Source of the DNA: Tubulanus polymorphus
Lineage: Eukaryota > Animalia > Nemertea
Assembly: GCF_964204645.1 (NCBI RefSeq)
Contig: NC_134035.1
Location: 13,886,686-13,950,685, forward strand
Direction of reading: 5' to 3'
DNA: 64,000 nt
Shown: positions 1 through 64,000 of the stretch, piece by piece
Position numbering within the stretch: position 1 is the first letter of the stretch
Layout of the letters: the number at the start of each line of letters is the position of its first letter
Notes under the pieces: generated by a model
Told to the model about the DNA's origin: nothing
Seen by the model: only the letters and a program-made list of their open reading frames with translations
Database searches by the model: none
Translations under genes and position numbers: made by a program

Positions 1-249
1 CAATTATTTTTATGAGAGCTCGATGACAATATCAACTCTTCATAAATCCGATTCCTTTGCATCAAGTGAGGATCTGAAAATGACTCGTTGTTCTTCATCT
101 GTAATATATCTGATCATCTCAAAATGCAGGAATGATCTATTGAAATATTCTACTGGTATAGGAATTATGGAATTATTGCATATAGACGCAGAATGTTGAT
201 ACGAGCCACAACATGTCCACAATCAACAATCGAGTTGATGTATTTTGTC

Positions 250-930
250 GGGACAGTGACTCATCAGTATTTGAATTACAGCCCTTCTTATCATATCTCA
301 TACAAACAATTTTATCGAGACATTGTTCATTACGTGAGTCACCGCGGGGAACTGACTAATCTGTACTTTTGAATTACGACCTTCTTATCATATGATAGAT
401 TAATTTTTTGTCGTTATTTTTTGAATCGGGTAATAAACAAACCGATAAAGAATTTTGATTTGCAGCCCTTCTTATCAAATCTGGTGATATAGTTATTTGT
501 TTTGTGTCGCAGATAACAAACCGATAAAAAACCATTTGAAGGAAATTTTTATCTAGACAGTTTTATGTGGTTACCAGGGAAATGACGTAACAGTACTTGA
601 ATTGCAGTACCTTCTTATCAAATCTGGTGATATAATATTATTTGTTTTGTGTCCCAGGTGATAAACACCGATAAAGAAATCATTGGAAGAACAATTTTGT
701 CTGGACATTTTTATGTGGTGACACCGGGGGCAGTAACCAATCAGTGCTTTGAATTGCCGATGTTCTTATCAATTCTCTTAAGATAGATTTGTTTTCAAAC
801 CATTGAAGAACCATTTTACTAAGACATTTATTACGTGTCACCGGGTGCGGGTGGTTTCTGAATTTTCGGCCATTATTTTATCAGTTTATCTTAATAACAG
901 CCAATCAGACGTTTTGAATTAAAGCCCCTT
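250..930. repeat. Degenerate repeats rich in CTTATCA/GATAA (GATA-type) and CCAATCAG motifs
   Basis: Recurrent 'cttcttatca' (~285, 380, 470, 610, 763), 'accgataaa' and 'ccaatcag' blocks; two near-identical 'cttcttatcaaatctggtgatata...ttatttgttttgtgtc' copies. Confidence 0.5.
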
Positions 931-974
931 CTTTAAGTGATCAATCAGACGAATGATATGAGCCTGTTCCCACA

Positions 975-2430
975 TAGCTGATTATGGGGGGGGGTGTAAT
1001 GATCACAGCACACAGCTTCATTCCACACATCTCACAAGATCTCTGAGTCCTCAATATCAAAATAACAAATTCAAAGAAAATGAAATTTATTTTGCATCTT
1101 CAAAATATTCATTGATTACACATCATGGAACAAAACACTGATCCAACTATGAACACTTTATTAACAAGGAATAGTGACGTTTCTTGTGGGTAAAACCCAA
1201 AAAATATATAGTGTCTCAATGAATCTTAATTTTACAACCGTAATTACCCCCTTGAGTTGAAAAAAAACCCAGGTTCAAGTAAAAACTACATGTAGTTATA
1301 GTTTTGTAATTTACTTCTTAATAACTCGAAGTAAACTTAGTTAATTTTTGATTAATTACGACCGGGACCCGCTTCCACATTGACCGACTACAAAAATGAA
1401 TTCATTTCTAGTTCCACACAGTGTTTTAGTTTGAGGTCAAACATTTGGAAATAAATGGACTAACATAAACTCAGATCAAGGGGGCTCAGATTTATGGAAC
1501 TGGGTTCCCGCGGGGAGGGGCGGGGTGCCTGGTAACTATGTACACAATATTTTATCTAAATGGCTCGTGTCATGAACGCGTGTTATGTTGGTACTGTTTA
1601 TCTTATTTTGTTTGATTTAGCAACCATTAGTCTGGAATCGTTCATCACGGACGTCTTCTGTTGACATTGAGTCACCGCACTTACCTAACCCTACGAGCAA
1701 TTACCTCAGCAAATATAATTGAGATCATGAATTACTAGTAGCCTAACCCTAAATAACCGGCCTAAATCAAGTGTGTAAATCCTCACTGACGTAACTATTT
1801 CCGTTTTGGACATAGTTAGTATTTCCGTTCCTTCATCATCATGACTAACTGACGATTATGGGGGGAGGGGGGATAATTATCATTCCACACAGCTCACAAG
1901 GTCTCTGAGTCCTCAATATCAAAATAACGAATTCAAAGAAAATTTAATTTATTTTGCATCTTAAAAATATGACATAAATTTAATTTCTATAATATACAAT
2001 ATTATAACGATACATGTAATTATGATAATATCGATACATCCATGATAAAATAAAACACTGATAAAACAGAAACAACTTTGGAATAGTGACGTTTATTGTG
2101 AGTAAAACCCGAAAATTATTTGTAGTGTTTCAATGAATCTTAGTTAACTAACTGTAATCCTCTTGAGGTGAAAAACTTGAAACTAGTCACATTTATGTAA
2201 TTGTGAGTTAGATTAATTCGAAATTAAAAGATTGGTTATTTTCTAAATACTTACCACCAGGACCCACATTGACTCGACTGACTACCAAAATTAATTAATT
2301 TCTACCATTTCTAGTGTTTTAACTTAGAAAAAACTCGATCCTTGATCCATGTCTAATTTATGAATTCGAGGTCAAATATTTGGAAATAAATCAACTAGCT
2401 CAGATCATTCTGTGAAACTGGGGTCCTGCT
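975..2430. repeat. Imperfect local duplication (~975-1510 vs ~1850-2430)
   Basis: Shared colinear blocks: 'gattatggggggg', 'tctctgagtcctcaatatcaaaataac', 'gaatagtgacgttt', 'gaggtcaaa..tttggaaataaat', 'ctcagatca'. Confidence 0.75.
1364..1509. mobile_element. Small MITE-like element, imperfect TIRs of consensus GGGACCCAGTTCCACA
   Basis: Left 'gggacccgcttccaca', right 'tggaactgggttccc'; degenerate paralog at ~2257-2428. Confidence 0.5.
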
Positions 2431-3100
2431 TGAGGGGAGGGTCCCGCTGGAGGGCGGGGGGGGTCCTGCTGGAGAGGGAGGGTGCCGGGAAAGTTCCTCA
2501 CAGTTCTCGGATACATTTGACTGAGATGTAGAATTTAACGCATCGCTAGGCAACGACAAACGGTCGACATTGTTGAGAAACAGGATGAAACACGAATTGC
2601 AAAAACAGAAGACTGATTTGAATTGAATATGAATCCATTACTGGACGGAAGTGTTGTTCATCTAATATCTATTCACATTTACACCTGTATCCATAGTTAT
2701 ATAGCTGGTTGTCATCAATTTAGATATTTATTACATTTATCATTTAAAATCGGGCCATAACGATTTCGACAAAACAAAAAAGTACTTTCAAAAGCGAATA
2801 ACTGTAAATAGAAGCTTTGATTTGGAAACAGAAATCAGGTTCTGCGTGACCTGCTGAAAACTAGCATTTTAAACCATTTGAAAATTATCAATCTCAAAAC
2901 TGATAAAGGCCCAGTTCATTGATTCAAACTCAAAATGAATCAATAAAAATGAATAAACAATGAACGAGGAATTTATTTTGCATTTCAAAATTACATCAAT
3001 TATAATGAAGATTTTTACAAGTTTTCATATGAAATTATATTTCTACATTTTTGTAATGATAAAATACTCTATAATGATAATGATAATAATAAATACATTG

Positions 3101-6100
3101 CTATAATCGACGAATATCAGCCATAGTTAAAGCTATATATTTACACAGATCTGTTTTAGTGTCGGTCGGAAAAAGACAAACTTCGTTTTCTGTGGAACAA
3201 ATCGCTTGGAATTGACGCGGAAACAAACTGACTCGACGAGTTGGCTTTCTCGTCGATACCACTATAAACTGATCTAAATATGTGTGATTTCTGTCGACAA
3301 ACATTATGTGTTTGGAATTATTCTGAAATTAACATTGCAGATAATTATTCGTATTAGTGATTTATAAGCATTAGATATCGACAAAGCGATCAAAATAACG
3401 ATCACAAATAGATCGAAATATATATGTTGAAAATAACGATCGAGTTAGACTTGAAAAACGCTAAAAAGAAGATGAAATCAAGAACGACTTACAGGAATGG
3501 ATGTATTTTCAGCTAAAGTGGTTCCGGATACATCTACAGCGAATGATTCTATTGAAGACGGACTATTGTCGAGTTTCTTACACAAAATATTCAATAATTT
3601 CACCTAAAACAAAATCATTGAAATTATTTTAATGAATACTATTCATTTCAGATATGACTTTCACGACTGATATCGCGGTTATTGTCATCACACTATTGAC
3701 TGGTTACCAGTTACCACACCTGACTGGTCACCAGTCACCACACCTGACTGGTCACCAGTCACCACACTGACCAGACAAACTTACAAACTCCCCTAATCAC
3801 TCCTGGTCTATGGTCTAGCGGTTAGCGTGGTCGGCTGGCGTTCCGTTGGTCTGTGGTTCGAGTCCTGCTAGGGGTTAGGGTTTGCGACGGGTTAGGGTTA
3901 TGGCTAGGGTTAGGGTTACCTACCAGCTCTCAAAGGGTTAGCGTCACGGCCGTACTAGGTTTAGAGTCACACGCTGGGCTCAATTTTTGCTTGGAGGTTA
4001 AATTTTAAACTCGTTTTGTTAAAAGAAATTTCTCTTTTTTTAAAAGAACTGCCCTTGAATATTTGAATATTGTTGTTTACGTCACAGTTTCATTATGAAT
4101 ATATAATTTGAATAATCAATAACGGTTTTATGTGTTGAATACATACGATGGTGTCACGTGGGTTGTCGACGATATTACGTAACACGACGCGTTGCATTTT
4201 ATATCTGATTAAATCTAAATGTTCAAAATCCGTCCCATCTACAAAATATACACAACATGATATTATATTTACAGTCACTAACTTATCAAACAGCTATTTT
4301 TGGGGGGGGGGGGGGTAAATTAACAAGAAGAATTATACAAGTACAATCTAATATAGAATTCTCAAATCCAAGTCTAAACTTACACCTGATATAAGGTTAA
4401 ACCTGGACCATAATTCTGAAAACTTACCGAATGAATAGGCGACAACAGTGTTGACAGTTTTACTCGGTGTAAACTGCATTTCAGAGAAGAATTCTGAGAC
4501 TCGATGCCAAATTAAATCTGGTATCGCACACGTCACATCTACTGTTACCAATCTCAAACTATCTTGGAAATATTTCAGAAATATCCGAGAACTTTCTTCA
4601 TAAAGAATCGCTCGTTTCTGTAATAGATTGAAATACCACAACATATTCAATACTGTTAACGCCTCATCCTCTGGGATTATTGACAACTCCCACCTCTGGG
4701 GTATACCTGAGTTCTAGGACCACTTCCTCCCACAATTCAGGGTTACCTGAGTTCTAGGACTCCCACTCACCCCATGAGGGTTACCAGGACCACTAACTCC
4801 CACCCCATGAGGGTTACTAGGACCACTAACTCCCACCCCATGAGGGTTACTATGACCACTCCCTCCTACCCCATGAGGTTTACCTGAGTTCTAGAGGCGT
4901 CTGCTTCGTCAGATTGTCCACAGATATCTAACTGTTTGTTAGCCGGTGCTCCAGCTCCAGCTCCTCCAGATTTCACATCCACTCCAGATTTCACATCCAC
5001 GTGTTTAATCAGTTTGTCTTTAGGCACCGCTAAATTCAACGCAAACATCACTGGATACTGTGTGTGTGTAAATAATATTAGTTACATATCATTATAAACA
5101 CTGAATACTGTAAATAATATTAGTTACATATCATTATAAACACTGAATACTGTAAATAATATTAGTTACATATCCTAAAAAACCCTAGGATACATTTTAA
5201 GTTAGTTTAAAATATAGTTTTATATTCTATCAGTGGTCGCTGTGGAGGGAAGGACAGACGCAGAAAGCGCCGGGTCACATCACATCATAGGTGCACAACC
5301 GAATCAGCTCGACGAGTATTGTGTGTCATCTTTATACAATACTCTATAAAACAGAATGTATCGTATAATTCCAGGTAGTTAAATAGTTATAAGAATGCAA
5401 CTATCACAATTTTCACGATGAAGTTTATTTACAATCTCGATTTCTACTCATCGCTTCGAGTCCTTTTCAAGAAATGATATGAATGTATCGTCTTGGGGTT
5501 TCTGCACGAGTCTAGATTTAGAGTTTGGGGAATCGGGGATTCATTTATAAATTCATTGCATATTTCTGTAACAGATTTTCTGTTCTTATTGAAGAAAAAC
5601 CATTCATATAAAAACCATAAATATGACACAAAACTTTTTGACCTTTCGACAGTTTTGAAAATGATTCATAAAATTGAGTCGAAAAGTCAAAAACCTTCCT
5701 AAGTGTTTTCTTCGTGCGGGTTTTTTCAGTTGAATGATAAAGTTGGAATGTTACTTCGGGAAATTCTTCTCTTGACAAAAACACGTCGATAAACCGAAAA
5801 AAAACCTCTTGACGTAATCAGATAATGACGAGGGTGAAGGTCGCCGCACGTCGCGGTCATAAAACACCGATTACGACGAAAACCGGATTATACCGGTTTG
5901 GTCTTTAAGTTTAGCAGTACTTGAAAACATTTAATGATTGTGTCAAACATTTGGAAAACATTAGATCTGTTTATACCCGGACTTTAGTAAATTGAGTTTT
6001 TGATAAACACATCTGATTTTAAGTTTGTTGTTAACTTCTAGTTTTTTGTCAAGGTGTCTATTTGTTGGTGAAGAAATGACGACATGGACTCCTAGTGACT

Positions 6101-9100
6101 ACAACTGGAACTAAATAGTATATTGTTGACAGATGATAGAATCGTCATGGAAACCACAGCCGTTAAATGACGTACCTTCTGTTCGAGACGTTCCAGTTCT
6201 TTTTGACAGTCATTTGTGAATGTCGGTAATTTCAGTAAATAGCGCAAATTAGGAACAATATCGATGACGTAATCGCCTTCCTCTGCGGCCTGTATTTTAT
6301 CAATCATCGAATCGACGACCCATTTCATCGTTACGCAGCCCGGTGATTCCTGTTTATGGGACAAACATTTAATGCTGAATTATAAATATTTCTCCTCCCA
6401 GGAATAGAAACAATATATGTGTACCTTACACTGGTAGAAATGATAGAACACGACGATCTTCTCATTCTCAAAGACTTCAACGATTCAGTAAAATTATGAT
6501 TCGTTACTAATGGCAACCTTCTCGGTCTCAACAATTTCAACGATTCAGAATAATTATGATTAATTATTGATTGAAACTTTTTCTAATAACTTGAAAAAAG
6601 ATAGTCTGTATTGATCAGGGGTTGAGGGGCGGGGAGGAGAGGGGAGAGGGGGGTACGTGTTGACTGAATGCAATATAAAAACATGGCCACCGACATTCCA
6701 CGAATAACTCTATTGACGAAGCTTTTAACGTTTGACATTTTAGAGATATCCGATATCTTTATATCAAGATAATTCCTGCACGTATTGATCCAAAATTGTC
6801 TCAGTCAATCTCACATTTCGCCCACCCCCCCCCCCCCTCCCTCCCTTCCTTTCCATTCCGTCTCTCCCTCTCTCATTATTCTCAAACGAACAAAATCGAT
6901 TACGACATTTCACGATATCTATATCAAATCTGTCAATATTATTGCCGTCGTCTTGGAAACGTATTCTATGTATAATTTTTAGATCAAACTGTCAGAAAAC
7001 CGCGCGTTAGCGGAGAGTCAAATTAGGGTATAATGAGGGTCCAATCCAGGGTCCATGGAGGATGATGGCCATCGTAAAAACAGATCAGACACTCTACAAC
7101 TCTGAAACCAGTTTCATAGTGTACGTAGGTTTGATTTTACTCTGAACCTAGTTCCACAGTTGTCTGGGTATATTTGACTTCCACAGTTGTGTGGGTTTAA
7201 TTGGACCCTGAACCCAGTTCCACAGTTGTGTGGGTTTAATTGGACCCTGAACCCAGTTCCAAAGTTGTGTGACTATTTCACTGTAGATCCAGTTCCACAG
7301 TGTGGGTTTTATTTGCCACTGTGGATCCAGTTCCACAGTGTGGGTTTTATTTGACTGTGGATCCAGTTCCACAGTGTGGGTTTTATTTGACTCTGAACCC
7401 AGTTCCACAGTTGTGTGGGTTTAAATGGACCCTTTGGATCCAGTTCCACAGTTGTGTGGGTTTAATTTGACTCTTTGGATCCAGTTCCACAGTTGTGTGG
7501 GTTTAGTTTGACTCTGAACCCAGTTCCACAGTTGTGTGGGTTTAAATGGACCCTTTGGATCCAGTTCCACAGTGTGGTTTTTATTTGCCACTGTGGATCC
7601 AGTTCCACAGTGTGGGTTTTATTTGCCACTGTGGATCCAGTTCCACAGTGTGGGTTTTATTTGCCACTGTGGATCCAGTTCCACAGTGTGGGTTTTATTT
7701 GACTGTGGATCCAGTTCCACAGTGTGGGTTTTATTTGACTCTGAACCCAGTTCCACAGTTGTGTGGGTTTAAATGGACCCTTTGGATCCAGTTCCACAGT
7801 GTGGGTTTTATTTGCCACTGTGGATCCAGTTCCACAGTGTGGTTTTTATTTGCCACTGTGGATCCAGTTCCACAGTGTGGGTTTTATTTGCCACTGTGGA
7901 TCCAGTTCCACAGTGTGGGTTTTATTTCACTGTAGATCCAGTTCCACAGTGTGGGTTTTATTTGCCACTGTGGATCCAGTTCCACAGTGTGGGTTTTATT
8001 TGCCACTGTGGATCCAGTTCCACAGTGTGGGTTTTATTTGCCACTGTGGATCCAGTTCCACAGTGTGGGTTTTATTTGCCACTGTGGATCCAGTTCCACA
8101 GTGTGGGTTTTATTTGCCACTGTGGATCCAGTTCCACAGTGTGGGTTTTATTTGCCACTGTGGATCCAGTTCCACAGTGTGGGTTTTATTTGCCACTATG
8201 GATCCAGTTCCACAGTGTGGGTTTTATTTGCCACTGTGGATCCAGTTCCACAGTGTGGGTTTTATTTGACTCTGAACCCAGTTCCACAGTTGTGTGGGTT
8301 TAAATGGACCCTTTGGATCCAGTTCCACAGTGTGGGTTTTATTTGCCACAGTGGATCCAGTTCCACAGTGTGGGTTTTATTTGCCACACTGTGGATCCAG
8401 TTCCACAGTGTGGGTTTTATTTGCCACTGTGGATCCAGTTCCACAGTTTGGGTTTTATTTGCCACTGTGGATCCAGTTCCACAGTTGTGTGGGTTTTATT
8501 TGCCACTGTGGATCCAGTTCCACAGTGTGGGTTTTATCTGCCACACTGTGGATGACCCTGCTGATGAAGAGTTCGGGAGCTCTAGAGTCTTCTGTACCTT
8601 GATTATATCTTGAATATCTTTATTATTTACGTTCATATCTTTAACTTTCTGCGGAAGTTCGTCGAGTATAATTTCCTCTGTACTCAAGTGATGGAATCCA
8701 TACGTGTGCATCAGATCGTCCAATACGCGACCTTTCTTCGATCCGGGTCCCCCTGAAATACAATCACTCAGAATTATATACGGTACGTGATGTCGTGTCG
8801 TAGTTCCACCGCGTTTTGTGTGGCCCCAGACTGCAGCTGAATTCAGGAATTCAGACACGATGTACCTAACACTTAACACCGCTAATAATAGCTGCCTATA
8901 GCTAGACACGACACAGGTGTTAAATTGTAATTAATTTGGTCCGTTGTTGTTATTGTCTGGTATCCGACAATAGACAATCGATATTACAGACAGCAGCAAG
9001 TTTACGATACGATAGTGCTCTGTAGGGCTACCGCGGGCCTGATCGATTGGGCGCACATCGCGTTATGGTCAGGTGCCATTAAACCGTGTCTCCACGGGCA

Positions 9101-9969
9101 TGGGGTGGTGGATAAACCCAATAATAGTAAATAGGGACCTGAGGAGAGTTTAGAAATGGATCGGGCCGCGGTACTACTGAGTCTGAATTCAACTATATTC
9201 GCCAGCAGGTTCGCGTGCTCGTGGTGTGTCCAGCCCCGGGCTGCTTAGGGTTTTAATTAGGAGTAGTGGTATAAACTATTGGAGCCGGAACTCCAATTGA
9301 CGGAGCCACCCGTCGGGTCTGTCGCCGCGTTCATTAGCGATCATTATTATGAGATATAGATCAATATTAGGCAGTAACGGCACAGCGCAGTACGTGACAG
9401 TTACTACTAAACATTAATGATATCAGCGAGTGGAGATATTGATTTTGTCTATTTACTATAATTTACGATGTCTCCCGCTCTGCGAGCGCTGAGTGTCGCG
9501 AATCACGTACGCTACATAACAGATCAATACTCTGCACCAGTTCAAACAATAACGAACAACATTGTTTATAAAACATTTTATTGATTGGACAAAATATGTA
9601 GTTCATTTACATACAAGTGCCCGTCGATCCGGGTACCCGTGACCCGGCTCTTAAATTCTACACTCTTTTCAAATTACACGCATAAAGACACGAAACAAAA
9701 TTCATTTCGTAAAAAAGAAAATCATTCCAATTGGTTATAAAGTGATATCCTGCAGGGGAGGTTCATTCAATGATTGACACTTTAATGGCCGACACGTGAC
9801 CAGAGATATACTCACCGAATAGAAACACCAGACGTGGATTCGTATCCAATAATTCTACTTTTTTATCAACGCGAATACTGACTTTAGGCAGACGATTATT
9901 TGTGTCTGCTCCGTTTGATTTATCTCCGCGTTGAGGTGATGTTTGATCTTTACTTCCTCCGCAGCCCAT
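3101..9969 (-). CDS. Adenylate-kinase-like protein, N-terminally acylated, degenerate active site; 8 exons (9969-9816, 8752-8598, 6349-6176, 5057-4884, 4617-4428, 4238-4147, 3603-3493, 3322-3101), ~423 aa
   Basis: Phase-consistent GT-AG exons. MGCGGS N-terminus; LVFLFGGPGSKKGR P-loop-like motif; YGFHHLSTEEII; YVIDIVPN; DEADASRTQKRAILYEESSRIFLKYF resembling the AK1/AK5/CMPK C-terminal helix. Confidence 0.8.
3804..3920 (+). mobile_element. tRNA-derived SINE head or tRNA pseudogene followed by a TTAGGG-like tail (intronic)
   Basis: Pol III A-box TGGTCTAGCGG (3811) and B-box GGTTCGAGTCC (~3855) with tRNA spacing; stems poorly paired; followed by gttagggtt repeats. Confidence 0.55.
4695..4895. 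repeat. Degenerate tandem repeat including the AK-like exon 4 donor (CTAGAACTCAG|GTA)
   Basis: 'tacctgagttctag' at ~4704, 4744 and 4881 (the real donor), with degenerate copies between. Confidence 0.8.
5051..5175. repeat. 42-bp tandem repeat (x3) spanning the AK-like exon 4 acceptor
   Basis: Minus strand TAATATTATTTACAG|TATTCAGTG copies versus the real ...TTTACACACACACAG|TATCCAGTG. Confidence 0.8.
7140..8552. repeat. 38-bp minisatellite (GGATCCAGTTCCACAGTGTGGGTTTTATTTGCCACTGT) in AK-like intron 2
   Basis: More than 30 tandem copies with variants. Confidence 0.95.
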
Positions 9970-11203
9970 CCTCTCTCTCTCTCAATCTCTATCTCATCCT
10001 CTCAAATCTCAATCTCTTTATCTCACTGTAATGTAGTCTGCGAGTTGTGAACACATCGTTTTTGCTGTTTTTGCGTTTGTATTAACGATAAATTCGATAT
10101 TTCACGTCGGATTTTCTAAAAATCCGTTTTTTCGCATTTTACAGCTTCCCAATGTTTACTTCCGCGTTTCTGTCAAAAATACAGCAAATATAAACTAGAT
10201 GGCGTTAGACCCAGGCGCGCTGTAAATCGATAGACCATCAGCACCAAGTGCTGAAATCACTGGCTGGCTGGTGGAGACGGGCGTTGCCGCGCGCGACCGG
10301 AATTGAGTTGAACGCACCCCACGGGTTCTCTGGGCCCCGATCTCGATTGTAGGACCGTCGGTCAATATTCAAATCGATTTACCTATTCATTAGGGCTTCT
10401 GAAAGGGTTCAAATGTGAATATTATCACCCATGTGTAGCGGAGCTACCCATCATCCGGCATTATTCGGAACCACCCTCAGTAGAAGCATTACTCGCTTCC
10501 CTGTGCATGCAAAATACTCGCTTCCCTGTGCCTACCCTAAATATTAAATTTTTTTTATAAATGAGAACATACATCCCAAAACACATTTGACATGTAAAAT
10601 CTGAGAATATTAGCCATAGATCCGGGAATCCATTGATGTGGGGTACGCCCCAGACTTTATAGATGGCAGCACGTTACGCCCGTGAAAGAAAATCTCCCGG
10701 TAAAATTTAATTCAGATAGGTAGGTAAACAAGACTATAAAAATCCACAAAATTCGATGGATGTTTTCTGTATTGTCAGTTGTCACACGATGAGGGGATTA
10801 AAGAAGCGCCGACGTTTTTGCTAAGGCCTAAAAACCCAAGCCCGAAGCTTCCCATGCGCGCAACACTCCTTGTTTGTTGTTGAATCCTTGTGGTGTTGTG
10901 CACGAGTGTCGGAGTGAGACTGTATGACTCAAACAACCAAAATGCCTTGAAATATAACTTTTTTATTTATTCCTTATCGATGTTAACACTTTAAATCATA
11001 TCAGTAATGAATATCCGCTGCTGGAGGCATATTTTACATAATATTTTTGTAGGAAAATAACATAACATTACCGAGAATCGTCGATCAATCAAATTCAATG
11101 AAATTTATTGTTAACTGAGATAGTTTTGGATAGACAAAATATTCATATTGAAATGTATTTTTTGCATTATTATTCATATGGAATTAGTTTAAGGTGATTT
11201 ACT

Positions 11204-13106
11204 TTAATTTCCCTTCTTCGGTTTTGGATCTGGTGGTGTCTTATTCTTGCAGTCACAATTATCAACTGAAAATGAAGGAAGATATCTCGCATAAACAAAG
11301 ATACTAAAACATAAAATGTGCTAGAATTAAGAAAATGAATATTCTTGACTAGGTTATAGATAAGTTCCGATATGAAATGGAATCGTACTTACCATCATAA
11401 GATAAAAACCCACTATCTACAGATTAAAAGAATTTAAAAACCAGGGGCCGGTTGCTCAAAGGTTGGTTAGAGTTAACCAGTGGATAGTTGATATGGTGAC
11501 AATTGAAATTTCATTGTTACTATGGTATTTAACGGCCGGTTATCTTTAACCAACTTTTGAGCAACTGGCCCCTGAATTTATTTATTCAATCTAAAATATA
11601 TAAAAGACACAACGTTTCGATCTCACCCTAGAGATCATCGTCAAGTGTGTGAGATCATCGTCAATCTCACACCTGACAATGATCTCTAGGGTGAGATCGA
11701 AACGTCATGTATTCTATATATTTTAGATTGAATAAATAAATTCTTGTTTTTAAATTCTTTTATTCTGTAAATAGTCGGTTTTTATCGTATTATCGGTTCA
11801 CCACGTTTCAGTTTGCAGGTTATTGTTCTAATACTTACCATCATTTCTCTTCTGGAACGGCCAAGGAGCAGCTTTGAATTCTTCCTCGTCAACAAATGAG
11901 TCCTCTGAATTAAACGATTTAAAAAACTCTTTTGAGTTCAATCATAATCGTCATGAAATGATTCATTCAGGCTGTAGGCCTTTACCTACACACAGCCGAA
12001 TAGTTTAGAAAATGTAAATAATGAAATTATGACAGCATTTTACGTTTAGATTTTTTTAAAGTAACGAGACGAGTAGTACTATATAGGTTAACTATTTATT
12101 TGACGCACGAACTTTCGCTTCTAATGAATAGAAGCTTCATCAGGTGAATGAGTGTAGTCAATAGAAAAACAACAGTATTTATAGGCAGACTGACACTAAT
12201 TACGGAGAACTGAGTGAGAAGAGTAATTAATTACATATAAATGATGAGTGACATTTTTTTGAGAGTGAGATTCATTTTTCAAATGGATCGCTCGCTCGCT
12301 GGTGAATTCTTTTTTAAAAAAGTGAGAACGTCCTCTCGGGTTTTGAATATAACTGACCGTTTTTATCGGCTTTGCGCATCAGGAATTTAGCGTCGTCGTC
12401 GTCCAATTCCATGGCAGCAGAGAATTCATCTAACGATATCTTTCCATCTTCGTTTACATCGAAGAAATCGAAATTGTTCGGAATCGTTATTTCGCGTTTA
12501 GCGTCCGTCGCATTTGCTGCCTCTGCCTACAAAACGACGTTTAATGTCGAAATATCGACGCTGCCGAAAATTCTTTTAACCCTTTCAGTGCGTCTACACC
12601 GCAGTGCGGTGTATAAATCAGTGATAGATTTTGCTAGTACACCGCACTGCGGTGTATTGATGTAATTAGTAATTATCTCTATTGAAAGATGGCAGCACCT
12701 GTCAAACACTGTGAAATACTAGTAACTAACGATACATCGCGCCGCGGTGTAGAAGCACTATAGTGGAATTCCCATTATTCAACACGCTAGGGTGGAATTT
12801 TTCAAATTATCTCCAGCACTATAGGGTATTAATTAGCACTGAAAGGGTTAATGCGTTTAGAAATATATACGTACAAGATCACATCGGGCCTCGTATAAAA
12901 ACAAAACTTACCGCGGCGTTTGATGAAACGTCGCGTTTTCTGCGGTTCGAGCATCTGATGTTGCAAACTATAGCGCATCGATAGCTAAATCCAACTCTTA
13001 AACAGACTAATCTACAATAACGCCGACAACTGAATATTGCTTCTCCCTGCTGAACGTAACACACAGTCACCAAACAAACCAGTGCCAATACCACAATATA
13101 ACGCAT
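11204..13106 (-). CDS. Secreted precursor: signal peptide + 6-Cys cationic peptide + RRKR + two EF-hands (mytimycin-like architecture); exons 13106-12912, 12526-12358, 11904-11839, 11265-11204; 163 aa
   Basis: MRYIVVLALVCLVTVCYVQQGEA|IFSCRRYCRLVCLRVGFSYRCAIVCNIRCSN|RRKR...FDVNEDGKISLDEF...ADKNEDSFVDEEEF...VDNCDCKNKTPPDPKPKKGN*; all junctions GT-AG and in phase. Confidence 0.85.
11399..11831. mobile_element. Penelope-like inverted pLTR remnant with two degenerate minimal hammerhead motifs, flanked by a 13-bp TSD
   Basis: Long inverted repeat 11401-11655 / 11664-11787. Motif ACAC-(C/T)TGAC(A/G)A-T-GATCTC-TAGGGT-GAGATC-GAAACGT on both strands, followed by AATAAA. TACTTACCATCAT at 11386-11398 and 11832-11844. 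Confidence 0.7.
11442..11574. mobile_element. MITE nested in the Penelope-like remnant
   Basis: TIRs CAGGGGCCGGTTGCTCAAAGGTTGGTTA ... TAACCAACTTTTGAGCAACTGGCCCCTG; interrupts one arm of the larger palindrome. Confidence 0.8.
12103..12149 (-). ncRNA. Minimal type I hammerhead ribozyme-like motif (Penelope-type)
   Basis: Minus strand CAC-CTGATGA-A-GCTTCTA-TTCAT-TAGAAGC-GAAA-GT-TC-GTG, with TATAAATA ~35 nt upstream and AATAAA downstream. Confidence 0.6.
12580..12847. mobile_element. piggyBac-type MITE
   Basis: TTAA|CCCTTTCAGTGC ... GCACTGAAAGGG|TTAA: perfect TIRs with TTAA TSD. Confidence 0.9.
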
Positions 13107-13283
13107 CTTCGGCTAGAAAAAGAGCTAACAAATTAGGCCTATATGATGGAAAGAATTTGGCAGCTGTGTCTCTACTTGAAAGTTGTAACAAACCTTTACT
13201 GTTCTGTCGTATCTGTAGAATATTCCAGTAACCTATTCTTCAGAAAATTGTCTCTTTTATGAGAGAAATTCGAATTAGCGCGA

Positions 13284-13328
13284 CTTTTATAAGGTTTCAT
13301 CGCGGTAGCGGGTTTTTCCTGGTTTTCC
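13284..13328 (-). promoter_or_regulatory. TATA box and Rel/NF-kappaB-type site upstream of the peptide gene
   Basis: TATAAAAG on the minus strand at 13291-13284; GGGTTTTTCC at 13310-13319, plus an adjacent partial site tggttttcc. Confidence 0.5.
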
Positions 13329-13880
13329 TGATTAGAAATTTTTATTCACAAGAATGCACGGGTACTTGAGAAGCTATTCAAAGTTTGATGTGAAGTACTT
13401 TCTCCCCACTAGTGAAACACTTCTAAAAAAAAAAATCTTTAAAAAGTGACAGACTTTAGAAGGAAAAATGAAATTATCAAGTTATTTGGAATCATGGTAA
13501 TCTTTGCGCAGATTGCACAGGTAGACCTAATAGATTAGGCAGTATCATTTATGTTAACGAAAGATTAGGCAGTATAGCTTTGTTAAGGAAACAACCAGTA
13601 AGAAAAATACAAAGATCAATTGTAGAGATGAATTTAGGCGAACTAATGAATGTAATTTATATCTAGAGTTATATGAATCAAGAATTTGAAATGAAATCTC
13701 CAAGATCACTGAAATGATGTGAACTCTGAATGATCGCCACATTTTATTAGTTTCATTTTCTTAGCCAGACAAAACAGATAGGATAGGAACTTGCTAATAC
13801 TATTTCAAATGTCCTCCGCAAATTTCCCTAGAGCTCTTTCAGATCTCGGGATAAACACGCTGATCTCGGTAATTGGAAGG

Positions 13881-14307
13881 ACCCAGCGTAATCCCCCGCC
13901 GGCCCTGGCCTGGTGCGTGTGGTATAGTGGTTGTGTGTCCTCGGCCTCACTGTCTACAGCGCCTAAGACCCAGGCGTAATCCCCCGCCGGCCCTGGCCTG
14001 GTGCGTGTGGTATAGTGGTTGTGTGTCCTCGGCCTCACTGTCTACAGCGCCTAAGACCCAGGCGTTATCCCCCACCGGCTCTGGCCTGGTGCGTGTGGTA
14101 TAGTGGTGGTGTGTCCTCGGCCTCACTGTCTACAGCGCCTAAGACCCAGGCGTAAACCTCCACCGGCCCTGGCCTGGTGCGTGTGGTATAGTGGTGGTGT
14201 GTCCTCGGCCTCACTGTCTACAGCGCCTAAGACCCAGGCGTAAACCTCCACCGGCCCTGGCCTGGTGCGTGTGTGTGGTATGCGTCCTCGGCCTCACTGT
14301 CTACAGC
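13881..14307. repeat. 88-bp GC-rich tandem repeat (~4.7 copies) upstream of TK2/dNK
   Basis: Unit ...cgtaatcccccgccggccctggcctggtgcgtgtggtatagtggttgtgtgtcctcggcctcactgtctacagcgcctaagacccagg. Confidence 0.9.
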
Positions 14308-14348
14308 GACCAACCAAATCTCCCATTCAGCGCATCCTCATCTTTAAC

Positions 14349-15266
14349 ATGGACAGTTTTTGGTCATATTCAGCCTTTACCCTTGTAAGTTTTTGTCAAG
14401 ACCTCAAACTGAGCCGAATTTGGCTGAAATCGCGAAAGATCCAGAAAAAGATATTCAATTTTTTTCCGAGTTGTGAAGATTATGAAGTTAATCGGTGTAA
14501 ATGTAATATTTGAATTATTTTTTGCATTCACTAGGTGGCGCTGATTGACGGTATGTTTGGTTCGTGTAGTTTAAACGATGAATCATCGTGTAACGATTTT
14601 GCGGTGATTCCCGATTCCGTAAAAACGGATAAATTCACAGTGGTCGTCGAGGGTAACATCGGCAGCGGTAAATCGACGTTCCTGCAACATTTCTCGAGTT
14701 CTCCGCACGTCGAGATCTTCCAGGAACCGGTCGCTATGTGGAAGAGTGTACGCGGTAACAATACCCTCGAGTTAATGTATAAAGATGCCAAAAGGTGGAG
14801 CCTCGCGTTTCAATCGTACGTTCAATTAACGATGACGGAGATTCATTGTAAGGTAACCGAGCGACCGGTTAAACTGATGGAACGTTCTATTTATAGCGCG
14901 AGGGCGTGTTTCGTAGAGAATCTACACCGAGCCGATTTAATGCCCGATTTCGATTTCGCCGTTTTAAACGAATGGTACGATTGGATCGTGAAAAAAAAGG
15001 CCAATAAAATCGATTTGATCGTTTATTTACGCGTCGATCCGGAAATCTGTCGGCAACGTTTGATTAAACGGAATCGCGCTGAAGAATCGGAGATTCCTTT
15101 ATCGTATTTGAATTGTTTACACGAACTACACGAGGATTGGTTAATGAAAGGGAATCAGTTCCCGATACCGGCGCCCGTTCTTGTGTTAGACTGTAATAAA
15201 GATATCTCGTTATTGAGAGACGAGTTCAATTCTCATAAAACTGAAATTTTATGTGGATTTGTTTAA
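14349..15266 (+). CDS. TK2: Deoxynucleoside kinase (TK2 / insect dNK family); probable exons 14349-14384 and 14535-15266
   Basis: VVVEGNIGSGKSTF P-loop, EPVAMW, FQSYVQLTM, LMERSIYSAR, DLIVYLR, RNRAEE, LHELHEDWL motifs. Confidence 0.9.
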
Positions 15267-15314
15267 AATTCAGTCATTTCTACGATTGTCACAGATCTAC
15301 AGTAGATTCCAGAC

Positions 15315-15926
15315 TTGGATCAACTCCAGTCAGTTCGGACTTGGATCCACTCCAGCTGGGCTGGACTAGGATTGACTCCAGCCAGTCCGGACTTGGATCC
15401 ACTCCAGCCGGTCCGGACTTGGATCCACTCCAGTCAGTTCGGACTTGGATCCACTCCAGCTGGGCTGGACTCAGATCCACTCCAGCCGGTTCGGACTTGG
15501 ATCCACTCCAGCCGGTCCGGACTTGGATCCACTCCAGTCAGTTCGGACTCGGATCCACTCCAGCCGGGCTGGACTCGGATCCACTCCAGCCAGTCCGGAC
15601 TTGGATCCACTCCAGCCGGTTCGGACTTGCATCCACTCCAGCCGGTCCGGACTTGGATCCACTCCAGCCGGTCCGGACTTGGATCCACTCCAGCCAGTCC
15701 GGACTTGGATCCACTCCAGCTGGGCTGGACTCAGATCCACTCCAGCCAGTCCGGACTTGGATCCACTCCAGATGGGCTGGACTCGGATCCACTCCAGCCA
15801 GTCCGGACTTGGATCCACTCCAGCTGGGCTGGACTCAGATCCACTCCAGCCGGTTCGGACTTGGATCCACTCCAGCCAGTTCGGACTCTGATCCACTCCT
15901 GCTGGGCTGGACTCTGATCCACTCCA
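15315..15926. repeat. 26-bp minisatellite (GGATCCACTCCAGCCAGTCCGGACTT) in the TK2 3' region
   Basis: ~23 tandem copies, preceded by TA+CAGTAGATTCC (mariner-like end). Confidence 0.95.
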
Positions 15927-16142
15927 GGGCAGGGGAGGTTGCATGTAAATTCTATGCTGAAAATGGATTACTTTTTTACTACAAACTGTGTATAAATAAA
16001 TGAATGAATATGTAAAATATTTAGTTTTAGTAACATATATTATCAGTTTTATACAATTTTATTTACAAAATAATGATTTTAAACAAATTATTGACAAAAT
16101 TTATGAAATCATCTCTTTAAGTTTTTCTGTGCTTTAGAGTTT

Positions 16143-16765
16143 CAACTCGGGGTAGAATTTTACCAGTCTCAACTTTACCGCAGTAAGAGACAGAGTCTAC
16201 TGTATTTCACAAACTCTTACTCAGTATTTGACACCAACTCGGGGTAGAATTTTACCGGTCTCAACTTTACCGCAGTAAGAGACAGAGTCTACTGTATTTC
16301 ACAAACTCTTACTCAGTATTTGACACCAACTCGGGGTAGAATTTTACCGGTCTCAACTTTACCGCAGTAAGAGACAGAGTCTACTGTATTTCACAAACTC
16401 TTACTCAGTATTTGACACCAACTCGGGGTAGAATTTTACCGGTCTCAACTTTACCGCAGCAAGAGAGAGAGTCTACTGTATTTCACAAACTCTTACTCAG
16501 TATTTGACACCAACTCGGGGTAGAATTTTACCGGTCTCAACTTTACCGCATTAAGAGACAGAGTCTACTGTATTTCACAAACTCTTACTCAGTATTTGAC
16601 ACCAACTCGGGGTAGAATTTTACCGGTCTCAACTTAACCGCAGCAAGAGAGAGAGTCTACTGTATTTCACAAACTCTTACTCAGTATTTGACACCAACTC
16701 GAGGTAGAATTTTACCGGTCTCAACTTTACCGCAGTTAGAGACAGAGTCTACTGTATTTCACAAA
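16143..16765. repeat. 92-bp tandem repeat (~6.7 copies) between convergent TK2 and syntaxin
   Basis: Each unit contains 'agagtctactgta', resembling a Tc1/mariner terminus plus TA. Confidence 0.95.
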
Positions 16766-16923
16766 TTGTAACTCAACTGACTTAGAAGATACATTTTATC
16801 AGTATTAATATATATAAATAAATCTGGAATGATGATATTAATTTTCATGACAGAAAAATTGAAAATGCCACCACATGAAAAACACACGTATAGCCAGCTC
16901 TCTTGATTAATTTAAGTACAATA

Positions 16924-19900
16924 TTATTTCTTCTTTTTCACTTCAACCACTACTATTGTTATCACTATGGCAGCAATAATTGCAACAATAGCCACAAATA
17001 TGCATAATTTCTTGCGATACTTTTTCTGAAAGGACAAAATGTGAAAACCATTTTAAAAATCACAAATTAAGTTCAATTTTTGAGGAGATAGCAAAACGGT
17101 GACTAGTTCGCCATCTATCAGTAAGAAATAACACTATGATAATGACCTGATATTCCGATGCTTGATGTAGCTGTTTTCCACCTTCGTGGACGTCATCCGC
17201 AGCCCGAGTTACATTCGCTTCTATCGATTCTAAATTTAGAAAATACATATAAACACGATACATATCTCACAATGTGTCCAATAGATGGCGTATTGTTTTA
17301 CCTATAGTGTCTCCTTGTTCGTAAACTAAATTTGCTAAATCTTTGAAAACCTCGTTTATATCAAGAATATCTCCCTGAAATATAAACAAATAAACAATGA
17401 AGTTGGGACTGTGATAATTATGTTGTTCACTTATCCAAATGACACTTGTAAAATGAATTAAAAACATAAATATTGAAATACAAATTGAGACTCAAAAATA
17501 GAGATGACTTCAGTAATGTGACGACTTGTCCAAATGATGACTTACACTTAGTGAATTGATTTAGAAATACAAATTGAGACTAAAAAATAGAGATGACTTC
17601 AGTAATGTGACGACTTATCCAAATGATGACTTACACTTAGTGAATTGATTTAGAAATACAAATTGAGACTAAAAAATAGAGATGACTTCAGTAATGTGAC
17701 GACTTGTCCAAATGATGAATTACACTTAGTAAATTGATTTAGAAGTACAAATTGAGACTCAAAAATAGAGATGACTTCAGTAATGTGACGACTTTATACT
17801 TTTAGCACAGTAGAGACAGTCTGGCTTCATTAACTGACCTCTAATTGTTTAATTTGTTGTTCTCATTAACTGACCTCTAATTGTTTAATTTGTTGTTCTC
17901 GTTCTTGAGCTAATTCTACATCCATCGCTATTTGATCGTTTTCTGCTTGTATCTGCGCCTGACGTTTCTCTTCTTGTTCGAAGAAATTTTGGCGATCGTT
18001 GTCTTCATCCTGTCATCAAATAAATCAATTTCTTCATCTCAAATATTTCTTACGTAACCGATAGAATTAGAAGGGACGAGGAGAGTAATACACGCCACCT
18101 ATATTTCAATCACTGAGATCTAGGTCAAAATCTAAATGTAACACTATTTAAAAACCTAAGTCCGTCAACCTCTGCAAAATGCTATCAGTAACATCTTTCA
18201 TATTTCTGTTCAAATTAATCAGTAATCAACAGTAAGACCCTCAGTAACATCTTTCATATTTCTGTTCAAATTAATCAGTAATCAACAGTAAGACCCTCAG
18301 TAACATCTTTCATATTTCTGTTCAAATTAATCAGTAATCAACAGTAAGACCCTCAGTAACATCTTTCATATTTCTGTTCAAATTAATCAGTAATCAACAG
18401 TAAGACCCTCAGTAACATCTTTCATATTTCTGTTCAAATTAATCAGTAATCAACAGTAAGACCCTCAGTAACATATTTCATATTTCTGTTCAAATTAATC
18501 AGTAATCAACAGTAAGACCCTCAGTAACATATTTCATATTTCTGTTCAAATTAATCAGTAATCAACAGTAAGACCCTCAGTAACATATTTCATATTTCTG
18601 TTCAAATTAATCAGTAATCAACAGTAAGACCCTCAGTGACATCTTTCATATTTCTGTTTAAATTAATCAGTAATCAACAGTAAGACCCTCAGTAACATCT
18701 TTCATATTTCTGTTCAAATTAATCAGTTATCAACAGTAAGACCCTCAGTAACATATTTCATATTTCTGTTCAAATTAATCAGTTATCAACAGTAAGACCC
18801 TCAGTAACATATTTCATATTTCTGTTCAAATTAATCAGTAATCAACAGTAAGACCCTCAGTGACATCTTTCATATTTCTGTTTAAATTAATCAGTAATCA
18901 ACAGTAAGACCCTCAGTAACATCTTTCATATTTCTGTTCAAATTAATCAGTAATCAACAGTAAGACCCTCAGTAACATCTTTCATATTTCTGTATGCATC
19001 AAACAAATCAAATCAGTATTTATCGCGATAGAATAGTAACAAATACTGAAATCAGGAACAGTCGGCAGCTCTGTAAACCCTCAAACTGTCAATGTTCTGA
19101 AATTGAAACCGGTGTGTAGAGTGTAGAAGATGGATACTTACGTTCCAACCGACAGGTGAATCTATTGCTATTAATTGCCCGGATTCTGACTGTTTTTTCA
19201 CTAATGGTTTACAGGATCTAATTCTTTCAGCAACATTCTATAAAATAGAATATAATTCAACCTGTAAATATAAGCTCAGTTTGATGGGGATGAAATAATA
19301 CAAGTGTTTAAATTATACTGCTAGGAACTGTTGGACCATGAGGAACTGAGTGTAGGACCATCAGGAACTGAGTGTTGGACCATGAGGAACTGTTGGACCA
19401 TGAGGAACTGTTGGACCACGAGGAACTGTTGGACCACGAGGAAGTGTTGGACCACGAGGAAGTGTTGGACCATGTGGAACTGTTGGACCACGAGGAACTG
19501 TTGGACCACGAGGAACTGTTGGACCACGAGGAAGTGTTGGACCATGAGGAACTGAGTGCATTGGACCATGAGGAACTGTGCATTGGACCAAGAGGAACTT
19601 TGTCCTGGACCAGGAGATGGTTCCACTGTTCTTAATTAAAACTTAACAAAGACAAGAGGTTTAAAAACCTCGCTCAAACCAGAGAACTGAAACTGTATAT
19701 AGTTTAACGAGGTGTAACTTTGACCGGGATGATTTTTACCTTTTGAATTCTGTTGTATCTTTCAACAGTTTCTCTAAATTGACTGTTCAATCGCGTTAGA
19801 TTCATTTTCTGTTGCTGTTTGAACAAACAAGAAAACATCAAACGAACGAACGAATATTATTTCATTCCAAATAAAGTGTAAAAACTCACTGAACCAAGTG

Positions 19901-21401
19901 AAGGTTTTTCTAGTATTTTACTTACACTTGTAGCACCTGGAATTTTCTGTGAAGCTTTCAGAGTTGACAGCGTTTCTGCTATAATTCTGTTCGTTCTCTG
20001 TTGCTGTTCATGACTTTGAAACGAAAAAGATATTCAACATAAACCGAACTGAAGAGATGTAAAACTAAGTTGAGTTTGATCAGTTAGAATTAGTTAGTTC
20101 GAAATGCTGGATCCAGAATTGTTGAACTGAGTCCAGAATTGTGGAACTGAGGACAGAACTGTGGAACTGGGTCCTGAACTGTGTACAGAACTGTAGAACT
20201 GAGTGTGGAACTGTGGAACTGTTACTTACAGTTTTTCTCGATGTTGAGGAGTGTCATTTTTACTTCCTATTTGTGACAACAATCGCTCCAGTGACGTCGC
20301 TTAAATAGACAATTAATGATAACACTGTCATTAACATGCGAGAAAGATTGAGGGGGGTGAGTATTGTTACTGGAGGGAGAGGGGTCAGTATTGAGACTGG
20401 AGGGAGGGGGTCAGTATTGTGACTGGAGGGAGAGGGGTCAGTATTGAGACTGGAGGAAGGGGGTCAGTATTGTGACTGGAGGGAGGGGGTCAGTATTGTG
20501 ACTGGAGGGGGGCACAAGAGGGTAACTGAAAGACAGGGGTCAGGAGTGTAACTGAAGAAGGGGGTTCGGGACTGACTTGAAGGGAGAGGGGGGTCAGGAG
20601 GAGGGAGTCAGGACTGACTTGAAGGGAGAGGGGGCCTAGAAGGAGGGAGTCTCTGAAGAGGGGGGACTCAGGACTGTCTGAAGGGGAGAGGAGGGGGGGT
20701 TATACTTACTGTTAGTATTAATCTGGAATATATTACTGCTCAGTTGGTCGTGTAATCTCTCATAGTTACCAATTCCTAGAGGTAAATAAAAAACAATCTT
20801 AGTATTCTCCGGGGCCAAGTAACCCTAACCCTGGGGGCGACCTACCCTAACCCTGGGGGCGACCTACCCTAACCCTGGCGGCGACCTACCCTAACCCTGG
20901 CGGCGACCTACCCTAACCCTGGGGACCTAGTGACCCTATAACCCCGGGCCTACAGGTATCATTCCTAGCTGTAACCCATACATCGTCTCTGGTTGGTTCT
21001 ACAGTCATCGACTCACATCAGGCTGAGCATAAACAGAGCACCAGCACCAGATATACTGAGAGTTTGTACATGTAGTTTTTCCACTATTATTTAGTTCAAC
21101 AAGTCTCAACTCTAAAACCACCAGCCTTGAGTCATAGTCAAACTCACAGCAGTTACAATAAATAAAGAGGAGCTTGTTTTTAAATTAAACTGAAACAGCA
21201 GCACAGATTGATGAGAGTGAGGAGACAAAGTAACAAACTGAAGAAACTCGGGAACTGACTGGATTGATGCTGATATCCACCAGCAGCAGCAGCAGCAGCA
21301 GCCCGGTTTGAACCAGGGTCATCTCTATATACAATCGATGGATCATCTCTGTATTCTTTAACCGTCCCGTATCCACCGGCTCCTCCTCGGGATGACGACA
21401 T
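16924..21401 (-). CDS. STX7/STX12: Syntaxin-7/12 family Qa-SNARE, multi-exon
   Basis: [30 protein letters not shown] (Habc); [61 protein letters not shown] (SNARE); [28 protein letters not shown]-terminal TM. Confidence 0.92.
17475..17793. repeat. 89-bp intronic tandem repeat (~3.6 copies)
   Basis: 'gaaatacaaattgagact' at 17475, 17564, 17653, with a variant copy at ~17742. Confidence 0.9.
17827..17900. repeat. 35-bp duplication spanning a syntaxin exon end and donor
   Basis: Minus strand GAGAACAACAAATTAAACAATTAGAG|GTCAGTTAAT present twice in tandem. Confidence 0.9.
18184..18992. repeat. 56-bp intronic minisatellite (~14 copies)
   Basis: tcagtaacatctttcatatttctgttcaaattaatcagtaatcaacagtaagaccc repeated. 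Confidence 0.95.
19322..19612. repeat. 18-bp intronic minisatellite (GGAACTGTTGGACCAYGA)
   Basis: Direct tandem copies. Confidence 0.9.
20820..20945. repeat. 22-bp repeat containing CCCTAACCCT (telomere-like core)
   Basis: 'cgacctaccctaaccctgg(g/c)gg' x4-5. Confidence 0.85.
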
Positions 21402-21743
21402 CTTCAGACTCTAGACAAACTACTCTATAAATCACAATCACTGATCACTGACATCCGCCATATTGAACTGTCACATGACTCGCATTTCCCGTGCACCGGC
21501 GATCATCTCGACCGTCAAGTGCTGCCCCTAAAAATAACGTAGACGGTGAAAGGGTGAACTAACTTGCGCCGATGTCCGAACTGGAATCGTCCGTTAGAAA
21601 CCGGAAATGATTTCCCGTGTAAAATGGCGGCGCCGTTTTTTGACTTTTCTGAAACTTGAGAGAAAAAAAAACCTGAAAATTAACTCAAAAAAAGTGAACA
21701 GACCCGTGAGGAGTGAGGGATCACAGTGAGGGGATCAGTGAGG
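21402..21743. promoter_or_regulatory. Compact bidirectional promoter, syntaxin / PKMYT1
   Basis: Head-to-head ATGs ~340 bp apart; GTCACATGAC (21470-21479), CCGGAAAT (21601), YY1-type AAAATGGCGGC (21621) and CCGCCATATT (~21455). Confidence 0.6.
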
Positions 21744-24700
21744 ATGCCCGGTGTAAATCTAACTCCGCGTCCGACTCCCAAATTCTATTCACACCAACAA
21801 ACTTTCTCCACAAAAAAGGTAACTTCTTCATTCGACAACAAATCAGGAAATGTCAAATTCATTTTTATTTGAGGTACTTGTTGAACTCTACTAATTGCTT
21901 ATTGAATTATTATTTGACGGGTAAGATTCTATTTTCCAGGATTTCAACAAAATAATTGTGCTCGTTATTAGAAAGAAATTGTATAATTTAATTGCATGCA
22001 GGAAAAGAATACATACAGGAGGCTCTAACTAATTACCAACAGAAACTAGCTGTCATTCCACCCTCACCCTCACCCCCCTCCCCCCACTTGGGTTAACTGA
22101 TATTGTACAATGAATTGTTGTGTTCACACAGGAAAGAGAGCGAGCAGGCGGCGGAACTCCTAGAGATTGTCTACCTCCGAAACCACCCGTGAAGAGTGCG
22201 CCACCTATTAGCCGCATTTATCTACAACGACCGGTATTAAAGGCTCAATTAGTATCATTTTTACCGGAACAACAAACAGGTTTAAATCGTTTAATTTTAA
22301 AAGTGTTGAATTCGATCGTCGAGTGTTTCTTGTTTAAATGTTTCTGTTTCTCATTGTAGGTTGTTTAACTAATTACAATCAACAAAGTGAAGAACTTTAT
22401 TTTGATCAATGTTTTGAAGTTCATTCTAAACTTGGAAGTGGTTCATTCGGAGAAGTAAGTCCTGAAAACAAGTTTTACAGGGCTTAGTGGGTGGCTCCAG
22501 GATGTTCAGGGCGGCTCCATGGTCGAATGCTAAAATTGACTCCAGGCACAGAGGCTTGTTCCAGACAAAGTAGTTTGCTCCAGGCTGTTGGGTTGCTCCA
22601 GTCTATCTAAGGGGTGGCTCCAGTCTCAGAGTGGTTGGCTCCGTACTGATAGTCACATACTGTGTATTGTTGTAGGTGTTTAAAGTCCGCAGTAAAGACG
22701 ATGGTAATTTCTACGCCGTTAAAAGATCACGTGATAAATTCCGCGGTGAATCTGATCGGTACGTCCCGCTTTCATCGTCGCTACGGCAACACGTAACAAT
22801 ACTACACTGCCAAATCTATTAATAATTGTCGATATTTTTAAATTCGGTTTCAGGTGTCGTAAATTGGAGGAAGTCGCGAAACACGAGAAACTGAAAAAGC
22901 ACGAGAATTGTGTGAGATTTTATAAAGCGTGGGAGGAAAGACAACATCTATACATACAGACTGAACTGTGTCAGGCTAGGTAAATATACACTAGTGACAC
23001 CTGGTGTCAGGCTAGGTAAATATACACTACTGACACCTGGTGTCAGGCTAGGTAAATATACACTAGTGACACCTGGTGTCAGGCTAGGTAAATAAACACT
23101 AGTGACACCTGGTGTCAGGCTAGGTAAATATACACTACTGACACCTGGTGTCAGGTCAGGTAAATATACACTACTGACACCTGGTGTCAGGCTAGGTAAA
23201 TATACACTACTGACACCTGGTGTCAGGCTAGGTAAATATACACTAGTGACACCTGGTGTCAGGCTAGGTAAATATACACTACTGACACCTGGTGTCAGGC
23301 TAGGTAAATATACACTAGTGACACCTGGTGTCAGGCTAGGTAAATAAACACTAGTGACACCTGGTGTCAGGCTAGGTTAATATACACTACTGACACCTGG
23401 TGTCAGGCTAGGTAAACATACACTACTGACACCTGGTGTCAGGCTAGGTAAATATACACTAGTGACACCTGGTGTCAGGCTAGGTAAATAAACACTAGTG
23501 ACACCTGGTGTCAGGCTAGGTAAATATACACTACTGACACCTGGTGTCAGGTCAGGTAAATATACACTACTGACACCTGGTGTCAGGCTAGGTAAATATA
23601 CACTACTGACACCTGGTGTCAGGCTAGGTAAATATACACTAGTGACACCTGGTGTCAGGCTAGGTAAATATACACTAGTGACACCTGGTGTCAGGCTAGG
23701 TAAATATACACTACTGACACCTGGTGTCAGGCTAGGTAAATATACACTACTGACACCTGGTGTCAGGCTAGGTAAATATACACTAGTGACACCTGGTGTC
23801 AGGCTAGGTAAATAAACACTAGTGACACCTGGTGTCAGGCTAGGTAAATATACACTACTGACACCTGGTGTCAGGTCAGGTAAATATACACTACTGACAC
23901 CTGGTGTCAGGCTAGGTAAATATACACTACTGACACCTGGTGTCAGGCTAGGTAAATATACACTACTGACACCTGGTGTCAGGCTAGGTAAATATACACT
24001 AGTGACACCTGGTGTCAGGCTAGGTAAATATACACTAGTGACACCTGGTGTCAGGCTAGGTAAATATACACTACTGACACCTGGTGTCAGGCTAGGTAAA
24101 TATACACTAGTGACACCTGGTGTCAGGCTAGGTAAATATACACTAGTGACACCTGGTGTCAGGCTAGGTAAATATACACTACTGACACCTGGTGTCAGGC
24201 TAGGTAAATATACACTACTGACACCTGGTGTCAGGCTAGGTAAATATACACTAGTGACACCTGGTGTCAGGCTAGGTAAATATACACTAGTGACACCTGG
24301 TGTCAGGTCAGGTAAATATACACTACTGACACCTGGTGTCAGGCCAGGTAAATATACACTAGTGGCACCTGGTGTCGGGCTAGGTAATGAATACTGTACT
24401 ACACTTGTGTGTCAGGCCAGATTAATGTCCTACTGCACACTAGTGACACCTGGTGGCTCTTCACCACAGTTGACTGCGGTGTACATCTTTGAGTAGAAAA
24501 ACCACATGATTTGAAATTGGGTAAAATAAATTTGAATATGATTTATGTTACAGTTTAACAGATTATTCCGAGTTACAGCACGACATCAGCGAGAAACTCG
24601 TCTGGAATTATTTAGTAGATTTATTATTAGCCGTTAAACATCTTCACGACCACGACCTGATTCATATGGATATAAAACCTGATAATATATTCATCGGAGA

Positions 24701-27700
24701 GGATGGACTCGCTAAACTAGGTGACTTCGGATTAGTTATAGATATCGTCACGGTAACTACTGTTTCTCATTATTACTGAGTAGCCCAAACTCAGTTTAAA
24801 CCCTAGATTTTAACTGGAAACTGGTTGCTGGTCGCTGGTTGCTGCTGGTTGCTGGTTGCTGGTTGCTGCTGGTCGCTGGTCGCTGGCTGCTGGTCGCTGG
24901 TTTTGTGATTGATTAATAACAATGAGATTTGTTTAATTGTTGTTTCTAGGGAGGAAATATTCAAGAAGCTCAAGATGGTGATTGTAAATACATGGCTCCT
25001 GAATTATTAGAAGGACGAGTTGGGAAAGCTGCTGATATATTCAGGTAATCTACTGAGCTCCCTCTCCTTCCTCTCTCCCTCTCTCATCTCTCCCCTCTCT
25101 TGAACTATTAGAAGGACGAGTTGGGAAAGCTGCTGATATATTCAGGTAATCTACTGAGCTCCCTCTCCTTCCTCTCTCCCTCTCCTCTCTCATCTCTCCC
25201 CTCCCTCCTCTCATCTCTCCCCACCTCCTTCATCTCTCCCCTCCCTCCTGTCTCATCTCTCCCCCTCTTCTGAACTATTAGAATGATGATAGTCAGGTAA
25301 TCTACTGAGCTCCCTCTCCTTCCTCTCTCCCTCTCCTCTCTCATCTCTCCCCTCCCTCCTCTCATCTCTCCCCACCTCCTTCATCTCTCCCCTCCCTCCT
25401 GTCTCATCTCTCCCCCTCTTCTGAACTATTAGAATGATGATAGTCAGGTAATCTACTGAGCTCCCTCTCCTTCCTCTCTCCCTCTCTCATCTCTCCCCTC
25501 TCTTGAACTATTAGAAGGACGAGTTGGGAAAGCTGCTGATATATTCAGGTAATCTACTGAGCTCCCTCTCCTTCCTCTCTCCCTCTCTCATCTCTCCCCT
25601 CTCTTGAACTATTAGAAGGACGAGTTGGGAAAGCTGCTGATATATTCAGGTAATCTACTGAGCTCCCTCTCCTTCCTCTCTCCCTCTCTCATCTCTCCCC
25701 TCTCTTGAACTATTAGAAGGACGAGTTGGGAAAGCTGCTGATATATTCAGGTAATCTACTGAGCTCCCTCTCCTTCCTCTCTCCCTCTCCTCTCTCATCT
25801 CTCCCCTCCCTCCTCTCATCTCTCCCCACCTCCTTCATCTCTCCCCTCCCTCCTGTCTCATCTCTCCCCCTCTTCTGAACTATTAGAATGATGATAGTCA
25901 GGTAATTTACTGAGCTCCCTCTCCTTCCTCTCTCCCCTCCTTTCCCTCCCCTCTCTCCCCTCCCCTCTCCCCCTCTCTGTCTCTCCTTCCCCCTACATCT
26001 CTCCTGTCTCCTTCCTCTCTCCTTTCTCTCCCTCTCCTCTGTCATACAGCCACTCACTGAACAGTGTCTATTTGTACACCAGTCTATTATAAATGAATTG
26101 AAATGAGTTTAATTTGTTGTTATTTGTTTCAGTTTGGGAATCACTATATTAGAATTAGCGTCAGATCTAGATTTACCTCGAGGAGGCGAAGGATGGCATC
26201 AACTTCGCACCAATCAAATTCCAACTCAGTTTCTCAAAGGTAAAAATCTGTGAAACTCTTTTTGATCTACGTTGGTATTTAAAATATACTGCGTTTTGTC
26301 AATCAGTGTTTTCTCAATAATTAATCACTACAGTTAAATTCGCTAATTTGAATTGTAGGTAAATCCAGTGATTTACTGGCTATTATCAGCAGTATGATGA
26401 CAATGGATCCGAACTGTCGACCGTCAGTGAATTCTATATTAGAAAATAACATCATTCAAAAGGTGAGTTTTAACTCGCTTACCACAGTTCACTTCTCTGG
26501 GGTTTTGATATAGTTAATCTGGTGCCCTACTCCCCACCCCACCCTCAGCCTGGACCCTACTCCCCCCATCCTCTGCCTGGACGCTGCTGCCCCCCCATCC
26601 TCAGCCTGGACCTTCCAACCATCCCCACCCTTCCCCCCCATCCCACCCTTCTCCCCTCTCCTAGATACTAAACACTTCACAACTACAAACACCAAACATA
26701 AACTTTCAAAAACTGATCGGCTGCATTTCACAGACTTCATCTACAAACCACCCGAATGGTGAATGTTTCTGAAGAGAGAGGGCGCTACCGGGCTGTGTAG
26801 ATGATTACTGGATCTGTTGTGTAATTGTAGGTTTTAAGAAGGCGACGTTGTCAGATAATCTTCAATAAAACGGTCAGTATTTAACACCATTACTCCTCTC
26901 TATTTGTCTCTCTCTCTCTCTGTCTCTCTCTCCATCTCTTCTTCTGTCTCTCTCTTGATCCAGTAAATATCGGAGGTAATTGAATTATTTTGCAGATGCG
27001 TAAAATGGTAGAAATGTTTCGTTATTTTCTGACTGTTGTCACTAGTTTATGGTTATTAGTGACATATCCTCTGCACTATCTGATACCTGATAAACTATGT
27101 ACTCCAGAAACTATCGATACAACTCATCCTCCGGAATGGGATCACAGTTTCTCCGACGGTAACAAACATACACCGTTAACAACATGATGACTTCACGTTT
27201 GTTATGACTTCACTAACAATGACTGTTTCTATTTTGTAGAAGATATTTGTGGAGTTGATGATTCAATAAATATATCTAATAACTCACTGGGAGTTCCTCT
27301 TGATAGTTCAACGTCTAGTGAACCAGATTTACTGCAACAACAAAATCTTTTTCTAGTTCCCAGGTAACAAAAACTGTACCTCCTCTCACCCTCTACACCT
27401 CTCTCTCCTCTAAACCTCCCTCTCTACACCTCCCTCTCCTCTAAACCTCCTTCTCTACACCTCCCTCTCCTCTACACCTCCCTCTCCTCTACACCTCCCT
27501 CTCTACACCTCCCTCTCTACACCTCCCTCTCCTCAACACCTCCCTCTCTACACCTCCCTCTCCTCTAAACCTCCCTCTCCTCTACACCTCCCTCTCTTCA
27601 CCTCCCTCTCCTCTACACCTCCCTCTCTAAACCTCCCTCTCTACACCTCCCTCTCCTCTACACCTCCCTCTCTAAACCTCCCTCTCCTCTACACCTCCCT

Positions 27701-30044
27701 CTCTACACCTCCCTCTCTACACCTCCCTCTCCTCTACACCTCCCTCTCTAAACCTCCCTCTCCTCTACACCTCCCTCTCTACACCTCCCTCTCCTCTACA
27801 CCTCCCTCTCCTCTACACCTCCCTCTCTAAACCTCCCTCTCCTCTACACCTCCCTCTCTACACCTCCCTCTCTACACCTCCCTCTCCTCTACACCTCCCT
27901 CTCTAAACCTCCCTCTCCTCTACACCTCCCTCTCTACACCTCCCTCTCTACACCTCCCTCTCCTCTACACCTCCCTCTCTTCACCTCCCTCTCTACACCT
28001 CCCTCTCTACACCTCACCCTCTACACCTCCCTCTCCTCTAAACCTCCCTCTCCTCTACACCTCCCTCTCTTCACCTCCCTCTCCTCTACACCTCCCTCTC
28101 TTCACCTCCCTCTCCTCTACACCTCCCTCTCCTCTTCACCTCCCTCTCTACACCTCCCTCTCTACACCTCCCTCTCCTCTACACCTCCCTCTCTAAACCT
28201 CCCTCTCCTCTAAACCTCCCTCTCCTCTAAACCTCCCTCTCCTCTACACCTCCCTCTCTACACCTCCCTCTCCTCTACACCTCCCTCTCTACACCTCCCT
28301 CTCCTCTACACCTCCCTCTCTAAACCTCCCTCTCCTCTACACCTCCCTCTCTACACCTCCCTCTCTCTCTACACCTCCCTCTCCTCTACACCTCCCTCTC
28401 TACACCTCCCTCTCCTCTACACCTCCCTCTCCTCTACACCTCCCTCTCTACACCTCCCTCTCCTCTACACCTCCCTCTCTACACCTCCCTCTCTACACCT
28501 CCCTCTCTACACCTCCCTCTCCTCTACACCTCCCTCTCCTCTACACCTCCCTCTCCTCTACACCTCCCTCTCTACACCTCCCTCTCCTCTACACCTCCCT
28601 CTCTACACCTCCCTCTCTACACCTCCCTCTCTTCACCTCCCTCTCCTCTACACCTCCCTCTCCTCTTCACCTCCCTCTCTAAACCTCCCTCTCCTCTACA
28701 CCTCCCTCTCTACACCTCCCTCTCCTCTACACCTCCCTCTCTAAACCTCCCTCTCCTCTAAACCTCCCTCTCCTCTACACCTCCCTCTCTACACCTCCCT
28801 CTCCTCTACACCTCCCTCTCTACACCTCCCTCTCCTCTACACCTCCCTCTCTAAACCTCCCTCTCCTCTACACCTCCCTCTCCTCTACACCTCCCTCTCT
28901 ACACCTCCCTCTCCTCTACACCTCCCTCTCTACACCTCCCTCTCCTCTACACCTCCCTCTCTACACCTCCCTCTCTCTCTACACCTCCCTCTCTACACCT
29001 CCCTCTCCTCTACACCTCCCTCTCTACACCTCCCTCTCCTCTACACCTCCCTCTCCTCTACACCTCCCTCTCTACACCTCCCTCTCCTCTACACCTCCCT
29101 CTCCTCTAAACCTCCTCTACACCTCTCTCTCCTCTACACCTCCCTCTCCTCTACACCTCCCTCTCTACACCTCCCTCTCTCCTTATTTTCCTCTCTATCA
29201 GTACCCTCTCCAACAAAAGTTGTGTAATCACTTACCGGTAACTCTCTCCATCTCCTCACTCCTCTCTCTTTTTCCCTCCTCTCCTCACTCCCTTTCTCCT
29301 CTCTCCTCTGTTCTCTCTCCTCTCTCCCCTCTCTCTCTCCCTCTTCTCTCTCCTCCCTCTCTCTCCTCTCTCCCTCTCCCTCTCTCCTCACTCCATCTCT
29401 CCTTACTCCCTCCCTCTGTCTCCCTTTCTCTCCATCTCTCCTCACTCCCTCTCCCTCTCTCCTCTTTCCCTTTCTCATCTCTCTTATTTTTATTTCAGTA
29501 TTCCCCCTGTTAGATGTTACACTACTCCTGGTTTATTATGTTTCAGTATTCCACCTGTTAGATGTTACACTACTCCCGGTTTATTGCGACACAAACCAAA
29601 ATTATTTACCCCAAAAAATTCTTCTCCAATCCGGTGAGTAAAATATCACTCTCTCACTACGCCGTACAACAATATATCTCCGGTTGCTAAGTGATTTCGA
29701 TTTATTCTTCCTCAGTTCGGTTGATTTAAGCGATTCATCGTGGAACGCTAGTTACGACTCTCCTAACAATAGTTTCCACGACGACGAAGAATACGACTTC
29801 AAAATGAAAACGAACATCGGACCAAAAAATCTGATCAAGGTAAAGATGGCCGACTCTCTGAATCTCCCTATGACATCATCAGATTACATCATCCTATTTG
29901 TTTTATATCGGAGCCTATCTGATGATGTCATAGGGGTATTTATCGTAGTGTAGAGCGTTATATTGTTGTGATTGTTGCTAAGGGTAACTATGTATTGTTT
30001 ATATTCGATAGGTTTTTGAAGAAGCGTCGACTGAAGAGGATTAA
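21744..30044 (+). CDS. PKMYT1: Membrane-associated Tyr/Thr CDK1-inhibitory kinase Myt1, ~15 exons
   Basis: [113 protein letters not shown], hydrophobic membrane segment, C-terminal [11 protein letters not shown]. Confidence 0.95.
22968..24390. repeat. 36-bp minisatellite (~39 copies) whose unit is GTAAATATACACTA(G/C)TGACACCTGGTGTCAGGCTAG, spanning a PKMYT1 donor
   Basis: The exon ends TGTCAGGCTAG|GTAAAT at 22979/22980 and every unit repeats this; internal palindrome TGACACC-T-GGTGTCA. Confidence 0.97.
25001..25930. repeat. Compound repeat duplicating a PKMYT1 exon 3' end and donor, interspersed with CT-rich tracts
   Basis: 'tattagaaggacgagttgggaaagctgctgatatattcaggtaatctactgagc' at ~25005 (real), 25106, 25509, 25610, 25711; shortened variants at ~25272, 25423, 25877. 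Confidence 0.92.
27377..29200. repeat. ~1.8 kb G-free C/T-rich low-complexity satellite (CCTCCCTCT[CCT]CTACA)n in a PKMYT1 intron
   Basis: No G seen on the + strand between 27376 and 29201. Confidence 0.9.
29492..29587. repeat. Tandem duplication of a PKMYT1 acceptor and exon start
   Basis: tttcag|tattcc(c/a)cctgttagatgttacactactcc(t/c)ggtttatt present twice. Confidence 0.9.
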
Positions 30045-30319
30045 AGAGGAAAGGGAGGAGGAATCTCTGTATTCATACATAATATATCTAGTCACCCCCT
30101 CTACCTACTCTCCCCCTTGTCTTAGATAATCCCCTCGTACTAGTTCTAGCTGTAGTTCATAGATGGAGCTAGCGTTATATGCTGTTGTATTCATTCCATT
30201 ACATTTTGTATATTTTGTATAAAATAAAAATTGAATAGAAATGAATTGACGTCTGATCTCTTTATCTGGAGGAATAATGTTCGGAGACAATCTGCAAGTT
30301 CTTCCAGGACCGGACACTG

Positions 30320-30970
30320 ACCAGTCTGAGGAATATGATATTGACCTTGAGAGCAGTCTGAGGAATATGATACTGACCTTGGGAGCAGTCTGAGGAATAT
30401 GACACTGACCTTGAGAGCAGTCTGAGGAATATGATCCTGACCTTGGGAGCAGTCTGAGGAATATGATCCTGACCTTGAGAGCAGTCTGAGGAATATGATC
30501 CTGACCTTGGGAGCAGTCTGAGGAATATGATACTGACCTTGGGAGCAGTCTGAGGAATATGATCCTGACCTTGAGAGCAGTCTGAGGAATATGATCCTGA
30601 CCTTGGGAGCAGTGTGAGGAATATGATACTGACCTTGGGAGCAGTCTGAGGAATATGATACTGACCTTGAGAGCAGTCTGAGGAATATGATCCTGACGTT
30701 GAGAGCAGTCTGAAGAATATGATCCTGACCTTGGGAGCAGTGTGAGGAATATGATACTGACCTTGGGAGCAGTCTGAGGAATATGATACTGACCTTGAGA
30801 GCAGTCTGAGGAATATGATCCTGACGTTGAGAGCAGTCTGAAGAATATGACCCTGACCTTGGGAGCAGTCTGAGGAATATCATACTGACCTTGGGAGCAG
30901 TCTGAGGAATATGATACTGACCTTGGGAGCAGTCTGAGGAATATGATACTGGGCTCAGGAGCAGTCTGAG
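30320..30970. repeat. 32-bp minisatellite (GAGCAGTCTGAGGAATATGATACTGACCTTGR)
   Basis: ~20 tandem copies downstream of the PKMYT1 stop. Confidence 0.95.
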
Positions 30971-31650
30971 GGCGAGACGCCCGGCTGGATTCAGAGTTGT
31001 GGGGCGAGACGCCCGGCTGGATTCAGAGTTGTGGGGCGAGGCGCCTGGCTGGATTCAGAGTTGTGGGGCGAGACGCCCGGCTGGATTCAGAGTTGTGGGG
31101 CGAGACGCCCGGCTGGATTCAGAGTTGTGGGGCGAGGCGCCTGGCTGGATTCAGAGTTGTGGGGCGAGACGCCCGGCTGGATTCAGAGTTGTGGGGCGAG
31201 ACACCCGGCTGGATTCAGAGTTGTGGGGCGAGGCGACCGGCTGGATTCAGAGTTGTGGGGCGAGGCGCCCGGCTGAATTCAGAGTTGTGGGGCGAGGCGA
31301 CCGGCTGGATTCAGAGTTGTGGAGACGCCCGGCTGGATTCAGAGTTGTAGGGCGAGGCGCCCGGCTGGAATCAGAGTTGTGGGGCGAGGTGCCCGGCAGG
31401 ATTCAGAGTTGTGGGGTGAGGCGCCCAGCTGGATTCAGAGTTGTAGGGCGAGGCGACCGGCTAGATTCAGAGTTGTGGGGCGAGGTGCCCGGCTGGATTC
31501 AGAGTTGTGGGGCGAGGTGCCCGGCTGAATTCAGAGTTGTGGGGCGAGGCGACCGGCTGGATTCAGAGTTGTAGGGCGAGGCGCCTGGCTGGATTCAGAG
31601 TTGTGGAGACGCCCGGCTGGATTCAGAGTTGTGGGGCGAGGCGCCCGGCT
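30970..31650. repeat. ~33-bp GC-rich minisatellite (GGGGCGAGRCGCCCGGCTGGATTCAGAGTTGT) abutting the previous array
   Basis: ~20 tandem copies. Confidence 0.95.
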
Positions 31651-31907
31651 GTTCTTTTCCATCAAATTCAAAATCAAAGAAGCCAAAATTCTTAACACAG
31701 AAATCTAAATTTATATAAATTTATTGCAACAAATATTTATTCATTCTTTGATTCATTATGCCAATACAAAATACTGTTATAATACATTGATAAACAATTA
31801 ATTAGTTCAATTAGTTTTAGTTAATTAGATAATCTAAGTACAGAATGCTTTAACTCACAATGGAAAGCTGTTTGCGCTGTGGTTTGAACGGAATAAATAC
31901 AATATAC

Positions 31908-32480
31908 ATATAGTGTATACAGTGTATACAGTGTACACAGTGTATACAGTGTACACAGTGTACACAACTATACATACAGTGTACACAGTGTACACAACTA
32001 TACATACAGTGTATACAGTGTACACAGTGTATACAGTGTACACAGTGTACACAGTGTATACAGTGTACACAACTACACATACAGTGTATACAGTGTACAC
32101 AGTGTATACAGTGTACACAGTGTACACAGTGTACACAACTACACATACAGTGTATACAGTGTACACAACTACACATACAGTGTATACAGTGTACACAGTG
32201 TATACAGTGTACACAGTGTACACAGTGTACACAACTACACATACAGTGTATACAGTGTACACAGTGTACACAGTGTATACAGTGTACACAGTGTACACAA
32301 CTACACATACAGTGTATACAGTGTACACAGTGTATACAGTGTACACAGTGTATACAGTGTACACAGTGTATACAGTGTACACAACTACACATACAGTGTA
32401 CACAGTGTATACAGTGTACATAACTACACATACAGTGTACACTGTGTACACAGTGTATACAGTGTACATAACTACACATT
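31908..32480. repeat. 9-bp satellite (ACAGTGTAY)n
   Basis: Direct repeats with periodic 'caactacacat' interruptions. Confidence 0.95.
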
Positions 32481-32589
32481 CTACATTCATAAATGCATGA
32501 AGTTAAAATCACTAAAGGGTTAATGTCATAATTAATTAATATATTCATACACGGCGTAGATTTTAATAAACACTAAAAATATACATTCC

Positions 32590-32738
32590 CAGAGTGGTCA
32601 AAACAACCCCTCCTCCTAGAGTGGTCAAAACGACTCCCCCTCCTAGAGTGGTCAAAACAACCCCTCCTCCTAGAGTGGTCAAAACGACTCCCCCTCCTAG
32701 AATGGTCAAAACAACCCCTCCTCCTAGAGTGGTCAAAC
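32590..32738. repeat. 27-bp tandem repeat (x5)
   Basis: agagtggtcaaaacaacccctcctcct. Confidence 0.9.
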
Positions 32739-32937
32739 TTCTCCCCATGCCGGAGTGGTATAACTGTTATTATCTCCCCTTCCCAGTGATACAATGAGTG
32801 GTTTCATGCTATAAAAACAGTTCATATCGTCTAAAACTCTTAGCTTCAAAAATGGACACAATTAAGGAAAATTATTTATCAATTTTGGCGAAAGTTTAAA
32901 AGTAAAAACGTCCCGCGCAGGAGACTGAGAGTGAATT

Positions 32938-35210
32938 CTAAATGTGTTGAGTTTCAGTGTTATAACGGCTGTGATTGTTAGTGATCGATATCGGACACAA
33001 TCTCCACGCGTTTAACATTATCACGCACACCTGCGAACACTTCTTAAACACTTCAATAATCGGTATACAAACCGTTCCCATAGCGACCATAACGTTATAA
33101 CAAACCATCAAACATGGCTGAAGACAACCGTTAAAACAAACCGTTAAAATCGGCTTCAACAGATAATCGGCGAGAGAATTCAATATTCCGTAAATTAACG
33201 GATAAACGATACTTCGAAGGATGAATTTGATGAATTCGACGATGAAAACGATGATGACGGAGACGATCAGATGAAAAACGGCGAAACATTCGCGAAATCC
33301 TCGTTTCACGTGTGGAATCAACCTATAATAAAACAACAGCAGCAGCAGCGTTAGAGCACTGATTATCACTGATTATCACTGCACAGATTATCACTGCACA
33401 GATTATCACTGCACAGATTATCACTGCACAGATTATCACTGCACAGATTATCAGAAATAGAACTGGATTATGTATGATATTTGTAATACTTACTTCTGAC
33501 TGATTTTTTCCATTTTGATATTTGAATGATCTTCAATCGCGTATAAATATTCTTTCTTCTCTTCAGCGAAATAATAAACATAACTTTCATTTCTGTAACA
33601 GACATGGTCGTTATTAGTTACAACATTGAACAGGTTTGGGTACGGGCCAGCAGCCCGCGGGCACGGAGGAATCTGATTGGATACTTACTGATGTCGTTGT
33701 AATTGATGATGTAATTGATGTCTCGGTGATTCGGGCCACGGACTCTCGTAGTGAGGTTGTACGTCAGTAACCGTAGCGACGTGAGGAGCGGCCGGAGGGC
33801 TCGTTGCCGTGGAGCTGAATGAAACTGCTGCTGCGTCGTCCTGTGAGGCTGAATTACTCTATAATTACAGCATAGAGATACTAACATTAGTTACAGAACC
33901 ACCACAGCGCCCCCTAACCATCCCTCTAGGATAGCTGTGACCTTAACTACTCACCTTTTTCGGTGTTTTTTGTTTTGATTTAAATTTATCACGCCAGTTC
34001 GATGATGACTTCTCTTCTGCAAAACATAAATAAACCATAAAACAAGTTCGACAGTTCCACAATATCCACAGTTTCCACACATGAAGTTTTATTCACAGAA
34101 ATTCAATTCACCTTTTTTCTCGGTGTTTTTGATTTGATTTGCTCTGTGCATGTTATCGCGCAGCTGAGCGAGTGTTTGTTCCTCGGCCTCCGAGTCGTCC
34201 CACGATCCTAAACCTACAACGCAACAATACAACCATTATACACCGTTACCATAGTTACCACCACCACCACCGATATAGTGACGGAATAGTTACCTGGGTC
34301 GTAAGTGGTACCTTTGCGATGTTTGCCCGGGGGATCTGTATATACGGGTTGAGGAGTGTTACGAGCCTCTAAAATTAGACAATACTCATCATTTCTATGG
34401 TAATAGTTGCTAGGCGCTATAGAAACGGTTGTTTACGTACCGGTTATTGCCGAACTGAAATCGTACGGAGGAGGATGCCCTGGCGAGTGAGTAGGAGATG
34501 AAACTCGAGGTCGCGGAGTCGGACGTTCTTCGTCGCTATAACGCTGCCCCCTGGTGTCGTTAAACGTAACCGCGTTCATCGATCGTGGAACTGATTTCAC
34601 GGTCGAAGGACTGCTCCGACTGCTGCTACCTCTACTGCCCCCTAGTGGCTCGTCGTTGAATCGCGTTCGCGATCCATTCAGTAGTTTTTCAGAGTGATTT
34701 TTCGACGGGGCTGAAAATATAAAAACATTTGCGTCACAATCAACAGTTGTCCACCCATCCCTCTCGGCACTCCCCCTCCCCTCCCTCTCTCCCTCTCCCC
34801 TCCCTCTCTCCCCTCCCCTCCCTCTCCCCTCCCTCTTGGCACTCCCCCTCCCCTCCCTCTCTCCTCCCTCTCGACACTCCCCCTCCCCTCCCCCTCCCCT
34901 CCCTCTCCCCCTCCCCTCCCTCTCCCCCTCCCCTCCCTCTCTCCCTCTCCCTCTCTCCTCTCTGCTATCAGTATCAGCACTCCCTTCTCCCTTCCCTCTC
35001 CCCTTCCTCCATTCTCTTACCACCATTAATGTTGTTCGTTGTATTTGATGATGATTTTTTCTGTTTTGTCGTTGATGTGAATTCATCGTCTGAATCGAAC
35101 TCTATTTTCGGCGCTGTATCGCCCTTAGTAACGCGTGTACTGTCACCGGTGGCGACGCGAGGAGTTATAGCTTCAGCAGTCGTCTCGTCCCAATCTGATT
35201 CACTCTCCAT
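32938..35210 (-). CDS. Uncharacterised multi-exon protein: disordered S/R/P-rich N-terminus and long hydrophobic, Cys-containing C-terminal domain
   Basis: ORF segments MESESDWDETT..., APSKNHSEKLLNGSRTRF..., VIQPHRTTQQQF..., RLIPHVKRGFRECFAVFHLIVSVIIVFIVEFIKFILRSIVYP...AWRLCPISIT*, bounded by GT-AG sites. Confidence 0.7.
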
Positions 35211-35645
35211 CTCTCAACCAAACCTCACTAAGCGCCAGTCGTCTGATTACTGATTTATCTTGTCAAATTACTGGAAAATTCTAATAAAAATAAAGTGAAA
35301 ATGATGTTTTGATTGAAGAAGAAAGAATGAAAATGAAATGGCGATCTTTTTATTTTGGAAAAAAACAGTATAAAAACAAATTCTGGCATCGTTTCATTCA
35401 CCTATTTATGAATATCGTGTAGTTCTGTGCGTTTAGGTATTTATTAAAATACAGACTGCCGATATTCTGGAATAAATTGTATTTGAATTTACAAGATGGC
35501 GGAACAATTCAAATCAAACATTTATTGATTGATATGAAAATTGATGATAAATCAACTTAGGGCAATTCCTAAATTTAAACTTAATCTCAATACACTTTTG
35601 CAAATATTATAAAATACAATTTTCTAAATATATTCCCACGAGCTT

Positions 35646-35885
35646 GGTGGCAGCACCATACGGTCCCCTAGTGGAATTTCTGTGAACTAATGTAATACTA
35701 CGGACTAGATTATTGACTATTTTCAAAAGTAAGATAGGATCTTTGCCACTCCCGAAATTAATATTAACGCTTTCAGGCAGGGTCCTCAAAAATAAGCATT
35801 TATATTTCAACTACCCGGCGTGCCAGCCGGCAGTATTACATTAGTTCACAGAAATTCCGCTAGGGAACCGTACGGTGCTGCCACC
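35646..35885. mobile_element. MITE with 54-bp TIRs (one per macrosatellite unit; e.g. also 36980-37231)
   Basis: GGTGGCAGCACCGTACGGTCCCCTAGCGGAATTTCTGTGAACTAATGTAATACT and its near-perfect reverse complement. Confidence 0.8.
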
Positions 35886-36442
35886 TAATTTGCGAAGATA
35901 CGGTTCGATGATTGGTTCAATAATCCATCGCGTCATAGCCCGCGAATTTTAAGACTTGGTTAAAAAGATTTGTGTTATAGTCCTTAGATATGTCATTGCA
36001 CAAAATCCTCAGAAGTCAAATAAACTTTACTCCTTTACAAACTTGTGTAAAACTAGAACCAGATTCCAGCAAAAATGAGATGATGCGAAACAGTAATTTT
36101 ATATAAAGAATCATTTATTTACATTTATTTAATACTGTACAAAATTATAACAAGTCACAAATCAATTCACATAGATTTCATTCCATATAAACACCATTTA
36201 TAAACTTCACGTAATTCTTTCTGACTTAAATCTGAAATGAGAACCAGTTACAACAATGAGAACCAGTTACAACAATTCAGTGAACACTTATAAAGTTAAT
36301 TATAATTGAACAAGAAATTCAAAATTATGAAGAAAATAATAAGCAAGTTGACATTTACGACACAAATCTATGAACCATTTGCAAAATGGCTGAGAATTGA
36401 ATCATGTCAAATTCAATAAGTTAATCAAGTGCTATCTACAAA

Positions 36443-36616
36443 GGGATCATTCATTTATTACGTACGCATAAAATGTGTATTTTTCAACCCCCCTCCCCCA
36501 CTGTACTGTAGGCAAAATCGGCCATTTTTTCGTTCCATTTTTATACGCATTACAGTACACAATTGCACTGACCCCCTCCCCCTCCCCTAATGTGTACGTA
36601 ATGGATGAATGACCCG
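36443..36616. mobile_element. Second MITE per macrosatellite unit (GGGRTCATTCATT..TTACGTAC TIR; possibly PIF/Harbinger-like)
   Basis: gggatcattcatttattacgtacgcat ... atgtgtacgtaatggatgaatgaccc. Confidence 0.7.
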
Positions 36617-39600
36617 TAATTGAATTATTGTGAAACACTTATCAATGGAATCAAAGGCGAGGAATGAAAATGAAATGGCGATCTTTTTATTTTGGTAAAA
36701 AACTTTATAAAAACAAATTCTGGCATCGTTTCATTCACCTGTTTATGAATATCGTGTAGTTCTGTGCGTTTAGGTATTTATTAGGTATATACAGACTGCT
36801 GATATTCTGGAATAAATTGTATTTACAAGAAGGCGGCACAATTCAAATCAAACATTTATTGATTGATATGAAAGAAAATTGATGGTAAATCAACCTAGTG
36901 CAATTCCTAAATTAAAACTTTATCTCAATACACTTTTGCAAATATTAGAAAATTATTTTAAATTATATTCCACGAGCTTGGTGGCAGCACCGTACGGTCC
37001 CCTAGCGGAATTTCTGTGAACTAATGTAATACTACGGACTAGATTATTGACTATTTTCAAAAGTAAGATAGGATCTTTGCCACTCCCGAAATTAATATTA
37101 ACGCTTTCCAGCTATAACAGAGGCAGAGTCCTCAAAAATAAGCATTTATATTTCAACTACCCGGCGTGTCAGCCCGCAGTATTACATTAGTTCACAGAAA
37201 TCCCGCTAGGGGACCGTACGGTGCTGCCACCTAATTTGCGAAGATACGGTTCGATGATTGGTTCATTAATCCACGCGTCTTAGCCCGCGAATTTTAAGAC
37301 TTGGTTAAAAGATTTAGTAGTGTTATAGTCCTTAGATATGTCATTGCACAAAATCCTCAGAAGTCAAATAAACTTTACTCCTTTACAAACCTGTCTAAAA
37401 CTAGAATCAGATTCCAGCAAAAATGAGATGATGCGAAACAGTGATTTTATATAAAGAATCATTTATTTACATTTATTTAATACTGTACAAAATTATAACA
37501 CGTCACAAATCAATTCACATAGATTTCATTCCATATAAACACCATTTATAAACTTCACGTAATTCTTTCTGACTTAGATCTGAAATGAGAACCAGTTACA
37601 ACAATGAGAACCAGTTACAAGAATTCAGTGAACACTTATAATTAATTATAATTGAACAAGAAATTCAAAATTATGAAGAAAATAATAAGCAAGTTGACAT
37701 TTACGACACAAATCTATGAACCATTTGCAAAATGGCTGAGAATTGAATCATGTCAAATTAAATAAGTTCAAATTCAATAAGTTAATCAAGTGCTATCTAC
37801 AAGGGATCATTCATTTATTACGTACGCATAAAATTTGTATTTTTCAACCCCCCTCCCCCCTGTACACAAAATCAGCCATTTTTTCGTTCCATTTTTATAC
37901 GCATTACAGTACACAATTGCACTGACCCCCTCCCCTCCCCTAATGTGTACGTAATGAATGAATGACCCGTAATTGAATTATTGTGAAACACTTATCAATG
38001 GAATCAAAGGCGAGGAATGAAAATGAAATGGCGATCTTTTTATTTTGGTAAAAAAATTTTTTAAAAACAAATTCTGGCATCGTTTCATTCACCTGTTTAT
38101 GAATATCGTGTAGTTCTGTGCGTTTAGGTGTTTATTAAATACAGACTGCTGATATTCTGGAATAAATTGTATTTGCATTTACAAGAAGGCGGCACAATTC
38201 AAATCAAACATTTATTGATTGATATGAAAGACAATTGATGGTAAATCAACCTTGTGCAATTCCTAAATTAAAACTTTATCTCAATACACTTTTGCAAATA
38301 TTAGAAAATTATTTTAAATTATATTCCACGAGCTTGGTGGCAGCACCGTACGGTCCCCTAGCGGAATTTCTGTGAACTAATGTAATACTACGGACTAGAT
38401 TATTGACTATTTTCAAAAGTAAGATAGGATCTTTGCCACTCCCGAAATTAATATTAACGCTTTCCAGCTATAACAGAGGCAGGGTCTTCAAAAATAAGCA
38501 TTTATATTTCAACTACCCGGCGTGTCAGCCCGCAGTATTACATTAGTTCACAGAAATCCCGCTAGGGGACCGTACGGTGCTGCCACCTAATTTGCGAAGA
38601 TTCGGTTCGATGATTGGTTCATTAATCCACGCGTCATTGCCCGCGAATTTTAAGACTTGGTTAAAATATTTAGTAGTGTATAGTCCTTAGATACGTCATT
38701 GCACAAAATCCTCAGAAGTCAAATAAACTTTACTCCTTTACAAACTTGTGTAAAACTAGAACCAGATTCCAGCAAAAATGAGATGATGCGAAACAGTGAT
38801 TTTATATAAAGAATCATTTATTTACATTTATTTAATACTGTACAAAATTATAACACGTCACAAATCAATTCACATAGATTTCATTCCATATAAACACCAT
38901 TTATAAACTTCACGTAATTCTTTCTGACTTAGATCTGAAATGAGAACCAGTTACAACAATTCAGTGAACACTTATAAAGTTAATTATAATTGAACAAGAA
39001 ATTCAAAATTATGAAGAAAATAATAAGCAAGTTGACATTTACGACACAAATCTATGAACCATTTGCAAAATGGCTGAGAATTGAATCATGTCAAATTCAA
39101 TAAGTTAATCAAGTGCTATCTACAAGGGATCATTCATTTATTACGTACGCATAAAATTTGTATTTTTCAACCCCCCTCCCCCACTGTACGCAAAATCGGC
39201 CATTTTTTCGTTCCATTTTTATACGCATTACAGTACACAATTGCACTGACCCCCTCCCCCTCCCCTAATGTGTACGTAATGGATGAATGACCCGTAATTG
39301 AATTATTGTGAAACACTTATCAATGGAATCAAAGGCGAGGAATGAAAATGAAATGGCGATCTTTTTATTTTGGTAAAAAACTTTATAAAAACAAATTCTG
39401 GCATCGTTTCATTCACCTGTTTATGAATATCGTGTAGTTCTGTGCGTTTAGGTATTTATTAGGTATATACAGACTGCTGATATTCTGGAATAAATTGTAT
39501 TTACAAGAAGGCGGCACAATTCAAATCAAACATTTATTGATTGATATGAAAGAAAATTGATGGTAAATCAACCTAGTGCAATTCCTAAATTAAAACTTTA

Positions 39601-42600
39601 TCTCAATACACTTTTGCAAATATTAGAAAATTATTTTAAATTATATTCCACGAGCTTGGTGGCAGCACCGTACGGTCCCCTAGCGGAATTTCTGTGAACT
39701 AATGTAATACTACGGACTAGATTATTGACTATTTTCAAAAGTAAGATAGGATCTTTGCCACTCCCGAAATTAATATTAACGCTTTCCAGCTATAACAGAG
39801 GCAGAGTCCTCAAAAATAAGCATTTATATTTCAACTACCCGGCGTGTCAGCCCGCAGTATTACATTAGTTCACAGAAATCCCGCTAGGGGACCGTACGGT
39901 GCTGCCACCTAATTTGCGAAGATACGGTTCGATGATTGGTTCATTAATCCACGCGTCTTAGCCCGCGAATTTTAAGACTTGGTTAAAAGATTTAGTAGTG
40001 TTATAGTCCTTAGATATGTCATTGCACAAAATCCTCAGAAGTCAAATAAACTTTACTCCTTTACAAACCTGTCTAAAACTAGAATCAGATTCCAGCAAAA
40101 ATGAGATGATGCGAAACAGTGATTTTATATAAAGAATCATTTATTTACATTTATTTAATACTGTACAAAATTATAACACGTCACAAATCAATTCACATAG
40201 ATTTCATTCCATATAAACACCATTTATAAACTTCACGTAATTCTTTCTGACTTAGATCTGAAATGAGAACCAGTTACAACAATGAGAACCAGTTACAAGA
40301 ATTCAGTGAACACTTATAATTAATTATAATTGAACAAGAAATTCAAAATTATGAAGAAAATAATAAGCAAGTTGACATTTACGACACAAATCTATGAACC
40401 ATTTGCAAAATGGCTGAGAATTGAATCATGTCAAATTAAATAAGTTCAAATTCAATAAGTTAATCAAGTGCTATCTACAAGGGATCATTCATTTATTACG
40501 TACGCATAAAATTTGTATTTTTCAACCCCCCTCCCCCCTGTACACAAAATCAGCCATTTTTTCGTTCCATTTTTATACGCATTACAGTACACAATTGCAC
40601 TGACCCCCTCCCCTCCCCTAATGTGTACGTAATGAATGAATGACCCGTAATTGAATTATTGTGAAACACTTATCAATGGAATCAAAGGCGAGGAATGAAA
40701 ATGAAATGGCGATCTTTTTATTTTGGTAAAAAAATTTTTTAAAAACAAATTCTGGCATCGTTTCATTCACCTGTTTATGAATATCGTGTAGTTCTGTGCG
40801 TTTAGGTGTTTATTAAATACAGACTGCTGATATTCTGGAATAAATTGTATTTGCATTTACAAGAAGGCGGCACAATTCAAATCAAACATTTATTGATTGA
40901 TATGAAAGACAATTGATGGTAAATCAACCTTGTGCAATTCCTAAATTAAAACTTTATCTCAATACACTTTTGCAAATATTAGAAAATTATTTTAAATTAT
41001 ATTCCACGAGCTTGGTGGCAGCACCGTACGGTCCCCTAGCGGAATTTCTGTGAACTAATGTAATACTACGGACTAGATTATTGACTATTTTCAAAAGTAA
41101 GATAGGATCTTTGCCACTCCCGAAATTAATATTAACGCTTTCCAGCTATAACAGAGGCAGGGTCTTCAAAAATAAGCATTTATATTTCAACTACCCGGCG
41201 TGTCAGCCCGCAGTATTACATTAGTTCACAGAAATCCCGCTAGGGGACCGTACGGTGCTGCCACCTAATTTGCGAAGATTCGGTTCGATGATTGGTTCAT
41301 TAATCCACGCGTCATTGCCCGCGAATTTTAAGACTTGGTTAAAATATTTAGTAGTGTATAGTCCTTAGATACGTCATTGCACAAAATCCTCAGAAGTCAA
41401 ATAAACTTTACTCCTTTACAAACTTGTGTAAAACTAGAACCAGATTCCAGCAAAAATGAGATGATGCGAAACAGTGATTTTATATAAAGAATCATTTATT
41501 TACATTTATTTAATACTGTACAAAATTATAACACGTCACAAATCAATTCACATAGATTTCATTCCATATAAACACCATTTATAAACTTCACGTAATTCTT
41601 TCTGACTTAGATCTGAAATGAGAACCAGTTACAACAATTCAGTGAACACTTATAAAGTTAATTATAATTGAACAAGAAATTCAAAATTATGAAGAAAATA
41701 ATAAGCAAGTTGACATTTACGACACAAATCTATGAACCATTTGCAAAATGGCTGAGAATTGAATCATGTCAAATTCAATAAGTTAATCAAGTGCTATCTA
41801 CAAGGGATCATTCATTTATTACGTACGCATAAAATTTGTATTTTTCAACCCCCCTCCCCCACTGTACGCAAAATCGGCCATTTTTTCGTTCCATTTTTAT
41901 ACGCATTACAGTACACAATTGCACTGACCCCTCCCCCTCCCCTAATGCGTACGTAATGAATGAATGATCCCCAATTGAATTATTGTGAAACACTTATCAA
42001 TGGAATCAAAGGCGAGGAATGAAAATGAAATGGCGATCTTTTTATTTTGGTAAAAAACTTTATAAAAACAAATTCTGGCATCGTTTCATTCACCTGTTTA
42101 TGAATATCGTGTAGTTCTGTGCGTTTAGGTATTTATTAAATACAGACTGCTGATATTCTGGAATAAATTGTATTTACAAGAAGGCGGCACAATTCAAATC
42201 AAACATTTATTGATTGATATGAAAGAAAATTGATGGTAAATCAACCTAGTGCAATTCCTAAATTAAAACTTTATCTCAATACACTTTTACAAATATTAGA
42301 AAATTATTTTAAATTATATTCCACGAGCTTGGTGGCAGCACCGTACGGTCCCCTAGCGGAATTTCTGTGAACTAATGTAATACTACGGACTAGATTATTG
42401 ACTATTTTCAAAAGTAAGATAGGATCTTTGCCACTCCCGAAATTAATATTAACGCTTTCCAGCTATAACAGAGGCAGAGTCCTCAAAAATAAGCATTTAT
42501 ATTTCAACTACCCGGCGTGTCAGCCCGCAGTATTACATTAGTTCACAGAAATCCCGCTAGGGGACCGTACGGTGCTGCCACCTAATTTGCGAAGATTCGG

Positions 42601-43419
42601 TTCGATGATTGGTTCATTAATCCACGCGTCATTGCCCGCGAATTTTAAGACTTGGTTAAAAGATTTAGTAGTGTTTTAGTCCTTAGATATGTCATTGCAC
42701 AAAATCCTCAGAAGTCAAATAGACTTTACTCCTTTACAAACTTGTCTAAAACTAGAACCAGATTCCAGCAAAAATGAGATGATGCGAAACAGTGATTTTA
42801 TACAAAGAATCATTTATTTACATTTATTTAATACTGTACAAAATTATAACACGTCACAAATCAATTCACATAGATTTCATTCCATATAAACACCATTTAT
42901 AAACTTCACGTAATTCTTTCTGACTTAGATCTGAAATGAGAACCAGTTACAACAATGAGAACCAGTTACAACAATTCAGTGAACACTTATAAAGTTAATT
43001 ATAATTGAACAAGAAATTCAAAATTATGAAGAAAATAATAAGCAAGTTGACATTTACGACACAAATCTATGAACCATTTGCAAAATGGCTGAGAATTGAA
43101 TCATGTCAAATTCAATAAGTTAATCAAGTGCTATCTACAAAGGGATCATTCATTTATTACGTACGCATAAAATTTGTATTTTTCAACCCCCCTCCCCCTC
43201 TGTACGCATAATCGGCCATTTTTTCATATACATTCAGCATTACAGTACGCAATTGCTCTGACCCCTCCCCCTCCCCTAATGTGTACATAATGAATGAATG
43301 ACCCCCAATTGAATTATTGTGAAACACTTATCAATGGAATCAAAACCTTGGGGCAAAGTTAACTGCTGCAATTTCTTCATTGTTATTTTCGCGAGCTTTT
43401 GTCACTATGGTAATATTTT

Positions 43420-46398
43420 TAACTATGGTAATTAGGTTTTGAGAACTCACTTTGTAAATTGAGTTTTTCGAGGATTTCGCGAGTTTCCGTTTTACTCTCC
43501 ATATTACTGATCAGATTCACCGGTTTAATCGTCGGCATGGCGATGTCGTAATAGATGTATATTTTACCGGTAAACGTAACGTAAACCAACGCCGGAACAT
43601 TTACTCCTGGATTAACAGCAAAATTACCTGCAATTTAAATATACCATTACATCAAAGATCAGATATTAGGACACTGGGACAGCCCCCGATAAACCCCAGT
43701 CGTTATAACAATGATATGATATACCTGCACAAAATGCTGCTACATTCTCATCAAACAGAAATCTAATAACTTCTTTATTGTAGTTGATGATATAAGTTTG
43801 ACCGTCCCAGGAACATGTGACTACTTCATCTTGACCATCTCCCTACAATAATTCAATCAATATCATCTATAAAATCCACAGTTCTGGACACAGTTCCACA
43901 ATCCAGTTCCACAGATCTGGAAACAGTTCCACAATCCAGTTCCACAGTTCTGGACACAGTTCCACAATCCCGTCCCACAGTTCTGGACACAGTTCCACAG
44001 ATCTGGAAACAGTTCCACAATCCAGTTCCACAGTTCTGGACACAGTTCCACAATCCCGTCCCACAGTTCTGGACACAGTTCCAAAATCCCGTTCCACAGT
44101 TCTGGACACAGTTCCACAATCCCGTCCCACAGTTCTGGACACAGTTCCAAAATCCCGTTCCACAGTTCTGGACACAGTTCCACAATCCAGTTCCACAGAT
44201 CTGGAAACAGTTCCACAATCCCGTTCCACAGTTCTGGACACAGTTCCACAATCCAGTTCCACAGATCTGGAAACAGTTCCACAATCCAGTTCCACAGTTC
44301 TGGACACAGTTCCACAATCCAGTTCCACAGATCTGGAAACAGTTCCACAATCCCGTTCCACAGATCAGTCTGCAGACATTAGATTGATAGCAGCTGATTT
44401 GATACTTACCATAACATCAAGTTTTCCCAGTGAGAAGAATTGTTGTTCTAACTGCATGAACCACTCCACAACTTCATTCTCCAGTAATATCACAGTACCT
44501 ACACAGAAATACAGTAGTATCACAGTACCTACACAGAAATACAGTAATATCACAGTGCCTACACAGAAATACAGTAATATCACAGTAACTACACAGAAAT
44601 ACAGTAATATCACAGTACCTACACAGAAATACAGTAGTATCACAGTACCTACACAGAAATACAGTAATATCACAGTACCTACACAGAAATACAGTAATAT
44701 CACAGTACCTACACAGAAATACAGTAATATCACAGTACCTGCACAGAAATACAGTAATATCACAGTACCTACACAGAAATACAGTAATATCACAGTGCCT
44801 ACACAGAAATACAGTAATATCACAGTACCTACACAGAAATACAGTAATATCACAGTAACTACACAGAAATACAGTAATATCACAGTACCTACACAGAAAT
44901 ACAGTAATATCACAGTACCTACACAGAAATACAGCAATATCACAGTACCTACACAGAAATACAGTAATATCACAGTACCTACACAGAAATACAGTAATAT
45001 CACAGTACCTACACAGAAATACAGTAATATCACAGTACCTACACAGAAATACAGTAATATCACAGTACCTACACAGAAATACAGTAATATCACAGTACCT
45101 ACACAGAAATACAGTAATATCACAGTACCTACACAGAAATACAGTAATATCACAGTACCTACACAGAAATACAGTAATATCACAGTACCTACACAGAAAT
45201 ACAGTAATATCACAGTGCCTACACAGAAATACAGCAATATCACAGTACCTACACAGAAATACAGTAATATCACAGTACCTACACAGAAATACAGCAATAT
45301 CGCAGTACCTACACAGAAATACAGTAATATCACGGTACCTACACAGAAATACAGTAATATCGCAGTACCTACACATAAATACAGTAATATCACAGTACCT
45401 GCACAGAAATACAGTAATATCGCAGTAACTACACAGAAATACAGCAATAGCGCAGTACCTACACAGAAATACAGCAATATCACAGTACCTACACAGAAAT
45501 ATTGAGATTGAGGATTTACCCAATTTCCCCCTGGTGCAGGTTGATGAAACTGCAGTTTAATGCTTACCGTCCAGTGTAGAAAGAGCGCAATGAATCACTG
45601 GTTTACCATCTTTAATTTTACCGGTTTTTAACCCGCCCAGCGCAACCGTGGTTACGTTTGAACTGCGAACGAGAGCCGATCCTAACGGGTAATATACCAC
45701 AGACGGACCTAAATGTTTATCGCTATAGCGACAAAACAAAAACAAACAATCAATATTCTTCATACATCAGACATTTTAATTGGATACTAAAACTAACATT
45801 ACCATGGCGACGCATCAGACGCATCTGACGGTTCAACGCTTCGAATCAACTTCACAAAACTGCCACCAGGCTGCGCTACTAGTAATTCAATATGGCCGTC
45901 TAAATCATGACTGACAGTGATAGACCCAACCTGTCAATATATAATACACATCTGTATACCGGGTTGCACCCAACAGAAATCAGGACTGAAATCTAGAGGA
46001 TCGGGTTTTCAATATAGGAAGATATGCCTCAAGTTGGGACAGGAGATTACAGGAGAACTGGAGAGAAGGGTCAGTTTTTGTAAGGATACTGATTATCTGT
46101 CAATAATCCTGGGACAGGGTCCAGGCTGCTGCTGCTGCTGAGGAGTACAGCGTCCAGTCTGCTGCTGCTGCTGCTGTATCAGTAGCTGCTGCTGCAGCTT
46201 GTTTCAGTAGCTGTTCCTACAGCTGTATCATGAGCTGCTGCTGTAGCTGTATCAGTAGCTGCTGCGGCTGCTGCTGTATCAGTAGCTGCTGCGGCTGCTG
46301 CTGCTGCTGCTGCTGCTGCTGCATCAGTAGCTGCTGCTGTAGCTGTATCAGTAGCTGCTGCTGCTGCATCAGTAGCTGCGGCTGCTGCTGTATCAGTA

Positions 46399-46439
<41 letters not shown>

Positions 46440-48742
46440 ATCAGTAGCTGCTGCTGTAGCTGTATCAGTAGCTGCTGCTGCTGAGGAGTACTGGGTTCAG
46501 GCTGATTATTGATTATATTTACCTGTCCTGCAAGTTGCCATTTTTCTAATTGAACAATAGAACCGGTAACAGTAGAAGCAGACGCAGTTTCGATTCTACT
46601 ATCGGGAGTGAGACCTTCGATCCATCGGAATAAACAAACAACTCGATCAGAATATCCGATAACTAATTCTGTCAAACCATCGCCATCTAGTGAGAAATTA
46701 TAACATAAAATATCAGCGAGACCGTTGTCATCTAGTGAGAAACTATTACGTTAAATATCAGCGAGACCGTTGCCATCTAGTGAGAAACTATTACGTTAAA
46801 TATCAGCGAGACCGTTGCCATCTAGTGAGAAACTATTACATTAAATATCAGCGAGACCGTTGCCATCTAGTGAGAAACTATTACGTTAAATATCAGCGAG
46901 ACCGTTGCCATCTAGTGAGAAACTATTACGTTAAATATCAGCGAGACCGTTGCCATCTAGTGAGAAACTATTACATTAAATATCAGCGAGACCGTTGCCA
47001 TCTAGTGAGAAACTATTACGTTAAATATCAGCGAGACCGTTGCCATCTAGTGAGAAACTATTACATTAAATATCAGCGAGACCGTTGCCATCTAGTGAGA
47101 AACTATAACATTATATATCAGCGAGACCGTTGCCATCTAGTGAGAAACTATAACATTATATATCAGCGAGACCGTTGCCATCTAGTGAGAAACTATTACA
47201 TTAAATATCAGCGAGACCGTTGCCATCTAGTGAGAAACTATTACATTAAATATCAGCGAGACCGTTGCCATCTAGTGAGAAACTATTACATTAAATATTA
47301 GCGAGACCGTTGCCATCTAGTGAGAAACTATTACATTAAATATGAGCGAGACCGTTGCCATCTAGTGAGAAACTATTACATTAAATATCAGCGAGAACGT
47401 TGCCATCTAGTGAGAAACTATAACATTAAATATCAGCGAGACTGTTGCCATCTAGTGAGAAACTATTACATTAAATATCAGCGAGAACGTTGCCATCTAG
47501 TGAGAAACTATAACATTAAATATCAGCGAGACCATTGCCATCTAGCGAGAAAATGTATATCACTAATATCATTGAAATTCGGTGAAATAAACTGACCTAC
47601 TAACCTACATCTTGTAGTAACATCACGCGACTATTCGCTGATAACTGTTGAGTGAACGACGGTTGAATATAGGTGGCGCTGTCATCGATAGAATCATCGT
47701 TTAAATGTTTATCAGACTAGAATGAAAGTGATTTCAGAGCTAATTGTTATCAGTGATATATACTATGATCGTGTAGCTGATTTCAGTTAGTCTGCAGTCC
47801 AGGGAGTCTAAGGGTGAGGTAGTCCAGGGGAGTCTAAGGGTGAGGTAGTCCGGGGGTGGGAGGTAGTGATTTACCTGTTGTGTATTAGTACTAATGTTAC
47901 ATGTATTCACAGTCGGTCCTGGATCAAACTCTTGTTCCTCATTCAGATCAAACACGTGACATTTACCTTCAGCCGTTAAACAGACGATATTATTCTGAAA
48001 TTAATCAATATGAAACTGAGAGACGGTCCCCGCGTAATGGAATACAGATTGTGAGATGGTCCCCCCAGGTGGTACGTACCTTGCCATGATTGAATATATC
48101 ACCGATACTGATACATGTAATCTGTAATCACAATCACAATCACAATCACTGTAAAATCATACACACACAGTACACAATCAGTAATACAATCATTACATGT
48201 AGTTACCATGCCTAAATGTTTGGAATATTTCCAAGGGACTCCTGCACTGGTAGTCAATGGGACTCCCGCACTGGCAGTCAATGGGACTCCTGCACTGGTA
48301 GTCAATGGGACTCCCCCACTACTTGATGTTCCACCTGCAGAAGTCAATGGGACTCCTGTGCCAGTTGATGATGTGTTTTCACTAGAAGTCGATGCTCCAT
48401 CGGAAGTTGCCGGGACTCCACCAGTTGTTGACTGAACTCCAGTAGTCATCGGGACTCCTCCGGCAGTTGATGGGACTCCTGCCGAAGTCGTTGGGACTCC
48501 AGTAGTCCATGTGGCTCCCCCTTTAAAAACCGCTAATTCCCCATCAATATTTCCTATCACTAATTCATTACTCTGAAATAACAATACAGTAATCGTTACT
48601 ATGGATACTGACGCGATCATTGTCTACGGTAACTATGGATACCGACCTGATCATTGTCTACATCTCCGATGACGAGAGCCTCGTTAAATACGTTTCCCGT
48701 AAAATCATATTCTAATTTCTTCACAAATGAAACTGTTCTCAT
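43420..48742 (-). CDS. ITFG2: KICSTOR subunit ITFG2 (integrin-alpha FG-GAP repeat protein 2), multi-exon; 3' end uncertain
   Basis: [162 protein letters not shown]. Confidence 0.93.
43873..44365. repeat. 33-bp minisatellite with CAGTTCCACA core (ITFG2 intron)
   Basis: gttctggacacagttccacaatccagttccaca and variants. Confidence 0.93.
44482..45501. repeat. 30-bp minisatellite (34 copies), minus-strand unit GTACTGTGATATTACTGTATTTCTGTGTAG, spanning an ITFG2 acceptor
   Basis: The exon begins TAG|GTACTGTGATATTACTGGAG (G-T-V-I-L-L-E) at 44498; unit = last 13 intron nt + first 17 exon nt. Confidence 0.97.
46120..46485. repeat. Intronic (CTG/CAG)n-rich repeat
   Basis: Lies downstream of the ITFG2 donor CAG|GTAAAT (~46522). 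Confidence 0.9.
46682..47550. repeat. 45-bp minisatellite (20 copies) spanning an ITFG2 acceptor
   Basis: Minus-strand unit ATGGCAACGGTCTCGCTGATATTTAATGTAATAGTTTCTCACTAG; the real exon starts CTAG|ATGGCGATGGT at 46686. Confidence 0.97.
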
Positions 48743-49009
48743 TGTTGTTATTAGTTGCCGGGCAACTGGGGAGAGTCAGTGATCGTTTCACAATCGGAAA
48801 ATATCGATAAAATGCATGATTTCTGTTTCTGTTTGTAACCTGTGGATGAGAGGAAAATGTTAAACTTGTTAAGTCTATCAGAGCAGAAAGATGGATCCAT
48901 CATAAAGCTGTAGAGAGGCTGGAACTGGAAGAAACTGCTGCCTGGTCATCTGTGGAGGAGGTGGAGGGAGGAGTGGAGGGAGAGCAAGTTTTCGAATGAG
49001 ATTGTAATT

Positions 49010-49042
<33 letters not shown>

Positions 49043-49839
49043 TTCACGGACGGAAGGAGGCCTGGTGGCGGCCTATTGGTGTCCGGCTCGTTTGTTGATT
49101 AGTATTGGTTAGGTGACAGGGTTTCCATAAAAAGCTCTCTCACTTAGTAGTGATCTTTCATTAAAAATAATTGGTATATTTATTCATTACTAAAAGATTA
49201 AATTATTTATAGAGTTGATTGGTTGAATTTTATTTTAAAAAAATCTGATCAGTCATGATTATGGCGTAGTTCATTTGATAAGCCATACACGCTTGATTTC
49301 TAGCCATTTTGTAGAATTTGCTACAAGGAGAAGGTTTTATTCGGTCCATAAATACGAGTGTTGTTAGTGTTATTCTGAAAAAGGTAAAGGAAGTGCGTGT
49401 GGCCCAAGGTGAACGTATCGGCAACCTCTATGGAGGTACCAGGATGGGTACCAGGATTTTAAAACGGATCAGGGTAAAAGTGCAGATCCGCACCTCTCGT
49501 GATTGACGCAATCTACTGAATGATAGAATCCAGGCTAAATCTTTCTAGTGAAGATATATTAAGATTAACCAATGGCAATGTATGAATTGCTGATGACATT
49601 TTGAATCTGAAACAAACTAATAAATCAAAATACATGCAATTTCCAAAAAGGGGAAAAAATCATTAACATTTCTTCAACAAACCTTTAAAATTGTTGAATA
49701 CACTGACTTAGAGCGAGAATACACAATTTATTTGAATTGAACTTGGAAAAATCAATATAATTTGAATTGAATTCGCTAGGCGGCAGCATCAGCTGGTGTA
49801 GGAACCTAGATGGCAGCACCGGCCGGTCAGTTCAGAATC

Positions 49840-49875
49840 AATCGGCGGGAACATAGCGGGCTTCCAAAATCCAAT
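49840..49875 (+). promoter_or_regulatory. E2F-type site and CCAAT box upstream of TYMS
   Basis: GGCGGGAA at 49844-49851; CCAAT at ~49871; TTTGAA (CHR-like) at ~49731 and 49761. Confidence 0.45.
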
Positions 49876-50120
49876 TGTCAGATTTTAGAAAAAACTAAGC
49901 GATTAGGAACCTCTGGTAAATATATTAACCTTAATATCGACGAAAGAATCATTGAAAGTGCGCTGAATAACTGTTAATAGGTACATCTGATCGCTCCCGG
50001 CTGGGGGCAGGGATTTAAGGTGGACTTGGTTATTGGTTCTAAAATATCAAAAATTGTTGAAGCCACTTTGAACCTTGAAACTTTGAGAAATTTATTTGTA
50101 TTTTTAGAATAAAAGGAATA

Positions 50121-52554
<2,434 letters not shown>

Positions 52555-53032
52555 CGTAGACTGTAGACTACTGTCTGTGGCGTAGACTGTAGACTACTAT
52601 CTAGTGTAGACTGTAGACTACAATCTGTGGCATAGACTGTAGACTACTATCTAGTGTAGACTGTAGATCTTTAAACTTGCATTTAAATATGTATCTTTGT
52701 ACAAGACATTTTGTATCAATAAAAAACTTTTGTGAATTGTTAAATGAAAATTTAATCAAGTTTTATTTTGTTTAATTTTTTTTGGAAAAAAGGACATCAT
52801 TCAATCACACATCATTGGCAGGATACTCCCCCTAGTGGCAGTTAACAGTTATACAATCAAAACGCATGAAATGAAGAAAATTAAAACAGATGGAGACTCT
52901 TAACCCAGATACGCGCCGCAATTATACATCATTACACGCGAAAAAAAAGAGCAAAAAGAATATTTGTATCAATTACAAGAAACATGAACAAACTGCGTCC
53001 AGAATCAGAGATATAATTTTAACCCGATCTCT

Positions 53033-53510
53033 GGACAGATTTCATCCAAACTGGGTCCAGGGACACAGATTTCAGCCAAACTGGGTCCAGGGACACAGAT
53101 TTCAGCCAAACTGGGTCCAGGGACACAGATTTCAGCCAAACTGGGTCCAGGGACACAGATTTCAGCCAAACTGGGTCCAGGGACACAGATTTCAGCCAAA
53201 CTGGGTCCAGGGACACAGATTTCAGCCAAACTGGGTCCAGGGACACAGATTTCAGCCAAACTGGGTCCAGGGACACAGATTTCAGCCAAACTGGGTCCAG
53301 GGACACAGATTTCAGCCAAACTGGGTCCAGGGACACAGATTTCAGCCAAACTGGGTCCAGGGACACAGATATCAGCTAAACTGGGTCCAGGGACACAGAT
53401 TTCAGCCAAACTGGGTCCAGGGACACAGATTTCAGCCAAACTGGGTCCAGGGACACAGATTTCAGCCAAACTGGGTCCAGGGACACAGATTTCAGCCAAA
53501 CTGGATCCAA
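53033..53510. repeat. 30-bp minisatellite (~16 copies) in the ILRUN 3' region
   Basis: ttcagccaaactgggtccagggacacagat. Confidence 0.95.
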
Positions 53511-53682
53511 AAACATAAGCAGAACTACTACAATAATACGTAGTAGGAAATGGTTCTGAAGCATAACATATTTACACAGTACCAGGTAATTACTCTTAAC
53601 TCTTATTCGTTATAATTTAAATTGTCCAATCATCTTTTTCTGATTTTTTAAAATATCAACGAAAATTTGACTTGAATTGCGA

Positions 53683-55886
53683 TTACGTGACCATGCCTTC
53701 GTCATCATAGTCACCATTGTTGTGTGGAGGGGAACTAGCACCGAATTCAGACGACTGAAAATAAAACCAAATATTCCGATTTCAACCACCAGGAGTCGCT
53801 AGTAGTAGTAGTGACAAATCCAGCGAATTACTCAAAATTTAAGAGATTTTCTCATAAACCCATTCAATCAAAAAAAAGCAAATTAGAAAAATATTCACTG
53901 AAGCTAAAATGCGTTTAAATACCTGAAACAGAGCCTGTCTGACAGGGGGCGCTGTTTGTCTGACGGGTGATGTCTCTTCCAACAATCGAGGACTTCCTTG
54001 TTGCGCGATAATGGAATAATTCGGCGACGAATCTAACAACGCAGCAGCCGGGTTACCATGGTAACAATCACTAGAGAAACTATTGTTATGCACAGCCGAT
54101 GAGAACGGATTGTTTTGTTTGTCGGGAGTCGACGCGATGAAATCATTCGCTCCGATTCGTGATAACTGTTGAGTTACTCCTAATAATCCATCGGGTTCGA
54201 CCGTTATTATCACCCAAATCACCTCTACAATATATCATCATCATTATTATTATTATTATTATCATAATTCTATTATTATGAATATAAATGATATAATGTT
54301 ATTGATATTCATATACAGTCCACCCCCGATATACCACGGGCCCATATCGGTGCAGAACGATTTTGGCGGTATATCGGGTGTGCTTTTCTATGTATTTATA
54401 TAGAGATGAACATTGAGTAGACCTGGCAGTAGGCGGGGGTGGCGGTAAATGGACGGGCGGTTCATCGGGGGGTTCACTATTCTAAAGCATCATGTATCTA
54501 CAAGTATTGCACCTTGCACACAAAGCACGTGGTCACACAGCGCCTTAGTAATTACAGCCCAAGGCTTGTACTGTGTCCCTCATCTTGTAAAAAAGTATGT
54601 AAACTCCTTTATTGTACAATCATCTTAGATGATATAATGATCAAAATTATATATATATATATATAATTCATAGGTAACTAGGTAACTGTAACAATTACAT
54701 CTAATCTGACCGAGAGGACGGACACTACAAACAGGATGGTTAACACTACAGACCGGTTTGTCGTATATTCTTACCTCCGAAATACTGACCGATAGCCGTA
54801 CTCATTCTCCATTGACCTTGATAAATACCAGGAGTAACCGGACTGGTCATACTGATACAAACATCGACTGTATCTAAAGGTTTAATACTATCTACCATGT
54901 GTTGTGTTTGTGTTCCAAGTAAATCTCCCTGTAGGAATTTCAGTGACACGCCCGGTGGCCATTCTTCATCTCCTGAAATATACTTTTATTTTCAAACGTC
55001 TGATATTTGATGCAGGGATCCAATTCCACGAAATGTGGATTCAGAACTGTGGAACTGGGTCCAGAACTGTGGAACTGGGTCCAGAACTGTGGAACTGGTT
55101 CCAGAACTGTGGAACAGGGTCCAGAACTGTGGAACTGGATCCAGAACTGTGGAGCAGGGTCGAGAACTGTGGAATTGAGTCCAGAACTGTGGAACTGAGT
55201 CCAGAACAGTGTAACAGGGTCCAGTGAATAACTAGGTAACTGTTACTAGGCAACTGTAACTAGGTAACTGTTAGTCTGTGTGACAAGGCGTTGGCGGCGG
55301 ACTCTAACCTGAATTCTGTATCCTCCATGTTTTAGTGAACTGTGTATTTGGAGGCACTGATTCACCCTCCCCGATTGTTATATCGTTGATTAGTCTCATG
55401 TTCGGCAGTTTATCTTGTTTTGGTTGTTCGAAGTCGAAGTAAGCGCAGACAGCAGCTTGTAGGTTCCTGTAAAATCAACAAACATTGCACCAGCTGGCAG
55501 CTTACAAATATAGCTTCAACAGCTTCTGATTTTAACTGAGATAGAACTAAGGCCAAAGCGCTTTACGATCAGTTTGCGATTTTTACAGGACTGGTATGGT
55601 TAAATTAAACCGAAGTTCACTAGAGGTGGCGCTATTTTGTTTAGTAGCTGCCGTAGGCGCAGCCGCAGTCTGTATTTATACGAGTTGATATGAAATTATG
55701 AGTTAAGAATTGGGTAAGAATCTCTTACCAATTATTCATTTCAAGAAAGAAAGCGCAGCTACCAGTTCCCAGCTGATAACCGAGTAGTTTCTGAAACTGT
55801 CCAATCAGAACATCTTTATCAGTGGTTCCCATTCTACTGAACTGCTGTAATAATTGTGAATCGATATCGTTATTATCCACATCCAT
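53683..55886 (-). CDS. ILRUN: ILRUN (C6orf106): UBA-like + NBR1-like FW domain, 5 exons
   Basis: MDVDNNDIDSQLLQQFSRMGTTDKDVLI, CAFFLEMNNWNLQAAVCAYFD, DITIGEGESVPPNTQFTKTWRIQNSG, YQGQWRM, IWVIITVEPDGLLGVTQQL. Confidence 0.95.
54316..54479. mobile_element. Tc1/mariner-type MITE (degenerate)
   Basis: TA|CAGTCCACCCCCGATATACC ... GGTTCATCGGGGGGTTCACTA. Confidence 0.6.
55030..55225. repeat. 20-bp minisatellite (CCAGAACTGTGGAACTGGGT)
   Basis: Same core, reverse-complemented, as the arrays at 7140, 43873 and 60190; same orientation as 20110. Confidence 0.9.
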
Positions 55887-56083
55887 TGTTTGTTTGTTTA
55901 TCAATGTTTTATTGAATTGTTATCGAACGTTTAACACGATTAAAATCAATCACAAACATCAATTCCGTCATCATTACTCCTCTACTACACAACGACATAT
56001 TGATGACGTCATAAGGAGGAGCCGGTTGCCACTAAAAATAGGAGGTAATCCTCACGTCCGGTCCATGAGTCCGATTCCGAATG

Positions 56084-56845
56084 GTCACGTGACCTAGGGT
56101 TAGGGTTAGTACGGGCCAAATAGAGATTCTGACTGGGTCTCATCACGTGACCTAGGGTTAGGGTTAGTACGGGCCAACCAGGGATTCTGACTGGATCTTA
56201 TCACGTGACCTAGGGTTAGGGTTAGTACGGGCCAAATAGAGATTCTGGCTGGGTCTCATCACGTGACCTAGGGTTAGGGTTAGTACGGTCCAAATAGAGA
56301 TTCTGGCTGGATCTCATCACGTGACCTAGGGTTAGGGTTAGTACGGGCCTAATAGAGATTCTGGCTGGGTCTCATCACGTGACCTAGGGTTAGGGTTAGT
56401 ACGGGCCAAATAGAGATTCTGGCTGGGTCTCATCACGTGACCTAGGGTTAGGGTTAGTACGGGCCAACCAGGAATTCTGACTGGATCTTATCACGTGACC
56501 TAGGGTTAGGGTTTGTACGGGCCAAATAGAGATTCTGGCTGGGATCATCACGTGACCTGGGGTTAGGGTTAGTACGGGCCAACCAGGAATTCTGACTGGG
56601 ATCATCACGTGACCTAGGGTTAGGGTTAGTACGGGACAAATAGAGATTCTGGCTGGGTCTCATCACGTGACCTAGGGTTAGGGTTAGTACGGGACAAATA
56701 GAGATTCTGGCTGGGTCTCATCACGTGACCTAGGGTTAGGGTTAGTACGGGCCAAATAGAGATTCTGGCTGGGTTTAATCACGTGACCTAGGGTTAGGGT
56801 AAGTACGGGCCAACCAGAGATTTTGATCATTCAATGATCACGTGG
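56084..56845. repeat. 58-bp promoter minisatellite (13 copies) carrying TCACGTGAC E-boxes and TAGGGTTAGGGTTAG
   Basis: cacgtgacctagggttagggttagtacgggccaaatagagattctggctgggtctcat, between the divergent ILRUN and WDR76 start codons. Confidence 0.95.
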
Positions 56846-56962
56846 CTATGTTCTTGGTACTCTGTGATCTGGTGATGGTCCAATCAAATAGCCTAAATGA
56901 CAATCAGAGAGCGCGCTATTCACGTGTGTAGAGTGTTTATGTAACCCTTATTAGATAATAAA

Positions 56963-59900
56963 ATGTCTTCAAAACGTTATTTAACTCGCCGTCAAATCAC
57001 TGCTCAACAAACAACGGTAATTATTTTGTGGAAGAATCGACAAACGAACTGAGATTTCGCTTTGGAATTATCAGTTACATTGAGATTAAGCAGGGCCTCT
57101 GTCTCTCTCTGACACAAAAGTTTTCGACAGTCAGTAGATTTGTTAGCCGCTCGGTCGGTCGCCGATGACTTCGTATAGGCCTAGCCCTATATGTGAAATG
57201 TGATTTTCTCAGATTTCTTGCGTTAACTGCCAATTTTTGTAGTGAGTCCAACTTCAAACTCGGGCCCTTCTTTCTATGGGACAAGGCTTTAATCTAAGTT
57301 GATTTGTTAACCTACATGCCAGGTGACTGACAGAGACCTCTTTCTCTCTGTGCTGAAATTAATTGTGATACTCAATAAATTTCTAGGAAGTTGAAAATGA
57401 AATGAAAGTAGAAGTAAGAAGAAGTTTACGACGACTCAGATCGCGGCCGCGTAGTGAGGAGCGACGTACAACAATTAGAAACACGGCAGAACGACAGACT
57501 AAACGTGAACAGACGACACGGAAAAAGAGGAAACGGAACGATGATGATGATGTCGATGATGAAGAAGAGGACAATGAGATTCCAGTATCTAAGAGACCTA
57601 TTACTCAACTACACAGTAATAAACGGCTTGTTAAGGTTTGTAGCCCGTAAACACTTCCTCCAGCCCCATTTCCTCTCACCCCCTCCCTCTCTCACTCCCC
57701 CTCTCTTCCCCTCCAGTCCCACCACCTCTCCCCCTCCCGCCCCTCTCACTCCCCCTCTCCCTCCATCTTATAAAAGTAATAACTGATCTATATTTCAGCC
57801 ACAAGAGAAACATAGTAAAGAGGAAAAAACTTCAAATGTAAACAGTTCAAGTGAATCTGAATCAGACTCTGATTCTGATTCAGAGGTAAGTAGCGACCAA
57901 GTGCGCAGGATCTCAACTGCAGCAGCCAGCCCCCTCGACCCAGTTTCACAAAAAAGTTAAACTCAAATTTTTGGTGTAATTGCCATTATTGGTGACTTCA
58001 TATTTTCAATGAGGACAACAATTCAAACTTTACCGTTTTAGGCTTAAACTTTTTCTTGAAACTTTAACAGGTCCCAGGGGTATGGTAGTATCACGATAGC
58101 AGGAACCCGGCCACCCAGTATAGTATAACATTGATGAAGTGTATGTTTAAACTGTAGGTTGATGATGGAATCTCAGAATATGAGAAAATAAGAATCTCAA
58201 ACATGAAAGAAAATGCTGCATTTCTATTAAACTCGGGATTTTCAGAGGTTAGTAACTGTTTTCACCAGCAGGGGGCGCATCTTCAAAGTGTGGGTGCCAA
58301 ACAGTAGCCAAACAGCCATTGAAATTGAGATGCAGTAATTGATAGGGCAAATTCATTAGAAGGTCAGGGACCGGGGCGTTATAGGGTCAGGATCCAGGTA
58401 TTATAGTGTCACTCACTGGTCAGGACCCGTTATAAGATTCTGAAATCTTTCTATTTCAGGCAAAAGATTTATTCATGAAATCAGTGATTGACAAGAAACC
58501 CAAAATAGCCAGGCCGCGACCAAAACCGTAAATAAATTCATCCATTCCCTGAAATGCAGATTCATTGATTAGACACGTCACATTGTGTGGCGGTAAAATT
58601 GATTGTTATATTTTACAGTAGGAAGGAAGTTTTACCTCTGAGACAAAGGAGTCAGAGATTACAGAATAAAGATCCAGATGGCGCTCAAACCATCACGTTC
58701 AGTGAACCAGTAGTTGAGTCTATGGTAAGTGAATCAATCTCCCGGGAAGGCAAGGTGGCGTTGCAGTTGGACACCAATTGTCAGTGTTTCTGATGATGTT
58801 TGATTGTTTCGTTGTAGCCAAGGAAACCATCCGGTAAATTGAATATACGCGACAATTTAGACGATGATTTGAACAAAGAGGAATTTCTGGAGCGACTTCA
58901 AACGGTGACGAAATCTGAAACTTCTCAAACAATTCCTCAAGAGACACAGAGGTAAATATGAGAATTCATCTGATTGGTTTCAATGGGATTTTAAATCAAT
59001 TTAAACCAATCAGATTCACTGACACATACCGCACTTAATCATGTATTATTGAATCTGATTGGTTTATCTATTGTATCTAGTTTGTATCATTGAATCTGAT
59101 TGGTTTATCCATTGTATCATTGAATCTGATTGGTTTATTAATCTCTGTGTTTTTAGTTTGATTCCTGCTCTGAAGAGAATGAATCTGAAAGATGTCGTTA
59201 AAACGATTCCGAATCGTGTTTTCTCATTAGCGATTCACCCGAGTGAAGACAATATTCTCGTCGCCGCCGGTGATAAATGGGGTCAAATCGGATTGTTGAA
59301 TTTCGTAAGTTCATTCACAATGCGTCGGTATGAAAAAAATGTCCTCTTCATAAGAAACGGTCCTCACTGAGGATATCTTATAATTCAATCAGGGAATTTG
59401 TAGTCAAGGATCGGGGGAATATCGGGCGACTTGAGCTTGCTCTGATCTGATATCGGGAATCAGTAGCTGATAATAATGTTTACGTTGTCACTTGTAGGAT
59501 GAATCTGATAGAAGCAAACATATCGTAGATAGTTATGAAACTCACATACGACCAGTGAATTGTTTACGGTTTACAATGGATCGTTTGTATTCGTGTAGCT
59601 ACGATGGAAGTTTACGTAGCTGTGATTTAAAAACTGCAGTTTCTGACGAGGTAAGAACGGAAGGAAACCCTCCTGCGGCAATATTTATTAAACCTTGATA
59701 AAGAGATGTCTTGTATCCAGGACCCGGTTCTAGGTGTTCTCTGTTTAAATCAGTTCATTTTCCTAGTATTTTTTAAACCCAAAACATCAAATAAACCTCA
59801 AAACTGTGTAACATGAAATGTATGTAAGAAATACTGATTATGATGATTATGTTTATCTCTGATGTTTATCTCTGATGTTTATCTCTGATGTTTATCTCTG

Positions 59901-61540
59901 ATGTTTATCTCTGTTGTAGCTGTATAGAACGTCTGATGACGACGAAGAACGCTGTATTTCGTTTGATTTCTACGATCAACAAACGACTGTGATTGTTGCG
60001 CTAAGCGACGGTCAGATAGTCGGTGTTGATAGACGAGCTCCTGCTGATGGTAACCGGGCGGAGTTTAGTTATCAGCTTCACGATCGAGTTATTAAATCAA
60101 TCAGCGTTCATCCTGTAGACACTCATTATATATCTACTTGTACAAATAACGGGTAAATTTATTTATTTATTATTCATCAAATAACTCAATTCAGTTCCAC
60201 AGTTCTCTGATTCAGTGTCCTGGACTCAGTTCCACAGTTCTGGACTCAGTTCCACAGTTCTCTGATTCAGTGTCCTGGACTCAGTTCTACAGTTCTGGAC
60301 TCAGTTCCACAGTTCTCTGATTCAGTGTCCTGGACTCAGTTCCACAGTTCTGGACCCAGTTCCACAGTTCTGGATTCAGTTCCACAGTTCTGTACTCAGT
60401 TCCGCAATTTCCTGGTTCAGTTCCACAATTCTGTACCTAGTTCCACAGTTCTGGAGTCAGTTCCACAGTTCTGGACTCAGTTCCACAATTTCTTGGTTCA
60501 GTTCCACAGTTCTGGACCACAATTCTTTGGTTCAGTTCTCTGGTTGTGTTTGACTATATTAGACTTCATAAAATCAGTTCATTTTCAATCATTTATTTGT
60601 GAGAGAAATGTTAGTAAAATCCGTTGCTGAGATATTTATCTTGTTGATGCTGATAGATGTGTATATTTTGTAGGATTGTTTCGTTGTGGGATCTTCGTAA
60701 AATTAACAAAAAGAAACCGAAAAGTATCGAGAATTTGATGCACGTTAAATCGTTGAATTCAGTCGGGTTTTCCCCAGTTACCGGTAATAAACTTGTTACT
60801 GTTTCTATGGATGATCGAATACGTGTGTTTAATACAACTGTTTTATCACATGTTTCTCAACAACCACAAACTATCATCAAGTAAGTTGTGCGTTTAAACT
60901 ATAACACAACCTGTCACAATCTGCGTGCTCTCTCAGCCTGCAGTCTACAGCCTGCATCTCCACAGCCTGCAGTCTACAGCCTGCACCTCCTCAGCCTTCA
61001 GTCTGCACCCAACAATCACTGATTGTTGATACATGTAGCCTACTAAATCATCATAACTTTTCCAATTTTTGATCGTCCACTTTTAAAATGAACTTCACCT
61101 GAGGCATTCTTCATGTTCTTTCAGTTGATTTATATATATTTCAGACATGATTGTCACGTAGGTCGATGGTTGACCGGTTTCCGAGCGTCCTGGCACCCTG
61201 CCAGCGATGATGTGTTTGTGATGGGTTCTATGAATCGACCGCGAGAGGTAAGAAAAACTCATTAATCTGATAATTATTTTACCGGTGTGAACTGATAACT
61301 GATTAGACCACCTGTGATACATGACGATACAATTCCTATTTTACTGATTCAATTCAACAATGAACTGAATTCTTGTTTCCAATATTTCAGATCGTGCTGT
61401 ACAGTTCTCACACCGGTGAAATTCTACATCGATATCGAGATTCAGAATTGGCTTCGGTGAATTCCCTAAACGTGTTTCATCCAACTAGAAATATTTTAAT
61501 CGGAGGAAATTCTAGCGGACGAATTCACGTGTTTACGTAG
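56963..61540 (+). CDS. WDR76: WD40 protein WDR76 (CMR1 family), multi-exon
   Basis: GISEYEKIRISNMKENAAFL, LPLRQRSQRLQNKDPDG, VVKTIPNRVFSLAIHPSEDNILVAAGDKWGQIG, YSCSYDGSLR, VSLWDLRK, HDCHVGRWLTGFRASWHP, VMGSMNRPR, C-terminal IGGNSSGRIHVFT*. Confidence 0.93.
60190..60525. repeat. CAGTTCCACAGTTCTGGACT-core minisatellite (WDR76 intron)
   Basis: Direct tandem copies. Confidence 0.9.
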
Positions 61541-62928
61541 AGACAGACGTCTCTGTTAATCTAAGCAATATCAAAATCAGGGATTCAATTTATTCTTTTT
61601 AACTGCATTTGCAATTTCTATATCCAGTGAGCATTTAAGTATCAAATTAGAGGTAATTTGTAGGTTATGTACGCATTATGTACTGATTTCTACTCTCACA
61701 GCTACTGTTAGTGTACATGTACTGTAATGAAGACTTCTGGTCTTTTCATTAGTCCTATATTTTATTCTGTTCTGTTGCACAATATAAATCTATTTGTTAC
61801 ATTGTAAATAATGTAGTTATCTCTTCAGTCAGAAATTCTTTTACAATTCGCTTATTTGTATTATGGAAATAAGATCTTATATCTATGATTGTGTGTTAAT
61901 GCTTCTGATGTGTTGGTTTTCAATGTTGGTCACATATAATTCAACAGATAAAGTCAGCGAGAGTACATTTTACAGGAAACACCACATTTCTAAGATTGGA
62001 AAACAAAAACGACATTTGTGATGCTCAAAAAGGACCATTTTGCTGCCAATCTTTCAACAACCAGTTGAGGATTAGGTGACGGTTTTGTTAAACCCAATAG
62101 ACCGGGACATCCGTATCAGGTTTTTACAGATATTAGTTCTGGCATTCCGATAGATGGCAATTATGAGATGAGCCGTTCACGGAAGGACTACTCTTAAAAG
62201 ATCTTCAATAATGATTCCTCTGAACTAGTTTTTAGTGAGATTTGCCTAGTCTGAACAGACTCATGAGTATAGGCAGCACCCGACAATGTCAGGATGATTT
62301 GCGAATAGAAATTCTGTGCATCTTTCGGAATTTATTATTTTTCATCTAGCCTAGCAGATTTATAATTTATTAGAAGGTATAATCAGTGCTGCCGCATCCC
62401 GCAGTCTCTCACTGTTCGGTCCCGCCGCTTCCATTGAATCAACATAAATATATTTGAATTGGTGCCAACCCTGGCAACTGACGAAACATTGCTCCACAAC
62501 GTATTCCAAATGTCGCAAAGAGCAAAAACGCCCTATCATTTCTAAAAGCTGTAACCGTATTTAGAGATGGCAGCACCTTACGGTAAAAATTTGACGAACT
62601 ATTTACAGCAAACAACCGCTTGATTATTCCCAATAGCGGGCCGAGACTAAAATATACAAAATAAAGAAATAAATTAACTCGATTATTAATTCTAAATTGA
62701 AACGGAATTGATCGTATTCAACCCGGGGTGGCCAAACGTTTAAAATGAGGGAATATATTGAGAAACAACAATTCACTATCGGTACTCGTTTTATCAATTT
62801 ATTTTCTATTCAATTGCTAATAAATCATTTACAGAATTATTGAAATACTAAAGAGACTATTTTTCTAAAACTCAGGAGATATTTGCGTCGGCGTTTCCTC
62901 AGAAGCTAGAGAGAGGGAGATGGACGTG

Positions 62929-63152
62929 TCACCGAGGCATGCCAGAGCTATGAGTTGTTTGCTCATAGTGTTGTTCAGTCACTAGTTTAAGAACAGTCAT
63001 TAATTCGTCTGCTATCTCTGATGAATATTTATCCTGTGGATAATGACCTCCCTCCGTAAACGCTAAACATTTCCTGTATTTTCCCCCAGTGCTGACGATG
63101 CTGCTGCTGCTGCTGCTGTCAACTGTGTCGTTCATATCAGCAGAGATTTCAT
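62929..63152 (-). CDS. Probable last exon of a gene extending beyond the window, possibly an alpha/beta-hydrolase
   Basis: TTTCAG acceptor, then ...KCLAFTEGGHYPQDKYSSEIADELMTVL...*; GGHY resembles the catalytic-His motif followed by the final helix. Confidence 0.45.
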
Positions 63153-63194
63153 CTGAAACAATGTAATACATTTAAACAGATTTGAATTGACGGC

Positions 63195-63902
63195 TGCACA
63201 CCCTCAGCCTGTAGTCCACCCACCCTCAGCCTGTAGCCCGCACACCCTCAGCCTGTAGTCCACCCACCCTCAGCCTGTAGCCCGCACACCCTCAGCCTGT
63301 AGTCCGCACACCCTCAGCCTGTAGCCCGCATACCCTCAGCCCGCACACCCTCAGCCTGTAGTCCACCCACCCTCAGCCTGAAGCCCGCACACCCTCAGCC
63401 TGTAGTCCGCACACCCTCAGCCTGTAGCCTGCACACCCTCAGCCTGTAGTCCACACACCCTCAGCCTGTAGCCTGCACACCCTCAGCCTAGAGCCTGCAC
63501 ACCCTCAGCCTGTAGCCTGCACACCCTCAGCCTGTAGTCCACCCACCCTCAGCCTGTAGCCTGCACACCCTCAGCCTGAAGCCTGCACACCCTCAGCCTG
63601 TAGCCTGCACACCCTCAGCCTGTAGTCTGCACACCCTCAGCCTGTAGTCCACCCACCCTCAGCCTGTAGCCTGCACACCCTCAGCCTGTAGTCCACCCAC
63701 CCTCAGCCTGTAGCCCGCACACCCTCAGCCTGTAGTCCGCACACCCTCAGCCTGTAGCCTGCACACCCTCAGCCTGTAGTCCACCCACCCTCAGCCTGTA
63801 GCCTGCACACCATCAGCCTGTAGCCTGCACACCCTCAGCCTGAAGCCTGCACACCCTCAGCCTGAAGCCAGCAGACCCTCAGCCTGAAGCCCGCACACCC
63901 TC
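63195..63902. repeat. 22-bp minisatellite (CCCTCAGCCTGTAGCCTGCACA)
   Basis: ~30 tandem copies; related degenerate copies at ~60930-61010. Confidence 0.95.
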
Positions 63903-64000
63903 CAGACAAACACCATCTGATAAATAAAGTGTGTTTGATCTGATTTTCCAAGCAAACAGATAAAACATCTCTTCTGTCTGTAGGAGTCAGGCAAATAGAA

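Follow-up and report, generated by a model that had tools for sequence, protein, structure and literature searches.

Gene models and setting

The window, by which we mean the whole stretch of 64,000 nucleotides that was analysed (C11:13,886,686-13,950,685), contains four conserved genes in which tandem repeats have multiplied splice sites. Exon models comprise 12 exons for ITFG2, 12 for PKMYT1, seven for a syntaxin 7/12-like gene and five for an AK-like gene, and were searched exon by exon. All internal boundaries of the four models carry AG/GT with consistent phases, and the splice junctions coincide with contiguous positions of profiles or homologues. ITFG2 exons 9, 10 and 11 correspond to positions 232-260, 261-299 and 302-329 of the Itfg2 Pfam profile, PKMYT1 exons cover Pkinase Pfam positions 46-81 and, in the next exon, 87-147, and the AK-like exons are contiguous when aligned to homologues. 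AK-like intron 4 ends at 4618 and not at 4696, as homologues set the start of the following exon at 4617; for the same reason we rejected a reading of this intron in which it would be built from both exon ends.

The contig totals 13,976,313 bp, and its end, which is probably the end of the chromosome, lies 26-90 kb away from the window. The assembly is chromosome-scale, with 268 Mb in 77 contigs. Tandem repeats make up 30% of the window and 6% of the sequence around kinase exons elsewhere in the genome. Among 69 small loci, picked around kinase exons and therefore not a random sample, minisatellite cover is 15% at less than 0.5 Mb from a contig end and declines to 2.2% at distances above 5 Mb. 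Elsewhere in the genome a clear array at a junction was found at one of 86 kinase exon ends, situated 260 kb from the end of its contig; other arrays of the kinase sample that are close to exon ends (L051, L065 and L069) were rejected as exonic or internal. No Rfam match reached its gathering score.

Arrays at exon-intron boundaries

The arrays are head-to-tail tandem repeats that are intronic and adjoin an exon (Table 1). Tandem Repeats Finder recovers all of the long ones at the coordinates previously described, while the two-copy ITFG2 donor duplication falls below the threshold of the program and is visible in the sequence. Their copies are 92-100% alike, with structured internal variants instead of perfect identity, and the GT and AG dinucleotides are kept in nearly all of them. 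Several units have AG and GT side by side (AG|GT).

Table 1. Tandem duplications at or near splice junctions in the window
Feature	Position	Strand	Units and copies	Content of unit or position
AK-like intron 4 (4883-4618) donor array	4695..4897	-	33-40-nt units x~5.5	Exon 4 end (at 4884) and its donor
AK-like intron 3 array	5067..5174	-	42-nt unit x2.6	Stops 9 nt upstream of exon 4 acceptor (exon starts 5057)
Syntaxin 7/12-like donor array	17827..17900	-	36-nt unit x2, 100% identical	Last 24 nt of exon (ends 17875), donor and 12 nt of intron
PKMYT1 intron 3 donor array	22968..24417	+	36-nt unit x40	Last 12 nt of exon (ends 22979), donor and 22 nt of intron
PKMYT1 intron 5 donor array	24996..25930	+	101/151-nt units, 8 donors in total	Per unit, ~48 nt from the 3' end of the exon (last position 25044), donor and CT-rich intron stretch
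PKMYT1 intron 10/exon 11 (model) acceptor array	29493..29585	+	48-nt unit x1.9	Acceptor followed by the first 42 nt of the exon; acceptor ends at 29498 and 29546
Candidate acceptor case, putative gene	33357..33453	-	15-nt x5.8 and 10-nt x2.5 units	Each unit ends in acceptor-like CAG, with an open frame directly downstream
ITFG2 larger-scale duplication	35903..43344	-	Six tandem copies, ~1.34 kb spacing, ~94% identical	745 nt: 3' part of intron 11, acceptor and start of last exon (42930)
ITFG2 intron 8 acceptor array	44482..45501	-	30-nt unit x34	Nucleotides 1-17 of exon 9 (exon start 44498), preceded by 13 nt of acceptor region
ITFG2 intron 5 acceptor array	46682..47552	-	45-nt unit x19-20	Acceptor, repeated in register as far as exon 6 (start 46686)
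ITFG2 intron 1 (74 nt) donor array	48593..48662	-	35-nt unit x2	Terminal 15 nt of exon 1 (3' end at 48647), then donor with 20 nt of intron

To identify exon sequence within the introns we used probes of 24 nt of pure exon, taken from 64 exon ends, each of which was compared with its own intron. Eight of the 64 outscore every non-cognate probe, where about one would be expected by chance, and seven of these eight correspond to claimed arrays. Exon sequence together with a splice signal is thus present in the AK-like and syntaxin donor arrays, the PKMYT1 36-mer, 101-mer and 48-mer, and the ITFG2 30-mer and 35-mer. The eighth probe gives a lone 19-nt match to exon 2 in AK-like intron 1, which was rejected as an array because it is single and not in tandem. 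The preliminary description had listed nine arrays straddling a junction, and the seven named above bear this out. The ITFG2 45-mer does repeat the acceptor, but its exon-like part has diverged (about five identical exon nucleotides and about 63% similarity over 24 nt), and the AK-like 42-mer only adjoins the junction, as it stops before the acceptor is reached, and the exon-only probe reveals no exon sequence in it (p = 0.86). The boundaries duplicated are those of five donor and three acceptor arrays. That splice sites of conserved genes have been multiplied, as was first proposed, is upheld by Tandem Repeats Finder, the exon models, Pfam continuity and the homologues.

The stretches of exon within the units code for conserved residues, namely the Itfg2 profile from position 232, the region of kinase subdomains VIII-IX and residues that are contiguous in homologues, which indicates that the exon seeded the array and not the array the exon. 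In all five donor arrays a stop codon follows the real donor at a distance of 2-28 nt (7 nt in the syntaxin-like gene), so that the frame remains intact from the first donor only. In the AK-like donor array, for which the exon-only probe scores 22 against a null maximum of 18, three units retain the exon end and GT, and three have lost the donor through an 8-nt deletion. GT is invariant among the copies of the PKMYT1 36-mer, each of which has a 7-nt inverted repeat and lacks a pyrimidine tract before AG. The second copy of the ITFG2 35-mer keeps GT and is altered at positions -1 to -3. Among the acceptor arrays, every copy of the ITFG2 30-mer keeps an open frame and would add 10 amino acids per unit, the frame of the PKMYT1 48-mer is open from both acceptors, with 16 more amino acids from the upstream one, and the unit of the ITFG2 45-mer nearest to the exon is also open in frame.

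Two other features in the window resemble these arrays. The six-copy segment of ITFG2 is likewise a duplication across a junction, of the same type but with a much longer unit. In the candidate acceptor case the frame that follows a short ATG exon is open from the last CAG only. An array of a 37-mer in TYMS was rejected as junction-spanning, as it begins 18 nt past the donor.

Comparison with random placement

For the null expectation each array was collapsed to one unit and duplications of unit length were placed at random. The collapsed introns are mostly 72-166 nt (range 39-1063), and the arrays make up most of the length of the introns that contain them, the longest intron being 2183 nt. 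Of 24 non-exonic arrays in the four genes 8-9 span a junction, compared with 5.9 ± 1.9 expected (P = 0.2-0.09), a sample that would also be compatible with enrichment by a factor of as much as about 2-3; the other 15-16 sit within introns, off the junctions. The preliminary description had named, as grounds for its own refutation, a lack of enrichment over random placement once repeat density and short introns are allowed for, and within the power of four genes and 24 arrays this is what is found. The counts thus support neither decoy or recursive sites organised as a dedicated system nor a mutational process targeting junctions. Two further suggestions fared better. The survival under selection of only junction-spanning or purely intronic duplications fits the data, and a route to intron growth is evident in ITFG2 intron 8, which measures 1069 nt and 79 nt with its array collapsed, and in PKMYT1 intron 3, with 1574 nt and 160 nt respectively.

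Origin and consequences of the arrays

We consider it probable that the arrays are minisatellites of the “mirage” type, a by-product of frequent tandem duplication among very short introns. A founding local tandem duplication would have spanned an exon-intron boundary by chance and would later have expanded like any minisatellite, with replication slippage, unequal exchange or break repair as the likely mechanism. Two circumstances may account for the high frequency of such events. The window lies in a minisatellite-rich zone by the contig end, where cover is several times higher and with which the clustering of the arrays coincides, and its introns are so short compared with units of 30-100 nt that a large share of tolerated duplications can be expected to include a junction. 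Selection would mostly remove purely exonic duplications, and the few present are in frame.

The additional sites would be tolerated since the copy proximal to the exon is presumably the one used. In donor arrays this would be the first donor, by analogy with the human F7 IVS7 VNTR, and in acceptor arrays the last acceptor, the sole copy that has the full exon and its donor after it. Use of a decoy donor would lead to the stop codon just past the real donor and so, we suppose, to nonsense-mediated decay, whereas the open frames of the ITFG2 30-mer, the PKMYT1 48-mer and the ITFG2 45-mer unit closest to the exon lie outside such clearance. The predicted net effect of the arrays is intron growth, not regulation.

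A mutational process that prefers splice junctions, for example one in which breaks or R-loops at exon ends are repaired with duplication, would make the birth of arrays commoner at junctions than at other places, and the observed number of junction-spanning arrays is slightly above expectation. We regard this explanation as unlikely, because the excess is not significant, most non-exonic arrays of the four genes are located off the junctions, and just one of 86 kinase exon ends elsewhere carries such an array. The insertion of an introner-like mobile element that brings its own splice sites is the least credible origin. Introners occur as many dispersed near-identical copies, and the PKMYT1 36-mer and ITFG2 45-mer, the two units tested, each have a single matching locus, their own, across the 268-Mb genome; the units include part of the host exon's conserved coding sequence, and neither terminal repeats nor target duplications are needed as an explanation. 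That the arrays or their copy numbers are artefacts of assembly is also very improbable. One amphioxus mirage was formerly mis-assembled (PMC3087553), but the arrays here hold structured internal variants, the same architecture occurs at an independent locus on another contig, and a DNA data set, albeit one that may be the source sample, contains 67% of the words sampled from the ITFG2 stretch; the chromosome-scale assembly argues in the same direction.

A functional role could take the form of decoys that tune or slow splicing, ratchet points for recursive splicing, or variable in-frame insertions in the protein. The juxtaposed AG|GT, the open frame through the acceptor copies of the ITFG2 30-mer and PKMYT1 48-mer, and the retention of GT and AG in nearly all copies would agree with such a role, yet the retention is uninformative among copies so alike. 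The affected genes are unrelated to one another, the frequency of arrays tracks local repeat density, and the homologous profiles have no room for insertions. Recursive sites have a strong pyrimidine tract and AG|GTAAGT within a very long intron that is removed stepwise in RNA; the introns here, at most 2.2 kb, are far shorter than those spliced recursively, and the missing pyrimidine tract of the PKMYT1 36-mer does not suit such a site. We therefore give functional arrays little credence. Another departure from the mirage interpretation, in which the arrays are not fully neutral, is doubtful. Junctions might be modestly preferred (1.5-3 fold), or the in-frame acceptor arrays (the 34 copies of the ITFG2 30-mer and the PKMYT1 48-mer) might be partly used and give proteins of variable length. 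If this were true the genome would be a natural test-bed, with up to 40 identical splice sites competing in essential genes.

On the mirage interpretation the arrays reveal no new regulatory system. What they do show is how often junctions enter tandem duplications in a setting of tiny introns and frequent duplication. Junction-spanning duplications appear to be tolerated to about the same degree as those confined to introns, and they can make an intron ten times as long. Because conserved genes here contain 40 identical donors in one case and 34 identical in-frame acceptors in another, the arrays also amount to a ready-made assay of splice-site choice.

Relation to known systems

The phenomenon itself has already been described, in the mirages of amphioxus and in human F7. 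Recursive-splicing ratchet points share with some units the juxtaposed AG|GT, and differ in that the introns here are short (up to 2183 nt) and often without a pyrimidine tract. Intron gain by tandem duplication of an exon segment containing AGGT (the Rogers model; Hellsten 2011, PMC3265369; potato RdRp, PMC4974935) also derives extra splice sites from existing sequence by tandem duplication, but in the present case the duplications appear to have enlarged existing introns, at boundaries that match the homologous profiles.

The 37-bp VNTR of human F7 intron 7 (IVS7) consists of the real donor followed by identical silent pseudo-donors (PMC1557585). As in the donor arrays of the window, its first unit spans the exon-intron boundary, with the genuine donor upstream of all the others. 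In F7 a single locus is concerned, and 5'-to-3' choice of the first site was established experimentally, while here many loci are involved, acceptor arrays occur as well, and use of the first donor is a prediction from the sequence.

The closest counterpart is provided by the “mirage” minisatellites of amphioxus, found in Adh3, troponin C, the globins BflGb6/9 and PGBD5 (PMC3087553, PMC3902484). There too the unit spans the intron-exon boundary and 5' and 3' boundaries are both affected, with units of tens to about 150 bp in several unrelated genes and a proposed route to intron change. For the amphioxus arrays normal splicing (by RT-PCR) and length polymorphism have been shown, whereas the arrays of the window are described from genome sequence. 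Copy numbers reach 34-40, compared with 2-6 in the amphioxus globins, and 7-9 cases fall inside 44 kb near a contig end. The lineage is not that of amphioxus, the best named protein match being to the nemertean Lineus longissimus (66%), against 55% for Branchiostoma, and “mirage” minisatellites would extend beyond the cephalochordates.

Gene models and repeat content

Tandem Repeats Finder, run on the whole window, returned 128 rows; once merged, these make 62 arrays, which occupy 30.2% of the 64 kb. Both strands of this eukaryotic sequence carry multi-exon genes, and Rfam gave no match at the gathering score in the window. Among sequencing runs searched with the ITFG2 stretch, none recorded as RNA contained it. 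In the four genes considered here, AG and GT occur at all internal boundaries and the phases are consistent. The models were built from the sequence by coordinates, and their exons were searched singly. Pfam positions continue from exon to exon in ITFG2 (exon 6, Itfg2 profile positions 85–130; exons 9, 10 and 11, positions 232–260, 261–299 and 302–329) and in PKMYT1 (Pkinase positions 46–81, then 87–147), and a syntaxin exon matches SNARE positions 5–31. A single AK-like exon used as query against protein representatives found homologues of 400–430 residues, which in local tblastn cover the AK-like exons contiguously and place the start of exon 5 at 4617. The single-exon TK2-like protein is closer to its match in Lineus longissimus (66% identity) than to that in Branchiostoma (55%), and a protein search found none on record identical to it; a 26-nt ×24 array begins 42 nt past the stop codon of this intronless deoxynucleoside kinase gene.

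Genes, arrays and other repeats, with positions in the window unless stated otherwise
Feature	Position	Strand	Description
AK-like gene	9969 to 4428	-	5 modelled exons
Syntaxin 7/12-like gene	20013 to 16927	-	7 modelled exons
PKMYT1	22360 to 29953	+	12 modelled exons
ITFG2	48742 to 42800	-	12 exons, modelled from sequence
TK2-like gene	14535-15266		protein 14535-15263
AK-like donor array		-	~5.5 units of 33–40 nt; exon end and GT kept in 3
AK-like 42-mer		-	stops 9 nt short of acceptor
Syntaxin 36-mer ×2		-	24 nt exon and donor in unit; copies identical
PKMYT1 36-mer ×40	exon end 22979	+	last 12 nt of exon, donor, 22 nt intron
PKMYT1 101/151-mer	exon end 25044	+	8 donors in total; ~48 nt exon end, donor, CT-rich stretch
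PKMYT1 48-mer ×1.9		+	acceptor, 42 nt of exon start
ITFG2 30-mer ×34		-	13 nt acceptor region, first 17 nt of exon 9
ITFG2 45-mer ×19–20		-	acceptor repeated in register up to exon 6
ITFG2 35-mer ×2		-	includes donor and last 15 nt of exon 1
STE20-like kinase gene array	L066:1236-1398 (G000:C8:16,417,335-16,417,497)		52–54-nt unit ×3; 30 nt exon end, consensus donor
Full 101-nt PKMYT1 units	25100-25750		resemble 37-nt pseudo-exon
ITFG2 intron 1	48573-48646		74 nt
ITFG2 exon 2 coding repeats	48235-48320, 48437-48500		24- and 21-nt units, in frame
AK-like exon 4 coding repeat	4964-5000		18-nt unit ×2, in frame
Possible tenth case	33357-33453		15- and 10-nt units
745-nt segment ×6	35903-43344		~1.34 kb spacing, ~94% identity
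~18-nt core arrays	7152-8553, 19323-19616, 20112-20222, 43875-44363, 55042-55224, 60191-60518		either orientation
CT-rich arrays	25058-26036, 27390-29483, 34770-34962, 51279-51575, 57657-57764		pyrimidine-rich on + strand throughout
Telomere-like hexamer repeats	3866-3918, 20822-20924, 56085-56822		inside minisatellite units

Exon sequence within the repeat units

The preliminary description listed nine minisatellites in these genes whose units straddle an exon–intron boundary and so multiply the splice site. For each of 64 exon ends, a 24-nt probe lying wholly within the exon was aligned to its own intron, and its score was compared with those of all non-cognate probes on the same intron. Eight of the 64 probes outscore every non-cognate probe, against about one expected; seven of these mark listed arrays, and the eighth is a lone 19-nt non-tandem match. 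The ITFG2 45-mer fails this exon-only test because it shares only about 5 identical exon nucleotides, its similarity to the exon start being ~63% over 24 nt, while the AK-like 42-mer fails outright. By this measure seven of the nine are solid, the ITFG2 45-mer is a diverged case, and the AK-like 42-mer is unsupported. Copies are 92–100% identical to their consensus and GT and AG are invariant or almost so, which at the present age of the arrays is uninformative on selection.

A possible tenth case, each unit of which ends in an acceptor-like CAG, lies directly upstream of an open frame for a candidate membrane-like protein, the frame being open from the last CAG only. The duplicated junction makes up 35 nt of ITFG2 intron 1, which minus this duplication is only 39 nt, against at least 72 nt for other introns here.

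Placement relative to splice junctions

To set the number of junction-spanning arrays against chance, all arrays in the four genes were reduced to one unit. The introns then mostly measure 72–166 nt (range 39–1063); ITFG2 introns 8 and 5 shrink from 1069 to 79 nt and from 918 to 92 nt, and PKMYT1 introns 3 and 10 from 1574 to 160 nt and from 2183 to 138 nt. A unit-length segment was tried at each position of the collapsed gene, dropping exon-only placements and requiring at least 4 nt either side of a junction. For the 24 non-exonic arrays this simulation gives 5.9 ± 1.9 spanning a junction; eight do so (P = 0.20), or nine if the AK-like 42-mer is counted (P = 0.09). There is thus neither significant enrichment nor depletion among these 24 arrays, although in so small a sample, from four genes, the true junction excess may be up to ~2–3 fold. 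Since depletion is lacking, junction-spanning duplications seem to be as well tolerated as intron-internal ones. The in-frame coding minisatellites, of which the AK-like one sits at a gap position of the homologues, appear to be the tolerated subset of exon-only duplications.

Predicted outcome of alternative site use

Each of the five donor arrays has a stop codon 2–28 nt beyond the real donor, so use of a downstream donor would yield a premature stop. Among acceptor arrays, every ITFG2 45-mer unit bar the exon-nearest one has an in-frame stop, the frame is open from every copy of the ITFG2 30-mer with 10 residues added per unit, and the upstream acceptor of the PKMYT1 48-mer would add 16 residues in frame, either of its two acceptors being a candidate for the real one. 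The PKMYT1 pseudo-exon-like units comprise a pyrimidine tract with AG, exon-like sequence and a donor, and a frame shift is expected if one were included.

Origin and chromosomal position

The stretches of exon inside the units code for conserved residues, from Itfg2 profile position 232 onwards in ITFG2 and, in PKMYT1, in what we take from Pfam and the kinase fold to be the segment lying between the APE motif and subdomain IX; the exon is therefore the seed of the array. Across the 268-Mb genome (77 contigs), probes three units long from the PKMYT1 36-mer and from the ITFG2 45-mer hit nothing beyond the locus that each came from, so these two are local duplications and not mobile elements. 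At least six separate arrays have a common core motif of ~18 nt in their consensus units and form a dispersed minisatellite family, in contrast to the locus-specific junction arrays. One of the CT-rich arrays is a 17-nt unit ×115 in a PKMYT1 intron. The 745-nt segment runs from the end of ITFG2 intron 11 across the acceptor into the first part of the last exon, and its six copies therefore leave five spare terminal-exon copies downstream of the gene.

The window (C11:13,886,686-13,950,685, on a contig of 13,976,313 bp) lies 26–90 kb from the contig end, and some of its minisatellite units contain telomere-like hexamers. A comparison set of 47 matches to kinase-domain exons from other parts of the genome (77 kb, 86 internal exon ends) has a tandem-repeat cover of 6%, against 30.2% in the window. 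One of the 86 ends carries a clear junction array, independent of those in the window, at the STE20-like locus 260 kb from a contig end. Minisatellite cover falls away from the contig end, from 15% within 0.5 Mb to 4.4% at 0.5–2 Mb, 3.0% at 2–5 Mb and 2.2% beyond 5 Mb, a gradient that is indicative, as its 69 loci were picked around kinase exons.

The preliminary description had proposed a system of decoy or recursive splice sites, or else a mutational process targeting splice junctions. Neither a system dedicated to this nor such a process is needed for these data. The arrays are best explained as incidental products of tandem duplications, which arise often in short-intron genes close to a chromosome end; the exon-proximal splice site would be used and the other copies passed over.

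Comparison with known systems

Selection of one site among identical copies has been shown experimentally in human F7, where the first unit of a 37-bp VNTR lies across the exon 7 boundary and splicing selects whichever of the identical donors is furthest upstream (PMC1557585). In amphioxus, tandem repeats across exon–intron boundaries have been named “mirages” and are reported in Adh3, troponin C, globins and PGBD5; splicing is undisturbed, copy number differs between haplotypes, and it has been suggested that new introns could arise from them (PMC3087553, PMC3902484). Tandem duplication is a documented route of intron gain in other systems. The arrays described here are a fresh instance of the same kind of repeat as the amphioxus mirages, found in a different animal lineage and with an unusual density in this region.

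Follow-up and report, generated by a model that had tools for sequence, protein, structure and literature searches.

The locus considered here raises the question of whether a small gene of the nemertean Tubulanus polymorphus makes a new kind of defence peptide. A sequence-only reading of the window (the whole 64-kb stretch of DNA that was analyzed) had proposed that an exon for a signal peptide and a cysteine-rich hairpin is spliced to exons encoding two EF-hand loops, giving a secreted precursor with a defensive role. The gene is LOC141912690 of the RefSeq annotation, on the minus strand, and its product, termed P0001, has 163 aa; translation of the 4 coding exons gave P0001 letter for letter (492 nt, single stop).

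One 820-nt contig from run X4 joins all five exons at GT-AG borders, its aligned blocks being 13258-13194, 13112-12911, 12525-12358, 11904-11839 and 11265-10947, and a 712-nt contig from run X3 (same sample as X4) contains 3 of the joins of this five-exon model together with a terminal poly(A), so the proposed joining of the peptide exon to the EF-hand exons is borne out in transcripts. Run X2, from a different study, contains two of the exon joins with 27-nt sides. Because of the exon joins and the poly(A), we take X2, X3 and X4 to be of RNA origin; run X1 behaves as genomic DNA, with about 30-fold depth, contigs that cross exon borders and no exon join among the rows listed. In the spliced contigs, poly(A) begins at 10947, 24 nt downstream of an AATAAA at 10971. 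LOC141912690 is a real, transcribed gene. Its structure departs from the earlier reading in that the supposed exon 1 is exon 2, a 5' UTR exon being spliced on upstream. Two further points were absent from that reading: an intron between exons 3 and 4 interrupts EF-hand loop 2, and the last coding exon supplies a conserved Cys-Asp-Cys tail. Loose ends of the X3 and X4 contigs at 11905 and 13090 match P0003-type paralog sequence by eye, which implies transcription of at least one paralog as well. The X2 contigs reach a depth of 24,914 on the exons versus 32 on the neighbouring kinase, a kind of depth that cannot rank genes; cover of the exons was little in run X5 and zero in run X6, depth being no guide to expression level or tissue.

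Table 1 Features of LOC141912690 and its promoter region, in window coordinates.
Feature	Position	Strand	Basis
Putative Rel/NF-kB-like site GGGTTTTTCC	13310..13319	plus	19 nt upstream of TATA box
TATA box	13285..13291	minus	33 nt before 5' end of longest spliced contig
Exon 1, 5' UTR	13194..13258	minus	X4 contig; 5' end is the limit of contig reach; joint 13112-13194, CT..AC
Exon 2: signal peptide from the ATG (13106), Cys peptide, RRKR and first part of the pro-part	12912..13112	minus	Spliced contig and translation
Exon 3: linker and EF-hand loop 1 (12460-12425), then the first part of loop 2	12358..12526	minus	Contigs; Pfam EF-hand_5 at E 6.9e-6, slightly below the cut-off
Exon 4: remainder of EF-hand loop 2, APWPF end typical of the family	11839..11904	minus	Contigs, translation, paralog alignment
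Exon 5: Cys-Asp-Cys tail (11257-11249), stop (11204), 3' UTR	10947..11265	minus	Contigs, translation, paralog alignment
Coding exons	13106-12912, 12526-12358, 11904-11839, 11265-11204	minus	Translation compared with P0001
Predicted signal peptide, 23 aa ending GEA	13038..13106	minus	Hydrophobicity and paralog conservation
Predicted mature peptide, 31 aa, CX3CX3CX8CX3CX3C, net +6	12945..13037	minus	Sequence
RRKR, predicted furin-type cleavage site	12933..12944 (residues 55-58)	minus	Sequence; KR, GKR or RxxR at this place in paralogs

Elsewhere in the window, an intronless deoxynucleoside kinase ORF (14535-15266, plus strand; Pfam dNK, E 1.2e-55) lies head to head with LOC141912690 and is covered by an 840-nt X2 contig; it may be a retrocopy, since it is intronless within an intron-rich genome. 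Within introns, at 11440-11750, 12060-12200 and 12575-12850, lie short palindromic repeats, MITE-like by eye, at which X1 depth is thousands to tens of thousands versus about 30 for unique DNA. An 88-nt tandem array lies upstream of the gene (13875-14310), and numerous intronic minisatellites across the window yield long spurious ORFs. By their motifs, exons at 50717-52487 (plus strand) presumably belong to a thymidylate synthase. A short exon at 9763-9981 (minus strand) that opens with MGCGGS, which we take to be a likely myristoylation and palmitoylation signal, belongs to the downstream gene.

The 23-aa leader, the 6-Cys Arg-rich 31-mer, the RRKR and the two EF loops that had been read from the DNA are all seen in the sequence of the precursor, and its being a spliced secreted protein is supported by the contig joins and by a leader that is hydrophobic and conserved among paralogs. 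The P0001 peptide has 6 Cys spaced 3,3,8,3,3, with 6 Arg, 0 Lys and 0 acidic residues. The pro-part comprises 105 residues; its two EF loops, at residues 88 and 119, both have the Ca2+-ligand positions intact. Charge is split between a peptide of +6 and a pro-part of -11. Pfam gave no match on exon 2, phmmer found no sequence match for the peptide in the PDB at E 10, and profile and fold searches with the precursor retrieved generic EF-hand proteins only. In the ESM Atlas every feature match was below 0.9, with no usable match for residues 1-62 and structure rows below the naming bar; several mollusc EF-hand clusters appeared there as leads only (< 0.9).

Sequence searches identified eight paralogous proteins in T. 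polymorphus, with scaffolds of three lengths. Since P0007 as annotated lacks the leader and peptide, we excluded it from the pairwise counts, leaving 7 peptide-bearing paralogs. The family with a conserved EF-hand part and hypervariable peptide that had been expected was found: over the 21 pairs of these 7, identity is 0.75 for the EF pair, 0.76 for the Cys-Asp-Cys tail and 0.67 for the signal, as against 0.46 for the peptide (0.36 with Cys excluded). Net charge is +5 to +10 for the peptides and -9 to -18 for the pro-parts. EF ligand positions X, Y, Z, -X and -Z are kept in 16/16 loops, Gly at position 6 being found in 3 only. All 7 peptide-bearing paralogs have G/S-E-A at the end of the signal peptide and a basic processing site. 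In P0002 and P0008 a Gly stands before this site (G-KR), which makes an amidation signal that P0001 lacks. Peptide length ranges from 29 to 43 aa. Of the Cys ladder only the centre loop differs in length (4 to 10 residues); in P0008 the centre has 4 residues and the inner four Cys read CX3CX4CX3C. P0004 and P0006 (2/7) lack both C1 and C6, leaving 4 Cys, and this joint loss of the first and sixth Cys supports the predicted C1-C6 bond; the C2-C5 and C3-C4 pairs are drawn from ladder symmetry alone.

The Cys-Asp-Cys tail is invariant in 8/8 paralogs, where many other superfamily members instead place a single Cys within EF loop 2 and another at the C-terminus, and this contrast in placement suggests a different disulfide or dimer link. 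No second copy of the CX3C-ladder gene was found in the 64-kb window, the Cys pattern occurring once across its six frames. A chance ORF or pseudogene was ruled out, the gene being spliced, intact and accompanied by paralogs.

The TATA box and the Dorsal/Rel-type site that had been noted upstream are both present, but the Rel-like site is no commoner than chance, the pattern GGGW5CC having 5 matches in the 64-kb window versus 4.5 expected. Its adjacency to the TATA box alone is suggestive; as evidence of immune induction we rejected it on this count.

The breadth of the family came from a profile of the eight paralogs, which gave 774 matches at E 0.001 among 1.84 billion representatives; the best 150 of the 774 were listed. 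Among these, 149 are outside the family, 53 of them have at most 230 aa, and 26 of the 53 show a hydrophobic N-terminus (a crude filter). In 14 of these 26 short secreted proteins, among the matches listed, at least two CX3C units precede the EF pair; 8 of the 14 have a full symmetric six-Cys ladder (2/8 with identical 3,3,8,3,3 spacing) and 2 have eight Cys. The other 12 listed comprise 2 with CX7C ladders, 7 without a Cys peptide and 3 otherwise arranged. Signal, CX3C ladder, basic site and EF pair follow one another in this order in an anemone (Actinia), a soft coral (Paramuricea) and two molluscs (Lottia and Liolophura); in the annelid Owenia the ladder is a CX7C variant. Owners could be named for 12 of the 20 proteins looked up among the 26: Actinia tenebrosa (3), Nematostella, Paramuricea clavata, Owenia fusiformis, Lottia gigantea, Liolophura sinensis (2), two extra Tubulanus genes and Xenopus laevis (peptide-less). 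Databases currently call such proteins 'EF-hand calcium-binding domain-containing protein 1-like' or 'uncharacterized'. On sequence likeness, LOC141912690 is one branch of a family running from cnidarians to molluscs and not an isolated novelty.

In an EF-pair tree, 32/32 secreted rows and 1/10 four-EF controls stood apart from the other 9 controls (99/96), the tree being rough (62 columns, most forks open, bootstrap unsettled). A calmodulin-type cytosolic protein was rejected on account of the signal, the two loops and this separation from 9/10 controls. P0026 and P0047 form a second Tubulanus subfamily on the EF-hand carrier; P0026 has an identical 3,3,8,3,3 ladder, but its peptide is near-neutral, rich in acidic residues and Pro-containing, and perhaps has a different function. 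The secreted peptide-less proteins P0081 (Xenopus laevis), P0059, P0100, P0101 and P0121 form a single clade, and the carrier may thus persist in vertebrates without cargo. Because of near-neutral (P0026) and peptide-less members (7/26 listed), the EF-hand carrier alone does not imply an antimicrobial.

The best short non-family match listed is P0020, which is XP_031572955 (E 2.5e-17); P0001 is 33% identical to it over 136 aa spanning peptide and EF pair, and it falls in the same secreted clade of the rough EF-pair tree. XP_031572955, annotated as EF-hand, is named in PMC11051070 as the top-identity match of equinin B, and the link from P0001 to equinin B rests on that statement. Equinin B was purified from Actinia equina tentacle as an antimicrobial of 34 aa with 8 Cys, in which CX3C runs flank a 5-residue centre; its precursor is ordered signal, peptide, prodomain, and the synthetic peptide is weak, with an MIC of 0.25 mg/mL against three bacteria, and not haemolytic (PMC11051070). 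Its C-terminal fragment depolarises Gram-positive membranes (PMC12842892). By kinship of the precursor with the closest match of equinin B, the defence role proposed earlier has become more likely, and LOC141912690 is likely, from these sequence comparisons, to be a host-defence peptide precursor of equinin-B type.

In the mechanism that we consider probable, a secreted precursor is cut at RRKR to free the Arg-rich 31-mer, a predicted three-disulfide hairpin that would kill microbes at their membranes and would be shielded by the acidic EF-hand part until release. After entry into the secretory pathway and signal cleavage, the peptide would form three disulfides in a ladder (C1-C6, C2-C5, C3-C4), with cystines and aromatic or aliphatic residues on one face of the hairpin and arginines on the other. 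The acidic EF pair would bind Ca2+, then mask or chaperone the cationic hairpin, until a furin-type cut at RRKR releases the peptide into mucus or body fluid to bind anionic microbial surfaces and attack membranes. By analogy with BRICHOS, we give about an even chance to the pro-part binding Ca2+ in the secretory pathway and acting on the peptide by electrostatic masking or chaperoning; precedents for masking are anionic pro-parts (PMC10608444) and BRICHOS with annelid beta-hairpin peptides (PMC13001179). Neutralisation or gating by the pro-part, as put forward in the sequence-only reading, is likewise a hypothesis. A predicted complex of the peptide with the EF part, run without alignments, scored 0.01, a value that gives no verdict on contact.

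The fold of the peptide is where the strongest alternative arises. CX3C spacing does not decide it, because capitellacin, a beta-hairpin by NMR with Cys at 5, 9, 14 and 18 (PMC7761999), shares the spacing of the inner four Cys of P0008; its hydrophobic cluster lies at C+1/C+3, as opposed to C+2 in the Tubulanus peptides. The helical hairpin of the sequence-only reading became doubtful, AlphaFold with the lone peptide giving alpha, whereas AlphaFold with paralogs and the sequence pattern point to beta. With six paralogs, AlphaFold modelled two strands, residues 25-38 and 41-54, at a pLDDT of about 70 (55 for the model as a whole). Beta-formers (V/I/Y/F/W/T) make up 30-58% of the non-Cys peptide residues in the paralogs, helix-formers (A/E/L/M/Q/K) 0-16%, and a hydrophobic residue stands at C+2 in 19/24 CX3C units. 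The 170-degree moment is larger than the 100-degree one in 13/14 paralog arms, a count in which the paralogs are not independent and permutation p-values are optimistic; among the arms of 14 other ladder proteins, the beta-type moment is the larger in just 15/27. The centre loop of relatives spans 2 or 4 residues, and Pro occurs within their CX3C units. Because of composition and two-residue alternation, we lean towards a beta-hairpin. Beta-hairpin antimicrobials are described as cationic, with at least 2 Cys pairs at least 3 apart, Arg over Lys and 11-25 aa (PMC13001179). The P0001 peptide shares three of these four sequence features (+6, three Cys pairs, 6 Arg versus 0 Lys) and exceeds the length (31 aa, 29-43 in paralogs), class assignment requiring CD or NMR (PMC13001179).

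The same precursor and defence role with a disulfide-stapled alpha-helical hairpin, like those of alpha-hairpinins or turgencins, is a credible possibility that we place on the less probable side. Turgencins pair C1-C6, C2-C5 and C3-C4 (PMC11767717), and equinin B, which is rich in K, Q and R, has been given a helical model (PMC12842892). AlphaFold run on the lone peptide without alignment gave an alpha-hairpin (H2-15/H18-30) with pLDDT 87 (80-87 over five models), which in structural alignment scores Z 3.3-3.9 against VBP-8, nigellin-1.1 and wasabi receptor toxin, low values that are conditional on the model. Single-sequence AlphaFold tends toward helices. Against this alternative stand the alignment-based beta model, the alternation and the abundance of beta-branched and aromatic residues in the paralogs, and the centre of just 4 residues in P0008. 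Both folds permit the same disulfide ladder, and the superfamily may hold both.

A role for the peptide as a toxin of mucus or proboscis, or as a deterrent against animals, acting on membranes or ion channels and diversified by duplication, is in our judgement unlikely. A conserved scaffold with a hypervariable peptide would suit toxins too, and nemertean neurotoxin B is a helical hairpin, although it differs from the P0001 peptide in length (about 55 aa) and Cys count (four disulfides). Cys-rich peptides are secreted in Cephalothrix mucus, two of them with six Cys (PMC12846013), and these two might be relatives. In anemone venom, CjTL3 is an EF-hand protein and CjTL7 a symmetric eight-Cys peptide with a weak effect on shrimp (PMC5673964); either may belong to the EF-hand carrier family. 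A toxin is at odds with the sole characterised relative, which is antibacterial without haemolysis (PMC11051070). The same cassette also occurs in a limpet and a chiton, which are non-venomous.

Tubulanus species build secreted tubes, and it is conceivable, if more unlikely still, that the EF-hand part is the working product (a secreted Ca2+-binding mucus or tube protein, or a nesfatin-like signalling precursor) with the peptide structural or accessory. The EF pair and Cys-Asp-Cys tail are the best conserved parts (0.75-0.76) and secreted members without the peptide exist, but this reading is opposed by the basic site in 7/7 peptide-bearing paralogs, with amidation signals in two, by the Cys ladder retained from cnidarians to molluscs, and by the purification of the anemone relative as a free peptide (PMC11051070).

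If the preferred reading, an antimicrobial hairpin released from an EF-hand precursor, is true, the EF-hand pair would be a second minable carrier after BRICHOS, yielding many candidate peptides at once; equinin B and perhaps mytimycin would be linked, the role of the mytimycin EF-hand would become testable on a small peptide, and Nemertea would gain a candidate antimicrobial family. Known families of beta-hairpin antimicrobials number fewer than 30, and mining of the BRICHOS carrier has been their best discovery route (PMC13001179). More tentatively, and with the odds in our opinion clearly against the whole of it, the secreted EF-hand pair could be an ancient carrier older than the cnidarian-bilaterian split, a counterpart of BRICHOS and cathelin that masks hairpin defence peptides under Ca2+ control, whose CX3C ladder switched between alpha-hairpin (equinin-like) and beta-hairpin (nemertean branch) and which would flag a large class of hairpin antimicrobials with three or four disulfides that is still to be mined.

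The open full-text literature, subscription journals being outside its scope, treats equinin B and mytimycin separately and yielded no cross-phylum family, no Tubulanus genes and no paper on a nemertean beta-hairpin antimicrobial peptide. In the available portions of the nemertean toxin papers PMC7460313, PMC10674772 and PMC12846013 no EF-hand/CX3C precursor is described, and those of PMC11896702, PMC11359391, PMC8398477 and PMC11767717 hold nothing on the family beyond turgencin connectivity. Nemertea has 0 occurrences in the accessible text of the marine and aquatic invertebrate antimicrobial peptide reviews PMC10608444 and PMC11767717, and the equinin B paper, as far as its available text goes, describes no family (PMC11051070). 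What makes the locus valuable is how far the EF-hand carrier extends, apparently without previous description, together with a possible long three-disulfide beta-hairpin.

Among known systems, the mytimycins are antifungals, described as restricted to Mytilida, with a signal, a Cys peptide, a dibasic site and an anionic EF-hand extension, and with multigene variation (PMC8004829). P0001 shares this order of parts, including the dibasic site followed by the anionic EF-hand extension; the sequence-only reading had recognized the layout of signal, Cys-rich peptide and EF-hand extension together with the longer, more Cys-rich mytimycin peptide. That peptide has a 10-Cys core and no CX3C ladder, whereas P0001 has 6 Cys (4 in two paralogs), and the APW.F end is absent from the mytimycin rows compared by eye (PMC8004829). 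Membership of the mytimycins was rejected on the 6 Cys versus a required core of 10 conserved Cys; no 10-Cys protein occurs among the 53 short matches within the best 150 of 774 listed.

Turgencins and plant alpha-hairpinins resemble the P0001 peptide in their CX3C motifs, and turgencin also in its six Cys, but turgencin is amidated and P0001 lacks the amidation Gly. We know of no EF-hand precursor for either group. Equinin B has the order of parts seen in P0001 (signal, cationic symmetric CX3C-ladder peptide, prodomain; PMC11051070), with one extra rung (8 Cys) in a Lys/Gln-rich peptide of 34 aa, whereas the P0001 peptide has 6 Cys, Arg only and a leaning to beta. The gomesin precursor (signal, peptide, amidation site, anionic extension; PMC11678162) is likewise similar in order, and its amidation signal is shared by P0002 and P0008. 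What is new, then, is a nemertean branch of a known precursor type, in which the one characterised relative has weak activity, and not a new category. Tachyplesin, polyphemusin, gomesin, capitellacin and alvinellacin have the same Arg-rich CX3C ladder, but tachyplesin-type peptides have two disulfides in 17-22 aa, as opposed to a predicted three in 29-43 aa in Tubulanus, and where beta-hairpin antimicrobials are carried by a short anionic tail or an N-terminal BRICHOS, the Tubulanus peptides are carried by a C-terminal EF-hand pair.

Follow-up and report, generated by a model that had tools for sequence, protein, structure and literature searches.

Intron 8 of the ITFG2 gene in the palaeonemertean ribbon worm Tubulanus polymorphus contains its own 3' splice junction in 34 tandem copies, and the assembled mRNA uses only the last of them, the copy that touches exon 9. 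We regard this array as very probably a 'mirage' minisatellite, that is, a tandem copy of an intron-exon boundary that leaves splicing undisturbed. The array lies in a stretch of 64,000 nucleotides of contig NC_134035.1, which was analysed as a whole and is called the window below; all coordinates are positions in this window.

The gene was identified on the minus strand, where exon-sized open segments match the Pfam family PF15907 (Itfg2) and the exon directly after the array matches positions 232-260 of that profile. When the database was searched with the open frame through the array, a single protein was returned, P0001, which is listed at NCBI as 'KICSTOR complex protein ITFG2-like isoform X1 [Tubulanus polymorphus]' (543 aa) and is encoded exactly by the window in 12 exons, running from 48742 to 42866. 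The name ITFG2, given to the gene in an initial annotation, is therefore confirmed both by the Pfam matches and by the exact encoding of P0001. Some further observations on the gene and its surroundings can be recorded here. Exon 2 (48207-48572, minus strand) contains an in-frame coding repeat rich in GVP/TTSAG motifs, about 100 residues long and within P0001, and the Pfam Itfg2 match starts at residue 143, directly behind it; the repeat has the look of a low-complexity insertion that is lineage-specific and expressed. The last coding exon was found by a protein search against the own genome in six tandem copies (36170-42946, minus strand, spaced by about 1.33 kb), two without a stop and four with TAA, and P0001 takes its last exon from the copy at 42866-42930. 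A neighbour gene at 54749-55919, also on the minus strand, begins UBA-like and carries an Ig-like domain of the NBR1 type (Pfam PF16158, E 1e-14), as is found in ILRUN/C6orf106-like proteins.

According to the mapping of P0001, the introns of ITFG2 are 74, 85, 85, 158, 918, 592, 80, 1069, 567, 97 and 520 nt long. Each of the four introns of 567-1,069 nt holds a minisatellite. With the arrays collapsed to one unit, these four introns would measure 92, 293, 79 and 111 nt; these collapsed lengths indicate a basal ITFG2 intron of about 75-110 nt, and once the arrays are taken out, the introns of the gene are mostly about 74-111 nt. Besides two arrays that lie on splice junctions, purely intronic minisatellites inflate two more ITFG2 introns (43875-44363 and 46161-46483, minus strand, with 33-bp units and 24-bp/CAG-rich units, respectively), and they start 39-46 nt past the donor. 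In all, minisatellites are found in four of the five long introns of the gene, as two junction arrays and two purely intronic ones.

The array between exons 8 and 9 occupies 44482-45501 on the minus strand. It was reported by TRF as 34.0 copies of a 30-bp unit with 96% matches, no indels and a score of 1886. In each unit, the 13 nt that end the intron, with pyrimidine tract and AG, precede the 17 nt that open exon 9. Since the unit joins an intron end to an exon start, the acceptor is present 34 times and each unit can be read as GT...AG; the units begin with GT because exon 9 begins with GT, and they end with AG because the intron ends with AG. In the GT...AG phase, the unit table holds 33 full units from 45488 to 44499. 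Their starts are GT in 27, TT in three and GC in three, and their ends are TAG in 31 and CAG in two, while all 34 AG acceptors are intact when the one at 45490-45489, ahead of unit 1, is counted. The tandem array of 30-mers with 34 acceptors described in the initial annotation is thus borne out. In the coding phase, formed by one G of exon 8, the array and exon 9, a stretch of 360 codons is free of stops and encodes decapeptide repeats, and the open segment through the array spans 44368-45594; the earlier remark that the array is in frame and stop-free holds as well. However, two of the three frames of the unit are open, and a stop-free frame was accordingly rejected as evidence of coding. The openness of the frame is explained by the 17 nt of the 30 that derive from coding sequence, and with two open unit frames the frame would be open anyway. 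Neither the GT...AG units nor the open frame needs a special cause.

How do the copies differ from each other? There are 22 substitutions against the consensus among the 33 units, concentrated in the first seven and thinner in the last third, and units 11-18 are mutually identical. This is the usual pattern of a homogenised minisatellite with older edges. The substitutions are unequally divided between the two halves of the unit, 3 at 429 positions in the acceptor half and 19 at 561 positions in the exon-derived half (Fisher p 0.004, the events not being independent). The lower variation of the acceptor half (unit positions 18-30 versus 1-17) may be due to turnover history, mutation bias or constraint, and it is a point against the mirage account. 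The array is unique in the 268-Mb assembly. All matches fall at its own locus, and a dispersed repeat family was therefore rejected. Array-unit variants that are missing from the reference were seen in the public runs X1-X3, for example in a 113-nt X2 contig with 8 differences; these contigs are too short to count copies.

The position of the array tells how it arose. Its start lies 66 nt past the donor (GTAAGC, 45567) and its end is 17 nt deep in exon 9, which indicates that a 30-bp segment straddling the junction was duplicated and then expanded. The unique 5' part of the intron (45502-45567, minus strand) contains this donor and two CTCAAT branch-like motifs, and the ancestral intron of 79 nt is made up of this part and the 13 nt with which the array begins. 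The first acceptor AG, at 45489-45490, is the ancestral acceptor, which is why it closes this 79-nt intron. The initial annotation had read this part of the structure correctly, as an ordinary 79-nt intron from the donor at 45567, with CTCAAT occurring twice just upstream of 45490-45489. It had also invoked intron gain by duplication of an AG|GT site, and here the result is different: an existing intron was lengthened, and its donor and first 66 nt are unique sequence. In the model of Rogers, a new intron arises when an AGGT proto-splice site is duplicated in tandem, with cases in Drosophila (PMC2891723), and introns of tandem arrays have been described in human (Zhuo et al. 2007 PNAS 104:882, as cited in PMC2812944). 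The ITFG2 array is like that model in that a tandem duplication with AG|GT creates extra potential splice sites, but unlike it in that the used donor at 45567 and the next 66 nt are outside the duplicated sequence.

The scenario that we favour for the mirage is as follows. A 30-bp segment across the 3' splice junction of a 79-nt ITFG2 intron was duplicated in tandem, and ordinary minisatellite turnover expanded the duplicated segment to 34 copies, so that the intron was lengthened from 79 to 1,069 nt. The spliceosome joins exon 8 to the copy touching the real exon 9, and the array leaves as intron. The array itself would be functionless, a filler tolerated in a genome with a high birth rate of minisatellites.

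Which junction is found in the mature RNA? Contigs assembled from public runs were compared on 44364-44798, which covers exon 9 and the last 10 array units. A 767-nt contig of run X3 lies only on 44409-44499, without differences, and its loose ends match exactly 45569-45598, the end of exon 8, and 43812-43841, the start of exon 10. Since both loose ends match the flanking exons, splicing has taken place at either end of the contig, and the array is skipped in full. The joints are 45568 to 44498 and 44410 to 43842, the first of which is also used in the model of P0001. Thus exon 8 (45568-45722, minus strand, 155 nt), which ends in ...ALSTLD plus the first base of a G codon, is followed by exon 9 (44410-44498, minus strand, 89 nt), of which the opening 17 nt (44482-44498) form the exonic half of the 30-bp unit. 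The acceptor used is the last AG, at 44499-44500, as given by both the X3 contig and the mapping of P0001; the first AG is not joined in either. The library type of the X3 sample is not on record, and its content of spliced RNA is shown by the 767-nt contig itself. A retrocopy was considered as the source of this contig and rejected, as the assembly matches all lie exon by exon at the ITFG2 locus. Run X5, guessed to be RNA (2015), gave no contig on 44364-44798. It should be noticed that the RNA basis is one assembled contig from one run, and that assembled contigs drop rare variants. For the major mRNA form the matter is settled: 45568 is joined to 44498, at the last acceptor. The protein resulting from this junction fits its family. 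P0001 gives one continuous match to Pfam Itfg2, with residues 143-493 on profile positions 5-329 (E 1e-103), and its alignment with ITFG2 of Capitella teleta is ungapped at the exon 8/9 junction, through ...LDGT....

Might minor transcripts use the upstream acceptors, so that ITFG2 would gain between 10 and 330 hydrophobic residues? In favour of this, none of the 33 units interrupts the frame, the decoy acceptors do not differ from the one that is used, and words of the array occur in run X3, a run with spliced RNA. What is more, transcripts that include the array would be invisible to nonsense-mediated decay because the array has no stop. Against this, the 767-nt contig is unbroken through the junction, which means that there is no abundant branch at that point, and no joint from 45568 to any of the last 10 decoy acceptors was found in the contigs on 44364-44798. 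Short array-derived contigs do occur in X3 and may stem from pre-mRNA, from traces of DNA or from minor isoforms. Database searches among candidates of 225-716 and 299-950 aa returned no protein with decapeptide repeats; the latter range would cover full inclusion of the 330 extra residues. The insertion would also hit a conserved stretch of the beta-propeller, the one that is ungapped against Pfam and Capitella, and the open frame is uninformative for the reasons of origin and unit frames given above. An in-frame hydrophobic insertion, proposed earlier as one reading of the array, is therefore not upheld as the expressed form, being missing from the X3 contig, from P0001 and from the database proteins of 225-950 aa. 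We consider such a ladder of minor products very unlikely.

Another reading of the same sequence is recursive splicing. Exon 8 might join an upstream acceptor by intron definition, regenerate G|GTACTG, and re-splice stepwise down to the last acceptor. Zero-nucleotide-exon ratchet points have reportedly been described in long introns of Drosophila and vertebrates, by Burnette in 2005 and by Duff and Sibley in 2015. Ratchet points have a strong donor of the GTAAGT type, are conserved, and lie in very long introns. The ITFG2 array is like them in that AG is directly followed by GT, as it is in 27 of the 33 units, and in that a donor-like sequence is regenerated on splicing. The first acceptor retains the ancestral distance and branch-like motifs. 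Because a ratchet route would yield the same final mRNA, the mature junction in the X3 contig is compatible with it. The real donors of ITFG2 are loose too (GTAACT, GTACGT, GTATAT), and three of them score 1.8-2.9 bits, compared with 2.0-2.4 bits for the unit, on a matrix built from the 11 donors of the gene, a small set (leave-one-out median 6.2, range 1.8-11.5 bits).

The ratchet nevertheless appears very unlikely to us. The strong AG|GTRAGT of known ratchet points is replaced here by AG|GTACTG, with its score of 2.0-2.4 bits and without consensus letters at +4 to +6. A device that depends on GT would keep GT, and here it is the most mutated dinucleotide of the unit, taking 6 of the 22 substitutions versus 1.5 expected (binomial p about 0.003, the events not being independent) and being lost in 6 of 33 units, while AG takes none of the 22. 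The host intron is 1,069 nt long, whereas known ratchet points are said to lie in introns of tens of kilobases. In addition, the second acceptor array of the gene, with 45-bp units, has AT starts and allows no re-splicing, yet in the annotated protein it is still the acceptor next to the exon that is used. Finally, no intermediate was seen, in that the contigs contain no joint to the last 10 decoys. The weak donor, the decay of GT, the modest intron length and the sister array with AT starts together leave the zero-length-exon function suggested in the initial annotation unsupported. There is a variant of this idea in which the array acts as a self-correcting stack of acceptors: mistaken joins to a decoy would regenerate a donor and re-splice downstream, and the persistence of the array would be explained thereby. 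We hold this to be decidedly unlikely. If it were true, minisatellites on AG|GT junctions would be tolerated better than others, and a low-level ladder of intermediates spaced by 30 nt would exist.

There is a further question for the mirage account, why is the last acceptor used while so many like it lie upstream? Pyrimidine tract and AG are common to all 34 acceptors, and the sequence upstream is also shared from the second acceptor on. Upstream of acceptors 2-34 lies the exon-derived half of the previous unit, with GTGAT at about -21 and TTAC at about -16. Such GTGAT and TTAC motifs are found in the last 25 nt of ITFG2 introns 1 and 2, which makes them plausible branch sites. The last unit itself was considered as the reason for the choice and rejected, as it departs from the consensus only by a T-to-C change at position 12, which another unit shows too. 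What differs is the sequence further downstream. Past its first 17 nt exon 9 has a purine-rich stretch that is missing after the decoy copies: the 23 nt that follow the shared 17 nt are 70% purine in the real exon 9 versus 43% in a decoy. A strong GTAAGT donor is present 89 nt from the last acceptor, while the decoys run into another pyrimidine tract. We infer that the last copy may win as the only one with a purine-rich exon body and a GTAAGT donor downstream. Choice of the exon-adjacent copy by exon context, or by exon definition, would be the simplest account. There is one point on the other side. The first acceptor keeps the ancestral distance of 79 nt and the branch region, yet the assembled mRNA uses the last. 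In a genome with introns of about 80 nt, intron definition would favour the first acceptor, and this counts against the mirage account. Taken the other way, as the decoys are identical, the first of them is at the ancestral distance and the last acceptor is used, the locus argues that exon context sets the choice of the 3' splice site.

The ITFG2 intron is not the only place in the window where a minisatellite spans a splice junction. TRF gave 56 rows for the window, corresponding to about 30 distinct arrays in 64 kb. The second junction array of ITFG2, 19.4 copies of a 45-bp unit at 46682-47552 on the minus strand, copies the acceptor TTTCTCACTAG together with the exon 6 start ATGGC. Its units start with AT and carry an in-frame TAA, and as they start with AT, re-splicing is impossible there. 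A third array, with 40 copies of a 36-bp unit at 22968-24417 on the plus strand, copies the last 12 nt of a protein-kinase exon plus the donor GTAAAT; its host gene, which has a Pfam Pkinase match, was read as PKMYT1-like, and read-through past the first donor meets TAA at once. Use of the exon-adjacent copy is required at the 45-bp and 36-bp arrays as well.

Is there then a process that seeks junctions, with tandem duplication nucleated at exon-intron boundaries by the splice sites or by RNA? The presence of three junction-spanning arrays in one 64-kb window, the 30-bp and 45-bp arrays of ITFG2 and the 36-bp array of PKMYT1, speaks for it. To estimate the chance level, a seed of 24-45 bp was placed uniformly over the ancestral introns and junctions of ITFG2, and a seed was called tolerated if the mRNA was unchanged. 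Under this model, 26-45% of the tolerated seeds span a junction, and 47-63% when only the short introns are considered, while two of the four intronic arrays of ITFG2 do so and the other two are purely intronic. Put more broadly, if repeats are born at random in introns of about 80 nt, a third to a half of the arrays should span a junction. A junction-seeking process is not needed, and we consider it very unlikely.

The closest known counterparts of the array are the mirages of amphioxus, which are tandem, minisatellite-like duplications of intron-exon boundaries that leave splicing undisturbed (PMC3087553, PMC3902484). They are known in the globin genes BflGb6 and BflGb9 (PMC3087553) and in PGBD5 and troponin C (PMC3902484), and the first one was described in amphioxus Adh3 (Canestro et al. 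2002, NAR 30:2871, as cited in PMC3087553). Amphioxus mirages may involve the 5' or the 3' boundary, many of their copies keep AG/GT, and they undergo concerted evolution inside the array (PMC3087553, PMC3902484). Length polymorphism is a hallmark of the Adh3 mirage. In its anatomy and splicing, the ITFG2 locus agrees with these mirages. Its array is head-to-tail, the unit is partly intronic and partly exonic, the authentic junction is the terminal copy, and regular splicing is undisturbed for the major form, as seen in the X3 contig and the NCBI model. As in amphioxus, the unit spans a boundary, AG/GT is often kept, the interior is homogenised and the edges are diverged. The differences are in the host, a nemertean here and a cephalochordate there, and in the copy number, which is 34 in ITFG2 versus 3-6 in the globin mirages of amphioxus. 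The ITFG2 unit is also short (30 bp) and, unlike those of amphioxus, happens to be in frame and stop-free. A literature search on duplicated splice sites found nothing specific. A more distant comparison is the antifreeze glycoprotein gene of notothenioid fishes, which is said to have been born from trypsinogen (reportedly by Chen, DeVries and Cheng in 1997). There too a long tandem array grew from a short segment across an intron-exon boundary, but that array became coding with a new function, whereas the ITFG2 array stays intronic and is spliced out.

What does the locus mean for the gene and for splicing in this animal? It is a junction repeat of an already described kind, not a new splicing device. 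The long introns of ITFG2 are long because of minisatellites. With 34 acceptors sharing the same pyrimidine tract and AG, the locus serves as a natural experiment, and it argues that, even in an animal with short introns, the 3' splice site is chosen by exon context rather than by its distance from the donor or the order in which sites are transcribed. Since mis-splicing at this array would stay in frame and escape nonsense-mediated decay, it is also a sensitive place to measure the fidelity of splicing.
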